A stretch of DNA of 64,000 nucleotides from an uncultured Campylobacter sp. (GTDB taxonomy: Bacteria > Campylobacterota > Campylobacteria > Campylobacterales > Campylobacteraceae), in NCBI GenBank assembly GCA_963515585.1, contig CAUPXM010000004.1:7259-71258 (forward strand). Direction: 5' to 3'. Position numbers and translations under genes: made by a program. Below are positions 1 to 64,000 of this stretch, in pieces. How positions within the stretch are numbered: position 1 is the stretch's first letter; the number at the start of each line of letters is the position of its first letter. The notes beneath the pieces were generated by a model. It ran no database searches. It worked only from the letters and a program-made list of their open reading frames with translations, and was not told the DNA's origin.

Positions 1-228
1 AAAGCTCACGCGGTCAAATTTAAACTCAAGCCCATATTGCCAATCTTTGCGGCGCAGGTTTTTAAACTCGTAAAGCTTAACCGTCTCCGTTTCAAATTTA
101 ATCCTGAGCGCGAGATACCAGCAGCTCCAGATCCCGCACGGACAGCCAAGTAGCACGGCGTTTCGCTCATCTTGCGCCAGATCAGCCTCAAGCGCCGCAC
201 GTAAGAATAGCTCCTCAAAATCGATCAA
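1..228 (-). CDS. hypothetical protein, N-terminal part only (runs off the left edge)
   Basis: The frame is stop-free from TTG at 228-226 to position 1 (76 codons): LIDFEELFLRAALEADLAQDERNAVLLGCPCGIWSCWYLALRIKFETETVKLYEFKNLRRKDWQYGLEFKFDRVSF. Composition is ordinary, unlike the Arg-rich track ORF 6..218 in another frame. No family recognised. Confidence 0.4.
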   Translation of the reverse strand, partial: MIDFEELFLRAALEADLAQDERNAVLLGCPCGIWSCWYLALRIKFETETVKLYEFKNLRRKDWQYGLEFKFDRVSF

Positions 229-237
229 GCTTAAAGC

Positions 238-408
238 TTAAGTAGGCGTAGTCTCCTGCGATGCAGCCTTGCCCATTTTTGCCGCAAAGCTTTGCTCGCG
301 CTGCTTAATCAGCTTAAGCAGAGGCTCGCCGTTTATTTTGACGACGACTTCGGTAAAGCTTTCGCCCTCAATTTCGTAATCGTTTAGGTAAAATTTAATA
401 CTATCCAT
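238..408 (-). CDS. small hypothetical protein (56 aa), or the N-terminal part of a gene interrupted by an in-frame TAA
   Basis: ATG at 408-406 and TAA at 240-238, giving MDSIKFYLNDYEIEGESFTEVVVKINGEPLLKLIKQREQSFAAKMGKAASQETTPT. It falls below the ORF-track length cut-off. It is in the same frame as the 1..228 ORF. Confidence 0.35.
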   Translation of the reverse strand: MDSIKFYLNDYEIEGESFTEVVVKINGEPLLKLIKQREQSFAAKMGKAASQETTPT

Positions 409-734
409 GCGTCAATCTCGCTAAATAATCTGTTTTGCGCCGTATTTGCACCGGTCTGCTAAAATTTTGTCGCAGTTTAGCGAATTTGAAGTGAAATTCG
501 GTTGAAAATCAAAAATTCGCTGGTAAAGCGCAGATCAAATGGATATTTTGTAAAATTTGAGGATTTCAGGCTTGGCGGGACTTATTTTTTAACACGCGAG
601 AGCTTAAATTTGCAAAAAAGCTCAATTTGCGTAGATGAAAGAAGCGAAAAAAGGTTGAGCTTTATCACAGATCAAAGAGATCGAAACAAGGGTTAAATTT
701 TGCTATGGATAAAGAAGTCGAAATTTAGAAAAGA

Positions 735-779
735 GGGGTTAAATTTAATTCGTTTTTTAGGGCGTTTAAATTTAACCCC
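735..779 (-). terminator. hairpin terminator downstream of the lipoprotein gene
   Basis: Perfect 14-bp inverted repeat GGGGTTAAATTTAA (735-748) / TTAAATTTAACCCC (766-779). On the minus strand it is followed by TCTTTTCT. It lies 8 nt after the stop of 787..1164. Confidence 0.6.
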
Positions 780-786
780 GCCGTGG

Positions 787-1164
787 CTACATCATTTCGC
801 CACTTTTGTGCTCGTGCTCGGTGTAGGTTACCGGAATATCCTTCTTGCCTTTGCCCGGCGTATACACTCCCTCTCCGCGTTTGAAAAGAAGCTCGATACC
901 TTCGTCGTTCGTAAGCATTATGCCGCTTGCGGAAGCCGCGCGTTTAAGATTATGCTTTTTGCCTTTTTCGTCGGTTAACACGCCCGTTGCAAACATATCG
1001 TTCGAGCTAAGGCTGATGCGCTTATCTCCGGTGTCTCCTAGCAGAAATACGATCGTGTGCGCTACAGACTCTTGCTTTTGCTGCGGAGCCGTATCGGCCT
1101 TAGGTTGGTTGCATCCGCTTAAAATCGCGATTGCCGCTAATGACGAGAATACAATTCGTCTCAT
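787..1164 (-). CDS. putative lipoprotein (125 aa)
   Basis: Signal peptide with lipobox MRRIVFSSLAAIAILSGC. The mature part is hydrophilic. Terminator immediately downstream. Confidence 0.7.
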   Translation of the reverse strand: MRRIVFSSLAAIAILSGCNQPKADTAPQQKQESVAHTIVFLLGDTGDKRISLSSNDMFATGVLTDEKGKKHNLKRAASASGIMLTNDEGIELLFKRGEGVYTPGKGKKDIPVTYTEHEHKSGEMM

Positions 1165-1301
1165 TTTTTCTCCTTTAAAAAAAGTTCGCGAATTATATAG
1201 CCAAAAAGTAAATCCTAGATTTCGCGACTTTTTATTTAATCAAAGATTAACCCAAATTTAGTAAAATTCCAGCTGAAAACATCCCAGATAAGGAGAACCT
1301 T

Positions 1302-2306
1302 ATGGCAGTAAAAATCGCAATCAACGGCTTTGGAAGGATCGGTAGGTGCGCGGCTAGAATTGCGCTAAGCAGGGGCGATGTGGAGCTTGTGGCGATCAAC
1401 GATACCGCTAAGCGCGAGCTTACGAGATACCTGCTTCAATACGACACCGTTCACGGCGAGTTTCGTAAAAAAGTAGAAATTCTAAGCGACGAATGCATAG
1501 CCGTAGACGGCAAAAAGATCCGCGTCTATTCCACCAGAGAGCCTGCGGAGCTTGATTTTGCAGGCGATGGTGCAGAAGCTGTGCTTGAATGTACTGGTGC
1601 GTTTTTAACGAGCGAAAAATGCAAGCCGTTCATAGATAACGGTATCGGCGTAGTCGTAATGAGCGCGCCTGCCAAGGATGATACGCCTACTTTCGTAATC
1701 GGCGTTAATGAGGGCGCTTATGCAGGACAGCGTGTCATCTCAAACGCTAGCTGCACCACTAATGGCCTGGCTCCGATTGCAAAAATTCTAGACGATGAGC
1801 TTGGTATCGAAAAGGGTCTTATGACGACGATTCATGCCTATACACATGGACAGAGCCTAGTCGATGTAAAAGCCAAGGACTTTCGCCGTTCACGCGCTGC
1901 GGCTCTTAATATCGCTCCGACTACGACGGGCGCGGCAAAAGCGATTAGTAAGGTACTTCCTCAGCTAAGCGGTAAGATGCACGGACAATCTGTGCGCGTG
2001 CCGGTAGCTAACGTTTCGATGGTTGATCTAACGGTGCTAACGCGCAAGCAGACGAGTGCTGAGGAGCTAAATGAAATTTTCCGCCGCTATGCCTCTAAAG
2101 AGATGAAAGGAATTTTGCTCGTAGACGACGATAGCCGTGTCAGCAGTGATTTTTGTACTTCAGAATACTCCAGCATCGTAGCTAGCGACTGCACGCAGGT
2201 AATTGACGGTAATCTTATAAAAGTGATGAGCTGGTATGACAACGAGTGGGGATATAGCGAGCGCCTCATCGATTTAGCCTTATATGCGGCAAAAAGAAGG
2301 AAATAA
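1302..2306 (+). CDS. gapA: glyceraldehyde-3-phosphate dehydrogenase
   Basis: 334 aa. [12 protein letters not shown]-binding motif and catalytic [14 protein letters not shown]-type RBS upstream. Confidence 0.95.
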
Positions 2307-2307
2307 G

Positions 2308-3519
2308 ATGGGCGAAATTCTTTCGATTAAAGATTTGAAATTTAAAGACGGCGCGCGCGTTTTTATCAGGTGTGATTTTAACGTGCCGATGGATGAGTTT
2401 TGCAATATTACGGACGATCGTCGCATCCGTTCGTCTATCCCTACGATTAAATATTGCTTAGACGAGGGCTGTGCGGTAATTTTAGCCAGTCACTTAGGGC
2501 GCCCGAAAAACGGATACGAAGAAAGACTTAGCCTAAAGCCTGTGGTAAAGAGGCTATCTAGGCTTTTGGAGCGCGAGATAAAATTTGTCTCCGACGTCGC
2601 GGGCGAGGAGGCAGGAGCTGCGGTAAATTCGCTTAAAAAGGGCGAAGTGCTTCTACTAGATAATCTGCGCTTCGAAAAGGGCGAGAGCAAAAACGACGAA
2701 GCACTAGCTAAGAGGCTTGCGAGCTACGCGGAATTTTATATCAACGATGCTTTTGGCGTATGCCACCGCGCGCATGCTTCGGTAGAGGCGATTACGAAAT
2801 TCTACGATGAGGCACACAAAGCGGCGGGATTTTTGCTGCTAAAAGAGATAAAATTCGCCAAAGACCTTATTAAAGATCCTGCGCGTCCTTTCGTAGCCGT
2901 AACGGGCGGTAGCAAAGTAAGCGGCAAGCTTCAGGCGCTTAAAAATTTACTTCCTAAAGTCGATAAGCTCATCATCGGAGGTGGCATGGCGTTTACGTTT
3001 TTAAAAGCCGTCGGATATGACATCGGTAATTCGCTTTTAGAGGAGGATCTTATATCTGACGCACTAAATATCTTGCGCCGTGGCAAAGAGCTTGGGGTTA
3101 AAATTTATATCCCCGTCGATGCCGTCGCAGCTCCGCAATGCTCGCAAGATGCCGTTACAAAAAAGGTTACCGTTCAAGAAATTCCAAGCGATTGGATGGG
3201 GCTAGATATCGGACCTGCGACCGTAGCGCTTTTTAAAGAAGCCCTAGACGATGCACAAACAATCTGGTGGAACGGACCGATGGGGGTTTTTGAGATCGAT
3301 AAATTCGCTCGCGGCAGCCTGCATATATCGCATGCAATCGCAGATAGCGACGCCACGACCGTAGTGGGCGGTGGCGATACTGCAGATGTCGTCGAACGCG
3401 CGGGCAACGCCGATGATATGACTTTTATTTCTACCGGAGGCGGCGCGAGCTTAGAACTCATCGAGGGCAAGGAGCTGCCGGGCGTGCGAGTGCTTACTGC
3501 TAAAACGGAGCTGCGATGA
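2308..3519 (+). CDS. pgk: phosphoglycerate kinase
   Basis: Full-length PGK similarity ([21 protein letters not shown]). ATG 2308 was chosen because AAGGAA precedes it and it follows the gapA stop. The track start at 2284 overlaps gapA. Confidence 0.95.
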
Positions 3520-4229
3520 TACTAGCGGCGAATCTTAAATGTAACCATACTCGCGCTAGTTTTGAGCGGTATGCTAAAGCTTTAGATGAAGGCTTGGCGG
3601 GCCTAATTTCGCGCGAGGATGAAATTTTAGTTTTTCCTCCCGCTAGCGCATTTTGCGCGAGAGTGAAAAATTTTACCCAAGGCGCGCAAAATTTCTATCC
3701 CGCCGCGCACGGCAGCTTTACGGGCGAGATCGGTGGCGATATGCTGGCGGAATTTGACATCAAAACCGTTCTTATCGGACATAGTGAGCGGCGCGCTATT
3801 TTGGGCGAGAGCGCGGAGCTGATAAGAGAGAAATTCAGTTTTGCCGCAGCGCAGGGCTGGCGCATCGTTTTTTGCGTCGGCGAGGATGAGGCGGCATTTG
3901 CGCAAAACTGCAGCGAGGAGTTTGTAGCGACACAGCTTGAGGGTATCGATCTGAAATATCCGAGCTTAGTACTAGCCTACGAGCCCGTCTGGGCGATCGG
4001 CACGGGCAGAAGCGCGCAGTGTGAACAGATCGAAAGAATGCTAAATTTCTTGCGTGCTAAAAGCCCCGCGCCGCTACTTTACGGCGGCAGTGTGAATGCT
4101 GAAAATATCGCAAAAATTTGCGCGATAAGAGGTTGCGACGGGGTGTTAGTGGGCACAGCAAGCTGGGACGCCTCGAAGTTTTTGGAGCTTATACGCGTCG
4201 TCTCGCATCGCTATACTTCGTTGCCTTAA
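3516..4229 (+). CDS. tpiA: triose-phosphate isomerase
   Basis: [11 protein letters not shown] and IGHSERR motifs. ATGA overlap with the pgk stop. Confidence 0.9.
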
Positions 4230-4449
4230 AATTTTGCTCGGTCATTACCTAATAGGGTAACTTCCGTCGCAAAATTTTAAGTCGCCTAGTCTAGCTTCGC
4301 GATACTGTCGCTATCGAATTGCGTTTAAAATTTGACATTTCGCGAGATTTTGCGAATTTTAATTTGTAGAATTTTAAGTCAAATTGCGCAGGATTTTAAG
4401 ATTGATTTGAATGTTGTTGCAGATTTTGCGACCAAGACTAGGCGTGTAG

Positions 4450-5349
<900 letters not shown>

Positions 5350-5371
5350 GCGGCGTGCAAAAAGGCAAAAT

Positions 5372-5652
5372 TTGGCGCGCACGGTCTATTACGAGGCTAG
5401 GCACAAAGCCATAGCAGATGGCGGCGTAGAGGGCATCGCCGCCGTTTTGCGAGGTGATGACGAAGTCGAAAAGGCCTCGCTTCTGTTGTGCCCTGGTTTT
5501 ACCTTGATCCCTATTACGGCTGCACGCTGGCGCATGAGAGCGAAATTTTCGCCCTTTTGCAGGAGCTGCTTCTGAGCGAGCGCTCGCAAGCCATCAGAGA
5601 CGATATTTTGCAGCTTCTGGGCGATTACTGCGGCGATTTTAGCGTGCTGTGA
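5372..5652 (+). pseudogene. possible decayed gene remnant (two frames)
   Basis: A protein-like reading (...VVPWFYLDPYYGCTLAHESEIFALLQELLLSERSQAIRDDILQLLGDYCGDFSVL*, stop at 5650-5652) has no usable start. It continues from a different frame upstream (ARTVYYEARHKAIADGGVEGIAAVLRGDDEVEKA). No family recognised. Confidence 0.25.
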
Positions 5653-5971
5653 AGCAGGATTTGCGAGACGTCCGGCGAGCTTTTGCCGGGTATCAGGCGC
5701 TTGATCGAAGGATAAATTTAACGGCCGGCGCGCTTTCGTGCACAGTAATTACGCCGCAGCGAGCGGTAGCGAAATTTGCCGCGCCTCCGCGCACGCCCCT
5801 TTTGCCGCGAAAATACGGCAGCGTAAAATTTTAAGATTGGAAGCGGCAATGAAAACCTCGGATGAGCAAGGAGCTCGATCTAGCGAGCATACCTAAAAAC
5901 GGCATGGAGATAGAGGATTATTTCAGAGCCGTTTTTGAAAAAAGCGGTAAAAGCCGCTAGAAAGGAGCTTG

Positions 5972-7321
5972 ATGAAAAAGGATTATATCTGCGTATTTGA
6001 TTGCGAGACGATCCCAGACGTAGCGGCGCTGGTGCGGGTGCTGGATGAGGATGCGATCGCGAGCTGCTTTGAGCCTTTCGATAAAAAAAGCTTCGCAAAG
6101 CTTCTTAACGCGCAGCTCTCGCAAAAGATCGGCGGCGAGAAACAAAACGCGTCTTTAAATTTTGCTGTAAATTCGGCGGAGCAGAATTCTAAAATTGAAA
6201 ATTCCGAGCAAAATTCCGCGCCGCAAAACTTTATGCAGCAAGACGTTACGCTTCAAAGCTTTGCGAGTGAAAATCCTGTTGAAAATCCTGCGCAGGGAAA
6301 TTTTACGAGCGAAAATTCCATGTCGCAAAATACGGCGCCCAAAAATTCCGCGTCGTTAAATTTAACCTACGACGATATCGCGCCTCAAGGCTCCGCGGCA
6401 CAGAGCGTCGCGGTAGAAAATTCCGCGCTCCGAAGCCCTGCGCCTCAGAATTCCGCGGCGGAAAGCTCTACGCTCCAAAACTCAAAGAGCGAAAATCTCG
6501 CTTCAAATTCCGCGCAAGATCTCGCGTCAAACGCGCTAAATTTTAAAATTTACGGCGAGCAATTGATCTTTAATGCGGATAAAAGCAAAATTTTAAACCA
6601 CAAATTGCTCTCGCTTAGGGCGATGGAGATTTTTAAAGAAAAAACCGGCAGCGAATTCCTGCCCGTCTGCTTCCATCGCGTCGTTAGCATTAGCGCCGTG
6701 ATAGCGGACGGATTCGGCAGATTTTTGCGCGTCTCGACGCTTGATGGTGAGAACGAGCGCGATAAAATCGCAAAATTCCTAGCCTTCATCGAGGATTTTA
6801 ATCCGCGGTTAGTGAGCTTCAACGGGCGCGGGTTCGATCTGCCGATGATTATGGCGCGCGCGATGTGCTATGATCTAAGCGCCGCGGCGTATTTTGAGAC
6901 GAACGATCGAGATAACAACAAGAGCAAATGGGAGAACTACCGCAGCCGCTACGACGGGCGGTTTCATCTGGATCTGCTTGATCACATCAGCGATTTTGGC
7001 GCCGTTCGCGGGCTCAAGCTCGATCATATCTGCGCTAGCGTGGGCCTTCCTGGCAAATACGACGTGCACGGCGATCAGGTTCTGCAGTTGTATTACGCAG
7101 GCGAGCAGGCCAAGATCGACGAGTACTGCAGATCCGACGTACTCAACACCTACTGGCTGTTTTTGAAATACGAGCTTTTGCGCGGCAAGATCACCAAGGA
7201 CGATTATTTGAATTATATCGCGGTGATGGGCGAATTTTTGCAAAAAGAGTGCGCGGGTATGAGCTACACGCCCGTTTTTTGCGACTTTATAGAAAGGGAG
7301 CTGGCGGCATATGCGAAGTGA
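5972..7321 (+). CDS. PolB-like 3'-5' exonuclease family protein carrying a large low-complexity insertion
   Basis: Exo I CVFDCETIPD, Exo II SFNGRGFDLPM and Exo III EYCRSDVLNTYWLF are all present. About 135 aa of QNS/ENS-type low complexity lies between Exo I and Exo II. AAAGGAG sits before ATG 5972. Confidence 0.8.
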   Translation: MKKDYICVFDCETIPDVAALVRVLDEDAIASCFEPFDKKSFAKLLNAQLSQKIGGEKQNASLNFAVNSAEQNSKIENSEQNSAPQNFMQQDVTLQSFASENPVENPAQGNFTSENSMSQNTAPKNSASLNLTYDDIAPQGSAAQSVAVENSALRSPAPQNSAAESSTLQNSKSENLASNSAQDLASNALNFKIYGEQLIFNADKSKILNHKLLSLRAMEIFKEKTGSEFLPVCFHRVVSISAVIADGFGRFLRVSTLDGENERDKIAKFLAFIEDFNPRLVSFNGRGFDLPMIMARAMCYDLSAAAYFETNDRDNNKSKWENYRSRYDGRFHLDLLDHISDFGAVRGLKLDHICASVGLPGKYDVHGDQVLQLYYAGEQAKIDEYCRSDVLNTYWLFLKYELLRGKITKDDYLNYIAVMGEFLQKECAGMSYTPVFCDFIERELAAYAK

Positions 7322-8165
7322 AATTTTTAAAATTTTAAAAGGCGCGGTTTTTGGCGCGGTGTTTTTGCTCTGCGGCGCGGTCGCGGATGAGGCTAAATTT
7401 AAACCGATGCTGCTTAAAGAATATGTCCCTGGCATGAATATCACCGGCTGGGTGATTAGCGAGAAGCTAGACGGCGTGCGCGCGATCTGGGACGGCAAAA
7501 ATCTGCGCTCCAGGCGCGGCAAGATCATAAACGCTCCCGAGGGCTGGAGCGCGGGCTTTCCGCCGTTTTTCGTCGACGGCGAGCTATACACGGCGCGCGG
7601 AGAGTTTGAGCAGCTTGTCTCGATAGTATCGGCAAGCGTTCCCGATGGGCGGTGGAACAGGGTGAAATTTTACGCGTTTGACCTGCCGAAGGAGCAGAAA
7701 AACCTAAGCGCGAAGATGGAAATTTTAAGAAATTTTATCGCCTCAAGCGGTGCGCAAAATTTACTCATCGTGCAGCAAACTCCGGTAAGCACGCATGCCG
7801 ACGTGCAGGCGTATTTTGATCGCGTTATCGCAGCAGGCGGCGAAGGCGTCGTGCTGCGCGATCCGAACGCGCTTTATGAAAGCGGCCGCAGCGATAAAAT
7901 TTTAAAATACAAAAAGACGCACGATAGCGATTGCAAGGTCGTAAAAATCAACCCGGGCTACGGCAAAAACGAGGGCAAGATGGGCTCGCTTAGCTGTGTA
8001 GATCTACGTAGCGGGGTGAAATTTAAAGTAGGCACGGGCTTTAGCGACGAAATGCGGGCAAATCCGCCTAAAGTAGGCACGATCATCACCTATCAATACC
8101 AAAACCTAACCCACGAGAAAAAGCCGCGCTTCCCCGTATTTTTGCGCGTGCGACCAGCGATTTAA
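7311..8165 (+). CDS. ligE: ATP-dependent DNA ligase, minimal periplasmic LigE type
   Basis: 284 aa. N-terminal signal peptide (GAVFGAVFLLCGAVA) and adenylation motif SEKLDGVR. Overlaps the exonuclease gene by 11 nt. Confidence 0.85.
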   Translation: MRSEIFKILKGAVFGAVFLLCGAVADEAKFKPMLLKEYVPGMNITGWVISEKLDGVRAIWDGKNLRSRRGKIINAPEGWSAGFPPFFVDGELYTARGEFEQLVSIVSASVPDGRWNRVKFYAFDLPKEQKNLSAKMEILRNFIASSGAQNLLIVQQTPVSTHADVQAYFDRVIAAGGEGVVLRDPNALYESGRSDKILKYKKTHDSDCKVVKINPGYGKNEGKMGSLSCVDLRSGVKFKVGTGFSDEMRANPPKVGTIITYQYQNLTHEKKPRFPVFLRVRPAI

Positions 8166-8217
8166 TCTAAGGGGCTATAATCGCATATTTTGATAAATTT
8201 GATCCGAAGGAGAATAG

Positions 8218-9207
8218 ATGAAAATTTTAATCACAGGCGGCGCGGGATACATCGGCAGCCACGTCGCAAAGGCGCTTTTAGAAGCGAACCGCCACGACGT
8301 CGTCATACTGGATAATCTTTGCAAAGGCTCGATGCGAGCGATCGAGGCGCTTCGCAAGATAGGCGAGTTTGAGTTCGTGCAGGAAAGCCTGGAAAACACC
8401 CCTGCAATCGAGAAGCTTTTTAAGCGCGAGAAGTTTGACGCGATCATTCACTTTGCGGCGTTTATCGAGGTTTTTGAAAGCACGCAAAATCCGCTAAAAT
8501 ACTATCTAAACAACACCGCCAACGCGATGAATTTAATCGCGCTTGCGAACAAATACGGCGTGAAAGACTTTATCTTTAGCTCCACTGCGGCGACCTACGG
8601 CGAGCCCGACATCTCGCAAGTAAGCGAAGAAACTCCGCAAAATCCGATCAATCCGTACGGCAGAAGCAAGCTGATGGTCGAGTGGGTGCTAAAAGACGCA
8701 GCCGCGGCAAATCCAAATTTTAAATATGGAATTTTGCGCTACTTCAACGTCGCAGGTGCGGCTAGCGACGGCACGATCGGGCAAAACTACCCGAACGCGA
8801 CGCATCTTATCAAGGTTGCAACTCAAACTATCGTCGGCAAGCGCGATAAGATGAGCATTTTCGGCGATGATTACGACACCAAGGACGGCACCTGCATCCG
8901 CGACTACATCCACGTAGAGGATCTCGCAAGCGCGCATCTGGCGGTGCTTGATTATCTGCAAAACGGTGAGAGCGCGGTCTTTAACGTAGGCTACGGCACG
9001 GGCTTTAGCGTAAAAGAAGTTGTCAATGAAGCTAAAAAAGTAAGCGGCGTGGATTTTAAAGTAGAAATCGCTCCGCGCAGAGCCGGCGATCCTGCCTGCC
9101 TCATCTCAAACGCGGATAAAATTCGCACCAAAACCTCTTGGCAGCCTGAGCACGAGAGCCTGGATGAGATCATCCTAAGCGCGCTTAATTGGGAAAAGAA
9201 GCTCTAG
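8218..9207 (+). CDS. galE: UDP-glucose/UDP-GlcNAc 4-epimerase (GalE/Gne)
   Basis: GGAGYIGSH Rossmann motif and YGRSK catalytic Y-x3-K. Sits at the head of the pgl locus, as in C. jejuni. Confidence 0.93.
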   Translation: MKILITGGAGYIGSHVAKALLEANRHDVVILDNLCKGSMRAIEALRKIGEFEFVQESLENTPAIEKLFKREKFDAIIHFAAFIEVFESTQNPLKYYLNNTANAMNLIALANKYGVKDFIFSSTAATYGEPDISQVSEETPQNPINPYGRSKLMVEWVLKDAAAANPNFKYGILRYFNVAGAASDGTIGQNYPNATHLIKVATQTIVGKRDKMSIFGDDYDTKDGTCIRDYIHVEDLASAHLAVLDYLQNGESAVFNVGYGTGFSVKEVVNEAKKVSGVDFKVEIAPRRAGDPACLISNADKIRTKTSWQPEHESLDEIILSALNWEKKL

Positions 9208-9288
9208 GTTCTAGCGTGAAAGTGCGATTTGAAATTTTAAAATTTTACTCCGCCGCGTTTAATAGCGGCGAGCAAAAGGAAGCCTTGT

Positions 9289-10827
9289 TTGCTTAAAATT
9301 CTAAACGCCCCCGAAGCCGCGCAGCGTAAGCTCGGCGTCGTGCTATCGTATGTAAATATCTTTGTTTCTACGATACTTACTTTGGTTTATACGCCGTTTT
9401 TTCTGCGGGCGCTGGGGCAGAGCGAGTTTGGGCTATATTCTTTATCAAGCAGCGTTATCGGCTATTTAGCGATTTTAGATTTGGGTTTCGGTAATGCTGT
9501 GACGGTCTATACCGCCAAATACGTCTCAAGCGGCGAAGTGGAGCGCATGCATAAGCTGCACGGAACGATCTTTAGCGTGTATTTAGTGATGAGCGCGGTG
9601 ATCGTGCTTGCAGGAGCTGCGCTGCTAGCCAATCTGCACGCGATTTTTGGCGCTAAGCTAAGCGCTAGTGAGATGGGCGAAATTCGCATTATGCTAATGC
9701 TACTAACTGCAAATTTAGCGATTAGCTTTCCTTTTAGCATCTATTCGTCGATCCTTACGGCGCATGAGAATTTCGTATTTATCAAGCTAATTGGGATCTT
9801 TCGCACGATCGCTCTGCCGCTAGCTGCGGTGCCTGCGCTACTTTTGGGATATAAGGCTATCGCGATCGTAATCATCGCTACGGCGGTAAATTTAATCTGC
9901 GTCGCGGCAGACTTTATCTACTGCAAGCGCAAAGTCTCGCCCATGATAAGCGTGCGAAATTTCGACACCCCCACGCTTAAGCAAATTTTTGGCTACTCGT
10001 TTTTTATATTTTTAGGCATCGTAGTCGATCAAGTAAACTGGAACGTCGATAATTTTATCTTAGGCGCGGTCGCAGGCGCTACGGCGGTTTCCACGTATGC
10101 CGTAGCAAGCACGATAAATGCCACTTTCGTCACGCTTTCGCTCACCATTAGCGGCGTAATGCTTCCTAAAATTGCCAAAATGGTCTCTGCCAACTCCGCC
10201 GATTCCGAGCTTAGCGCGGAATTTATCAAAATAGGCAGGCTGCAATTTTACGTGATATTTTTTATCGCGTCGCTCTTGGTGATTTTTGGGCGGGAGTTTA
10301 TCGTGCTCTGGGCTGGTGCAAATTATGAAATTTCATACGCAATCGCGCTTATTTTGGTGCTTCCAGTAAGCGTGCCGTTGATTCAAAATTTAGGCCTAGC
10401 CGTGCTTCAGGCAAAAAACAAAGTCAAATTTCGCTCAATCGCCGCGTTTTGCGTCACGCTCGTGAACATCGCTATTTCTATCCCGCTAGCTAAGGCTTAC
10501 GGTGGCGTGGGCGCTGCGTGCGGCACGGCTTTTGCGATCACCTTGCTAAATATCTGCGTGATGAATATCTACTATGCTCGTGTAATCGGACTTGACATCG
10601 CTAAATTTTGGCAAAATATCGGCGCGATGGTAGTAAAATTTGCTCCCGCAATAGCAGTAAGCCTAGCGATAAATTACGCATTAGGCTTGCATGGAGTGAG
10701 CTTTTTGCTAATTTGCGGCGGGCTTTATTCGGCTATGTTTGTGCTAAGCGCATATTTTTGGGCGATGAATGACTACGAACGCGCGATTTTTGGTGGCATT
10801 GCAGCTAAGATAAGGAGGCGGGCTTGA
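9289..10827 (+). CDS. wzx: MOP-superfamily (Wzx-like) oligosaccharide flippase
   Basis: 512 aa and hydrophobic throughout, with about 12-14 predicted TM segments. TTG start preceded by AAGGAAG. Occupies the slot that holds the ABC flippase pglK in C. jejuni. Confidence 0.75.
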   Translation: MLKILNAPEAAQRKLGVVLSYVNIFVSTILTLVYTPFFLRALGQSEFGLYSLSSSVIGYLAILDLGFGNAVTVYTAKYVSSGEVERMHKLHGTIFSVYLVMSAVIVLAGAALLANLHAIFGAKLSASEMGEIRIMLMLLTANLAISFPFSIYSSILTAHENFVFIKLIGIFRTIALPLAAVPALLLGYKAIAIVIIATAVNLICVAADFIYCKRKVSPMISVRNFDTPTLKQIFGYSFFIFLGIVVDQVNWNVDNFILGAVAGATAVSTYAVASTINATFVTLSLTISGVMLPKIAKMVSANSADSELSAEFIKIGRLQFYVIFFIASLLVIFGREFIVLWAGANYEISYAIALILVLPVSVPLIQNLGLAVLQAKNKVKFRSIAAFCVTLVNIAISIPLAKAYGGVGAACGTAFAITLLNICVMNIYYARVIGLDIAKFWQNIGAMVVKFAPAIAVSLAINYALGLHGVSFLLICGGLYSAMFVLSAYFWAMNDYERAIFGGIAAKIRRRA

Positions 10828-12446
10828 GCTTCAATGTAATTAGCGAAGTGGTTACGAAAGACCGCTGTATCGGCTGCGGCGTCTGCGCGAGCAGCTGCCC
10901 TTTTAGCGTGCTAAAAATGCGGCTTGGAGGCAATGGATTTTACGCGCCTGAGGAGGGCGAAGGGTGCCGCGACAAATGTGATATTTGTCTAAAAGTCTGC
11001 CCGTTTTACGAAAAAGACATGCTTGAAAATGAGCTAAATTCTAAATCATACGCAGAGCTGAAAGGCTTTAGCCCAGATTTTGGCAGGTTTTTAGCCACTT
11101 ACAAATTCTACAAAAAAGATGAAGCGCAGCGCCTAAGCAGTGCGAGCGGCGGCGCGGGAGATTATATTTTTCGCGAGCTTTTTGCGCGCGGGCTCATTGA
11201 TTACGCGATTTGCGCCGTGCCTGCGGACGAAGGGGATTTTATAGCCCAAAATTCCAAGCGTGATTTTTCTGCCTGCAATAATTTAGCGCAGCCACAGAAT
11301 TTGCAAAATTCCGCAACCGAAAATTTCGAGCAGAATTCCGCAATTCCGAATTTAACGCAGAATTTGGCGGACGATGATTCTATAAATTTTACGAGTGCGC
11401 AAAATTCCTTTTGCGAAAATTTTACGCAGAATTCCATGCAGAATTTTACAAATGAAAATTTCGCACAGAATTCTAAAGCTTCTTGTAAAAATTCCGTATC
11501 AGCACAGAATTTTGCCTGCGAGAATTCTAAAAACACGCGAAATTATGCGGGCGAAAATTCCGTGCCGCTATTTAAATTTAGCGTGATAAAAAATGCTGGT
11601 GAGCTTACTCGCGCTCGCTCGTCCGCTTACTATCCGCTCACGCTTGAAGCAGTGCTAAAGGAGATGTCGCGCCGTGAGGGTAGATACGCGATTAGCGCGC
11701 TGCCGTGTTTTGCCAAGGCCTTAAGGCTTGCTGCGAGTAAAAATCCGCGCCTTAAATCCCGCATAAGCTTTATTATTGGGCTGGTTTGCGGACAGGGCAA
11801 GGGTGCTGGTTTTACGCATAAGCTGGCAGATCTTGCGTTTAAAGAGCGTAAGCAGCTCGCAGCAGTTAATTACAGATATAAAATCGCGGGCAAAAGTGCG
11901 ATGAGCTTTGGCTTTAAATTCCGCGCTACAGACGGTAGCGAGGCGATAGACGATCGCAGTAGTAGCGCCTTTGCCTACTGGAGTTCGCGCGCTTTTACGC
12001 CGCTTGCGTGCAACGCCTGCACCGACGTTTTTGCCAAATGCGCCGACGTCGTACTGATGGATGCGTGGCTGCAAAGCGAAATGAGCGAGTGGCGCGGCAC
12101 ATCGCTCGTAATTACGCGCGCAGCTCAGATTGACGTGCTATTTTCGCAGCCTACGAAGCAGGCACGCGAGGCGATTTTTTGCGAGCGGATATCCGCAACG
12201 GAGGTGCAGCGCTCGCAGCAAAGCCAGGTAGAGTGCAAAAACGAAATTTTCTATGGCGCGAAAAACCCGCTTAAGCGTTACATCTTGCGCCAGAAGCTTC
12301 AGATCCAGCGATATAGCGCTACGCATTTTGATTGTGATGATTTCATCGCTGCTAGGCTTAAAAAAATTGCCGCTGCGAATAAAGTGCTAGCGCTTTTGAC
12401 GCTACCAAAGATCGCGGCATATAAAATTTATAGGAAGTTTGCATGA
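10824..12446 (+). CDS. 4Fe-4S protein of the coenzyme F420 hydrogenase/dehydrogenase beta-subunit-like family, with a low-complexity insertion
   Basis: Two Cys clusters (CIGCGVCASSCP, CDICLKVCP), SSASGG, ALPCFAKALR and GLVCGQGKG. This family is typically paired with pyruvyl transferases in glycan loci. About 109 aa of QNS/ENF repeats are inserted. Confidence 0.75.
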   Translation: MSFNVISEVVTKDRCIGCGVCASSCPFSVLKMRLGGNGFYAPEEGEGCRDKCDICLKVCPFYEKDMLENELNSKSYAELKGFSPDFGRFLATYKFYKKDEAQRLSSASGGAGDYIFRELFARGLIDYAICAVPADEGDFIAQNSKRDFSACNNLAQPQNLQNSATENFEQNSAIPNLTQNLADDDSINFTSAQNSFCENFTQNSMQNFTNENFAQNSKASCKNSVSAQNFACENSKNTRNYAGENSVPLFKFSVIKNAGELTRARSSAYYPLTLEAVLKEMSRREGRYAISALPCFAKALRLAASKNPRLKSRISFIIGLVCGQGKGAGFTHKLADLAFKERKQLAAVNYRYKIAGKSAMSFGFKFRATDGSEAIDDRSSSAFAYWSSRAFTPLACNACTDVFAKCADVVLMDAWLQSEMSEWRGTSLVITRAAQIDVLFSQPTKQAREAIFCERISATEVQRSQQSQVECKNEIFYGAKNPLKRYILRQKLQIQRYSATHFDCDDFIAARLKKIAAANKVLALLTLPKIAAYKIYRKFA

Positions 12447-13504
12447 AGATCGGGATTTTTACCCTGCCGCTAGTAAATAATTACGGCGGAATTTTACAAG
12501 CTTATGCGCTAAGCCGCGTGCTAGTGGAGCTTGGGCATGAGCCACGTCTCATAAACTTGCGCCTGCAAAGAAGTAAACTATCGATTGCGTATATTAAATT
12601 TTTAGTGGCGCGCACGCTAAAAAAGGAGCTTTGCGGCGCGAAATTTAATCCCTCTTACGAGCGCGATACTAGTGAGTTTGTAGCGGAAAATATCCCTTTA
12701 ACCGTGCCTGTTTGCACGCCCGCGGATTTAAAAGCGCTGTGCGAGAAAGAACGCTTTGAAGCGGTGATTTTAGGAAGCGATCAAGTTTTTCGTCCTAGCT
12801 ATTTTGCGGATTTTGCAGATTGCTTTAGCCTTGGATTTTTGCCGCCTAACTGCACGCGGATCGCCTATGCTGCAAGCTTCGGCGGAGATAGGCTCTGTGG
12901 GCTTAAAAATCCCGCAGATTTAAAAGCTCACGCTGCAAATTTGGCTAAATTTAAAGCTATTTCGGTGCGTGAGTGCGATGGTGTAGAGCTTGCACGCGAA
13001 TGCTTTGGTGTAGATGCGCACTGGGTACTGGATCCTACGCTTTTAGCTAACAAAGAGATTTACGATAAATTTTTAAGCCATGCGCCAAAGCGCAAGGGCT
13101 TTGCCTATATCCTAGATCCATCGCCTCGCTCAGAAGCGGCGATAGAGCTACTAAAAAAGCAAAGCGGCCTAGAGATAGATGAGGTGAACGACCGCGGCAA
13201 CCGTATCGGCATAAAAGCATGGTTAAGCGCTATTGCGGGCGCGGAGTTTGTGCTAACCGACTCATTTCACGGCTGCGTATTTTCCATAATCTTTAATAAG
13301 CCGTTTTTTGCGCTCGTTAACGCTAGTCGCGGCGCGTCGCGCTTTAGCTCGCTTTTGGGCTCGTTCGGGCTTGAAGATAGAGCTTTGCAAGATCCCAAAG
13401 ACGCGCGCTTGGACGCGACTATCGATTGGAATGGCGTAAATGAGGCGTTGCGCCGTAAAAGAGAGGACTCGATGAAATTTTTAAAAACAAGTTTAGGCTC
13501 ATAA
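12443..13504 (+). CDS. polysaccharide pyruvyl transferase family protein
   Basis: 353 aa. N-terminus MKIGIFTLPLVNNYGGILQAYAL and the GSDQVF motif are typical of the family. ATGA-type overlap with the upstream Fe-S gene. Confidence 0.75.
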   Translation: MKIGIFTLPLVNNYGGILQAYALSRVLVELGHEPRLINLRLQRSKLSIAYIKFLVARTLKKELCGAKFNPSYERDTSEFVAENIPLTVPVCTPADLKALCEKERFEAVILGSDQVFRPSYFADFADCFSLGFLPPNCTRIAYAASFGGDRLCGLKNPADLKAHAANLAKFKAISVRECDGVELARECFGVDAHWVLDPTLLANKEIYDKFLSHAPKRKGFAYILDPSPRSEAAIELLKKQSGLEIDEVNDRGNRIGIKAWLSAIAGAEFVLTDSFHGCVFSIIFNKPFFALVNASRGASRFSSLLGSFGLEDRALQDPKDARLDATIDWNGVNEALRRKREDSMKFLKTSLGS

Positions 13505-13505
13505 A

Positions 13506-14585
13506 ATGAAAATAGCTATGGTAATTTCTGCTTTAGGCAAGGGCGGTGCCGAGCGCGTGCTAAGCGTGCTGGCAAATTTTTTCTGCCGCGAGAATGAAGT
13601 CTGTGTGATAAAATTTGACGCAGATGAGCCGTTTTACGCGCTAGATCCTAAGATCGAGCTTATTAGCTTAGATTTAGGAGTAGGCGATTTAGGAGTTTTT
13701 GGCAATATAAAAAAGCGCTACGATAAAATTTTAGCCTTGCATAGGCTTCTAAAAAGTCGTAAATTTGACGTCGTAATCTCGTTTTTAGATAATACCAATG
13801 TCCTTACGCTTATCGCAAATCTTGGAGTCGGGCAGAAAATCATCGTCTCCGAACACACCAATCATCGTTTTTTAAAAAGTCCGATCTGGCGAGCTCTCAA
13901 GCGGATCTTTTATCCGAGGGCTGCAGGTCTTAGTGTGCTTAGTAAATTTGATCTGGATCATTACACATATGTGCAAAATCGCGTGATTATGCCTAATCCG
14001 ATGTTTGAGATCAGCCATGCTAAAGATGCTCGCCCGCCTAAAGAAAATATCATCCTAGCGGCCGGCCGGCTTAATGTCTATAAGGGCTTTGATGTCCTTC
14101 TTAAGGCACTTGCGCTTATAGATTTCAATCTTTTAAAAGAGTGGAAGGTGGTGATCGCAGGCGACGGAGAGGAGCGAAAGAGCCTTGAAAGCCTAGCTGC
14201 GAAGCTGCGCTTAAATGTGCAGTTCATCGGCTTTGTGCGCGATATCGAAAGCTTATATGAACGCGCTAAAATCGTAGTCGTAACCTCCAAGATGGAGGGC
14301 TTTTGTAATATTTTGATGGAAAGTATATTTTTCGGCACCGCTAGAATTTCTACGGATTGCATCGCAGGTCCTAGCGAGCTTATAAGCGACGGCGTAGATG
14401 GGTTTTTATGCCCTGTAGGCGATAGCGCGAGCATCGCAAAAAAGCTTGAAATTCTAATGAGCGACGAAAAGCTACGCGAGCGACTCGTGCAAAACGCCTC
14501 CAAGCGCGAAGAGAGCTTTAAAATTGAAACGATCGGGCGACGCTGGCTGGATTTCATAGCCGCTACGATACACAGGGAGGAATAA
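13506..14585 (+). CDS. GT4 glycosyltransferase, PglH-like
   Basis: MKIAMVISALGKGGAERV N-terminus, ISFLDNTNV and SEHTN motifs, and a C-terminal GT-B E-x7-E region. Resembles C. jejuni PglH from memory. Confidence 0.8.
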   Translation: MKIAMVISALGKGGAERVLSVLANFFCRENEVCVIKFDADEPFYALDPKIELISLDLGVGDLGVFGNIKKRYDKILALHRLLKSRKFDVVISFLDNTNVLTLIANLGVGQKIIVSEHTNHRFLKSPIWRALKRIFYPRAAGLSVLSKFDLDHYTYVQNRVIMPNPMFEISHAKDARPPKENIILAAGRLNVYKGFDVLLKALALIDFNLLKEWKVVIAGDGEERKSLESLAAKLRLNVQFIGFVRDIESLYERAKIVVVTSKMEGFCNILMESIFFGTARISTDCIAGPSELISDGVDGFLCPVGDSASIAKKLEILMSDEKLRERLVQNASKREESFKIETIGRRWLDFIAATIHREE

Positions 14586-15850
14586 TGAGCGAAAATCCCC
14601 TAATCTCGGTCATCATCCCCGTTTATAATGTCAAAGAATTCCTGCGCGCTTGCGTGGAGCGTATCACGGCGCAGACCTATACGAATTTAGAAATTTTACT
14701 CGTAGATGATGGCTCAAATGACGGCAGCGAGGCGATTTGTGACGAATACGCCGCGCGCGATCCCCGTGTGTGCGTGCTGCATAAACCAAACGGCGGGCAG
14801 GCTAGCGCGCGAAACGCTGCTTTAGATGTCGCTCGCGGGGAGTTTATCAGTTTCGTAGACAGCGATGATTTAATAAGCCTTGATTTGATTGAGACTCTTT
14901 TTCATCTTACGCAGAAATTTTGCACCAAAATCGCTATGTGCGGCTACACAGCATTTAGCGACGAGAGCGAAATAAATAATTTCAAGGCGGCTTTAAATTC
15001 TAAAGAAAATCAAAATTCTAAAGAGATTAGCGATCCAGGAGGAGCTGCAAATTCGAATGCCAACGCAGGCGAATACAAAATATCGCCGCAAGAGCTTTTT
15101 AGACGCAGCTGCACGCAGGATCCGTATTTTAGCACCGCGGTTTGGCGCGCGCTGTTTGCTCGCGAAATTTTCACTGCTTTGCGCTTTCCTACGGGGCAGA
15201 TCTATGAGGATGTGGCGATATTTTTTGATATTTTTAACGCTTCTATTACGGCGTGCACGGATGAAATTTTATATTTTTACCGCGTAAGGGCTGGCTCGAC
15301 CGTAAACTCATTTGCGCGCAGGCATCTTGCGGTCATCGCTGCGGTGCGCCGCTATACTGAGGCGATCGCTGTGAATTATCCAAGCTTGGCGCGTGAGGCT
15401 AATTTTACTCGCTGCGAGTCCGCGCTGAATACGGCGTTTTTAATTATCAAATCGAGCTTTGACGCTGCAGGCTCGGATGGGGATGCAACTTCTCCTTCCG
15501 AGGCTAATACGCGCAGCTTGGCAAACGAGGCAGATTTGCATGGAGCTGATAGTTTATCTTGTGCATGCGGTAAAAATTCCGCATTTAAAAATTCCGCCAA
15601 GCAAAATTATATGCGAAATTCCGAGCAAAATTCTGCGTCGCAAAGAAAGATCGCAGATCCCCGCTCGCCTTTAAACGCCGCAGAAGCTGCGGATCAGATC
15701 CGCTCACTGCACGCTTTGGTGCGCGAGCGGCTGGATTTTGGATTTTTCGCGGCGCATGCAAGCCGCACGCAGACGCTGATGATGTTCTTGTTTTACGCTA
15801 GCCCCGCGCTTTTGCGGCTATTTTATAAAATTTATCGGAAGCTAAAATGA
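14585..15850 (+). CDS. GT2 glycosyltransferase with two low-complexity insertions
   Basis: SVIIPVYNVKEFL...LLVDDGSNDGS...FVDSDD (GT-A DxD). Insertions at about 14963-15073 and 15458-15670. Confidence 0.8.
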   Translation: MSENPLISVIIPVYNVKEFLRACVERITAQTYTNLEILLVDDGSNDGSEAICDEYAARDPRVCVLHKPNGGQASARNAALDVARGEFISFVDSDDLISLDLIETLFHLTQKFCTKIAMCGYTAFSDESEINNFKAALNSKENQNSKEISDPGGAANSNANAGEYKISPQELFRRSCTQDPYFSTAVWRALFAREIFTALRFPTGQIYEDVAIFFDIFNASITACTDEILYFYRVRAGSTVNSFARRHLAVIAAVRRYTEAIAVNYPSLAREANFTRCESALNTAFLIIKSSFDAAGSDGDATSPSEANTRSLANEADLHGADSLSCACGKNSAFKNSAKQNYMRNSEQNSASQRKIADPRSPLNAAEAADQIRSLHALVRERLDFGFFAAHASRTQTLMMFLFYASPALLRLFYKIYRKLK

Positions 15851-16890
15851 AAATTTTATTCGTCATCGCGGCTCTTAGAAACGGCGGCGCCGAGCGCGTG
15901 CTTCAGGTTTTGGCGAACCATTTTGCGCGCGCAAACGACGTTACGATCGCGATTTTGGAAAACGACGAGGGCAGGTATAAATTTAGCGAAAAGATAAAAT
16001 TTTTGCATTTGGACGTTTATAAAAACGGCGGCAGGTTCGATAAATACAGAATTTTGCGCAAGTGTTTCAAGCGCGAGCGCCCAAGCGTCATCATCAGCTT
16101 TATGGACTGGACGAACGTAGCGTGCGTGATCGCAAGCTTTGGGCTAGGCATCCCGCTCATCGCGACCGAGCACAACGCGCACGATTATCTGCGAAGCGGG
16201 TTTTTTAGCCGCGTGCGCGATCTGTGCTATAAAAAAGCGGACGCGCTTACGGTGCTTACGCGTTCGGACTTTGAGTACTATTCGCGATTTGTCAAAAACT
16301 GCTTCGTCGTGCATAACCCCTTTTTCGGCGAGATTTGCGATACCAATGGCGCTAAGCGAAATGTGATCTTAAGCGTCGGCAGGCTCGAGCCCGTAAAGGG
16401 GTATGAAATTTACTTTGACGCGCTAAGCAGGATCGATAAAAGCCTGCTTGCGAAGTGGGAAATTTTAATCGCGGGCGACGGCTCGCTGCGCGAAAGCTTG
16501 CGCGAGCTCGTGGCGCGGCTAGGGCTTGAAGTACGATTTTTAGGGCACAAGCAGGACGTGAGCGAGCTGTATAAAGAAGCCAAAATTTTTGTGCTAAGCT
16601 CGCTTAGCGAGGGGCTTTCGAACGTGCTGATCGAGTCTGCGTTTTACGGCTGCGCACGGCTTAGCAGCGACACGGCGGGCGCAAAAGAGCTCATAAAGGA
16701 CGGCTTTAGCGGCATTTTGTTTAAATGCGGCGATGCAAATGAGCTTGCGAGCAAGCTCGAAAATTTAATGAGCGATGAGAAGCTGCGAGACGCTCTCGTG
16801 CAAAATGCAAATGAAAATTTAGACGAGTTTTCGCAAGAGCGCATCGTTGAGCTCTGGCAGGGCTTGATCGATCGGTTTGCGCGCAAATAA
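15847..16890 (+). CDS. GT4 glycosyltransferase, second PglH-like paralogue
   Basis: MKILFVIAALRNGGAERV, ISFMDWTNV and TEHNA motifs. Parallel architecture to 13506..14585. Confidence 0.8.
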   Translation: MKILFVIAALRNGGAERVLQVLANHFARANDVTIAILENDEGRYKFSEKIKFLHLDVYKNGGRFDKYRILRKCFKRERPSVIISFMDWTNVACVIASFGLGIPLIATEHNAHDYLRSGFFSRVRDLCYKKADALTVLTRSDFEYYSRFVKNCFVVHNPFFGEICDTNGAKRNVILSVGRLEPVKGYEIYFDALSRIDKSLLAKWEILIAGDGSLRESLRELVARLGLEVRFLGHKQDVSELYKEAKIFVLSSLSEGLSNVLIESAFYGCARLSSDTAGAKELIKDGFSGILFKCGDANELASKLENLMSDEKLRDALVQNANENLDEFSQERIVELWQGLIDRFARK

Positions 16891-17140
16891 CGGTCGCTTA
16901 TCGATGCCCTAGCGGCGCGCAGGGATTAAATTTAAACTTCGGTGTGCTAAGATAGCGTCTTGCGCCCGAGCAAAACGGCGCGTTTAAATTTACAAGCCGC
17001 ATCGCGCGATGAAATTTAGCCGCTTGGGGCAGCGCAAAATGCGCTGAATTTAAAACAGATTGCGCGGCGTATGCTCGCATAAAAAGGCGCGAGCAAAGCT
17101 TAAATTTAGGGCGCGGCAGCGATATTTAAAAGGTAAAGGG

Positions 17141-18259
17141 ATGAAGAAATTAAGCGTTTTTATCTATTCGATGGCAGGAGGCGGCGCCGAGCGCGTCGTA
17201 AGCAACCTCTTAGGCGAGCTTACGGCACGCTACGAAGTGCATTTGGTGCTGATGAACGAGAGGATTTTTTATGAAATTCCAAGCGGCGTGCAGATCCATT
17301 TCATCGAAAAATCAGCCCCTTTTGAAAATGGACTGCTGAAGCTCGCAAAGCTGCCGTTTTTGGCGCTTAGGTACAAAAAACTATGCGAGCGCCTAGGTAT
17401 CGACATCCACTTCGTTTGGATGAACCGCCCGTGTTACGTGGCGGCGCTGGCGCGAGTTTACGGGCTACGCGGAACGATGATTTTTAACGAATGCTCGACG
17501 CCGTCGGTGCTGTATAAAGAGCCGAGCTTCAAATCCAAAATTTCAAAGCTTTTGCTGCGCAAGCTCTATCCGAAGGCCGATTTTATCTTCCCCAACTCGC
17601 TTGGAAATCTGCGCGATCTGGCGGATAATTTCGGGATTGACGAGCGCAAGATGAGCGTACTATATAACGCGATCGATCTGGATGAGATCGGTCGCAAAGC
17701 GGGTGAGCAGGTCGCGCAGGAGCGGCCGTTTTTCCTAAGCGTCGGCAGGCTCGATGCGGGCAAAAACCACGCACTTTTGATCCGCGCGTATGCGAATTTA
17801 AAAAATAACGACAAAGACCTGTTGATTTTGGGCGACGGCGTACTGCGAGCCGAGCTTGAGGCTCTGATAGAGGAGCTGGGCTTAGGCGGCCGCGTGAAGC
17901 TTTTGGGCTTTGACGCAAACCCGTATAAATATATGGCTAGATGCTACGCGTTTGTTTTCGTAAGCCTTTTTGAGGGGTTTTCAAACGCGCTTATTGAAGC
18001 GCTTGCATGCGGCAAGCTCGTGATTTCAAGCGATCATCAAAGCGGCGCGCGCGAGCTTTTGGGGCAGAGCAAATGGGGCGTGCTGGTGGGCGTGAACGAT
18101 CTAGAAAGCACTCAAGCGGCGATGCAAAAAGCGCTGGATGATGAAAATTATGTAAAATTTTATGAGAAAAAGGCTAAAATTAGAGCCTCGTTTTTCGATA
18201 AAAAACGGATAGCAAGCGAGCTGATCGCAAAAATAGAACAAATCGACGAAGGAAAATAG
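17141..18259 (+). CDS. pglJ: GT4 glycosyltransferase PglJ-like
   Basis: MKKLSVFIYSMAGGGAERVV..., LPFLALRYKKLCERLGID and GRLDAGKNHALLIRAYA closely parallel C. jejuni PglJ (from memory). ATG 17141 follows AAAGG. The track start at 17060 adds an Arg/Lys-rich, non-homologous extension. Confidence 0.8.
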   Translation: MKKLSVFIYSMAGGGAERVVSNLLGELTARYEVHLVLMNERIFYEIPSGVQIHFIEKSAPFENGLLKLAKLPFLALRYKKLCERLGIDIHFVWMNRPCYVAALARVYGLRGTMIFNECSTPSVLYKEPSFKSKISKLLLRKLYPKADFIFPNSLGNLRDLADNFGIDERKMSVLYNAIDLDEIGRKAGEQVAQERPFFLSVGRLDAGKNHALLIRAYANLKNNDKDLLILGDGVLRAELEALIEELGLGGRVKLLGFDANPYKYMARCYAFVFVSLFEGFSNALIEALACGKLVISSDHQSGARELLGQSKWGVLVGVNDLESTQAAMQKALDDENYVKFYEKKAKIRASFFDKKRIASELIAKIEQIDEGK

Positions 18260-18261
18260 GC

Positions 18262-21009
18262 GTGGGTGAAGAAAAAAAGGCTTTTAGCGTCAGAGAGATC
18301 GACGAAGGATCGGACGATCAAAAAGGCGCGCAATCAATGGGTGCGGACAAAGCTGCCTTAAGCGAAAATTTCGCTAGTGAGGGAAATTTTGACGCAGAGT
18401 ATTCCGCAAGCGGCGGTGAGAATTTTAGCGGCGAAAATGCCGAGCTCAAGGGTAGCGAGGACGCCGTGCCTCAGAGCGATAAAAATTCTGCGCTTGATGC
18501 AAAAAATTCTGCGAGCAAAAATTCCGCGCACGCCGGCGTTAGAAATTTAAGCGACGATCAAGCGCGCGCTGTTTCTGCACAAATGCGAGCACAAAAAAAA
18601 TTCAAAAAGGCTAAAAAATCAAGCGGACGAAATTCTACCTCGGTAAATTCTGAAAATTCCGCAGGCGCAAATTCTACAAACTCAAATTTAAAGGGCGCTG
18701 CAAATTCCACGAGCAAAAATTCTACAAATAAAAATTCCGCAAAAGCCGCTAATTTGGCTAAATTTAAAAATGCGAATTCCGCAAGTGCTTTAAATTCTAC
18801 AAACGGCATAAATTCTGATAATTCTAAAAGCCCCACAGCGGAAAATTCCCAAAATTCTAAAAATCAGGCAGCCGGCGCGCTTCCTGCTAGGCGCAGAATT
18901 TTTGGCTTCATAAAAAATTATGAGTTTTCCAAGCATATTTTGCTGATGATTTTGCTAGCGTTTGCCTTTAGCGTGGCGTTTCGCATGTGGTGGGTGCACT
19001 GGGCGAGCGGCTTTGCGAACTACTTTTTTTGGGACGGCGAGCTGATGATAAATACAAACGACGGCTACGCCTTTGCAGAGGGCGCGCGCGATCGCCTCGC
19101 CGGCTTTCATCAGCCCAACGATCTTAGCTACTTTAGTGCACCGCTTTCGATCGTAACGGCGTTTTTGGCTGAAATTTTGCCCTTTAAAATCGAGACGATA
19201 TTCGTTTATCTGCCGGCTTTGTTTAGCTCGCTCATCGTAGTGCCGATTTTGCTTATCTCAAGCGAGTTTCGCTGCATGCGCGCAGGCTTCATCGGTGCGC
19301 TTGTCGCGAGCGTGGCGAATAGCTACTACAACCGCACGATGGCTGGGTATTACGACACCGATATGCTAAATATTGTACTTGCGATGTGTATTTTGTGGGC
19401 GCTCATCCGCATTTGCACACGCGGCTCGCGCAGCACGCTGTTTTGGTTGGGCGCGTTTGTGATATTTTATATGTGGTGGTATCCCTCCAGCTTCTCGCTA
19501 AATTCCATGATGCTCGCTGTATTTTTCGCCTACACGTTGATTTTTAAGCGAAAAAGTGCGGTGAATTACGAAGCGATGATTATCTTTTTGATCGCGCTTT
19601 GTTCCACGCCTTTGGTAGCTAAAATTTTAATCTCGCTTGCGCTATTTTGGCTCTTTGCGTTTAGAGGAAAGCTATTAAATTTTAAAATTTTGGCGATTAT
19701 CGGCGCGCTTGTCGTAGCGTTTTTCATCGCAAACGGAGGCCTTAGCCCGATCATATTTCAGGCGAAATTTTATATCTTCCGTTCCCTTGCGGACAACACC
19801 GATACGGCATTTCATTTTTTCAACGTCAATCAAACGATCCAAGAATCGGGCATCGTGCCGCCTAAGATCTTTATGGAGCGCATCAGCTCGCACGTCGCAG
19901 TTTTCGTGATCGCGGCGATCGGATATGCGGTGCTTTGCTTTAGGCATAAGGAATTTTTACTCTCGATCCCACTTTTGCTTTTGGGCTTTGCGGCGAACAA
20001 GGCGGGTCTTAGATTTACAATCTACGCCGTAGGCGTGATGGGACTGAGTTTCGGATATATTTTGTATTTTTGCGTAAAGCGCTTGGATCTGCCAAAGATC
20101 GCGGGACGCGCGATACTGCTTATTTTGACGGCGCTTGCGATCTATCCCGCGTGGCAGCATATCGTCTCGTACAAGGTCGATACGGTCTTTTATCAAAGTG
20201 AGGTGCGGGTGCTGGATGAGCTCAAAGATAAGGCGCAGCGCGAGGATTACGCGCTTTCGTGGTGGGACTACGGATACGGCATACGCTATTACAGCGACGT
20301 AAAGACCCTCATCGACGGCGGCAAACACCTAGGCAACGATAATTTCCCCGTTAGCTTCGCGCTTTTTAAAGATCAGATGAGCTCTGCAAATATGGCGCGC
20401 CTGGATGTCGAATACACCGAGCGTGGATATAGCGAAAAAATTCCAAACAAGCTAAAGCAAATTTTAAAAGATTATAACGCCACAGACGTAAATGATTTTA
20501 TCTTAAGCTTAGGACTGGCTGATTTTAAGCCACCGAAGCCTACGCGCGACATCTACTACATCCTGCCCGATCGCATGATGAATATCTTCCCCGTCGTCAC
20601 GCAGTTTTCAAACATCGACATCACCGACGGCAAGCAGCTAAATGAGCTGTTTTTCATAACGAGCGATAGGTTCGTTCAGGATCAAAGCGGCGTGCATATG
20701 GACAACGGCTTTTCGATCTCACCGAGCCTTTTAAATTTAGAGTATAGCGGCAGAAAATTCGCGATCAATACCTTTTACGAAACGAGCTACGACGCGAGTG
20801 GCAAGCTTGCGGTCAAGGAGTTTAATATGGACAGCAGCGCGCAATTTTACGTGATTTTCATGCGCGATTACGGGAGATTTTTGCTGCTAGATAAGACGAT
20901 GCTAAACTCAAGCTACATTCAGCTTTTTGTATTTGAAAGATATAGGCCTGAGCTATTCGAACCTGTAATCTTAAGCCCCGCTGTGAAAGTTTATAAATTA
21001 AAGCGCTAG
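18262..21009 (+). CDS. pglB: oligosaccharyltransferase PglB (STT3 family) with an N-terminal low-complexity extension of about 207 aa
   Basis: NDGYAFAEGARD and WWDYGY motifs and about 13 TM segments. Similarity to the C. jejuni PglB N-terminus begins only near residue 210 (RRIFGFIKNYEFSKHILLMILLAF). GTG 18262 lies 2 nt after the pglJ stop and has an AAGGAAAA RBS. Confidence 0.85.
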   Translation: MGEEKKAFSVREIDEGSDDQKGAQSMGADKAALSENFASEGNFDAEYSASGGENFSGENAELKGSEDAVPQSDKNSALDAKNSASKNSAHAGVRNLSDDQARAVSAQMRAQKKFKKAKKSSGRNSTSVNSENSAGANSTNSNLKGAANSTSKNSTNKNSAKAANLAKFKNANSASALNSTNGINSDNSKSPTAENSQNSKNQAAGALPARRRIFGFIKNYEFSKHILLMILLAFAFSVAFRMWWVHWASGFANYFFWDGELMINTNDGYAFAEGARDRLAGFHQPNDLSYFSAPLSIVTAFLAEILPFKIETIFVYLPALFSSLIVVPILLISSEFRCMRAGFIGALVASVANSYYNRTMAGYYDTDMLNIVLAMCILWALIRICTRGSRSTLFWLGAFVIFYMWWYPSSFSLNSMMLAVFFAYTLIFKRKSAVNYEAMIIFLIALCSTPLVAKILISLALFWLFAFRGKLLNFKILAIIGALVVAFFIANGGLSPIIFQAKFYIFRSLADNTDTAFHFFNVNQTIQESGIVPPKIFMERISSHVAVFVIAAIGYAVLCFRHKEFLLSIPLLLLGFAANKAGLRFTIYAVGVMGLSFGYILYFCVKRLDLPKIAGRAILLILTALAIYPAWQHIVSYKVDTVFYQSEVRVLDELKDKAQREDYALSWWDYGYGIRYYSDVKTLIDGGKHLGNDNFPVSFALFKDQMSSANMARLDVEYTERGYSEKIPNKLKQILKDYNATDVNDFILSLGLADFKPPKPTRDIYYILPDRMMNIFPVVTQFSNIDITDGKQLNELFFITSDRFVQDQSGVHMDNGFSISPSLLNLEYSGRKFAINTFYETSYDASGKLAVKEFNMDSSAQFYVIFMRDYGRFLLLDKTMLNSSYIQLFVFERYRPELFEPVILSPAVKVYKLKR

Positions 21010-21081
21010 ATAAAATTTACCGCAAGCTAAGGAGAAATTTATGAAATTTAATCTCGTAACGCCAAGCAAGGAATGCAACAG

Positions 21082-22209
21082 ATGGCTCGTATAGGCTTTT
21101 TAAGCCATGCCGATATGAGCTTGCATTTCTTTCGCCGCCCGATAATGCAGGCTTTAAAAGAGCGCGGGCACGAGGTTTTCGCAATTGCTCCTCGCGGCGC
21201 TTATACGCAGGATTTAGCGCGCGATTTTAATGCCGTAACTTACGATCTTGATCGAGCGAGCTTAAATCCGTTTACCGTATTTAGCAACACCAAAGCCCTT
21301 GCGCGCGAGCTAAAGAGGCTAAATTTGGACCTGCTGCAAACAGCCGCGCATAAATCAAACGTGTTTGGTACACTGGCGGCTCGAGAGGCGGGTATAAAAT
21401 ATGTAATAAACTTAGTCGAGGGGCTGGGCAGCTTTTATATCGACGATGATATTAAAACAAGGCTTGTGCGAGCGGTTTTGGAGAAGCTTTATAAATTTTC
21501 ATTTTCGCAGGCAGATGCTTGCGTATTTGTAAACGATGCCGATCCCGATTATATGCTATCTCGCGGGCTTATTGCGAAGCAAAAGGTCATAAGGATTAAA
21601 AGTGTAGGCGTAGATGCTGAAAGGTTCAACCCCAAAATCGTTAGTGCAGCGGATCTGGGCGAGGATTTGCACGGCAAAAAGATCGTGCTGATGATAGCTC
21701 GCGCGATGTGGCATAAGGGAGTGAGAGAATTCTACGAAGCAGCAGAAATTTTAAAAGATCGATCGGATGCAAAATTTGTCTTTGTGGGCGAGGGTTTTGC
21801 GGGCAATAAAAGCACCGCTGATCCTGCGTTTTTGCAAAGCGGTGCGGTGCATTATCTAGGCGCCAGAAACGACGTGCCAGAGCTTTTGAAGGCTAGTTAC
21901 CTACTGGCACTTTCTAGCTACAAGGAGGGCTTTCCGCGCACGGTTTTAGAGGCGATGAGCATGGCGCGAGCCTGCGTGGTAAGCGATTGCAGTGGCTGCG
22001 TCGAAGCGGTGCAGGATGGCGTCAACGGTCTAATCTGCCGCACTCGCGACGCGAATGATCTTGCGCGAAAGATCGAAATTTTATTGGACGATGCCGCGCT
22101 TTGCGAGAGGCTAGGGCAAAACGGACGCGAGATGGTGCTTGCAAATTACGACGAAAATATCGTCACGAAAAAATATTTAGAGGTTTATAGGAAATTTATC
22201 GATGTATAG
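21082..22209 (+). CDS. pglA: GT4 glycosyltransferase PglA
   Basis: [33 protein letters not shown] parallels the C. jejuni PglA N-terminus. AAGGA lies 9 nt upstream of ATG 21082. ATG 21073 is an alternative start. Confidence 0.85.
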
Positions 22210-22793
22210 GTGTTTTTTAAAGCGTGTGCTCGATTTTACGGCGGCTTTGGTTTTGATCATTTTGGTTTCGCCCGTGATGGCGCTTACGTGGTTCTTGATC
22301 CGCAAGCACATTAGCAAAAGTGCGATTTTTACGCAATCTCGCCCTGGGCTTGATGAGCAAATTTTTAAAATTTACAAATTTAAAACGATGAGCGACGAGC
22401 GCGGCGCTGACGGCGAGCTTCTGCCCGACGAAGCGCGGCTGAACGATTACGGCAAAAAGATCCGCGCGCTAAGCCTGGATGAGCTGCCGCAGCTTTTCAA
22501 CGTGCTAAAGGGCGATATGAGCTTCATCGGGCCGCGCCCGCTGCTGATCGAGTACCTGCCGCTTTATTCGCCGCAGCAGAGCCTGCGACACAGCGTGCGC
22601 CCGGGCATCACGGGGCTTGCGCAGGTAAACGGTCGCAACGCGATCAGCTGGGAGAAAAAATTTGAGTTCGATACGTATTATGCGCAAAATTTAAGCTTCG
22701 CGCTTGATCTTAAGATCGCGCTTTTAACGATTAAAAAAGTGCTTGCGAAAGAGGGCGTGAATAAAGAGGGCATGGCGACGACGGAGAAATTTA

Positions 22794-22807
<14 letters not shown>
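22202..22807 (+). CDS. pglC: undecaprenyl-phosphate bacillosamine-1-phosphate transferase (PglC)
   Basis: 201 aa with a single N-terminal TM segment. [23 protein letters not shown] motif of small bacterial sugar transferases. Confidence 0.9.
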
Positions 22808-24606
<1,799 letters not shown>

Positions 24607-24607
<1 letters not shown>

Positions 24608-26412
24608 TGCTGTTAAAGCCCACTAAATTTAGCCGCTTCGCGTTTTTTTTGCTAGGAGATATTTTTATCTCGATCCTCTCCGTTTATATCGCGTTTTTGC
24701 TGCGATTTAGCGGAGATATACCGAACGAATTCTATAAAGGCGCGCTGCTTAGCGCCTCGAGTCTTACGGCGATTAAAATTTTCTATTTTTGGTTTTTGCG
24801 GATCTATTTAGTTCCGTGGAGATTTTTCGGGCTATATGAAGCGAGGAAGCTCTTTTATGCGCACGTTATGGCGGCGCTTACCTTTTTGATCCTGTTTTTT
24901 TTAGCGAGTAAAGTTTTTAACCCATTCCCGCGCTCGGTCATCATCATCGACGCGGCGATCTCGTTTATTTTGATCAGTGGGGTTAGAATTTCAAAGCGGA
25001 TGTTTCTAAGTGAGAAGAAAAATATCACGAATAACGAGCCCTGCATCGTCGTAGGCGCTACGAGCAAGACCTTTCACGTCCTAAAAGGTATGCGGCAAAA
25101 ATATATCAACTACTATCCAGTGGGTGTCGTGGACGGACGGCCTGAGCTAGTAGGAACGTATTGCGAAAATTACGTCGTCAGGGCTAAGAGCGAAATTCCG
25201 CAGATGATCAAAGATAGCGGTGCTAAAACTGCGATCATCGCGCTGGCACTGTATCCGGACGAGCTAAAGCAGCTCTACGACGAGCTTTTTGCATACGGGC
25301 TAAAGGATATCAAGCTCTTTTCACTTTTGGAGGATGAGAGCAAAAAGATCCGCGACGTATCGATCGAGGATCTGCTCGCGCGCAAACCCAAAGACCTCGA
25401 CACCAAGGCGATCGAAAATTTTATCAAAGATAAGATCGTGCTGGTAACGGGCGCGGGCGGCACGATAGGAAGCGAAATTTGTAAGCAATGCTTAAAATTC
25501 GGCGCAAAGCGTCTTATCATGGTCGAACACAGCGAGTTTAATCTCTACTCGATCAACGAAGCTACGGGCGCGGACGCGCGTAACGAGCTAAAGATGATAA
25601 ACGTCGTTTATCGCCATGAGCTGGAGGAGGTTTTTGCAGAATTTAGTCCCGAGGTAGTCGTGCACGCAGCGGCGTATAAGCATGTGCCGCTATGCGAGTT
25701 TAATCCGCATCTAGCGGTCAAGAACAATGTCATCGGCACAAAAAATGTAATCGATCTATCCAAAAAATATGGCGCGAAAAAGGTCGTTTTGATCTCGACC
25801 GATAAGGCGGTGCGACCGACGAACATTATGGGCACTACGAAGCGTATCTGCGAGCTTTACGCGTTAAATTCCAACGACGCGGCAAGCGACACGCAGATCG
25901 TCGCGGTGCGCTTCGGAAACGTGCTCGGCTCAAGCGGTAGTGTCATCCCTAAATTTAAACGCCAGATCGAAGCGAACGAGCCGCTTACCGTTACGCATCC
26001 CGAGATTACGAGATATTTTATGCTCGTTAGCGAGGCGTGCCAGCTGGTGCTTCAAGCGGCCTCCATCGCGCAGGGCGGCGAGCTTTTCGTGCTGGATATG
26101 GGCGAGCCCGTAAAGATCGCCGATCTTGCCAAGCGAATGCTGCAGCTTGCCGGCAAGGAGGAGCTTGGCATTAAATTTGTCGGTCTGCGCCCCGGCGAAA
26201 AGCTTTATGAGGAGCTTTTGATCGACGAAAACGACAAGAGCACGAAGTACCAATCCATATTCGTAACCCACTCCGCAAAATACGACCTGCAAGAGCTAAG
26301 CTCGCAGATCGAGGAGCTTTCGGAGTGCGAGGACGCGCAGGTTGCGGATAAGCTAAAGCGCATCGTGCCCGAGTTTTCGCACCGATTAAACGATATGAAG
26401 GGCACGGCTTGA
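24607..26412 (+). CDS. pglF: membrane-anchored UDP-GlcNAc C6 dehydratase (PglF)
   Basis: 601 aa with N-terminal TM segments. GAGGTIGSE Rossmann motif and an SDR Y-x3-K region. Confidence 0.9.
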
Positions 26413-27152
26413 TCGGTATCGTGGATTACGGCGCGGGCAATATCCAAAGCGTAATGAACGCACTTAGCTTTTGCGGCGCTAAATTTTGCCTCGCGCGCAG
26501 CCCCGAGGAGCTTTTGAGCTGCGATAAGGCTCTGCTTCCGGGCGTGGGCGCATTCGGAGAGGCGATGGATAGGCTTCGCGCAAGCGGTATGGACGATGCG
26601 ATTAAAGAATTCGTCACAAGCGGCAGATATTTTTTAGGCATCTGCCTTGGTATGCAGCTTCTGTTCGAACAAAGCGAGGAATTCGGCGCGCGCAGCGGGC
26701 TTGGAATTTTACCCGGTCGCGTCGTAAAATTTGATAAAACGAAATTCAATATTCAGGGGGCGGAATCCAGGTCCGAAAATATGAAATTTAGAGAAAATAC
26801 AAAATTTATATCGGGCGAGACAGAATTTAATTCAGATAGGGCAGAGCTGAGCGAGCGCAGCGGGCAAAATTTTACCCGCGCCGAAAGCCTAAAGATCCCG
26901 CATGTCGGCTGGAACAGTGCGCATTTTATAAAGCGCTCGCCGATAAACGGGGGCTTGGGCGAGTTTGAGTATCTGTATTTCGTGCACTCCTACCACGTCC
27001 TTTGCGTGCGCGAGATCACGCTTGCGACCACATTTTACGGCTATGAGTTTGCAAGCGCGATCTGGCGCGAAAACGTATTTGCCTTTCAGCCACATCCCGA
27101 AAAAAGCCACGATGCGGGCATAAAAATCATTAAAAATTTTACGGAGCTGTGA
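26409..27152 (+). CDS. hisH: imidazole glycerol phosphate synthase glutaminase subunit HisH, with an insertion of about 49 aa
   Basis: GAGNIQSV, catalytic GICLGMQLL, and PHVGWN...FVHSYH. Extra segment at 26739-26885. TTG start overlaps the pglF stop. Confidence 0.88.
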
Positions 27153-27859
27153 TGGAGATTTTCCCTGCGATCGATCTGAAACAAGGATGCGCCGTACGCC
27201 TTAGCAAGGGCGAGATGCAAAGCGCAAAAATTTATTCTAAAGACCCCTGCGAGCTAGCTAAAAAATTTGAAAATCTCGGTGCTAAATGGTTGCATTTAGT
27301 TGATTTAGACGGCGCGTTTGCGGGTGAGGCGGTAAATTTCAAAGCGATCGAGCGGATCGTAAAAAGCACGCGTCTGCGCGTAGAAGTGGGCGGCGGAATC
27401 CGCGACGAAGCGCGTATAAAGGAGTATTTGAGTTTGGGCGTCGATAGATTTATCCTCGGCTCGGCGGCGCTAAAAAACCCGGATTTCGTAAAGCAAATGG
27501 CGAAGTTTTACCGCATCGTCGTGGGCATAGACGCAAAAGAGGGGCTAGTAGCGACCGAGGGCTGGGCGGAGCTAAGCCGCGTAAAAGCGACCGATCTGGC
27601 GCGAGACTACGCGGACGCGGGCGTTTGCGCAATCATCTGCACCGACATATCGCGCGACGGGATGTTAAGCGGCGTAAACGTAGAATTTAGCCGCTCTATC
27701 GCGAAAGCTAGCGGTATCGACACTATTGCAAGCGGCGGCGTGAAAGATATGAACGACATAATCGCGCTAAAAAACGCAGAGCTCATAGCGGGCGTCATCG
27801 TCGGCAAGGCGTATTACGAGGGTACGCTCGATCTTAAAAAGGCGTTTGAGGCTCTATAA
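27152..27859 (+). CDS. hisA: ProFAR isomerase HisA
   Basis: [17 protein letters not shown] and the phosphate-binding GGGIR and SGGV regions. ATG 27152 overlaps the hisH TGA. GTG 27149 is an alternative start. Confidence 0.9.
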
Positions 27860-27937
27860 AAACGCCCGAGCGTAAGCAAAGTTTGAACTAAATTTTAGTA
27901 ATATGCAAATTTTAAAATTTAAAGGCGATGTGAGGCG

Positions 27938-28822
27938 ATGAAAGATTTTTTTTATGAGATGATCGTAAAAAGCGCGAATGCAAGCGAGCTTTTTAAAAAC
28001 TTTGCGTTTGAGCTCGGCGTTACCTGCGTCGAAGAACGCGGCGAGCGTTTCATAATCCGCGACGAAGAGGATCCGCAAAATTTAAAATTTGCGTTTGAAG
28101 AGTTTAAAAAGGCGCTCGCTCGCTCTCTAAATTTAGACGCCGATCTGCAGATCGAAATTTCAAAAAGGCCTAATATCGATTGGATCGAGCAGTATAAAAA
28201 AGGCGTCGCGCCCGTGGCAGTCGGTAAATTTTACGTCCGTCCGAGCTGGTGCGAAAGATCGCAAGATTGCGCGCTAATCGATCTGCTAATCGATCCTGCG
28301 CTGGCGTTCGGTTCAGGCCATCACGAAAGCACCAATATGTGCCTAGCGCTACTTAGCGAGCTTGCTCGCGATGGCATGAGCGCGCTTGACGTGGGCTGCG
28401 GCAGCGGAATTTTAAGTATCGCGATGAAAAAACTGGGCGCAAAGGTAAGCGCCTGCGATACCGACGAGCAGGCGGTGACAGCTACGCAGCAAAACGCGGA
28501 GAAAAACGGCGTGCAGATCGATAAAATTTGGCTCGGCAGCGTTTCAAGCTTGGGCGAGCAGGCGTCTAGTTTAAGCGAGCAAGGCTCAAGCGCAGCCGCG
28601 CAGCCGCAGTTTGATCTCGTCGTCGCAAATATAATCGCCGACGTGATTTTGATCCTAAGCGCGGATCTGAAAAAAGTGCTAAAACCGGGCGGCAAGCTCG
28701 TGCTGTCTGGAATTTTAGAAAAATATAAAGATAGGATCGAGCAAGCTTTTTCGGATTTAAATTTCGTGCAGATGAAAAAGCAAAACGAATGGCTCAGCTT
28801 CGTATATGAAAGGAAAATATGA
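27938..28822 (+). CDS. prmA: ribosomal protein L11 methyltransferase
   Basis: DPALAFGSGHHESTNMC and the SAM motif DVGCGSGILS. A short Ser/Gln-rich tandem (SLGEQAS/SLSEQGS) is inserted before FDLVVANI. Confidence 0.88.
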   Translation: MKDFFYEMIVKSANASELFKNFAFELGVTCVEERGERFIIRDEEDPQNLKFAFEEFKKALARSLNLDADLQIEISKRPNIDWIEQYKKGVAPVAVGKFYVRPSWCERSQDCALIDLLIDPALAFGSGHHESTNMCLALLSELARDGMSALDVGCGSGILSIAMKKLGAKVSACDTDEQAVTATQQNAEKNGVQIDKIWLGSVSSLGEQASSLSEQGSSAAAQPQFDLVVANIIADVILILSADLKKVLKPGGKLVLSGILEKYKDRIEQAFSDLNFVQMKKQNEWLSFVYERKI

Positions 28823-30768
28823 ATAATAACCCAAATAATCAACCCCCTCAAAACGGCGGCGGAAACAATTTTTTCAATAAAAATCCGATCGGCGTTTTTA
28901 TAATTTTTGCGCTTATTTTGATAGTCGTGTTTAAAGCGATATCCCCAAGTGGCGGATTTGATAGTGGCGGAGTGCTAGGCTCCGTTTCAGGCGAGAGTAG
29001 AAACGTAACTTACTCCGAGCTAAAATCGCAAATCAAAAACTCTCAAGTAAGCATGGTCTCCATCGGAAGCTCCACGATTAAGGCGCAAGTAGGTAACGTA
29101 ATCTACACCGCCAAGCGCGTGGATGATCCCGAGCTAGTTCAAATTTTAGAATCGCGCAAAATTCCATACGGCGCGTATAACGAGAGCAATTTTTTGACCG
29201 ATCTGCTCTTTAGCTGGGTCTTGCCGCTCGTGATTTTCTTTGGAATTTGGATGTTTTTAGCCAACCGCATGCAGCGCAATATGGGCGGTGGCGTGCTCGG
29301 CATCGGAAGCTCTAAAAACCTGGTAAGCGCCGAAAAACCGAAGGTTAAATTTAGCGATGTCGCGGGCGTCGAAGAGGCGAAAGAGGAGGTTAAAGAGATC
29401 GTAGATTTCTTAAAAAACCCCGAGCGATATATCAGCCTCGGAGCTAAAATTCCAAAAGGCGTGCTTTTGGTTGGACCTCCGGGCACGGGCAAGACGCTGC
29501 TAGCCAAAGCGGTCGCGGGCGAAGCGGACGTGCCGTTTTTTTCGGTATCGGGCTCGAGCTTTATAGAGATGTTCGTAGGCGTGGGCGCCAGCAGAGTGCG
29601 CGATCTATTCGATAACGCTAAAAAACAGGCTCCGGCGATCGTTTTCATCGACGAGATCGATGCGATCGGTAAAAGCAGAACCGCAGGCGGTATCGGCGGC
29701 GGTAACGACGAGCGCGAACAGACGCTAAATCAGCTGCTTGCCGAGATGGACGGCTTCGGCTCGGAATCAAGCCCGGTAATCGTCCTTGCGGCTACCAACC
29801 GCCCGGAGACGCTGGATGCGGCGCTTCTGCGTCCGGGCAGATTCGATAGACAGGTTTTGGTCGATAGACCCGATTTTGACGGCAGAATGGCGATTTTAAA
29901 GGTGCATATGCGCGACGTTAAATTTGCCCGCGACATCGATATAGAAGAGATCGCGCGCCTTACCGTGGGCTTTGCGGGAGCCGATCTTGCAAACATCATC
30001 AACGAAGCCGCGCTTTTAGCTGGTCGCGAGGCAAAGGCGGAGGTCGAGCAAAAAGACCTGCTCGAAGCGATCGAGCGCGTCGGTATCGGACTGGCTAAAA
30101 AATCGCGCCGCGTAAGCCCGATCGAAAAGCGAATCGTCGCCTACCACGAAAGCGGCCATGCTCTTATCGCCGAGCTTACCAAAGGCGCGATGCCGGTATC
30201 TAAAGTAACTATCGTACCGCGCGGATTGAGCGCCGCGGGATACACGCTAAATTCGCCGTTTGAAAATAGATACCTACACCAGCGCCATGAAATTTTTGCC
30301 GAGATCGATACGTTTTTAGCGGGTCGCGCGGCGGAGGACGTGTTTTTAGGCGAGATCACCGACGGCGCGGGCAACGACCTACAGCGCGCTACCGATATGC
30401 TTAAATTTATGGCCACTCAGGTCGGAATGACCGAAGCTCTTGGGCTTGCGGTGCTAGAAAAGCAGCAGTACTCCTTCCTAAACGGCGGACAGAGCATCAA
30501 GGATTACAGCGAGGTAACGGCGGTTAAGATCGACGAATATGTCCGCAAGACGCTGGATGAGCGTTACGCGGCAGTAAAAGAGACGCTAAGGACCTACGCT
30601 CCGGCGATCGAGGAGATGGTAAAGGCGCTGTATGAGAAGGAGACGGTCTCGGGTGAGCAGATCGTGGAGATCATCTCTAAATTTGAAAAAGATAACGGCA
30701 TGCCTACCCGTCTGGTGCGAAATTTAGGCGCTAACGACGATATCGAAAGTGCAAAGAGCGAGGCTTAA
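28819..30768 (+). CDS. ftsH: ATP-dependent zinc metalloprotease FtsH
   Basis: Two N-terminal TM segments, Walker A GPPGTGKT, the SRH region and zinc motif HESGHA. Confidence 0.97.
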
Positions 30769-30894
30769 ATTTAAAGCCTCGCGCAGGGCAAGAACTTAGC
30801 GCTAAATTTTAAGAAGGTCGCGCTAAAATGCTTTATGCGCGATCTGCGACGCCGAACGAAAAGCGGCGCGAAAATAAAATTTAAAGAGTAAGAG

Positions 30895-31644
30895 ATGGAA
30901 GAGGAAAAGGGAAAATTAATCTACATATTGCCGAATTTTTTCACGGCGGCAAGTGCTTTTTTGGCGGTTATCAGCATAATTTCTACGATCAAAGGCAACT
31001 TCAGCGCCGCGATCTTTTATATCATTTTATCCTTGATCTGCGACGGACTCGACGGCCGCGTAGCGAGGCTAACGCATGCTACGTCGAAATTCGGCGTGGA
31101 GTTTGATAGCCTTGCGGATATCGTAGCTTTCGGCGTAGCGCCGGCGCTGCTATTTTACTGTGCGGTCGGGCACGATTACGGTAAGGTCGGCTCGCTCGTA
31201 TCCGCGCTTTACGTGGTTTTCGGCGCGATCAGACTGGCGCGATTCAACGTCACCACGGGCACCTACGAGCCTAGCGTTTTTATCGGACTGCCGATACCAA
31301 CGGCAGCGATTACGATGGCGTTTTGGATCGGAATTTATCTAAAATATGAACTCTCCAAAGGGTTTGGGGTATTTTTGATCATCGCAATGGCGGCGCTATC
31401 GTTTTTGATGGTAAGCAACATCCGCTTTCCGAGCTTTAAAAAGATCAGCCTAAAGCGCCCCAATGCGATTAAAATTTTAGTGCTTCTAATCGTCGTGTTT
31501 TTCTCGCTTTTATATCTTTTCAAGCTGGAATTCCCGGCGGTGCTTACTTTGGTTTATATCGTTTACGGTTTGGTTCGCGGAGCTTTAAATTTAAGCGCGG
31601 CTAAATTTCATAAAAAAGACAAACCCGAGGAAACGGCGAAATAA
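30895..31644 (+). CDS. pssA: CDP-diacylglycerol--serine O-phosphatidyltransferase
   Basis: CDP-alcohol phosphatidyltransferase motif DGLDGRVARL...GVEFDSLADIV in a multi-TM protein. Confidence 0.9.
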   Translation: MEEEKGKLIYILPNFFTAASAFLAVISIISTIKGNFSAAIFYIILSLICDGLDGRVARLTHATSKFGVEFDSLADIVAFGVAPALLFYCAVGHDYGKVGSLVSALYVVFGAIRLARFNVTTGTYEPSVFIGLPIPTAAITMAFWIGIYLKYELSKGFGVFLIIAMAALSFLMVSNIRFPSFKKISLKRPNAIKILVLLIVVFFSLLYLFKLEFPAVLTLVYIVYGLVRGALNLSAAKFHKKDKPEETAK

Positions 31645-31728
31645 TCTCAGATATGTTTATCGCCGCGATTGTTTTAAGCTTGCACGGCTATAATTTCGCC
31701 AAATTTTAACGCTTTGAAAGGATTTGTA

Positions 31729-33243
31729 ATGGACAAAAATAAAATCATAATCTTCGATACGACGCTTCGTGACGGCGAGCAAAGCCCAGGAGCGTCGATG
31801 AATACGGACGAGAAGATCCATCTTGCGTTGCAGCTTGAAAAGCTGGGCGTGGATGTTATCGAGGCCGGTTTTGCGGCGGCGAGCCAAGGCGATTTTGACG
31901 CGATAGAAAAGATCGCTAGCGCCGTTAGCAAGGCTCGCGTATGCTCTCTTGCGCGCGCTTTAGAAAAAGACATCAAGGCCGCAGGCGAAGCGATAAAGGG
32001 CGCGAAGCTTGGGCGTATCCACACCTTCATCGCCACAAGCCCGATTCATATGGAATTTAAACTTAAAATGCAGCCGCAAGAGGTCATAAAGCGCGCCGTA
32101 GAGTCTGTGCAATACGCAAAAAGTCTATGCGATGACGTAGAGTTTAGCTGCGAGGATGCGTGCAGAAGCGATATGGGTTTTTTAAAAGAGATCTGCGACG
32201 CCGCGATAAACGCCGGAGCCTCCACCATAAATATCCCCGATACGGTGGGCTATCTCTACCCGGACGAGATCACCGCCCGAATAGGCGAGCTCGTTAAGCT
32301 TATCGGCGAGCGCGCCGTAGTTTCGGTGCACAATCACAACGACTTGGGAATGGCTACCGTAAATTCCTTGGCTGCCATCTTGGCAGGAGCCAGACAGGTC
32401 GAGTGCACGATAAACGGTATCGGCGAGCGCGCGGGTAACGCGGCGCTAGAGGAGATCGTAATGGCGATCAAGACGCGCACAGATAAATTTGCGCCGCTTT
32501 ATACCGATATAAATTTGAAAGAAATTTATCCATCCAGCCGCCTAGTCGCGAGCATCACCGGCATCGAGCCGCAGCCTAATAAAGCGATCGTAGGCAAAAA
32601 CGCCTTCGCGCATGAAAGCGGTATCCACCAAGACGGCGTGTTAAAACACAAAGAAACCTACGAGATCATGCACGCCGAGGATATCGGGCTTGATAAAAAC
32701 TCGCTCGTGCTGGGCAAGCACAGCGGCCGCCACGCCTTTAAGGACAAGCTGGTATCTTTGGGCTATGAGCTTAGTAACGAGCAGATTGAGATCGCGTTTA
32801 ATAAATTTAAAGCGCTCGCTGATAGCAAAAAGGACGTTTTCGACGAGGATATTAGAGAGCTTGTAAACGACGAGTTCGTGGGAGCCGAAAAGACCTATGA
32901 AGTGCTGGTTTTAAGCTCCAATAGCTGCAACAAAGGACACGCTAGCACCGCACTTACGCTAAGGTATAAGGATGAAATTTTAAGCGATAGCGCGCTTGGA
33001 AACGGCGGCGTGGATGCGATATTTAAGGCGATAGACCGTATCAGCGGCATCAGCGGTAGCCTGAAAGAATACCAAGTAAAAGCGGTCTCTCAAGGCAAAG
33101 ACGCGCTGGCGAAAGTAACCGTTAAGGTGGAATTTGCGGGCGAGGGCGCCATTATCGGCAGAGGACTTGACGTAGATACGATGCTGGCGTCTGCAAAGGC
33201 CTATGTTGCGGCGCTAAATACGTATCTGGACGCTAAGCGCTAA
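31729..33243 (+). CDS. leuA: 2-isopropylmalate synthase
   Basis: [12 protein letters not shown] and [10 protein letters not shown] motifs plus the C-terminal LeuA dimerisation/regulatory region. AAAGGA lies 6 nt before ATG 31729. Confidence 0.95.
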
Positions 33244-33258
33244 GATGTCGGCGTGCGC

Positions 33259-33292
33259 GGCGGGATTTGTTAAATTTAACGCAAATTCCGCC
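33259..33292 (+). terminator. GC-clamped hairpin centred on TTAAATTTAA, downstream of leuA
   Basis: GGCGGGATTTG (33259-33269) pairs with CAAATTCCGCC (33282-33292), including one G-T pair, and the inner GTTAAA/TTTAAC also pairs. No clear U-tract follows. Confidence 0.35.
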
Positions 33293-33400
33293 AGATTAAA
33301 CAAATCAAAAGCAAAATTTTAATAATATTTTACACTTAAAGCGTTGGAGTAGGGGGTATTGAGCCGAAACTCGTTTTAAAATTTATTTATGGAGACTTTT

Positions 33401-33739
33401 ATGAAAAAAGTTCTTGTATTGTTATTCGCGCTTTGCGGCGCGGCTTTCGCTAGCGAGCAGCTGAGTGCTTACACTCAGATCGTTTCTTTTTCTGCAATTA
33501 CCGTTGCAGTCGTTTTAGGTCTAGCCGCTTTGGGTGGCGCGTTAGGTATGGGAAATGCCGCTAGTGCGACGCTTAACGGCATCGCTAGAAATCCGAGCGT
33601 AGCTAGCAAACTATCGACTACGATGTATATTTCGCTTGCGATGATCGAAGCGCAGGTTATCTATGCGTTGGTTGTTTCATTCGTCTTGCTTTTTGCAAAC
33701 CCTTTCATAACAGAAGGTCTTGCGGCTGCTGCAAAATAA
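33401..33739 (+). CDS. atpE: F0F1 ATP synthase subunit c
   Basis: Hairpin proteolipid with LGGALGMGN and ALAMIEAQVIYALV (carboxylate Glu). GGAG lies 6 nt before ATG 33401. Confidence 0.92.
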   Translation: MKKVLVLLFALCGAAFASEQLSAYTQIVSFSAITVAVVLGLAALGGALGMGNAASATLNGIARNPSVASKLSTTMYISLAMIEAQVIYALVVSFVLLFANPFITEGLAAAAK

Positions 33740-33745
33740 TCCTAG

Positions 33746-33764
33746 GCCCGAGAAATCGGGCTTT
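33746..33764 (+). terminator. rho-independent terminator of atpE
   Basis: GCCCGA-GAAA-TCGGGC followed by TTT, 7 nt after the atpE stop. Confidence 0.65.
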
Positions 33765-33808
33765 AAACTTATATAATTCAAGGCTTAAGATCAAGCTTTA
33801 AAATTTAT

Positions 33809-33893
33809 GCGACCGTGGTGGAATTGGTAGACACGCTATCTTGAGGGGGTAGTGCCGCAAGGTGTACGAGTTCAAGTCTCGTCGGTCGCACCA
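33809..33893 (+). tRNA. tRNA-Leu (anticodon GAG)
   Basis: Folded by hand. Acceptor GCGACCG/CGGTCGC; anticodon stem CTATC/GGTAG with loop TTGAGGG; long variable arm; T-arm ACGAG-TTCAAGT-CTCGT; encoded CCA. Confidence 0.93.
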
Positions 33894-34142
33894 TCTATCA
33901 AAATTTTCCCCTATTTTTTCGTTTTTTGAATTTTTAAATAATTTTTTGAGCCCTATTTTTGGTAATTTTAAAATTATTCTTAAAAAATTCTTAATACTTG
34001 AAACTGCCGATTGATACATATATTTTAAGAAAAACTACTATATATTAAAAAATTGTATAGTAGCTTTTTCTACGCTCCTGCTTTGTTAATCCTTTGAGGA
34101 AATTCTATAATCTGCCTAAAATTACTATATAAAGGAAGAAAG

Positions 34143-34466
34143 ATGACGGAAGTTTTTACCAAAATTAAGGATAATCCAATTTTTAAATCAGACCCTGATA
34201 AAGTAGTCAGGAATTTTATCTTGCCGCAATATAAGCGCACTATGGTCGAAGTCTTAGATGATTTTATGGCCGTTAAATTTTATAGCTCACCGGCCAGAGA
34301 CGGAACGGTTAAAATGCATAGACACTATCACTATACGCAAGGCGGCAAGTTAATCAAGGTTCTAGGCAATGCCGACGAAATAACATTCGAAGGGGCTAGA
34401 ATATTGTTAATATTCATAATTTGTGCTACCAGTAAATACATGCTCTATGCTGCTCCTAGCGTATAG
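34143..34466 (+). CDS. hypothetical protein, probably 3'-truncated
   Basis: Good RBS (AAGGAAG). The first 85 aa or so are protein-like. The last 20 aa or so (ARILLIFIICATSKYMLYAAPSV) read through the antisense of the adhesin-repeat fragment. Confidence 0.4.
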   Translation: MTEVFTKIKDNPIFKSDPDKVVRNFILPQYKRTMVEVLDDFMAVKFYSSPARDGTVKMHRHYHYTQGGKLIKVLGNADEITFEGARILLIFIICATSKYMLYAAPSV

Positions 34467-34681
34467 TTTGGGTTGCTATGGTGCATAAACATATAAGTTT
34501 TTGCTTCATTGCCGTTTATGGCAGGTATGGTTACTTTTACAAATTCACCTTCTTTTAACTCTCTACTAAGCGAGATTGTAAAATTCATCTTTCCTGCTTT
34601 TTCTACCGCATTTGCATTTGATACATTTACAGCTATCTCATCTGCTTTGTGTAGGGTTATGTCAGATACTCTTGGTATGGA
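34445..34681 (-). pseudogene. Calx-beta/adhesin-repeat-like fragment, out of frame with the upstream RTX ORF
   Basis: Open frame without a start: ...VSDITLHKADEIAVNVSNANAVEKAGKMNFTISLSRELKEGEFVKVTIPAINGNEAKTYMF... This matches the V-x-V-x-x-A-x-x-x-E-x-x-G-x-x-x-F-T-[IV]-x-L-S pattern of beta-sandwich repeats in large RTX adhesins. It overlaps the 3' end of 34657..35550 in another frame. Confidence 0.45.
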
Positions 34682-43075: not shown

Positions 43076-43489
43076 ATGAGAAACTACGAGGTTTTATTCA
43101 TCGTTAAGCCCACGCTTACCGACGATGAAGTTAAAACAAAAGTCGATTTCGTCAAAGAAATCATAACCAAAAACGGCGGAGAGATCGCTTCCGTGATCGA
43201 AATGGGCGCTAGAAAGCTTGCCTATAAGATCGACAAATATGAGCGCGGAGTTTATTTTGTAATCTATTTTAAAGCCGAGCCGAGCTTGATCTCCGAACTT
43301 GTTAGAAATCTGCGCATCACCGAAGATATCATTAGATTTTTGACCGTCAAATATGAGACTAAGCGTGAAATTTCCGCTTGGGACAAGCTAAGCAAAGGCA
43401 TCAAGCTAAGCCCTGCGAAAAAAGAGCGCGAGTCAAAAGCGCCGGTAGAGCCGAAAGAGCCTGAAGAAGCAGCCAAAGAGGGCGAATAA
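43076..43489 (+). CDS. rpsF: 30S ribosomal protein S6
   Basis: [14 protein letters not shown]... with an acidic C-terminal tail. AAGGAG RBS. Confidence 0.95.
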
Positions 43490-43499
43490 AGGATAAAAT

Positions 43500-44102
43500 A
43501 TGTTTAATAAAGTAGTTTTGGTAGGTAATTTGACCCGAGATATCGAGCTTAGATATCTGCAAACGGGCACCGCCATAGGTAAAACCGGCATCGCCGTCAC
43601 ACGCAGATACAATAGCTCAAACGGCGATAAACGCGAAGAAACGTGCTTTATAGACATAGATTTTTTCGGTCGCACGGCCGAGATCGCAAATCAATACTTG
43701 CGAAAAGGCAGTAAAATTTTGATCGAAGGCCGCTTAAAGCTAGATCAGTGGCAGGATCAAAACGGACAGAACCGAAGCAAGCACTCCATCAGCGTAGATA
43801 CTATGGAGATGCTAGGAAGCAATCAAGGTGGAAGCGGCGGCTATAATCAAGGCGGTAATTACGAGGGCGGCAATTATGGTGGAAACTCCGGCGGCTACGG
43901 CGGAGGAAATTCTAGCTATGGCGGCGGTAGTAATTACGGCGGCGGAAATAGCTATGCTAACAGACAAAACTCAAATTCTAGAGGCGCAAAAAATGATTAC
44001 AACGCGCCTAAACAAAAAGAGCAGAGTTACGAAAGCACGATTCCGGAAGTCGACGTCGATGCCGATAAATACGATGATGGCAACGACACGATCCCATTTT
44101 AA
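43500..44102 (+). CDS. ssb: single-stranded DNA-binding protein
   Basis: OB-fold N-terminus MFNKVVLVGNLTRDIELRY, a Gly-rich linker and the acidic tip DDGNDTIPF. Confidence 0.95.
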   Translation: MFNKVVLVGNLTRDIELRYLQTGTAIGKTGIAVTRRYNSSNGDKREETCFIDIDFFGRTAEIANQYLRKGSKILIEGRLKLDQWQDQNGQNRSKHSISVDTMEMLGSNQGGSGGYNQGGNYEGGNYGGNSGGYGGGNSSYGGGSNYGGGNSYANRQNSNSRGAKNDYNAPKQKEQSYESTIPEVDVDADKYDDGNDTIPF

Positions 44103-44115
44103 TTAAGGAAAAATC

Positions 44116-44376
44116 ATGGCAGATAAGAGAAAATATACTAGGAAGTATTGCAAATTTACGGAAGCAAAGATCGAATTTATCGATTATAAGGACACGGCGC
44201 TGCTAAAGCACTGCCTAAGCGAGCGCTTTAAGATTATGCCGCGTCGCTTAACCGGCACCAGCAAAAAATACCAAGAAATGGTAGAAAAGGCTATCAAGCG
44301 CGCGCGCCAAGCAGCCCTTATACCTTACATCGTCGATCGCAAAGACGTGGTCGTAAATCCATTCGAAAATCTTTAA
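44116..44376 (+). CDS. rpsR: 30S ribosomal protein S18
   Basis: 86 aa. KYCKFT...IDYKD...LTGTSKKYQ motif pattern. Confidence 0.95.
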
Positions 44377-44404
44377 ATTTTAGCGGCGTAGAGCCGCTAA
44401 AATT
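44376..44404 (+). terminator. hairpin terminator after rpsR
   Basis: 12-bp stem AATTTTAGCGGC / GCCGCTAAAATT with loop GTAGA, starting at the rpsR stop codon. Confidence 0.55.
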
Positions 44405-45126
44405 ACTCTATTTTAAACTCCAATTTTTAAAATTTTATCCGTAAATAGCATTCATAGCAGCTTTTTAAGCGTAGCTACTTTGGGTTTTACGGCTTTATCA
44501 TGCAAGTATGCCGCTAGTTTCGGCGATAGTTTATTTGCGCGCAGCATAGGCCTGTGGGGCTTGCGGCGTATTATAAACCGGAGCGTCAAGCGCAGGCGCG
44601 ACAAACAGAGCGCAATATTGTGCGGTGCGATAAAATTTTATATTCGGCGCAACTTTGTTATCAAACGGATACGACGTGGCGCCTGGCGGTAAATTCGGCA
44701 AAAAACTATGCGAGCGGCGCAGAAATACTCTGGCTCGTCCGCGACCTCGATCGACGAGCTTTATGAGGCGGTCAAGGCTAAAAAAGAGAGCGAAAGATAA
44801 AATTTAAATCGCAAGCCGGGTGCGTCGCACTAAATTCTTAAATTTACTCGCTTTATATACGTCTTATCGGACGCCTCAAAACATATTGCGCCGCTTGTAA
44901 AATTTCTTAAGTTTGCTTGGGGCGTAAATTTTAGAAATGGGACTTGAGCGTTTTTGAGGTAAGCAGACGAAATAAACTTACTTGTGCTCGGACTATGTAA
45001 ATTTAATAAATTTAGCTGCAAGACACGACGGAATTTACGCTGTTTGCGGCTTGCAAGTGGGATAAATTTAAGGGCGCGATCTTTACGGGCAAAATTTTAT
45101 GCGCGACGACTGAGGCGCGCGGTTTT

Positions 45127-45579
45127 CTATAAAAGTTTAAATTTCTTATGCTCAAAGTGGTATTTTTTCTGCGAAATTGCGTTAAATTTAAGGCTATCTA
45201 TCCTGGAGAAGTTAACGGCGTATTCCTTCAAGCAAGCGAGGATGAAAGAGAAGCGGTAATTGCCATTTTCGTAAAATATCTCGCTCGTTATTATTTCGCC
45301 GGGCGCCGCGCCACATCTTTGATCTGAGCTCATAACGCATTTTAGTTCATAATATCCATTTTGCAAATCTCCGATGTAAAATTTCAAATGCAACTTTTCA
45401 TTGATTTGTTTTTTGGGTAGCAATAGCGCATCGTTGAAGTTTATGCCCGCAAAAATTCTTTCTAGCGTATGCATATTTTTATGCAGCCCTGCCAAATACG
45501 CCTCGTATCGCCGCTGCCTTAAGGCATATTCGCTATCGTTTATATTGCCCTTGATCCAATCTAAGTCAAAATATAGCAC
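45127..45579 (-). CDS. hypothetical protein (150 aa)
   Basis: Uninterrupted ORF with ordinary composition, visibly more A+T-rich than its neighbours. No family recognised with confidence. Confidence 0.55.
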   Translation of the reverse strand: MLYFDLDWIKGNINDSEYALRQRRYEAYLAGLHKNMHTLERIFAGINFNDALLLPKKQINEKLHLKFYIGDLQNGYYELKCVMSSDQRCGAAPGEIITSEIFYENGNYRFSFILACLKEYAVNFSRIDSLKFNAISQKKYHFEHKKFKLL

Positions 45580-45618
45580 TTCAATCTCTTAGGTTTTAAA
45601 TTTATCGCTGCCTGATCG

Positions 45619-46656
45619 CTACAGCCCCAAGAAATTCTCATCGTTTTTGATCTTTTCGATGATATCGAGCGTGGCGTAAAACTCGTCGTAGAAATATGGC
45701 ATCTCGAGCTTGAAAAATTTAAAATTTAGCCCCTCCAGCACCTTGAGCGAGTGTTTGTTTTTAAGTAAAAATATAAAAAACACCCCGTCTTTTTCCAGCG
45801 CGTTGAGGTAGTTTATTTCGCTTATATTGGCGCGCAGGATCTCGGCGTCAAGGATGACGACGTCGGCTACGTAGATGAAGTCATTTAGGTGCCTCTTTGC
45901 GCTCTCCCAGTTGGAATTCGGCATCACGTCGCAACCAAGTCCGTTTAAAAAATCTCGCAGCTCCTCGAAGATCGCGCGGTTTTTATGCGTGATGATGACG
46001 TTGTAGTCATATTTTTTGGCGCTAAAGCTCTGCTGCGCGAAGCAGCTAAGCACCGCATCCATTTTGATAAATGTCCCTCGCCCGTCGGCTCCAATACTTG
46101 GATGCGAACCGAGTGCACGTAAATGGGTCTGCGCCGAAGTAAGATACTCATCATCCGTGCTAGCGGCGCTTTCTAGTGCACTTTTAAGCGCATAGGTGCG
46201 CGGATCCTTTAGCTCGCGATCGATACCTACTCGCACGTCGAGCTTGATAGAGCTCATATTCGCTCTAAGTTCCTTGCTACTAAATTCCACGCTTACGCGG
46301 ATTGGCTCAGCGATATTTTGTAGAAAAAACTCGCACGCGTCAAAGACTGCGCTAGTGAGATTTAGCACCTCGCCGCCGTAGATACGCGGTAGCTGCGGTG
46401 GGAAGCTAAGATAGAGGGTGCTATCGTACTTCGTGCACTCCTCAAATAAAATTTCGCTTTGAAATTTTAAAATTTTTAAAATATCGATCTGCGCGATATC
46501 CTCGCGTCTGGGGACGACGGAATTACTTTCTTTGACTTTAGGCGCAGCGGAGAAAATTTTGCCGCTTACGGCGGGCTTTTTAGCAAAAAGTTTTCTTGCC
46601 GCAAAGCCTGCCGTCGCAGCCAATATTGCTAGCGCGCCTAAAACCACGGCTTTCAT
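45619..46656 (-). CDS. membrane-anchored hypothetical protein (345 aa)
   Basis: N-terminal TM/signal anchor MKAVVLGALAILAATAGFAA. 4-nt overlap with the queA stop, so it is co-transcribed. Confidence 0.65.
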   Translation of the reverse strand: MKAVVLGALAILAATAGFAARKLFAKKPAVSGKIFSAAPKVKESNSVVPRREDIAQIDILKILKFQSEILFEECTKYDSTLYLSFPPQLPRIYGGEVLNLTSAVFDACEFFLQNIAEPIRVSVEFSSKELRANMSSIKLDVRVGIDRELKDPRTYALKSALESAASTDDEYLTSAQTHLRALGSHPSIGADGRGTFIKMDAVLSCFAQQSFSAKKYDYNVIITHKNRAIFEELRDFLNGLGCDVMPNSNWESAKRHLNDFIYVADVVILDAEILRANISEINYLNALEKDGVFFIFLLKNKHSLKVLEGLNFKFFKLEMPYFYDEFYATLDIIEKIKNDENFLGL

Positions 46657-47672
46657 AGCACAAGCATCCCATCGCCATAGGAGTAGAAGCGGTATCTTTG
46701 CTCTACTGCGATGCGGTAGAGCTCAAGCGTGCGCTCAAGGCCGATGAAGCTCGCCACGAGCATTATCAGCGTGGATTTGGGCAGGTGAAAGTTCGTAAGC
46801 AGAAAATTTTGTCTTATCGGCGGATTGCCCGGGTGCAAAAACAGCTCGCAGATCCCGCTGCTTTGCCCGTTGCGCGCAAAATTTTCGATCGTTCGCGTAA
46901 CGGTCGTGCCCACGCCTAAAATTTTTCGCTCGCTTTTTAAAATTTGCGCGGTCTGCGGCGGGATGGAATAGAGCTCGCCGTGCATCTTGTGCTCGCGCAG
47001 ATCCGCTACTTCCACGGGCTTGAAGGTGCCCGCGCCCACATGCAGCGTGATGAAGTGGATCTCGTGATTTTTATGCAAATCCGCAATCATCTCGCTATCA
47101 AAGTGCAAGCTCGCGGTGGGTGCGGCGACAGCGCCTTGCTCGCGCGCGAAGATGCTTTGATACCAGCTCGCATCCTCCTTCGTATCGGCGCGCTTGATAT
47201 ACGGCGGCAGCGGCACGTGGCCGATACGTTCGCAAATTTCAAAAACATCGTGGGTGTTTAAAGCTTTGCCGCCCTGCTCAAACTGCACGATGCGAAGCCC
47301 GCCTTCCATCAGCTCGCAAACGCGCGCTTCAAGACCGCTTTGAAATTTTAATTCGCTGCCCGCTTTGACGCTGCCGCGAATATAGGCGCTAAATTTATTG
47401 CCCTCAAGCGGCGAGTTTAGCAGAAGCTCGATCTTGCCGCCGCTATTTTTATGGCCGAAAAGGCGCGCCTTAATTACCTTTGTGTCGTTGAAAATAATAT
47501 CGCAAGGCGGCAGGACGTCCGCTAGATCGCCGAAGTGCGCGTGAATGATCTGCTCTTTGGCGCGGTCATAGATCAGCAGTCGCGCGCTTTGTTTGGGCAT
47601 CAAGGGCGCGCTTGCGATGAGCTCGCTAGGAAGCTCGTAATCGTAGCTGCCAACTGAATTTAGATCCGCCAT
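46653..47672 (-). CDS. queA: S-adenosylmethionine:tRNA ribosyltransferase-isomerase
   Basis: YDYELPSELIA, PLPPYI and LHVGAGTFKPV motifs. Confidence 0.93.
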   Translation of the reverse strand: MADLNSVGSYDYELPSELIASAPLMPKQSARLLIYDRAKEQIIHAHFGDLADVLPPCDIIFNDTKVIKARLFGHKNSGGKIELLLNSPLEGNKFSAYIRGSVKAGSELKFQSGLEARVCELMEGGLRIVQFEQGGKALNTHDVFEICERIGHVPLPPYIKRADTKEDASWYQSIFAREQGAVAAPTASLHFDSEMIADLHKNHEIHFITLHVGAGTFKPVEVADLREHKMHGELYSIPPQTAQILKSERKILGVGTTVTRTIENFARNGQSSGICELFLHPGNPPIRQNFLLTNFHLPKSTLIMLVASFIGLERTLELYRIAVEQRYRFYSYGDGMLVL

Positions 47673-47673
47673 C

Positions 47674-48429
47674 TCACGCCTTCGCTACGTCCGTGGAATT
47701 TTCGCTTTCGTCATCCTCAGGCTTATAAGGATTTATCATTTTGGCGATGAAGATTGAGAGCAGATAAAGCGCAATTAGCGGAGTTGCGAGCATAAACTGA
47801 CTAAGCACGTCCGGCGGCGTCATCACCGCTGCAAAGATGAAAATAATGACGATTGCGTAGCGAAAAAAATCGCTCAGGCTTTTATTTGTTACAAGCCCGA
47901 TCTTAGCGAGGAAAAAGGTTACTACAGGAAGCTCGAAGCTGATGCCGAATGCGACGACGAGCTTAGCGAAAAAGCCTACATATTCGCCGATCGTAGGCAT
48001 CGCAGTAAATTGCTTGGCGCCAAAATTTACCAAGAAATTAAATGCGACGGGGATTACGAAAAAATAGCAAAACGCCGCGCCCAAAAAGAACATAACGCTT
48101 GCGCCGCTAACGAAGGGGATGACGTATTTTTTCTCGTTGTCGTAAAGCCCGGGCGCTATGAAAAGCCACGCCTGCCAGAAAATTATCGGCATCGCTAGAA
48201 GCAGCGAGGTGAAAAACGATACCTTCATCGCAGTAAAAAAGGTCTCGCCAAGCTGGGTAAAGATGATCTCACTGCCTTTAGGAAGCACGCGCACTAGCGG
48301 GCGGGTCATAAAGCCTAAAATATCTTCCCAAAAGCCGAAGCACGCAATAAAAAGGACGATGACGGACAGAACGCAGATAACTAGGCGCTTGCGAAGCTCG
48401 GCTAGATGGGGTTTTAGCTCTTCAAACAT
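47674..48429 (-). CDS. tatC: twin-arginine translocase subunit TatC
   Basis: 251 aa, six TM segments, HLAELRKRL N-terminal motif. Lies downstream of tatB. Confidence 0.92.
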   Translation of the reverse strand: MFEELKPHLAELRKRLVICVLSVIVLFIACFGFWEDILGFMTRPLVRVLPKGSEIIFTQLGETFFTAMKVSFFTSLLLAMPIIFWQAWLFIAPGLYDNEKKYVIPFVSGASVMFFLGAAFCYFFVIPVAFNFLVNFGAKQFTAMPTIGEYVGFFAKLVVAFGISFELPVVTFFLAKIGLVTNKSLSDFFRYAIVIIFIFAAVMTPPDVLSQFMLATPLIALYLLSIFIAKMINPYKPEDDESENSTDVAKA

Positions 48430-48492
48430 TAAATTTCTCTCTCATTATGATTTTTGCGTATCGCTATTTTGCGCAGAATTTTGCATAGAATT

Positions 48493-49164
48493 TTACGCAT
48501 CGCCGTTTAAATTTGCGTTCAAATTTTGCGCGGCGCTTTTCGTTTCGCCGCTCGCATTCGTATTTTGCGCGGAATTTTCTGCGCTGCCCGTGCTCGGCAT
48601 GGAATTTTTGCTTTCGTTTTCGACGTTAGAATTTTTGCTTTTGTCTCCGACTCCGGAATTCATTGCGCCGTCGGCGGAGTCTTGCGTAGAGTTTGCGGCG
48701 CGGGCAGAGCTTTGCGCGGAATTTTCGCCGCTCGAATTTGCTTTTAAATTTGCCGTCTCGCTCTGTTTTTGTGCCGAGACTTTCGCGGAGTTTAACGCGT
48801 CTTTGGCGGCGTCCGAGCTAAGCGTTTCTTTAAGCGAGCTTTCCGCGTCTTTTAACCCCGCATTTAGCGTCTCTTTGACCGAGTCTATGCCGCCTTTTAT
48901 CTCGTCGAGCTCCTCAAACGTGAGCTTTTTGCGCACGCCCTCGCTTGCTTGCGTGATGCTCTCTTTATATTTTTTGGCGTCCTCTTTGAGCTCGGCGATG
49001 CGAAGCTCCTGATCGAAGCTCGATTTTGCGTCGTTGATGGTTTTTTTGATGACTTTGAAGTATTTCGCGAGCTCGACCAGCACTTTCGGGAGCTTTTCGG
49101 GCCCCAGCACGATTATCGCGATGATTAAAATGACCGTAATTTCAGGCATACTGATACCAAACAT
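48493..49164 (-). CDS. tatB: twin-arginine translocase subunit TatB with a long low-complexity C-terminal tail
   Basis: MFGISMPEITVILIIAIIVLGPEKLP (Glu8, TM segment plus amphipathic helix). The tail of about 100 aa at 48496-48792 is made of ENS/KNS/ANS repeats. Confidence 0.85.
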   Translation of the reverse strand: MFGISMPEITVILIIAIIVLGPEKLPKVLVELAKYFKVIKKTINDAKSSFDQELRIAELKEDAKKYKESITQASEGVRKKLTFEELDEIKGGIDSVKETLNAGLKDAESSLKETLSSDAAKDALNSAKVSAQKQSETANLKANSSGENSAQSSARAANSTQDSADGAMNSGVGDKSKNSNVENESKNSMPSTGSAENSAQNTNASGETKSAAQNLNANLNGDA

Positions 49165-49221
49165 AAAATTTCCTAACGTAAAAAGTGGCGTATTGTAACT
49201 AAAATTTCATTAATCTTAAAT

Positions 49222-50295
49222 TTAGCGCCCGCTTTGGCTACTTTGCGTGATAAAAAGCGCGATCTCGTCGGCGAGCAAAAAGTTGGGATTATAAAATTTA
49301 CCCTCGCTGAATTTCAGCTTTTTGGCCTGCACGAGTAGCTGCGCGCTGCTTAGCTCCGCAGCGTCTAAAATTTGCGCTTCAAGTCCCAAAATACAGCGCA
49401 GCCCGAGAAATATGCGCTCAAGCTTTTTGTCCTGCGCGCTTAGAGCTTCGCGCTGTTTTTGCAGCGGGTCTGCGATGTAATCTCGCAAATTTTTAGGCGA
49501 GCTAAGGCGCACCTGCCCGCTAGTTCCGACCGCAAACGCTCCGAATCCGGCGTAATCCTCGCCGCGCCAGTAAGCCAGATTGTGCTTACAGCGCAGTCCG
49601 CGCGCGGCAAAATTTGAAATTTCATACTGACTAAAGCCGCTATCCGCCGCAAGAGCAAAGAGAAGTTTAGCTAGAGCCGCGCTTTCTTTTTTAAAGCTTT
49701 CGCGCCCAAAAAAGGGCGTGTTTTCCTCAAGGCTTAGCGCATAGGCGCTTAGATGCGGCACTTCACAGCGCGCAAACTCGGCCATTTCAAATTTTAAATT
49801 CCTTTTATCGTCAAATTTGCTCGCATAGATTAGGTCTAAGTTTATATTATCAAAGCCCGCCGCTTTAGCATTTTGCACCGCTAGGAAAATCTGCGCCGCA
49901 CTGTGCGCGCGACCGAGGAATTTTAGCTTGGCATCGTTGAAGCTCTGCGCGCCGAAGCTGATGCGATTTACGCCGAGCCCCTGCATCGCGCTAAGCCAAG
50001 CGGGGCTAGCGGAGTTTGGGTTGGCTTCCGAGCTGATTTCGGCTTTGGCGGCGAAATGCGGCGCGAGCAGCGCAAAAATTTCATTATAAAGCCCCGCATC
50101 CACGGCGCTTGGCGTGCCTCCGCCGATGAAAAGCGTCGAAATTTGCGCATGTGGATTTTTCGCCAAAAAGTCGCGCACTTCAAACTCTAGCGCGCGAAAG
50201 TAGCTTTTTGCGAGGCTAAATTTGTCGCTGAAGGAGCCAAAGGCACAATACGGACATTTGGAGGTGCAAAACGGCACGTGGATATAGATGTGCAA
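49222..50295 (-). CDS. hemW: radical SAM heme chaperone HemW (HemN-like, oxygen-independent coproporphyrinogen oxidase family)
   Basis: HVPFCTSKCPYCAF radical-SAM cluster motif. 357 aa, which is HemW size. Confidence 0.85.
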   Translation of the reverse strand: MHIYIHVPFCTSKCPYCAFGSFSDKFSLAKSYFRALEFEVRDFLAKNPHAQISTLFIGGGTPSAVDAGLYNEIFALLAPHFAAKAEISSEANPNSASPAWLSAMQGLGVNRISFGAQSFNDAKLKFLGRAHSAAQIFLAVQNAKAAGFDNINLDLIYASKFDDKRNLKFEMAEFARCEVPHLSAYALSLEENTPFFGRESFKKESAALAKLLFALAADSGFSQYEISNFAARGLRCKHNLAYWRGEDYAGFGAFAVGTSGQVRLSSPKNLRDYIADPLQKQREALSAQDKKLERIFLGLRCILGLEAQILDAAELSSAQLLVQAKKLKFSEGKFYNPNFLLADEIALFITQSSQSGR

Positions 50296-50431
50296 GGTCG
50301 GTCCTATGGGCTAAATTTATGTCACAAAATTTAGCGAATTAATTTGAAAATTTATATAAATTTTAAGCCTCTTAACGCAAATTTTAATATTTTTAGGTAG
50401 AATTTTGAGAAATTTTTTGTGAGAAAACGAG

Positions 50432-50902
50432 ATGGAAAAAGAGAAAAATTACAGACCAAATGTCGCTGCAATCGTGCTTTCGCCATCGTATCCGTTTAAC
50501 TGCGAAATTTTGATTGCGCAACGAAGCGACATCAAAGGCGCTTGGCAGTTTCCTCAAGGCGGTATTGACGACGGTGAGACGCCTACGATGGCTATCCGTA
50601 GAGAGCTAGGCGAGGAGATCGGAACAAGCAAAGTCGATATCATCGCTGAGTGCCCGAAGTGGCTTAGCTACGACTTTCCCGATGGGGTAGCTCAAAAGAT
50701 GCGCCCATACGACGGGCAAATTCAAAGATATTTTTTAGTGCGATTGCGAAATTTGCGTGATCTGAACATCAATACCAAGCTTCCTGAATTCGACGCATTT
50801 AAATTCGTAGGCGCAAATGAGGTTTTAAGGCACGTAAATCACTTCAAAAAGCCGATTTACGCGACGGTTTTAAAATATTTTAAAGAGGAGGGCTACATTT
50901 AA
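50432..50902 (+). CDS. rppH: RNA pyrophosphohydrolase (Nudix)
   Basis: Nudix box GGIDDGETPTMAIRRELGEEIG. 156 aa. Confidence 0.88.
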   Translation: MEKEKNYRPNVAAIVLSPSYPFNCEILIAQRSDIKGAWQFPQGGIDDGETPTMAIRRELGEEIGTSKVDIIAECPKWLSYDFPDGVAQKMRPYDGQIQRYFLVRLRNLRDLNINTKLPEFDAFKFVGANEVLRHVNHFKKPIYATVLKYFKEEGYI

Positions 50903-52107
50903 TGCTAATCGTTCAAAAATACGGCGGCACGAGCGTCGGCACGCTAGAGCGGATCGAGTCGGTCGCACAGCGCGTGATCAAAACCAAAAACGAAGGGCAT
51001 AACGTCGTAGTAATCGTCTCTGCGATGAGCGGCGTTACCAATCAGCTCATCGAGCAGGCGGAATTTTTTACTAAAACTCCCGAAGGCAGGGAGATGGACG
51101 TACTGCTAAGCTCGGGCGAGCGCGTCACGAGCGCGCTTTTGGCTATCGCGCTAAATGCCAAGGGCTATGCTGCGATCGCATTTAGCGGGCGAGGCGCGGG
51201 CATCGTGACGGACGAGTTTCATACCAAAGCTCGCATAGTCTCGATCGATCCTAAAAGCATGCAAGAGGCATTAAAGCAGGGCAAAATCGTCGTCGTCGCG
51301 GGCTTTCAAGGCATCAGCACCGCGGGCGAAGTAACTACGCTCGGACGAGGCGGAAGCGATCTTAGCGCAGTCGCCGTCGCAGGAGCGCTGAATGCCGATC
51401 TGTGCGAAATTTACACCGATGTAGACGGCGTATATACGACCGATCCGCGCATCGAGCCGAAAGCTAAGAAGCTTGATCGCATCAGCTACGACGAGATGCT
51501 TGAGCTTGCGAGCTTGGGGGCGAAGGTTTTGCAAAATCGAAGCGTCGAGCTTGCGAAGAAATTAAACGTAAATTTGGTGACGCGAAGCAGTTTTAACGAT
51601 CATAAAGGAACACTCATAACAGGAGAAGAAAAGATGGAAGATGCAGTAATTAGCGGCATTGCACTGGATAAAAATCAAGCAAGAATTACGATTAGAAACG
51701 TAGAGGACCGCCCCGGCGTCGCGGCTGAAATTTTCTCCGCGCTTGCGGGCAAGGAGATCAACGTCGATATGATCGTGCAAAATATCGGACGAAACGGCGA
51801 GACGAATTTAGGCTTTACTGTGCCGCAAAACGAGCTGGAAACGGCCTATAGGGTAATGAAAGAGGTAAATCCAAATCCGAATTCCATCATCGAATCGGAT
51901 GCCGATATCGTAAAGGTTTCTTTGGTGGGCGTTGGTATGAAAAGCCACAGCGGCATAGCCAGCAAGGCGTTTAAGACGCTTGCGGATGAAGGGATAAATA
52001 TCCAGATGATTTCCACGAGCGAGATTAAAATTTCGATGATCGTAGAGGCTAAATACGGCGAGCTTGCCGTGCGCGCACTGCATAAAGCCTACGATTTGGA
52101 TAAATAA
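50902..52107 (+). CDS. lysC: aspartate kinase
   Basis: VQKYGGTSVG, the amino-acid kinase domain and two C-terminal ACT domains. Confidence 0.95.
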   Translation: MLIVQKYGGTSVGTLERIESVAQRVIKTKNEGHNVVVIVSAMSGVTNQLIEQAEFFTKTPEGREMDVLLSSGERVTSALLAIALNAKGYAAIAFSGRGAGIVTDEFHTKARIVSIDPKSMQEALKQGKIVVVAGFQGISTAGEVTTLGRGGSDLSAVAVAGALNADLCEIYTDVDGVYTTDPRIEPKAKKLDRISYDEMLELASLGAKVLQNRSVELAKKLNVNLVTRSSFNDHKGTLITGEEKMEDAVISGIALDKNQARITIRNVEDRPGVAAEIFSALAGKEINVDMIVQNIGRNGETNLGFTVPQNELETAYRVMKEVNPNPNSIIESDADIVKVSLVGVGMKSHSGIASKAFKTLADEGINIQMISTSEIKISMIVEAKYGELAVRALHKAYDLDK

Positions 52108-52640
52108 TGCAGGATCTGCACACTTGGAGCGTTACGGCGATGCGCTCCGAGCCCGGACTTGAGTGGCTCGAGGATCGCAAGGAGGACTGGACGCCGCTTT
52201 TAGCATCAAAGCTAAAATTCCTCCACGACGGCTTTGCTTTCATCGTCATCTGCGACGATGAGCGAAGCTGGTTTAGCGAATACATCATCAAAAAGATCAA
52301 CTCCTCTACCAACTCCCGCCCGCTGCTGCCGTTTTTTTCGCTGCGCTCGCTTTATCGCGGCGGTGTAAATAGCCTCGAGGACGCGCTGCTGCTAAACGAT
52401 ATGCTAAGCCTCGCGTTTGCCAACGGCTTTATATATTTTTACATCGGCAACGGCAACCATCCGCTAGCCAAGATCGCCAAAAGCCACGAGGACAGCTATC
52501 TGTGGCTCATCGACGAGAGGCTGCAAAACAGCTTTTACATGAGCGAGAGCGATCCGAGCCTGGATCTCAAACTAATCCAGCTTTTTAAAATTTTAGACAA
52601 AAGCATCGACGCCGTGCTTTTTGACGAAGTGGTGCTTTGA
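52107..52640 (+). CDS. hobA: DnaA-binding initiation factor HobA
   Basis: 177 aa. lysC-hobA-holB-folP synteny matches H. pylori HP1229-HP1232. C-terminus DLKLIQLFKILDKSIDAVLFDEVVL parallels the HobA DYKLLQLFKLFENALFSVLYNKVTL (from memory). Confidence 0.75.
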   Translation: MQDLHTWSVTAMRSEPGLEWLEDRKEDWTPLLASKLKFLHDGFAFIVICDDERSWFSEYIIKKINSSTNSRPLLPFFSLRSLYRGGVNSLEDALLLNDMLSLAFANGFIYFYIGNGNHPLAKIAKSHEDSYLWLIDERLQNSFYMSESDPSLDLKLIQLFKILDKSIDAVLFDEVVL

Positions 52641-53260
52641 AAATCATAAATCAGATCGTTTTAACGAACGATTATGAGGGCTTTAAAGATAAAATTTTAG
52701 CCGAAATTCCGCGCAAAAATTTAAGGTTTTTCGAAAGCACTGAACTTAAGATCGACGAGGCGCGAAAGATCATCGACGAAGCCTACGTCGCCGAGCGCGA
52801 GGATAAGATCATCGTCATCGCCGCTACGAAATTCGGCGAGGAGGCGCAAAACGCCCTGCTTAAAATTTTAGAGGAGCCGCCTAAAAATACGGTATTTTTC
52901 CTGATCACCCCCTTCATCAACGCCCTGCTGCCTACCATCCGCTCGCGCCTGATCGTGCAAAATCTCTGCGTGCGGAAGCCAAGATACCGCACCGGGTTAA
53001 ATTTAACCAGGCTAAGCCTAAAGGAAGCGGTGGAGTTTATCGACGCGCAGATCGCGCTGGAGCGCAAGGGCGAGCTGGACAAAACGGCACTAAAAGCGCT
53101 CATCGGCGAGATCGCGCTAGAGTGCTTCGAAGCGGGCGTCAGGCTAAGCGGCGATGAGCTGCAGCGGATTGACCGCTTGAGTTATCTTGCCGAGCATAAC
53201 GCCAAAGCCCACGCCGTGCTTACTCCGCTGCTTTTGATGATCGAGGAGAAAAAAAGATGA
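52637..53260 (+). CDS. holB: DNA polymerase III delta' subunit
   Basis: NALLKILEEPPKNTVFFLIT clamp-loader motif. 207 aa. Confidence 0.85.
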   Translation: MKIINQIVLTNDYEGFKDKILAEIPRKNLRFFESTELKIDEARKIIDEAYVAEREDKIIVIAATKFGEEAQNALLKILEEPPKNTVFFLITPFINALLPTIRSRLIVQNLCVRKPRYRTGLNLTRLSLKEAVEFIDAQIALERKGELDKTALKALIGEIALECFEAGVRLSGDELQRIDRLSYLAEHNAKAHAVLTPLLLMIEEKKR

Positions 53261-54393
53261 AAATTTATAAAATTTCAAACGATGCCGACTTTGCGCTGAT
53301 TTGCGAGCGCATCGGCGTGCGAAATGCGGGAAGGGCGATAATGCAGAAAAAATCGCGCCTAAACTTTTTCTATCTAAAAGACCTGCGAGCGCCCGCGGCG
53401 AATATTTTAAAGCAAGATGCCCTTAGCATCGGTGCCGAGCTTGCATGTAACGAAGGGGTGATCCTGGGGCGCGACGATACGGACGCGGTTTTGATCGCAA
53501 ATGACCGTCAGATCGAGGCTTTGGCGCAAAAGGAAGCGCTGCAGGATTTTGGGCTAAAAGAGCTTGCGAAATTTCTAAGCGAGAAATTTGCTAAGCCGCA
53601 AAGCTGCGAAATAATGGGCGTAGTAAACATCAACTCCGATAGCTTCAACCCCGCAAGCCGTGCGGCAAGCTTAAAAGAGGCGATCTGCAAGATCGAAAAG
53701 ATGATTGAGCAGGGCGCCGCTATCATCGACATCGGCGGCGTAAGCTCGCGCCCGGGCAGCCAGTACTGCGGCAGGGATGAGGAGTTTGCGCGCATAAAGG
53801 ACGTGCTGAGCGAAATTTACCGCCTGCGTCTGCACGAAAGGGCTAAATTTAGCCTCGATAGCTTTGATGAGTATTGTTTGGAATTTGCGCTAGATCGGGG
53901 CTTTAGCATCATTAACGACATCAGCGCAAACCTCGCTCTTGCCCCGCTTGCGCTTCGCTACGACGCCGCTTACGTGCTGATGCACATGCAAGGAAATCCG
54001 CAAAATATGCAGCTTGCGCCCAAATACGACGATCTGATGGGCGAAATCGATGAGTTTTTTGCGCAGAATTTGCAGCAGCTGCAAAGCGCGGGGCTTAAAA
54101 AGATCATCCTTGACCTGGGCATCGGCTTTGGCAAGACCGCCGAGCAAAATTTGGTGCTGATTAAAAATTTGCAGCATTTCTTGCACTTCGGCTGTCCGCT
54201 GCTTGTAGGCGCGAGCAGAAAGAGCGTTATCGATTTTTACAGCCCCTCTGCGGTCGAGGATAGGCTAGCAGGCTCGCTGTACCTGCACCAGGTTGCCGCT
54301 TTAAACGGTGCTGCGATCATCCGCACGCACGACGTTTTTCCGCACGTTCAAATGCTGCGGCTAATGCGCGCGATGGATCGGATTCTGCTATAG
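53257..54393 (+). CDS. folP: dihydropteroate synthase
   Basis: GVVNINSDSF and IDIGGVSSRPG pterin-binding motifs. N-terminal extension as in epsilonproteobacterial FolP. Confidence 0.9.
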   Translation: MKIYKISNDADFALICERIGVRNAGRAIMQKKSRLNFFYLKDLRAPAANILKQDALSIGAELACNEGVILGRDDTDAVLIANDRQIEALAQKEALQDFGLKELAKFLSEKFAKPQSCEIMGVVNINSDSFNPASRAASLKEAICKIEKMIEQGAAIIDIGGVSSRPGSQYCGRDEEFARIKDVLSEIYRLRLHERAKFSLDSFDEYCLEFALDRGFSIINDISANLALAPLALRYDAAYVLMHMQGNPQNMQLAPKYDDLMGEIDEFFAQNLQQLQSAGLKKIILDLGIGFGKTAEQNLVLIKNLQHFLHFGCPLLVGASRKSVIDFYSPSAVEDRLAGSLYLHQVAALNGAAIIRTHDVFPHVQMLRLMRAMDRILL

Positions 54394-54915
54394 TAAAATT
54401 TCAAAAAACTTATCGGAATTCTGTGGAATTTTCTTGAAATTTCATGGCTTGGCAAGATTTTGATAAAACCCGCTTTTTATAGAATTTTAAAATTTGTCCG
54501 AGTCAAATCTTTATAATTTTTATAAATTCTACCAAAGAGCGTTTTGCAAAATTTCATTAGAAATTCTTTCGTGCTTGGTTTTTTTCTTGGAATTTATTGC
54601 GTGTCCGCTTCTAAAATTTTATCAAATTATGCGTTGGTGCTTAAATCTTAACAAATCTCGCGCTGAAGATTATTGTGGCCGATAAAAATTCTACGTAGCG
54701 AGCCTATGTATGCGAACAGGTACAGCGCGTGAAATTTGCAAGCGGTGTGTATATTTTATAAAAAACGCCCACGCTGATCTACATTGCAAGCGAATCACGT
54801 GCATAAACAAAATCCTAAATCGCGCCACTATAATTTGCACCGCAAGCTTGCAATTTGATCAAATTTAGCGCGTACCAGCGGAACGACAAAACCGAACGAA
54901 AAGCGTGCGGTGCGA

Positions 54916-55007
54916 CAAATTTTAAATTTATTTTACGCGGTGACGTAGAGTTTTAAAATTTATTTTCTGCGATGACACAAAATTTCAAATTTATCTGCCG
55001 CAAAAAC
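54916..55007. repeat. three imperfect tandem units of about 31 nt
   Basis: CAAATTTTAAATTTATTTTACGCGGTGAC / GTAGAGTTTTAAAATTTATTTTCTGCGATGAC / ACAAAATTTCAAATTTATCTGCCGCAAAAAC. Confidence 0.55.
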
Positions 55008-55061
55008 AGAGGCCGCTACCGCTTAAGTCGCAAATTTTAGTAGCGGTAAAAACCAAAGTCG

Positions 55062-56120
55062 CTACCGCTTAAAGTCATGAATTTCGATATTTGCGTCATA
55101 TTTTTTGCAAAGCTCGTTTACTTTTTCTTTTAGCCTTTCCTCGTCATAGCAGATGAGATCGATGTATGCGTGCTTCTGCCCGGTTGCGCCGCCGATTATC
55201 TCCAAAAACGAGCTGCAGCTATCCAGCTCTTCGTCCTCGATCTTGTTTCGCAGATCAAAGCCCGCCTGCACGTCGCCGCCGTTATTAATGCTAAGAAAGC
55301 AAAATTTGATGCCGAGCTCGAAGGCTTCGTTGTAGATGTCGCGCTCGCCGTTTAGATATTGATTTACGATATTGGTCAGGCAGGTGGTGCCCACGATCAC
55401 GTCCTCGCGCACCTCGCTTCCGCGCGGCTCCATCTCGTAGCTGAAAAAATTCTTTAGAGGTTCGCGTGCGGCTTTTTCGCCGAATTTTTCATCGACCAGA
55501 TCGGCAAATTCGCTTAGCGGTACGCCGTTTTCTTCGGGCTCGGCTAGCACCTCAAGCTCGCCTAGCGTATTTATGATCGCCGTTTCGCCGATCATATTGT
55601 CAAGCAGGATAAAGCTAAGGTTATAAGCCTTGCCCTCGTCCTGCGCGAGCAGAGTGGCTAAATTTACATTGTAAATTTTGATATCCACGTCGCTTTCGTT
55701 AAACTGCGCGTAGATCATCGACTCCTCGGCGTTTACGTGCGTATCGTACATCTCGATCCCGCCGATACCTCGCGGTGCGCGCGGCTTTCCGAGCGTGCAG
55801 AGCATTTTGGACTCGAGCTGCCTAGGCATAGCGTTTTTGATGAAGCTTAGCCAAAATAATCGGTGCCTCATACCCTCCGGAGTTAGCACCAGATCGAGCC
55901 GCTCGCCCGCGAGCCCCGTCATAAAATAGGGCTCGGCAAGGCAGATGCGAAGCTTCTCGTCGGTCTTTTGCATCGCCTTTTCAAACTCTTCCGCCGCCAG
56001 ATCGGCCTTGATCTCATCTATCGCGCCGCTAAATTCCGCCCAAAATTTATCTACTCTGCCGGCAAAAGTGCTTGGAATTTGCGCCTTTTCAGCTTTTTTG
56101 CCCAAACCGAATAGCCCCAT
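55062..56120 (-). CDS. hypothetical protein (352 aa)
   Basis: AGGAG lies 5 nt before ATG 56120 (MGLFGLGKK...). Long ORF of ordinary composition. No family recognised. Confidence 0.7.
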   Translation of the reverse strand: MGLFGLGKKAEKAQIPSTFAGRVDKFWAEFSGAIDEIKADLAAEEFEKAMQKTDEKLRICLAEPYFMTGLAGERLDLVLTPEGMRHRLFWLSFIKNAMPRQLESKMLCTLGKPRAPRGIGGIEMYDTHVNAEESMIYAQFNESDVDIKIYNVNLATLLAQDEGKAYNLSFILLDNMIGETAIINTLGELEVLAEPEENGVPLSEFADLVDEKFGEKAAREPLKNFFSYEMEPRGSEVREDVIVGTTCLTNIVNQYLNGERDIYNEAFELGIKFCFLSINNGGDVQAGFDLRNKIEDEELDSCSSFLEIIGGATGQKHAYIDLICYDEERLKEKVNELCKKYDANIEIHDFKR

Positions 56121-56203
56121 AATCTCTCCTTTAATTAAATTTAAACGCAATTATAGCTTAATTTTTTGCGCAGACTCGGGGCGCAAATTTTAAAAGCCCG
56201 CCC

Positions 56204-57598
56204 TCACGTACACTGAAAGCAACCGCCCAAAACCTCGCATTTCTCGCAGATCTGCACATATATGACCCCCTCGCCCTGCACCAACTCGCCGAATGGGATC
56301 TGCGCTAGATGCTTCATCGTCCCGCCGCAGCTAGGGCAGGCTAGATACTCGGCGTCCTGCACCCACTGCGGATAGCCTCCCACGGTCGTATCAAGCTCGC
56401 CAAAGCAGCCGTAAAATGGCGAAACCTCGCCGCCTAGCTTAAATTTCATATCGCACAGTCGCGCCATGTCCTCTTGCGAAAAATAACTCTCCGTAAAACC
56501 TTCGCCTTTATAGCTTAGCTCCAGCTCGCCGTCTGCGCCTCTCTTGCAAAAGTAAACGACCGAACCGATACAGGTCGGGCAACAGCGAAAGATTGCGTCG
56601 TGCTTTAAATTTAGAAATGCAAGCCGCGGCTCATCGGCCTTAAGACGGAGCATATCGAGCATCTCGCAGCCGCAAAACTCGCACTTTTGCCCCGTAGGCC
56701 TGCCGATACGTACGGGCTCGTCCGCGTTTTGGTTTGCGCCTTCGCAGCGGGCATCCTTTGCATTTTTACTTAAATTTAAACCGCTGCTAGCGTCTTTTTG
56801 CGCGTCTGATTTGAAATTCGCGCGCTCGTTCCGCAAGCTCGCGTCTTCGTCCATGCTCGTGCGAGTACTCTGCGCGCCCGCGTGTAAATTTGAAGTTTTG
56901 CTCGCGTCTTTTTGCGCGTTTCGTTCGGAATTTGCGCCGCTCACGCCGCCTTTGAAATTTAAAATTTCGCTCGCGCTTTCATCTCCTCGCCCGCGCTTGC
57001 GCTCGCCGTTTTTCTCCGCGCTATCTTTCACGCGCACCGCGGCGAGACACTTATCAAAAACGAGCGATTTGCGCTCGCCCGTCTCGTCAAAGCTCCAGCC
57101 GCCGATTTTTGCGTAAAACTCGGTACCCACGTAGAGCTTTTGGCGCCACGGCCTCGGGTTTTTATACAGCTCGTAAAATAGCTCCGCCGTTTTCTCGTCG
57201 CCCTGCCATGCAAGCGAGCACAGAAGGTGATTTAGCGCGTTTTTAGAGTTGTCTTGTAGCGAGTCTAGTTTTGCTATGAGTGCGTCTCTTACGTCATTAG
57301 GCGCGCCGAAGTAGAGCTCGGGCGGATAGTAGATCTGCTTCGCCGCGGCGGCTCGCGCGATCCTTGGATCATGTATGTCCAGCAGGCTAAAAAGCGCCCA
57401 AAAATCGTTACAAATCTCATCCCATCTTTCGATCTCGTCTATGCGGCCCGCGATTTTTAGGATCATCGCTTCTACTTCGTCCGTGCTTAGGTTTAAAATT
57501 TCATCTCGCCTCTGCCTTTGGCTGCATGAGTGGCAGATGCCGTCGAAATAAATCGTGTTTTCGCCGCATTTTGGGCATAGATGGGCTTTGCTTTGCAT
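56204..57598 (-). CDS. zinc-ribbon protein with a DUF1963/YwqG-like C-terminal domain and a low-complexity insertion
   Basis: N-terminal CPKCG...CHSC and internal CEFCGC...CCPTC. The C-terminal GGYPQWVQDAEYLACPSCGGTMKHLAQIPF pattern is typical of YwqG-family proteins. Insertion at about 56717-57028. Confidence 0.7.
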   Translation of the reverse strand: MQSKAHLCPKCGENTIYFDGICHSCSQRQRRDEILNLSTDEVEAMILKIAGRIDEIERWDEICNDFWALFSLLDIHDPRIARAAAAKQIYYPPELYFGAPNDVRDALIAKLDSLQDNSKNALNHLLCSLAWQGDEKTAELFYELYKNPRPWRQKLYVGTEFYAKIGGWSFDETGERKSLVFDKCLAAVRVKDSAEKNGERKRGRGDESASEILNFKGGVSGANSERNAQKDASKTSNLHAGAQSTRTSMDEDASLRNERANFKSDAQKDASSGLNLSKNAKDARCEGANQNADEPVRIGRPTGQKCEFCGCEMLDMLRLKADEPRLAFLNLKHDAIFRCCPTCIGSVVYFCKRGADGELELSYKGEGFTESYFSQEDMARLCDMKFKLGGEVSPFYGCFGELDTTVGGYPQWVQDAEYLACPSCGGTMKHLAQIPFGELVQGEGVIYVQICEKCEVLGGCFQCT

Positions 57599-57805
57599 TT
57601 TATCTCCTTAAATTTGGATTTAAATTTCGTCAAATTTTAGCTAAATTTTACTGTTTTGTGGCGATAAAGCGCGGTTTAGAATTTAATGTCGCATTGAACG
57701 AGAGACTTTATAATACAGCTAAATGCGTCATTTACAAATGGAATTCAAGCTGAAAGAGATGTGAATTTTAAATTACAATAGAAATAGGGCGGGTTTGCGA
57801 GATCA

Positions 57806-57842
57806 AGTGGAATTCATCTTCGAAAAGATAAATTCCACTTTT
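57806..57842 (+). terminator. strong hairpin followed by a T-run, in plus-strand orientation
   Basis: AGTGGAATTcATCTT-CGAA-AAGATaAATTCCACT followed by TTT(G). It lies between two minus-strand genes, 20 nt beyond the stop of 57860..58426. Confidence 0.5.
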
Positions 57843-57859
57843 GTGCTCTTAGGCGCAAA

Positions 57860-58426
57860 TCACTTTTCAATGTGATGTTTTACTAGATACTCGATGATAT
57901 TTACTGCATTATCGATGCCGCAATACGACGTGTCGATGCAGATATTGTAGTTTGCGGACGCGCCCCAGACTTGGTTGGTGTAGTATTGATGAAAGCTCAT
58001 CCTGCCTGCGTCGCTGTTTTCCATATATTCTCGCGCGTCGGTGTGACCCTCTTTTTCCAATCTAGCGAGCTTAAACTCATCGCTCGCGCGCAAAAATACC
58101 GTCAGCAGATCCGGATGTCCGCGCAAGAAAAACCCTGCGCAGCGTCCAAGCACTATAACGTTGCCACCCGAGACGATCTTTTCGTAGATTGCTACGATGC
58201 GGTCGCGCTTCTGCTCATTGGCTAGCTCGTTGTGCGATATTGCCTGAAGTAGCGTATTTACGGGCATTTCGTTGTAGAACTCATACATCTGCTCGAAGCA
58301 GCCAAGCTCGTCTGCTTTGCGGAGCAGATCCGCCTTGGCTAGATAGGTGTAACCTAAGCGCTCGGCTAGTTTGCGCGCGGTTTCGCGCCCGCCTGCGCCC
58401 GTTTGTCTAGCGATCGAGATTATCAT
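57860..58426 (-). CDS. cytidylate kinase-like family protein
   Basis: 188 aa. N-terminal IARQTGAGGRETARKLAERLGY P-loop-like segment typical of this family. Confidence 0.7.
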   Translation of the reverse strand: MIISIARQTGAGGRETARKLAERLGYTYLAKADLLRKADELGCFEQMYEFYNEMPVNTLLQAISHNELANEQKRDRIVAIYEKIVSGGNVIVLGRCAGFFLRGHPDLLTVFLRASDEFKLARLEKEGHTDAREYMENSDAGRMSFHQYYTNQVWGASANYNICIDTSYCGIDNAVNIIEYLVKHHIEK

Positions 58427-58435
58427 ATTTTCTCC

Positions 58436-59128
58436 TTAGATGAAATGTGCAAATATACCGGCACCGATGACGGTAAGAAGTCCCGTAACTGCCATTGCTA
58501 AAGACGCCATCGCGCCCTCTACGTCACCGATCTCAAGAGCGCGCGCCGTTCCCATCGCGTGGCTCGCGCAGCCTAGGGCGATACCTTTTGCCATCGCCTT
58601 TTTGATGCCAAAAATTTTAAGTAGTGCCTCGCCAAATACGCTACCGATGATGCCCGTAGCGATGATGCAGGCCACCGTTAGTGTCACGATGCCGCCTAAG
58701 CTTTCGCTGATACCCATACCGATCGGCGCCGTGACGGATTTTGGTAGTAGCGTGACATACATTGTGTGATTTAGCCCAAATATCACCGACATCGCATAGA
58801 TGCTGCCTAGCCCTGCGATCATACCCGAAATCAGTCCTGCAAAAATAGCTAAAAAATTACTTCGCAAAAGCGCCAGCTGCTCGTATAGCGGCACGGCTAG
58901 ACAGACGGTGATCGGCGTTAAGAAAAAGCTAATGTGCGAGGCGCTCGCGTTAAATTTTTCGTATGGAATTTTAAAGATTAAAAGCACGCAGACGGTAAGC
59001 ACGATACCGATTAGAAGCGGATTGAAAATAGTTAGCTTAAAGCGCTTTTTCAGATAAAGTCCCAGCTCAAACGAGCCTAGGCACAAAAATACGCCGAAAA
59101 AAGCGGAGTTCATTAAAATTTCTCTCAT
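58436..59128 (-). CDS. lrgB: LrgB family membrane protein
   Basis: 230 aa, polytopic. LPKSVTAPIGMGISE motif. Overlaps the lrgA-like gene by 4 nt. Confidence 0.85.
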   Translation of the reverse strand: MREILMNSAFFGVFLCLGSFELGLYLKKRFKLTIFNPLLIGIVLTVCVLLIFKIPYEKFNASASHISFFLTPITVCLAVPLYEQLALLRSNFLAIFAGLISGMIAGLGSIYAMSVIFGLNHTMYVTLLPKSVTAPIGMGISESLGGIVTLTVACIIATGIIGSVFGEALLKIFGIKKAMAKGIALGCASHAMGTARALEIGDVEGAMASLAMAVTGLLTVIGAGIFAHFI

Positions 59129-59583
59129 TTTTTGTCGTCTCCGGATAAAATTTCGCGCTCCAGTTTCGCATCCACGCCCTTTGTATTCACGCTGTCTTGT
59201 TCGTGCGCGGCTTCGTAAAGCCTGCGCTTAACGCGGGCGAGGGCGATTTTATAAAAGATCTGCGTTACTGCGCCACTTGCACCGATGACTACTACCGTAG
59301 AGACTGCTGTAATCGCGATGATTGCGAAAAGATGCTGGCGTAGCGCGTCGCCTGCGATGATGATCGCAGCGCCCGCCGGGATGAAGATCACAGGCATAAT
59401 CTGCATAAAAAACGACACGGTTTCTCTGATCTGCGATACTTTGATGAGTTTGAAGATCAGGGCTAAAAGCATAATGACTAGCCCGTAGATGCTAGCGGGG
59501 ATCGGCACAGGCACGAGCGCCGCCAAAATCTCCGCAACAAAAGATATTCCTAAAATCACACTAAATTGGATTAAGTAGTTCAA
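59125..59583 (-). CDS. lrgA: CidA/LrgA family holin-like protein
   Basis: Four TM helices at the N-terminus (IPASIYGLVIMLLAL...), directly upstream of lrgB, plus a hydrophilic C-terminal tail of about 35 aa. Confidence 0.8.
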   Translation of the reverse strand: MNYLIQFSVILGISFVAEILAALVPVPIPASIYGLVIMLLALIFKLIKVSQIRETVSFFMQIMPVIFIPAGAAIIIAGDALRQHLFAIIAITAVSTVVVIGASGAVTQIFYKIALARVKRRLYEAAHEQDSVNTKGVDAKLEREILSGDDKK

Positions 59584-60425
59584 AGCTTACCTCGGATTAA
59601 AATTTTAGCGCTAAATTTAGCACTTTGCAGTTAAAATAGATATTAATATTGCTAGGTTTGGGCGAAATTTTGCGGCAAAATTTAAAATTTTGATCGCAAG
59701 CAGGAGCGAGATTTCACTTCTAAAATTTCAAATTTTAATCGCTAATTTGTCGCCGCTTGAGTGAATTTTGATTGGAATTTAAAATTTGGAGCCGCCGATT
59801 AAGCTATCTGTGAGCCAGCTGCGTGAATGAAATTTTATACACAATTCTGCGCCGAACTCTGCTCCCAACTTCACGGCGCAAAAACACATCGCGTGGAGTA
59901 GCCAGGCGCACATTGGGTAGTACGAGTCGTGTGGGAGCTGTGCGAGCTGATGCAATCGTGCGGTAAATTTTAAAATTCCTGCGAGCGAGCGTTTAAATTT
60001 GAGTTAAATTTCAGCAAATAAACAAGCGCGCTTAATTTTAAAGAACGGGCAAGCGAGTGCTTAAATTACGAAGTTCGCGCTGCTCGATTTTAAATTTCAC
60101 GATCCGCGTCTCGCGAGTATGGGTGCCGTTACTACTAAATTTTACGGCATCGTTAAAATTTAATGCCGCGCAAGACACGCCGCTAGCAAATTTTGCGGCG
60201 GGCGCCGTCGTATGAGCGACGGCTCGTTTTAGCCGGCTCGAAATCCACGTGTAGCAAATGACAAGTGCGGCGCGAATGCCATGCGCTGCGTATTTTAAAG
60301 GCTGGGAGCGGCCGCGGCTCGCAGTACGATCAGCGTCGCAGTGCAAAGCCAAATTAAATAAAATTTCAAAAACCGATTTAGCGCCGCCGCCCGAGCAAAA
60401 AGCGCAGGCGAATCCCGCGCAAAGC

Positions 60426-60665
60426 TTAGCCTAGCTCGATTTTGACGTCTAGAACCTTGCAGACGAGATCGAAAATTTCGATATCGACGTTGGGCGCGTA
60501 TTCGTCCAAAACTGTGTAAACTTCGGCACGCATATCCTCGTCGTGGCCCGGGTGCGAGCGCGAATACAGCTCGTCCGTGCGGCGCACGAGCGTGAGATTA
60601 TCGATATCTCGCTCGCGCATCGCCTGCTTGAGCCGCTTTGAAATTTGCCATTTGAAACTTTGCAT
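60426..60665 (-). CDS. small hypothetical protein (79 aa)
   Basis: ORF of ordinary composition, isolated, with no RBS inspected in detail. Confidence 0.4.
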   Translation of the reverse strand: MQSFKWQISKRLKQAMRERDIDNLTLVRRTDELYSRSHPGHDEDMRAEVYTVLDEYAPNVDIEIFDLVCKVLDVKIELG

Positions 60666-60834
60666 TTTTCATCCTTTAAATTTGCGCGATACTAGCTAAA
60701 AGGGCTTTAAAATTTAATTTCTTAAATCCGGCGACGCGTTTCGGCGCGATCAGCGAGCCTGCGCCGCTCGGTCCTACGCTTGCAAATATAAACGAGCCGG
60801 GTTTAGATCAAGGTTTTACCGGCTAAATAGAAGA

Positions 60835-61731
60835 TTATCTTTGCGTAAATAGCGCTAAATCTTGCAAAGCCAATGGGATTACTTCGCCGTGCGAAGCGCC
60901 TTCGTAGAGCCTAAACTCGCAAGAAAGCCCCTTTGTTTTTAAAATTTCAGCTAGATCAGCCGCTTTTAAAATTCCCGCTTTATCGGTTTTTCCTTTACGC
61001 ATTTCACGTGAGCCGGCAACGAGCATTATGAATTTCTCTTTTAAATTTGATCTAAGCTTTCCCTCTTCTAGGGCATCTCTGATCAGCTGTGATTCGCCCC
61101 ACCATAACGAAGGTGAGGCGATAAAAAACTCGTCGAAAATCCCATCGTCGCGCAGCAAAGCATAAATCCCGAATAGCCCGCCAAAAGAATGTCCGAAGTA
61201 AATTTTATCGCTTTTTGCCGTAGAGTATTTTTTCTCCACGAGCGGAAATAGTTCATCTTTTACGAAATCGTAAAATTCTGCTGCGCCGCCGCCGTTTGCA
61301 TATTCTTCGTCGCTCGCCGCGGGCGTTAAATCTCTCGTGCGACGCTTAATATCATACGCTAGCGGGCTGTCGTATCCGATGCCTACTATAAGGACGGTTT
61401 TGCTTAATTTCGGCACCGCTTTTGCGTTTTGCTTTGCGCCATTCGCATAAATTTTCGCATAGGAGTTTAAAAGTATCGGAAACTGCGCGTTCGCATCAAC
61501 CATAAAAACTACCCTATCGTAGCGAGCGACATTTTTTTGGCGAGCTATAAAAATTTTATATTTTTCGCCGTTCTTGCTTTTTAAAATAAAATCGCTCACG
61601 TTAAACATTTCGCGCGCAGCTCCACTTACCCGCTCAATCTTTTGCGGCGGTTTTGCCCCCAGATCGCAAGCGAATAAGCACGCTAAAAAGAGCGCGTCAA
61701 ATACCGCGAGAAAGCTCTTTAGGCTTACCAT
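60835..61731 (-). CDS. secreted alpha/beta-hydrolase of the putative-esterase family (IroE/Cee-like siderophore esterase candidate)
   Basis: Signal peptide and nucleophile elbow GHSFGG. Overlaps the upstream TonB-dependent receptor gene by 7 nt. Confidence 0.7.
   Translation of the reverse strand: MVSLKSFLAVFDALFLACLFACDLGAKPPQKIERVSGAAREMFNVSDFILKSKNGEKYKIFIARQKNVARYDRVVFMVDANAQFPILLNSYAKIYANGAKQNAKAVPKLSKTVLIVGIGYDSPLAYDIKRRTRDLTPAASDEEYANGGGAAEFYDFVKDELFPLVEKKYSTAKSDKIYFGHSFGGLFGIYALLRDDGIFDEFFIASPSLWWGESQLIRDALEEGKLRSNLKEKFIMLVAGSREMRKGKTDKAGILKAADLAEILKTKGLSCEFRLYEGASHGEVIPLALQDLALFTQR

Positions 61732-64000: not shown

Follow-up and report, generated by a model that had tools for sequence, protein, structure and literature searches.

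Eight low-complexity tracts that interrupt or extend the products of seven genes were found to be lineage-specific in-frame additions, which the data support as being composed at the DNA level of the word RAATTY and GC-rich spacers. They are probably best understood as disordered spacers that grew by slippage and that accumulate and retain a genus-wide RAATTY methylation and uptake tag. The window, i.e. the entire stretch of 64,000 nucleotides that was analyzed, belongs to the Campylobacter gracilis complex of oral Campylobacter. The coordinates and in-frame placement proposed in an initial annotation proved to be right, as all eight tracts lie inside their ORFs:

6140..6545, + strand: tract in a PolB-like 3'-5' exonuclease (ORF 5969-7321)
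11238..11564, + strand: tract in an FrhB/FdhB-like Fe-S protein (ORF 10824-12446), between the N- and C-terminal FrhB domains
14963..15073, + strand: tract 1 of a GT2 glycosyltransferase (ORF 14585-15850), directly past the GT2 catalytic domain
15458..15670, + strand: tract 2 of the same GT2 glycosyltransferase (ORF 14585-15850)
18262..18882, + strand: N-terminal extension of PglB (ORF 18262-21009), ahead of the first transmembrane helix
26739..26885, + strand: loop insert of ~50 aa in HisH (ORF 26409-27152)
48496..48792, - strand: low-complexity C-terminal tail of TatB (ORF 48493-49164)
56717..57028, - strand: inter-domain linker of a Cys-rich zinc-ribbon (ZnR) protein (ORF 56204-57598)
1..64000, no strand: background of RAATTY over-representation (632 sites)

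Six host identities were borne out by Pfam (PolB_exo2, FrhB/FdhB Fe-S, GT2, STT3/PglB, GATase for HisH and TatA_B_E), but the DUF1963 label given to the zinc-ribbon protein was not; no Pfam family matches this protein. The view that the tracts are insertions was upheld for the PolB-like exonuclease, the FrhB-like Fe-S protein, GT2, PglB, HisH and the zinc-ribbon protein, for all six of which outgroups or near relatives lack the tract. The TatB tract is simply a variable C-terminal tail that carries one 27-nt tandem repeat, and confident alignment to PDB TatB sequences (171-193 aa) was limited to the N-terminal part. The tracts occupy loops, linkers and termini of their hosts, in keeping with the earlier suggestion that they are tolerated additions, and they are predicted to be intrinsically disordered. 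In the exonuclease, the tract is the low-complexity center of an insertion of ~180 aa that is specific to the lineage and separates the ExoI DxE motif (D11, E13) from the remainder of the fold; outgroup homologs of 254-280 aa are without this segment. AlphaFold pLDDT values fall below 50 at residues 26-196 (~30 in the tract) and reach 84-97 in the core. The Fe-S tract is flanked on both sides by Pfam domains. Alignment of PglB with C. lari PglB (3RCE) begins at query residue 223 and the C. concisus protein begins at query residue 216, which delimits an extension of ~205-220 aa whose start was inferred from the open frame and an upstream AGGA. For HisH, query residues 2-108 correspond to residues 3-113 of the T. 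maritima enzyme (1GPW_B) and residues 159-244 to residues 114-193; the insert is placed between chain residues 113 and 114 because the alignment splits there, and it is missing in C. concisus.

The tracts share a DNA motif beyond base composition, as had been proposed. In total, 80 RAATTY sites were counted in 2,434 nt of tract (32.9 per kb), compared to 7.0 per kb in ordinary coding DNA and 19.5 per kb in intergenic DNA (Poisson, 2e-28 and 1e-5, respectively), and the observed/expected ratio for local composition is 24.7. RAATTY contexts account for 90% of all AATT occurrences in the tracts, and the longer word RAATTCCGC is present in 15 copies there and in 13 copies in the remaining 61.6 kb. 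Preferential use of the hydrophilic frame was confirmed, with 73 of the 80 sites read as xxR-AAT-TYx. All sites are in phase 2 in the exonuclease tract (13/13), the Fe-S tract (18/18, or 55 per kb), GT2 tract 1 (three sites), GT2 tract 2 (four sites) and the TatB tail (9/9), as are 20 of the 22 sites in the PglB extension; the ZnR linker holds six sites. HisH is indeed the exception, with four of its five sites in phase 0 (AAA/GAA-TTT). Asn-Ser pairs in the tracts are encoded by AAT-TCY in 45 of 53 cases (85%), compared to an expectation of ~8%, and AGC is never used, even though the other genes of the window encode Ser by AGC in 53% and Asn by AAT in 52% of cases. Codons ahead of Asn-Ser are shifted to A-ending forms. 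This codon bias and the reading of the motif in another phase (Lys-Phe) in HisH and in a sister lineage establish that the repeated entity is a DNA word and not a peptide.

Several details of the initial annotation had to be revised. Units of ~10-12 bp were not recovered; the most common spacings between RAATTY sites are 12, 15 and 18 nt and the units are degenerate. The statement that the tracts resemble the texture of intergenic regions is half true: intergenic sites are 76% AAATTT and tract sites are mainly AAATTC. The tracts had also been described as free of stop codons in several frames, but in most of them the annotated frame alone is fully open. Three of the four listed antisense or alternate-frame ORFs are present in the list of ORFs of at least 90 aa, while 11395..11586 falls below that cutoff.

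The main context of the tracts is a window-wide enrichment of RAATTY, which had been missed in the earlier reading. The motif is ~8-fold over-represented across the window. In ordinary genes it is found in each of the three codon phases, and 348 sites there compare to 145 under synonymous-codon shuffling (z = 22). The hexamer AAATTT alone contributes 407 copies (64% of sites), which is 18.5-fold over the base-composition expectation. Observed/expected ratios range from 1.4 to 18.5 for the four RAATTY hexamers and from 0.1 to 1.5 for the other twelve NAATTN hexamers. RAATTY is over-represented in C. concisus too. The tracts are thus the extreme of a genome-wide property and do not constitute an element family of their own.

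Comparison of genomes supported the proposed expansion and contraction of the tracts, as extensive in-frame length polymorphism was observed. Every tract is composed of degenerate internal direct repeats; the repeat search returned copies of 15-53 nt, and TRF detected no real tandem arrays in the tracts. Among 37-46 independent assemblies, all tract indels are multiples of 3, and many of them sit between direct repeats of 8-20 nt that carry RAATTY. Such flanking repeats of 8-20 nt accompany in-frame indels of 33, 36 and 75 nt in the PglB extension. GT2 tract 1 shows an 18-nt indel between copies of the 12-nt repeat AAATTCTAAAGA, and GT2 tract 2 a 12-nt tandem duplication (GCAAAATTCCGA) together with a 15-nt indel; the latter tract is reduced in length in L011, L037 and L039. 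The Fe-S tract, which holds degenerate 37-nt internal repeats, is polymorphic for a 27-nt in-frame indel. The 120 close variants of the exonuclease span 441-486 aa with gaps clustered in the tract, and the hisH gene falls into five length classes (663-771 nt) in 40 genomes. Relatives of the ZnR protein with 87-95% identical flanks range from 378 to 488 aa; nearly the entire tract is missing from the alleles of 378-381 aa, and a tandem duplication of ~35 aa is found in P0320.

Sequence turnover is similarly fast. Homologs from sister lineages, which are ~50% identical, have tracts in the same places of the protein, but these tracts are unrelated in sequence and differ in length, e.g. an Fe-S tract that is ~60 aa shorter and a GT2 tract 1 that is >60 aa longer. 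In the sister lineages L037 and L039, the PglB extension is of similar length but unrelated in sequence, and AAATTT is read there in phase 0 as Lys-Phe. Nucleotide diversity was determined for four tracts in 37-46 genomes, mostly MAGs, and amounts to 0.078, 0.059 and 0.10 at codon positions 1, 2 and 3 in the tracts, compared to 0.021, 0.013 and 0.105 in the flanks. The tract protein sequence therefore drifts almost neutrally, with the exception of the AATT cores. Diversity across the four AATT positions is 0.010, 0.003, 0.005 and 0.015, while it is 0.072 at R, 0.056 at Y and 0.05-0.16 at flanking bases. Core mismatches occur in 1.06% of comparisons and mismatches at neighboring bases in 6.8%; the cores are ~6-10 times more conserved than their neighbors. 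Changes at R and Y are transitions in 92% of cases and preserve the motif, and RAATTY is retained in 95.4% of comparisons (n=2,107). The synonymous third position of Asn is among the conserved bases. These data bear out the proposed role of the tracts as carriers of selectively retained RAATTY sites. Control A/T runs outside RAATTY likewise show below-average variation (0.026, compared to 0.008 for the cores; p = 0.016), and non-motif AAT codons in the tracts, many of them in near-motif NAATTN contexts, show almost no change to AAC. Part of the core conservation could consequently reflect context-dependent mutation.

The initial annotation had likened the tracts to Rickettsia palindromic elements (RPEs), which are discrete elements of ~100-150 bp with a recognizable consensus and palindromic potential. 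Both kinds of sequence add in-frame segments to conserved genes and leave these genes intact, and a small mobile element of this type could account for short words such as RAATTCCGC being shared by unrelated conserved genes and for the near absence of the ZnR tract from some close relatives. The likeness did not hold, as the tracts have no consensus beyond words of 13-29 bp and no palindromic structure. The best match between tracts covers 29 bp at 93% identity and most cover 13 bp; the tracts yielded no meaningful inverted repeats, nor any terminal repeats or duplicated target sites. Length changes in many small in-frame steps and not by presence or absence of whole units, and the sister-lineage tracts are unrelated at the same positions. 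Shared stretches of at most 29 bp and the lack of palindromes thus make insertion of an RPE-like element highly improbable. It is scarcely credible that the tracts are artefacts of assembly or annotation, or untranslated DNA that is open by chance. Some truncated metagenome-derived exonuclease variants (P0126 and P0134) do have the tract in another frame and the PglB start is as described above, but the same tracts recur in the independent assemblies with indels in multiples of 3 and the coding frame is the sole stop-free frame of most tracts. The internal tracts (HisH, exonuclease, Fe-S, GT2 and ZnR) must be translated, since the conserved domains downstream require it.

Selection at the protein level for Asn/Ser-rich disordered linkers or interaction modules, with RAATTY incidental to the encoding of Asn-Ser, would fit the hydrophilic frame of nearly all tracts, their predicted disorder and their persistence as open, in-frame segments in >40 genomes. 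This scenario is quite improbable given the codon choice of the tracts, the near-neutral amino-acid positions beside conserved AATT bases and the Lys-Phe-rich PglB extension of the sister lineage; no bacterial N-glycosylation sequons were found in the tracts. Somewhat less improbable, yet still unlikely, is that the excess of RAATTY (chiefly AAATTT) has a physical or regulatory cause other than uptake, such as A-tract curvature, nucleoid-protein binding or a Dam-like role of an orphan methylase, and that the tracts inherit this bias. The predominance of AAATTT (A3T3) and a 2.3-fold excess of TTTAAA over synonymous shuffling speak for it, as does the similar density of ~9 RAATTY per kb in C. 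gracilis and C. concisus despite their unlike GC contents. RAATTY spacing outside the tracts is weakly periodic at ~10.5 bp, which would also suit a structural role of A3T3-type words. However, specificity for R and Y exceeds what curvature calls for (observed/expected 6.0 for AAATTC and 4.4 for GAATTT, compared to 0.5 for AAATTG and 0.6 for CAATTT), AATATT and ATATAT are not enriched, and the conservation footprint equals the methylase consensus exactly, with AATT fixed and R and Y free for transitions. A methylation-dependent regulatory role is conceivable, and it overlaps with the tag explanation favored here.

RAATTY methylation (RA-m6A-TTY) is reported to be widespread among Campylobacter species (PMC13436318), and in C. 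jejuni, where natural transformation depends on RAATTY as a tag, DNA import is reportedly restricted to DNA methylated by CtsM at RAATTY (PMC10046745; bioRxiv 10.1101/2024.09.10.611283). The consensus is identical and the footprint in the tracts matches this recognition sequence. C. jejuni differs in its 30% GC, at which the motif is frequent anyway, and the CtsM work deals with the biology of uptake and contains no account of motif-rich coding inserts. The USS of Pasteurellaceae and DUS of Neisseriaceae are likewise short motifs that are greatly over-represented genome-wide, genes included (PMC2817400), and that favor poorly conserved protein positions and acceptable frames and thereby shift peptide frequencies (Findlay & Redfield 2009, PMC2817400). 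RAATTY resembles them: its enrichment is 8-fold, its density peaks in the unconstrained tracts, and it is mostly read as x-Asn-Ser. It is, in contrast, a degenerate palindrome of just 6 bp that works in C. jejuni via methylation and not by sequence alone, and it is packed at 33 per kb into dedicated low-complexity segments instead of occurring as scattered single copies; its uptake specificity in this organism is putative. The Asn-rich regions of Plasmodium falciparum are also hydrophilic, lineage-specific and length-polymorphic loop inserts in housekeeping proteins, built from degenerate short repeats and fast evolving (PMC3140889). The composition of the Plasmodium regions tracks an extreme bias toward AT and homopolymeric runs of AAT, whereas in this genome of 47% GC, GC-rich spacers alternate with one conserved hexamer and codon choice in the tracts is strongly unlike that of the other genes in the window.

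The favored explanation would operate as follows. Segments under weak protein constraint would lengthen and shorten by whole codons, either through slippage during replication or through unequal recombination involving short direct repeats, and a genome-wide pressure at the DNA level would fill them with RAATTY. The tag itself could be under selection; alternatively, as for USS and DUS, the pressure could be uptake-biased recombination acting as molecular drive. RAATTY density in the tracts exceeds that of intergenic DNA, so passive accumulation is insufficient and amplification is invoked, in which the duplication of motif-bearing units would raise the density further. Protein-level selection would act as a filter that excludes stops and favors a hydrophilic reading, mostly xxR-AAT-TCY (x-Asn-Ser), and that in some tracts or lineages permits AAA-TTT (Lys-Phe). 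In the C. gracilis complex, RAATTY would thus presumably be methylated and used in DNA uptake, and these uses may be what causes its enrichment.

All eight RAATTY-rich low-complexity segments (tracts) that the initial annotation had placed in frame within seven genes were confirmed at the coordinates given there, and they lie in frame within conserved ORFs. The tracts are lineage-specific, length-unstable spacers composed of degenerate repeats, and their sequence predicts that they are translated as segments of their host proteins. The window has a GC content of approximately 47% and belongs to the C. gracilis complex, because the conserved core of its PglB is 93-99% identical to that of 55 C. 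gracilis or 'uncultured Campylobacter' loci and only 50-51% identical to that of C. concisus.

Insertion status of the tracts, host by host
HisH: both flanks of the tract align with T. maritima HisH (1GPW_B), leaving approximately 50 query residues unmatched; C. concisus HisH has no insert.
PglB: the alignment of C. lari PglB (3RCE) begins at query residue 223; C. concisus PglB begins at residue 216.
PolB-like exonuclease: representatives of 254-280 aa, found as outgroups in a 50%-representative search, lack a stretch of approximately 180 residues that separates the DxE motif from the remaining domain; the 120 matches listed in the homologue search were all C. gracilis-complex variants.
Zinc-ribbon protein: relatives range from 378 to 488 aa with flanks 87-95% identical; short alleles lack nearly the whole tract.
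FrhB-like Fe-S protein and GT2 glycosyltransferase (two tracts): homologues at the sister-lineage loci L037 and L039 (approximately 50% identity) have tracts at matching positions that differ in length and are unrelated in sequence.
TatB: the tract is the C-terminal tail; PDB TatB sequences align confidently over the N-terminal part only.

The GT2 orthologue of a further compared locus (L011:5721-6920) matches the window across its N-terminal two-thirds and the L037/L039 type, including the shorter second tract, across its C-terminal third; judged from its sequence, this allele looks like a mosaic from inter-lineage recombination. Two exonuclease homologues of approximately 50% identity (P0122 and P0136) have no internal insert and end in Asn/Ser/Lys-rich C-terminal tails (e.g. 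ENSNLGENSAQN); other lineages thus gain comparable tracts at other sites. The zinc-ribbon protein (window 56204-57598) had been labeled DUF1963, but no Pfam match was obtained even at E up to 1 with domains searched separately. Public sources name it 'cytochrome C', probably after its CxxC motifs, and neither a Pfam cytochrome domain nor another match was found.

The tracts contain 80 RAATTY sites in 2,434 nt (32.9 per kb), compared with 7.0 per kb in ordinary coding regions hand-picked from the ORF list and 19.5 per kb in an intergenic class that includes a few small unannotated genes (Poisson, p = 2e-28 and 1e-5, respectively). The initial annotation had equated their texture with that of the intergenic regions. 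RAATTY is indeed found in both, but the preferred word differs, being mostly AAATTT in intergenic DNA and mostly AAATTC in the tracts. The described frame usage was borne out, as 73 of the 80 sites follow xxR-AAT-TYx (mostly x-Asn-Ser, phase 2) and HisH is the exception with AAA/GAA-TTT. Two other parts of the description did not hold: the other five frames usually contain stops, and the commonest RAATTY spacings are 12, 15 and 18 nt, not the proposed units of 10-12 bp. The longer word RAATTCCGC has 15 copies in the tracts, all of them on the coding strand, and 13 copies in the other 61.6 kb with both strands counted. Regular tandem arrays were ruled out, as TRF returned only low-score matches of 2-3 copies within the tracts. 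These low scores result from the degeneracy of the repeat copies: a repeat search revealed degenerate direct repeats of 15-53 nt and 60-100% identity in seven tracts, with no direct-repeat family detected in the HisH tract. For every repeat family inside a tract, the start-to-start spacings are multiples of three.

RAATTY is specifically enriched across the entire window, with 632 sites and an observed/expected ratio of 8. AAATTT alone accounts for 407 of these, 18.5-fold above the base-composition expectation. Within the set of sixteen NAATTN hexamers, the observed/expected ratio is 1.4-18.5 for the four RAATTY members and 0.1-1.5 for the other twelve; 632 of the 787 AATT sites sit in a RAATTY context. 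In ordinary coding DNA, RAATTY is found in all three phases and exceeds a synonymous-codon shuffle 2.4-fold (z = 22), a test in which ATATAT and AATATT were not enriched. Beyond the single 64-kb window, this context was drawn from 20-kb loci around pglB, where RAATTY reaches approximately 9 per kb both in the C. gracilis complex (GC 0.49, observed/expected approximately 8.5) and in C. concisus (GC 0.40, observed/expected approximately 4.5). AATT outside RAATTY is rare, most of the other twelve hexamers falling below 0.8 observed/expected, likewise at the C. concisus locus L057. This rarity suggests that near-motifs are turned into motifs or that non-methylatable AATT is avoided.

Several local features of the window were recorded in addition. 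RAATTY sites outside the tracts show weak all-pair distance peaks at approximately 21, 31-32, 41-42 and 52 nt (a small sample), which are about one helical repeat apart. At 54917-54994, a 32-nt unit (AAATTTTAAATTTATTTTACGCGATGACACA) with paired AAATTT is repeated in tandem 2.5 times, within a RAATTY-dense intergenic region (54394-55061). An AT-rich island (33809-38700; GC approximately 0.30 versus 0.48 elsewhere) directly 3' of tRNA-Leu(gag) (33809-33893) contains four ORFs on the minus strand; one has RTX calcium-binding repeats, and the other three gave no Pfam match. Its RAATTY observed/expected ratio of 3.9, versus 8.7 elsewhere in the window, fits recent acquisition. The RAATTY type makes up some, not all, of the low-complexity coding sequence in this genome. 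An ORF without a Pfam family (38782-40068) contains a Gln/Glu/Ala-rich low-complexity segment (39130-39462) with 3-4 sites in its N-terminal portion only and none in the Gln/Glu-rich part (39238-39462), and the Gly/Asn-rich SSB tail (43827-44048) has few. Pfam searches further identified gapA-pgk-tpiA, fabI, hisH-hisA, prmA, ftsH, RNase R and others, together with a protein-glycosylation (pgl) and polysaccharide cluster containing PglB, and the 3'-5' exonuclease next to an ATP-dependent ligase. The exonuclease gene (5969-8165 region) overlaps the start of the DNA ligase gene (7311-8165) by 11 nt, which suggests that the pair is co-transcribed. Pfam scans covering 37 window proteins, with approximately 18 further ORFs outside this set, detected no DNA methylase.

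The common entity of the tracts is the hexamer, and the reading frame sets the peptide. Of the 53 Asn-Ser pairs in the tracts, 45 are encoded by AAT-TCY and none uses AGC. Among the other genes, 53% of Ser codons are AGC and 15% TCY, and 52% of Asn codons are AAT; an AAT-TCY share of only approximately 8% is thus expected. Codons preceding the motif are shifted toward A-ending forms. The PglB extension of L037 and L039 is of similar length and unrelated sequence, and its AAATTT lies in phase 0, where it encodes Lys-Phe. Three observations contradict selection at the peptide level for Asn/Ser linkers: this codon usage, the change of frame from one lineage to another and the neutral drift of the amino acid sequence. 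N-glycosylation acceptor segments were likewise ruled out, as no D/E-X-N-X-S/T sequon is present in any of the eight tracts; most of the tract hosts are cytoplasmic.

Among 37-46 distinct sequences per gene, all length differences are multiples of three, and the graded tract length classes differ by 3-108 nt. Many indels are bounded by direct repeats of 8-20 nt that contain RAATTY, such as the 20-nt repeat at a 33-nt PglB indel and the 12-nt repeat at an 18-nt GT2 indel; a 12-nt tandem duplication is a further example. For the exonuclease and the zinc-ribbon protein (120 protein variants each), gaps and amino acid diversity are concentrated in the tracts. An artefactual origin of the tracts is excluded by their presence in many independent assemblies with indels that remain in frame. 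Two shortened exonuclease variants stem from metagenome assemblies: P0126 (168 aa) leaves the normal frame within the tract for an Arg/Ile/Pro/Lys-rich alternative frame, and P0134 (116 aa) stops within the tract. They are either true frameshift alleles or assembly errors at repeats.

Nucleotide diversity at tract and flanking positions (four tracts, mostly MAG-derived sequences)
Tract non-motif codon positions 1/2/3: 0.078 / 0.059 / 0.10
Flank codon positions 1/2/3: 0.021 / 0.013 / 0.105
Four AATT positions in tracts: 0.010, 0.003, 0.005, 0.015
Motif R and Y positions: 0.072 and 0.056
Neighboring bases: 0.05-0.16
Control, other A/T runs in tracts: 0.026 versus 0.008 for the core (p = 0.016)

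As these values demonstrate, the tracts drift nearly neutrally at the protein level, and their AATT cores are conspicuously conserved. Differences affect the core in 1.06% of comparisons, compared with 6.8% for nearby bases. Of the substitutions at R and Y, 92% are transitions, which keep the motif, and the motif is retained in 95.4% of 2,107 comparisons. Across the whole PglB gene, 94.5% of the window's RAATTY sites are kept versus 72.6% expected from overall identity, and 4 of 11 core sites are at positions common even to C. concisus. A synonymous AAT-to-AAC test was dropped as proof of motif selection because non-motif AAT codons in the tracts are equally invariant, partly because 7 of 20 occur in the near-motif contexts TAATTY or AAATTA; the position-by-position footprint was used in its place. 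In an AlphaFold2 model of the exonuclease, built from an alignment with outgroups that is nearly uninformative for the tract, residues 1-20 and 210-450 are confident (pLDDT 84-97), residues 26-196 have pLDDT below 50 and residues 72-200 are without secondary structure. This low pLDDT, together with diversity at tract codon positions 1 and 2 that is close to that at position 3, points to relaxed protein constraint and predicted disorder.

The tracts had been compared with Rickettsia palindromic elements (RPE), with which they share the in-frame location within conserved ORFs. Nevertheless, an RPE-like mobile element was rejected. All-against-all blastn of the eight tracts gave a best match of only 29 bp at 93%, the rest being 13-23 bp, whereas RPE have a consensus over most of their approximately 100-150 bp. 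The palindromic or inverted-repeat structure of RPE is replaced by at most one short weak inverted pair per tract (14-18 nt, 78-93% complementary). Instead of whole-unit presence or absence among related genomes, tract lengths are graded; only the zinc-ribbon tract approaches presence/absence, with many intermediates. The unrelated sequences of the sister-lineage tracts also speak against such an element. A purely structural role of A-tracts in DNA curvature agrees with the dominance of AAATTT and with the weak spacing signal of approximately 10.5 bp, but was downgraded as the sole cause of RAATTY enrichment since it explains neither the R/Y specificity nor the conservation footprint.

The tracts instead combine two known kinds of sequence, low-complexity inserts made by slippage and an uptake/methylation motif that accumulates at weakly constrained coding positions. 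Like slippage-type regions, they contain short direct repeats (seven of eight tracts) and show in-frame length polymorphism with indels bounded by direct repeats. Like USS/DUS and the C. jejuni RAATTY tag, RAATTY is strongly and specifically over-represented, a pattern shared with C. concisus. Uptake sequences favor poorly conserved protein positions (PMC2817400); here, 33 sites per kb are found in the near-neutral tracts versus 7 per kb in ordinary coding DNA, and the motif bases are kept above their surroundings (0.003-0.015 for AATT versus 0.05-0.16). RAATTY methylation is common in Campylobacter (PMC13436318). C. jejuni limits import to DNA methylated by CtsM at RA(m6A)TTY (PMC10046745) and has one RAATTY per approximately 60 bp (bioRxiv 10.1101/2024.09.10.611283); preferential uptake of motif-bearing methylated DNA is known for C. 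jejuni only. RAATTY may serve the same putative tag function in the C. gracilis complex, with sites maintained by selection or uptake-biased recombination. Slippage would copy motif-bearing units where the protein tolerates growth, and a protein-level filter may favor the hydrophilic frame, which would explain the use of AAATTC (Asn-Ser) over AAATTT (Asn-Phe/Leu) in phase 2. A bolder reading, which we regard as possible but rather doubtful, is that RAATTY is a Campylobacter-wide methylation-dependent uptake tag under uptake-biased molecular drive, and that in the C. gracilis complex, with its higher GC content, the strength of this drive suffices to create and preserve additional translated segments in proteins. 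Housekeeping proteins would then carry reservoirs of the tag in their disordered loops and termini, and protein-coding sequence would arise directly from a DNA-uptake signal.

No description of motif-rich coding tracts in Campylobacter was found in the open-access literature. Searches for RAATTY or AAATTT with Campylobacter yielded methylome and transformation papers, none on over-representation in higher-GC species, and the C. gracilis genome announcement (PMC4574385) mentions no such repeats and reports no contingency genes. In Campylobacter MAGs, the tracts will mislead orthologue alignment, statistics on gene length and the calling of frameshifts; variation in tract length is a possible strain-typing marker, and the tracts reveal loops of PglB, HisH and other enzymes that tolerate large insertions. 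Approximately one in eight window genes carries a hypervariable insert in which the core of the putative tag provides the only conserved bases. As the surrounding tract bases drift neutrally, the force on the motif is directly measurable, which would offer a clean natural experiment on an old question about uptake sequences: whether selection or uptake-biased recombination preserves them, and what they cost or bring the proteome. If the combined reading of slippage and motif accumulation is right, a six-base methylation/uptake tag leaves a measurable footprint on protein sequences.
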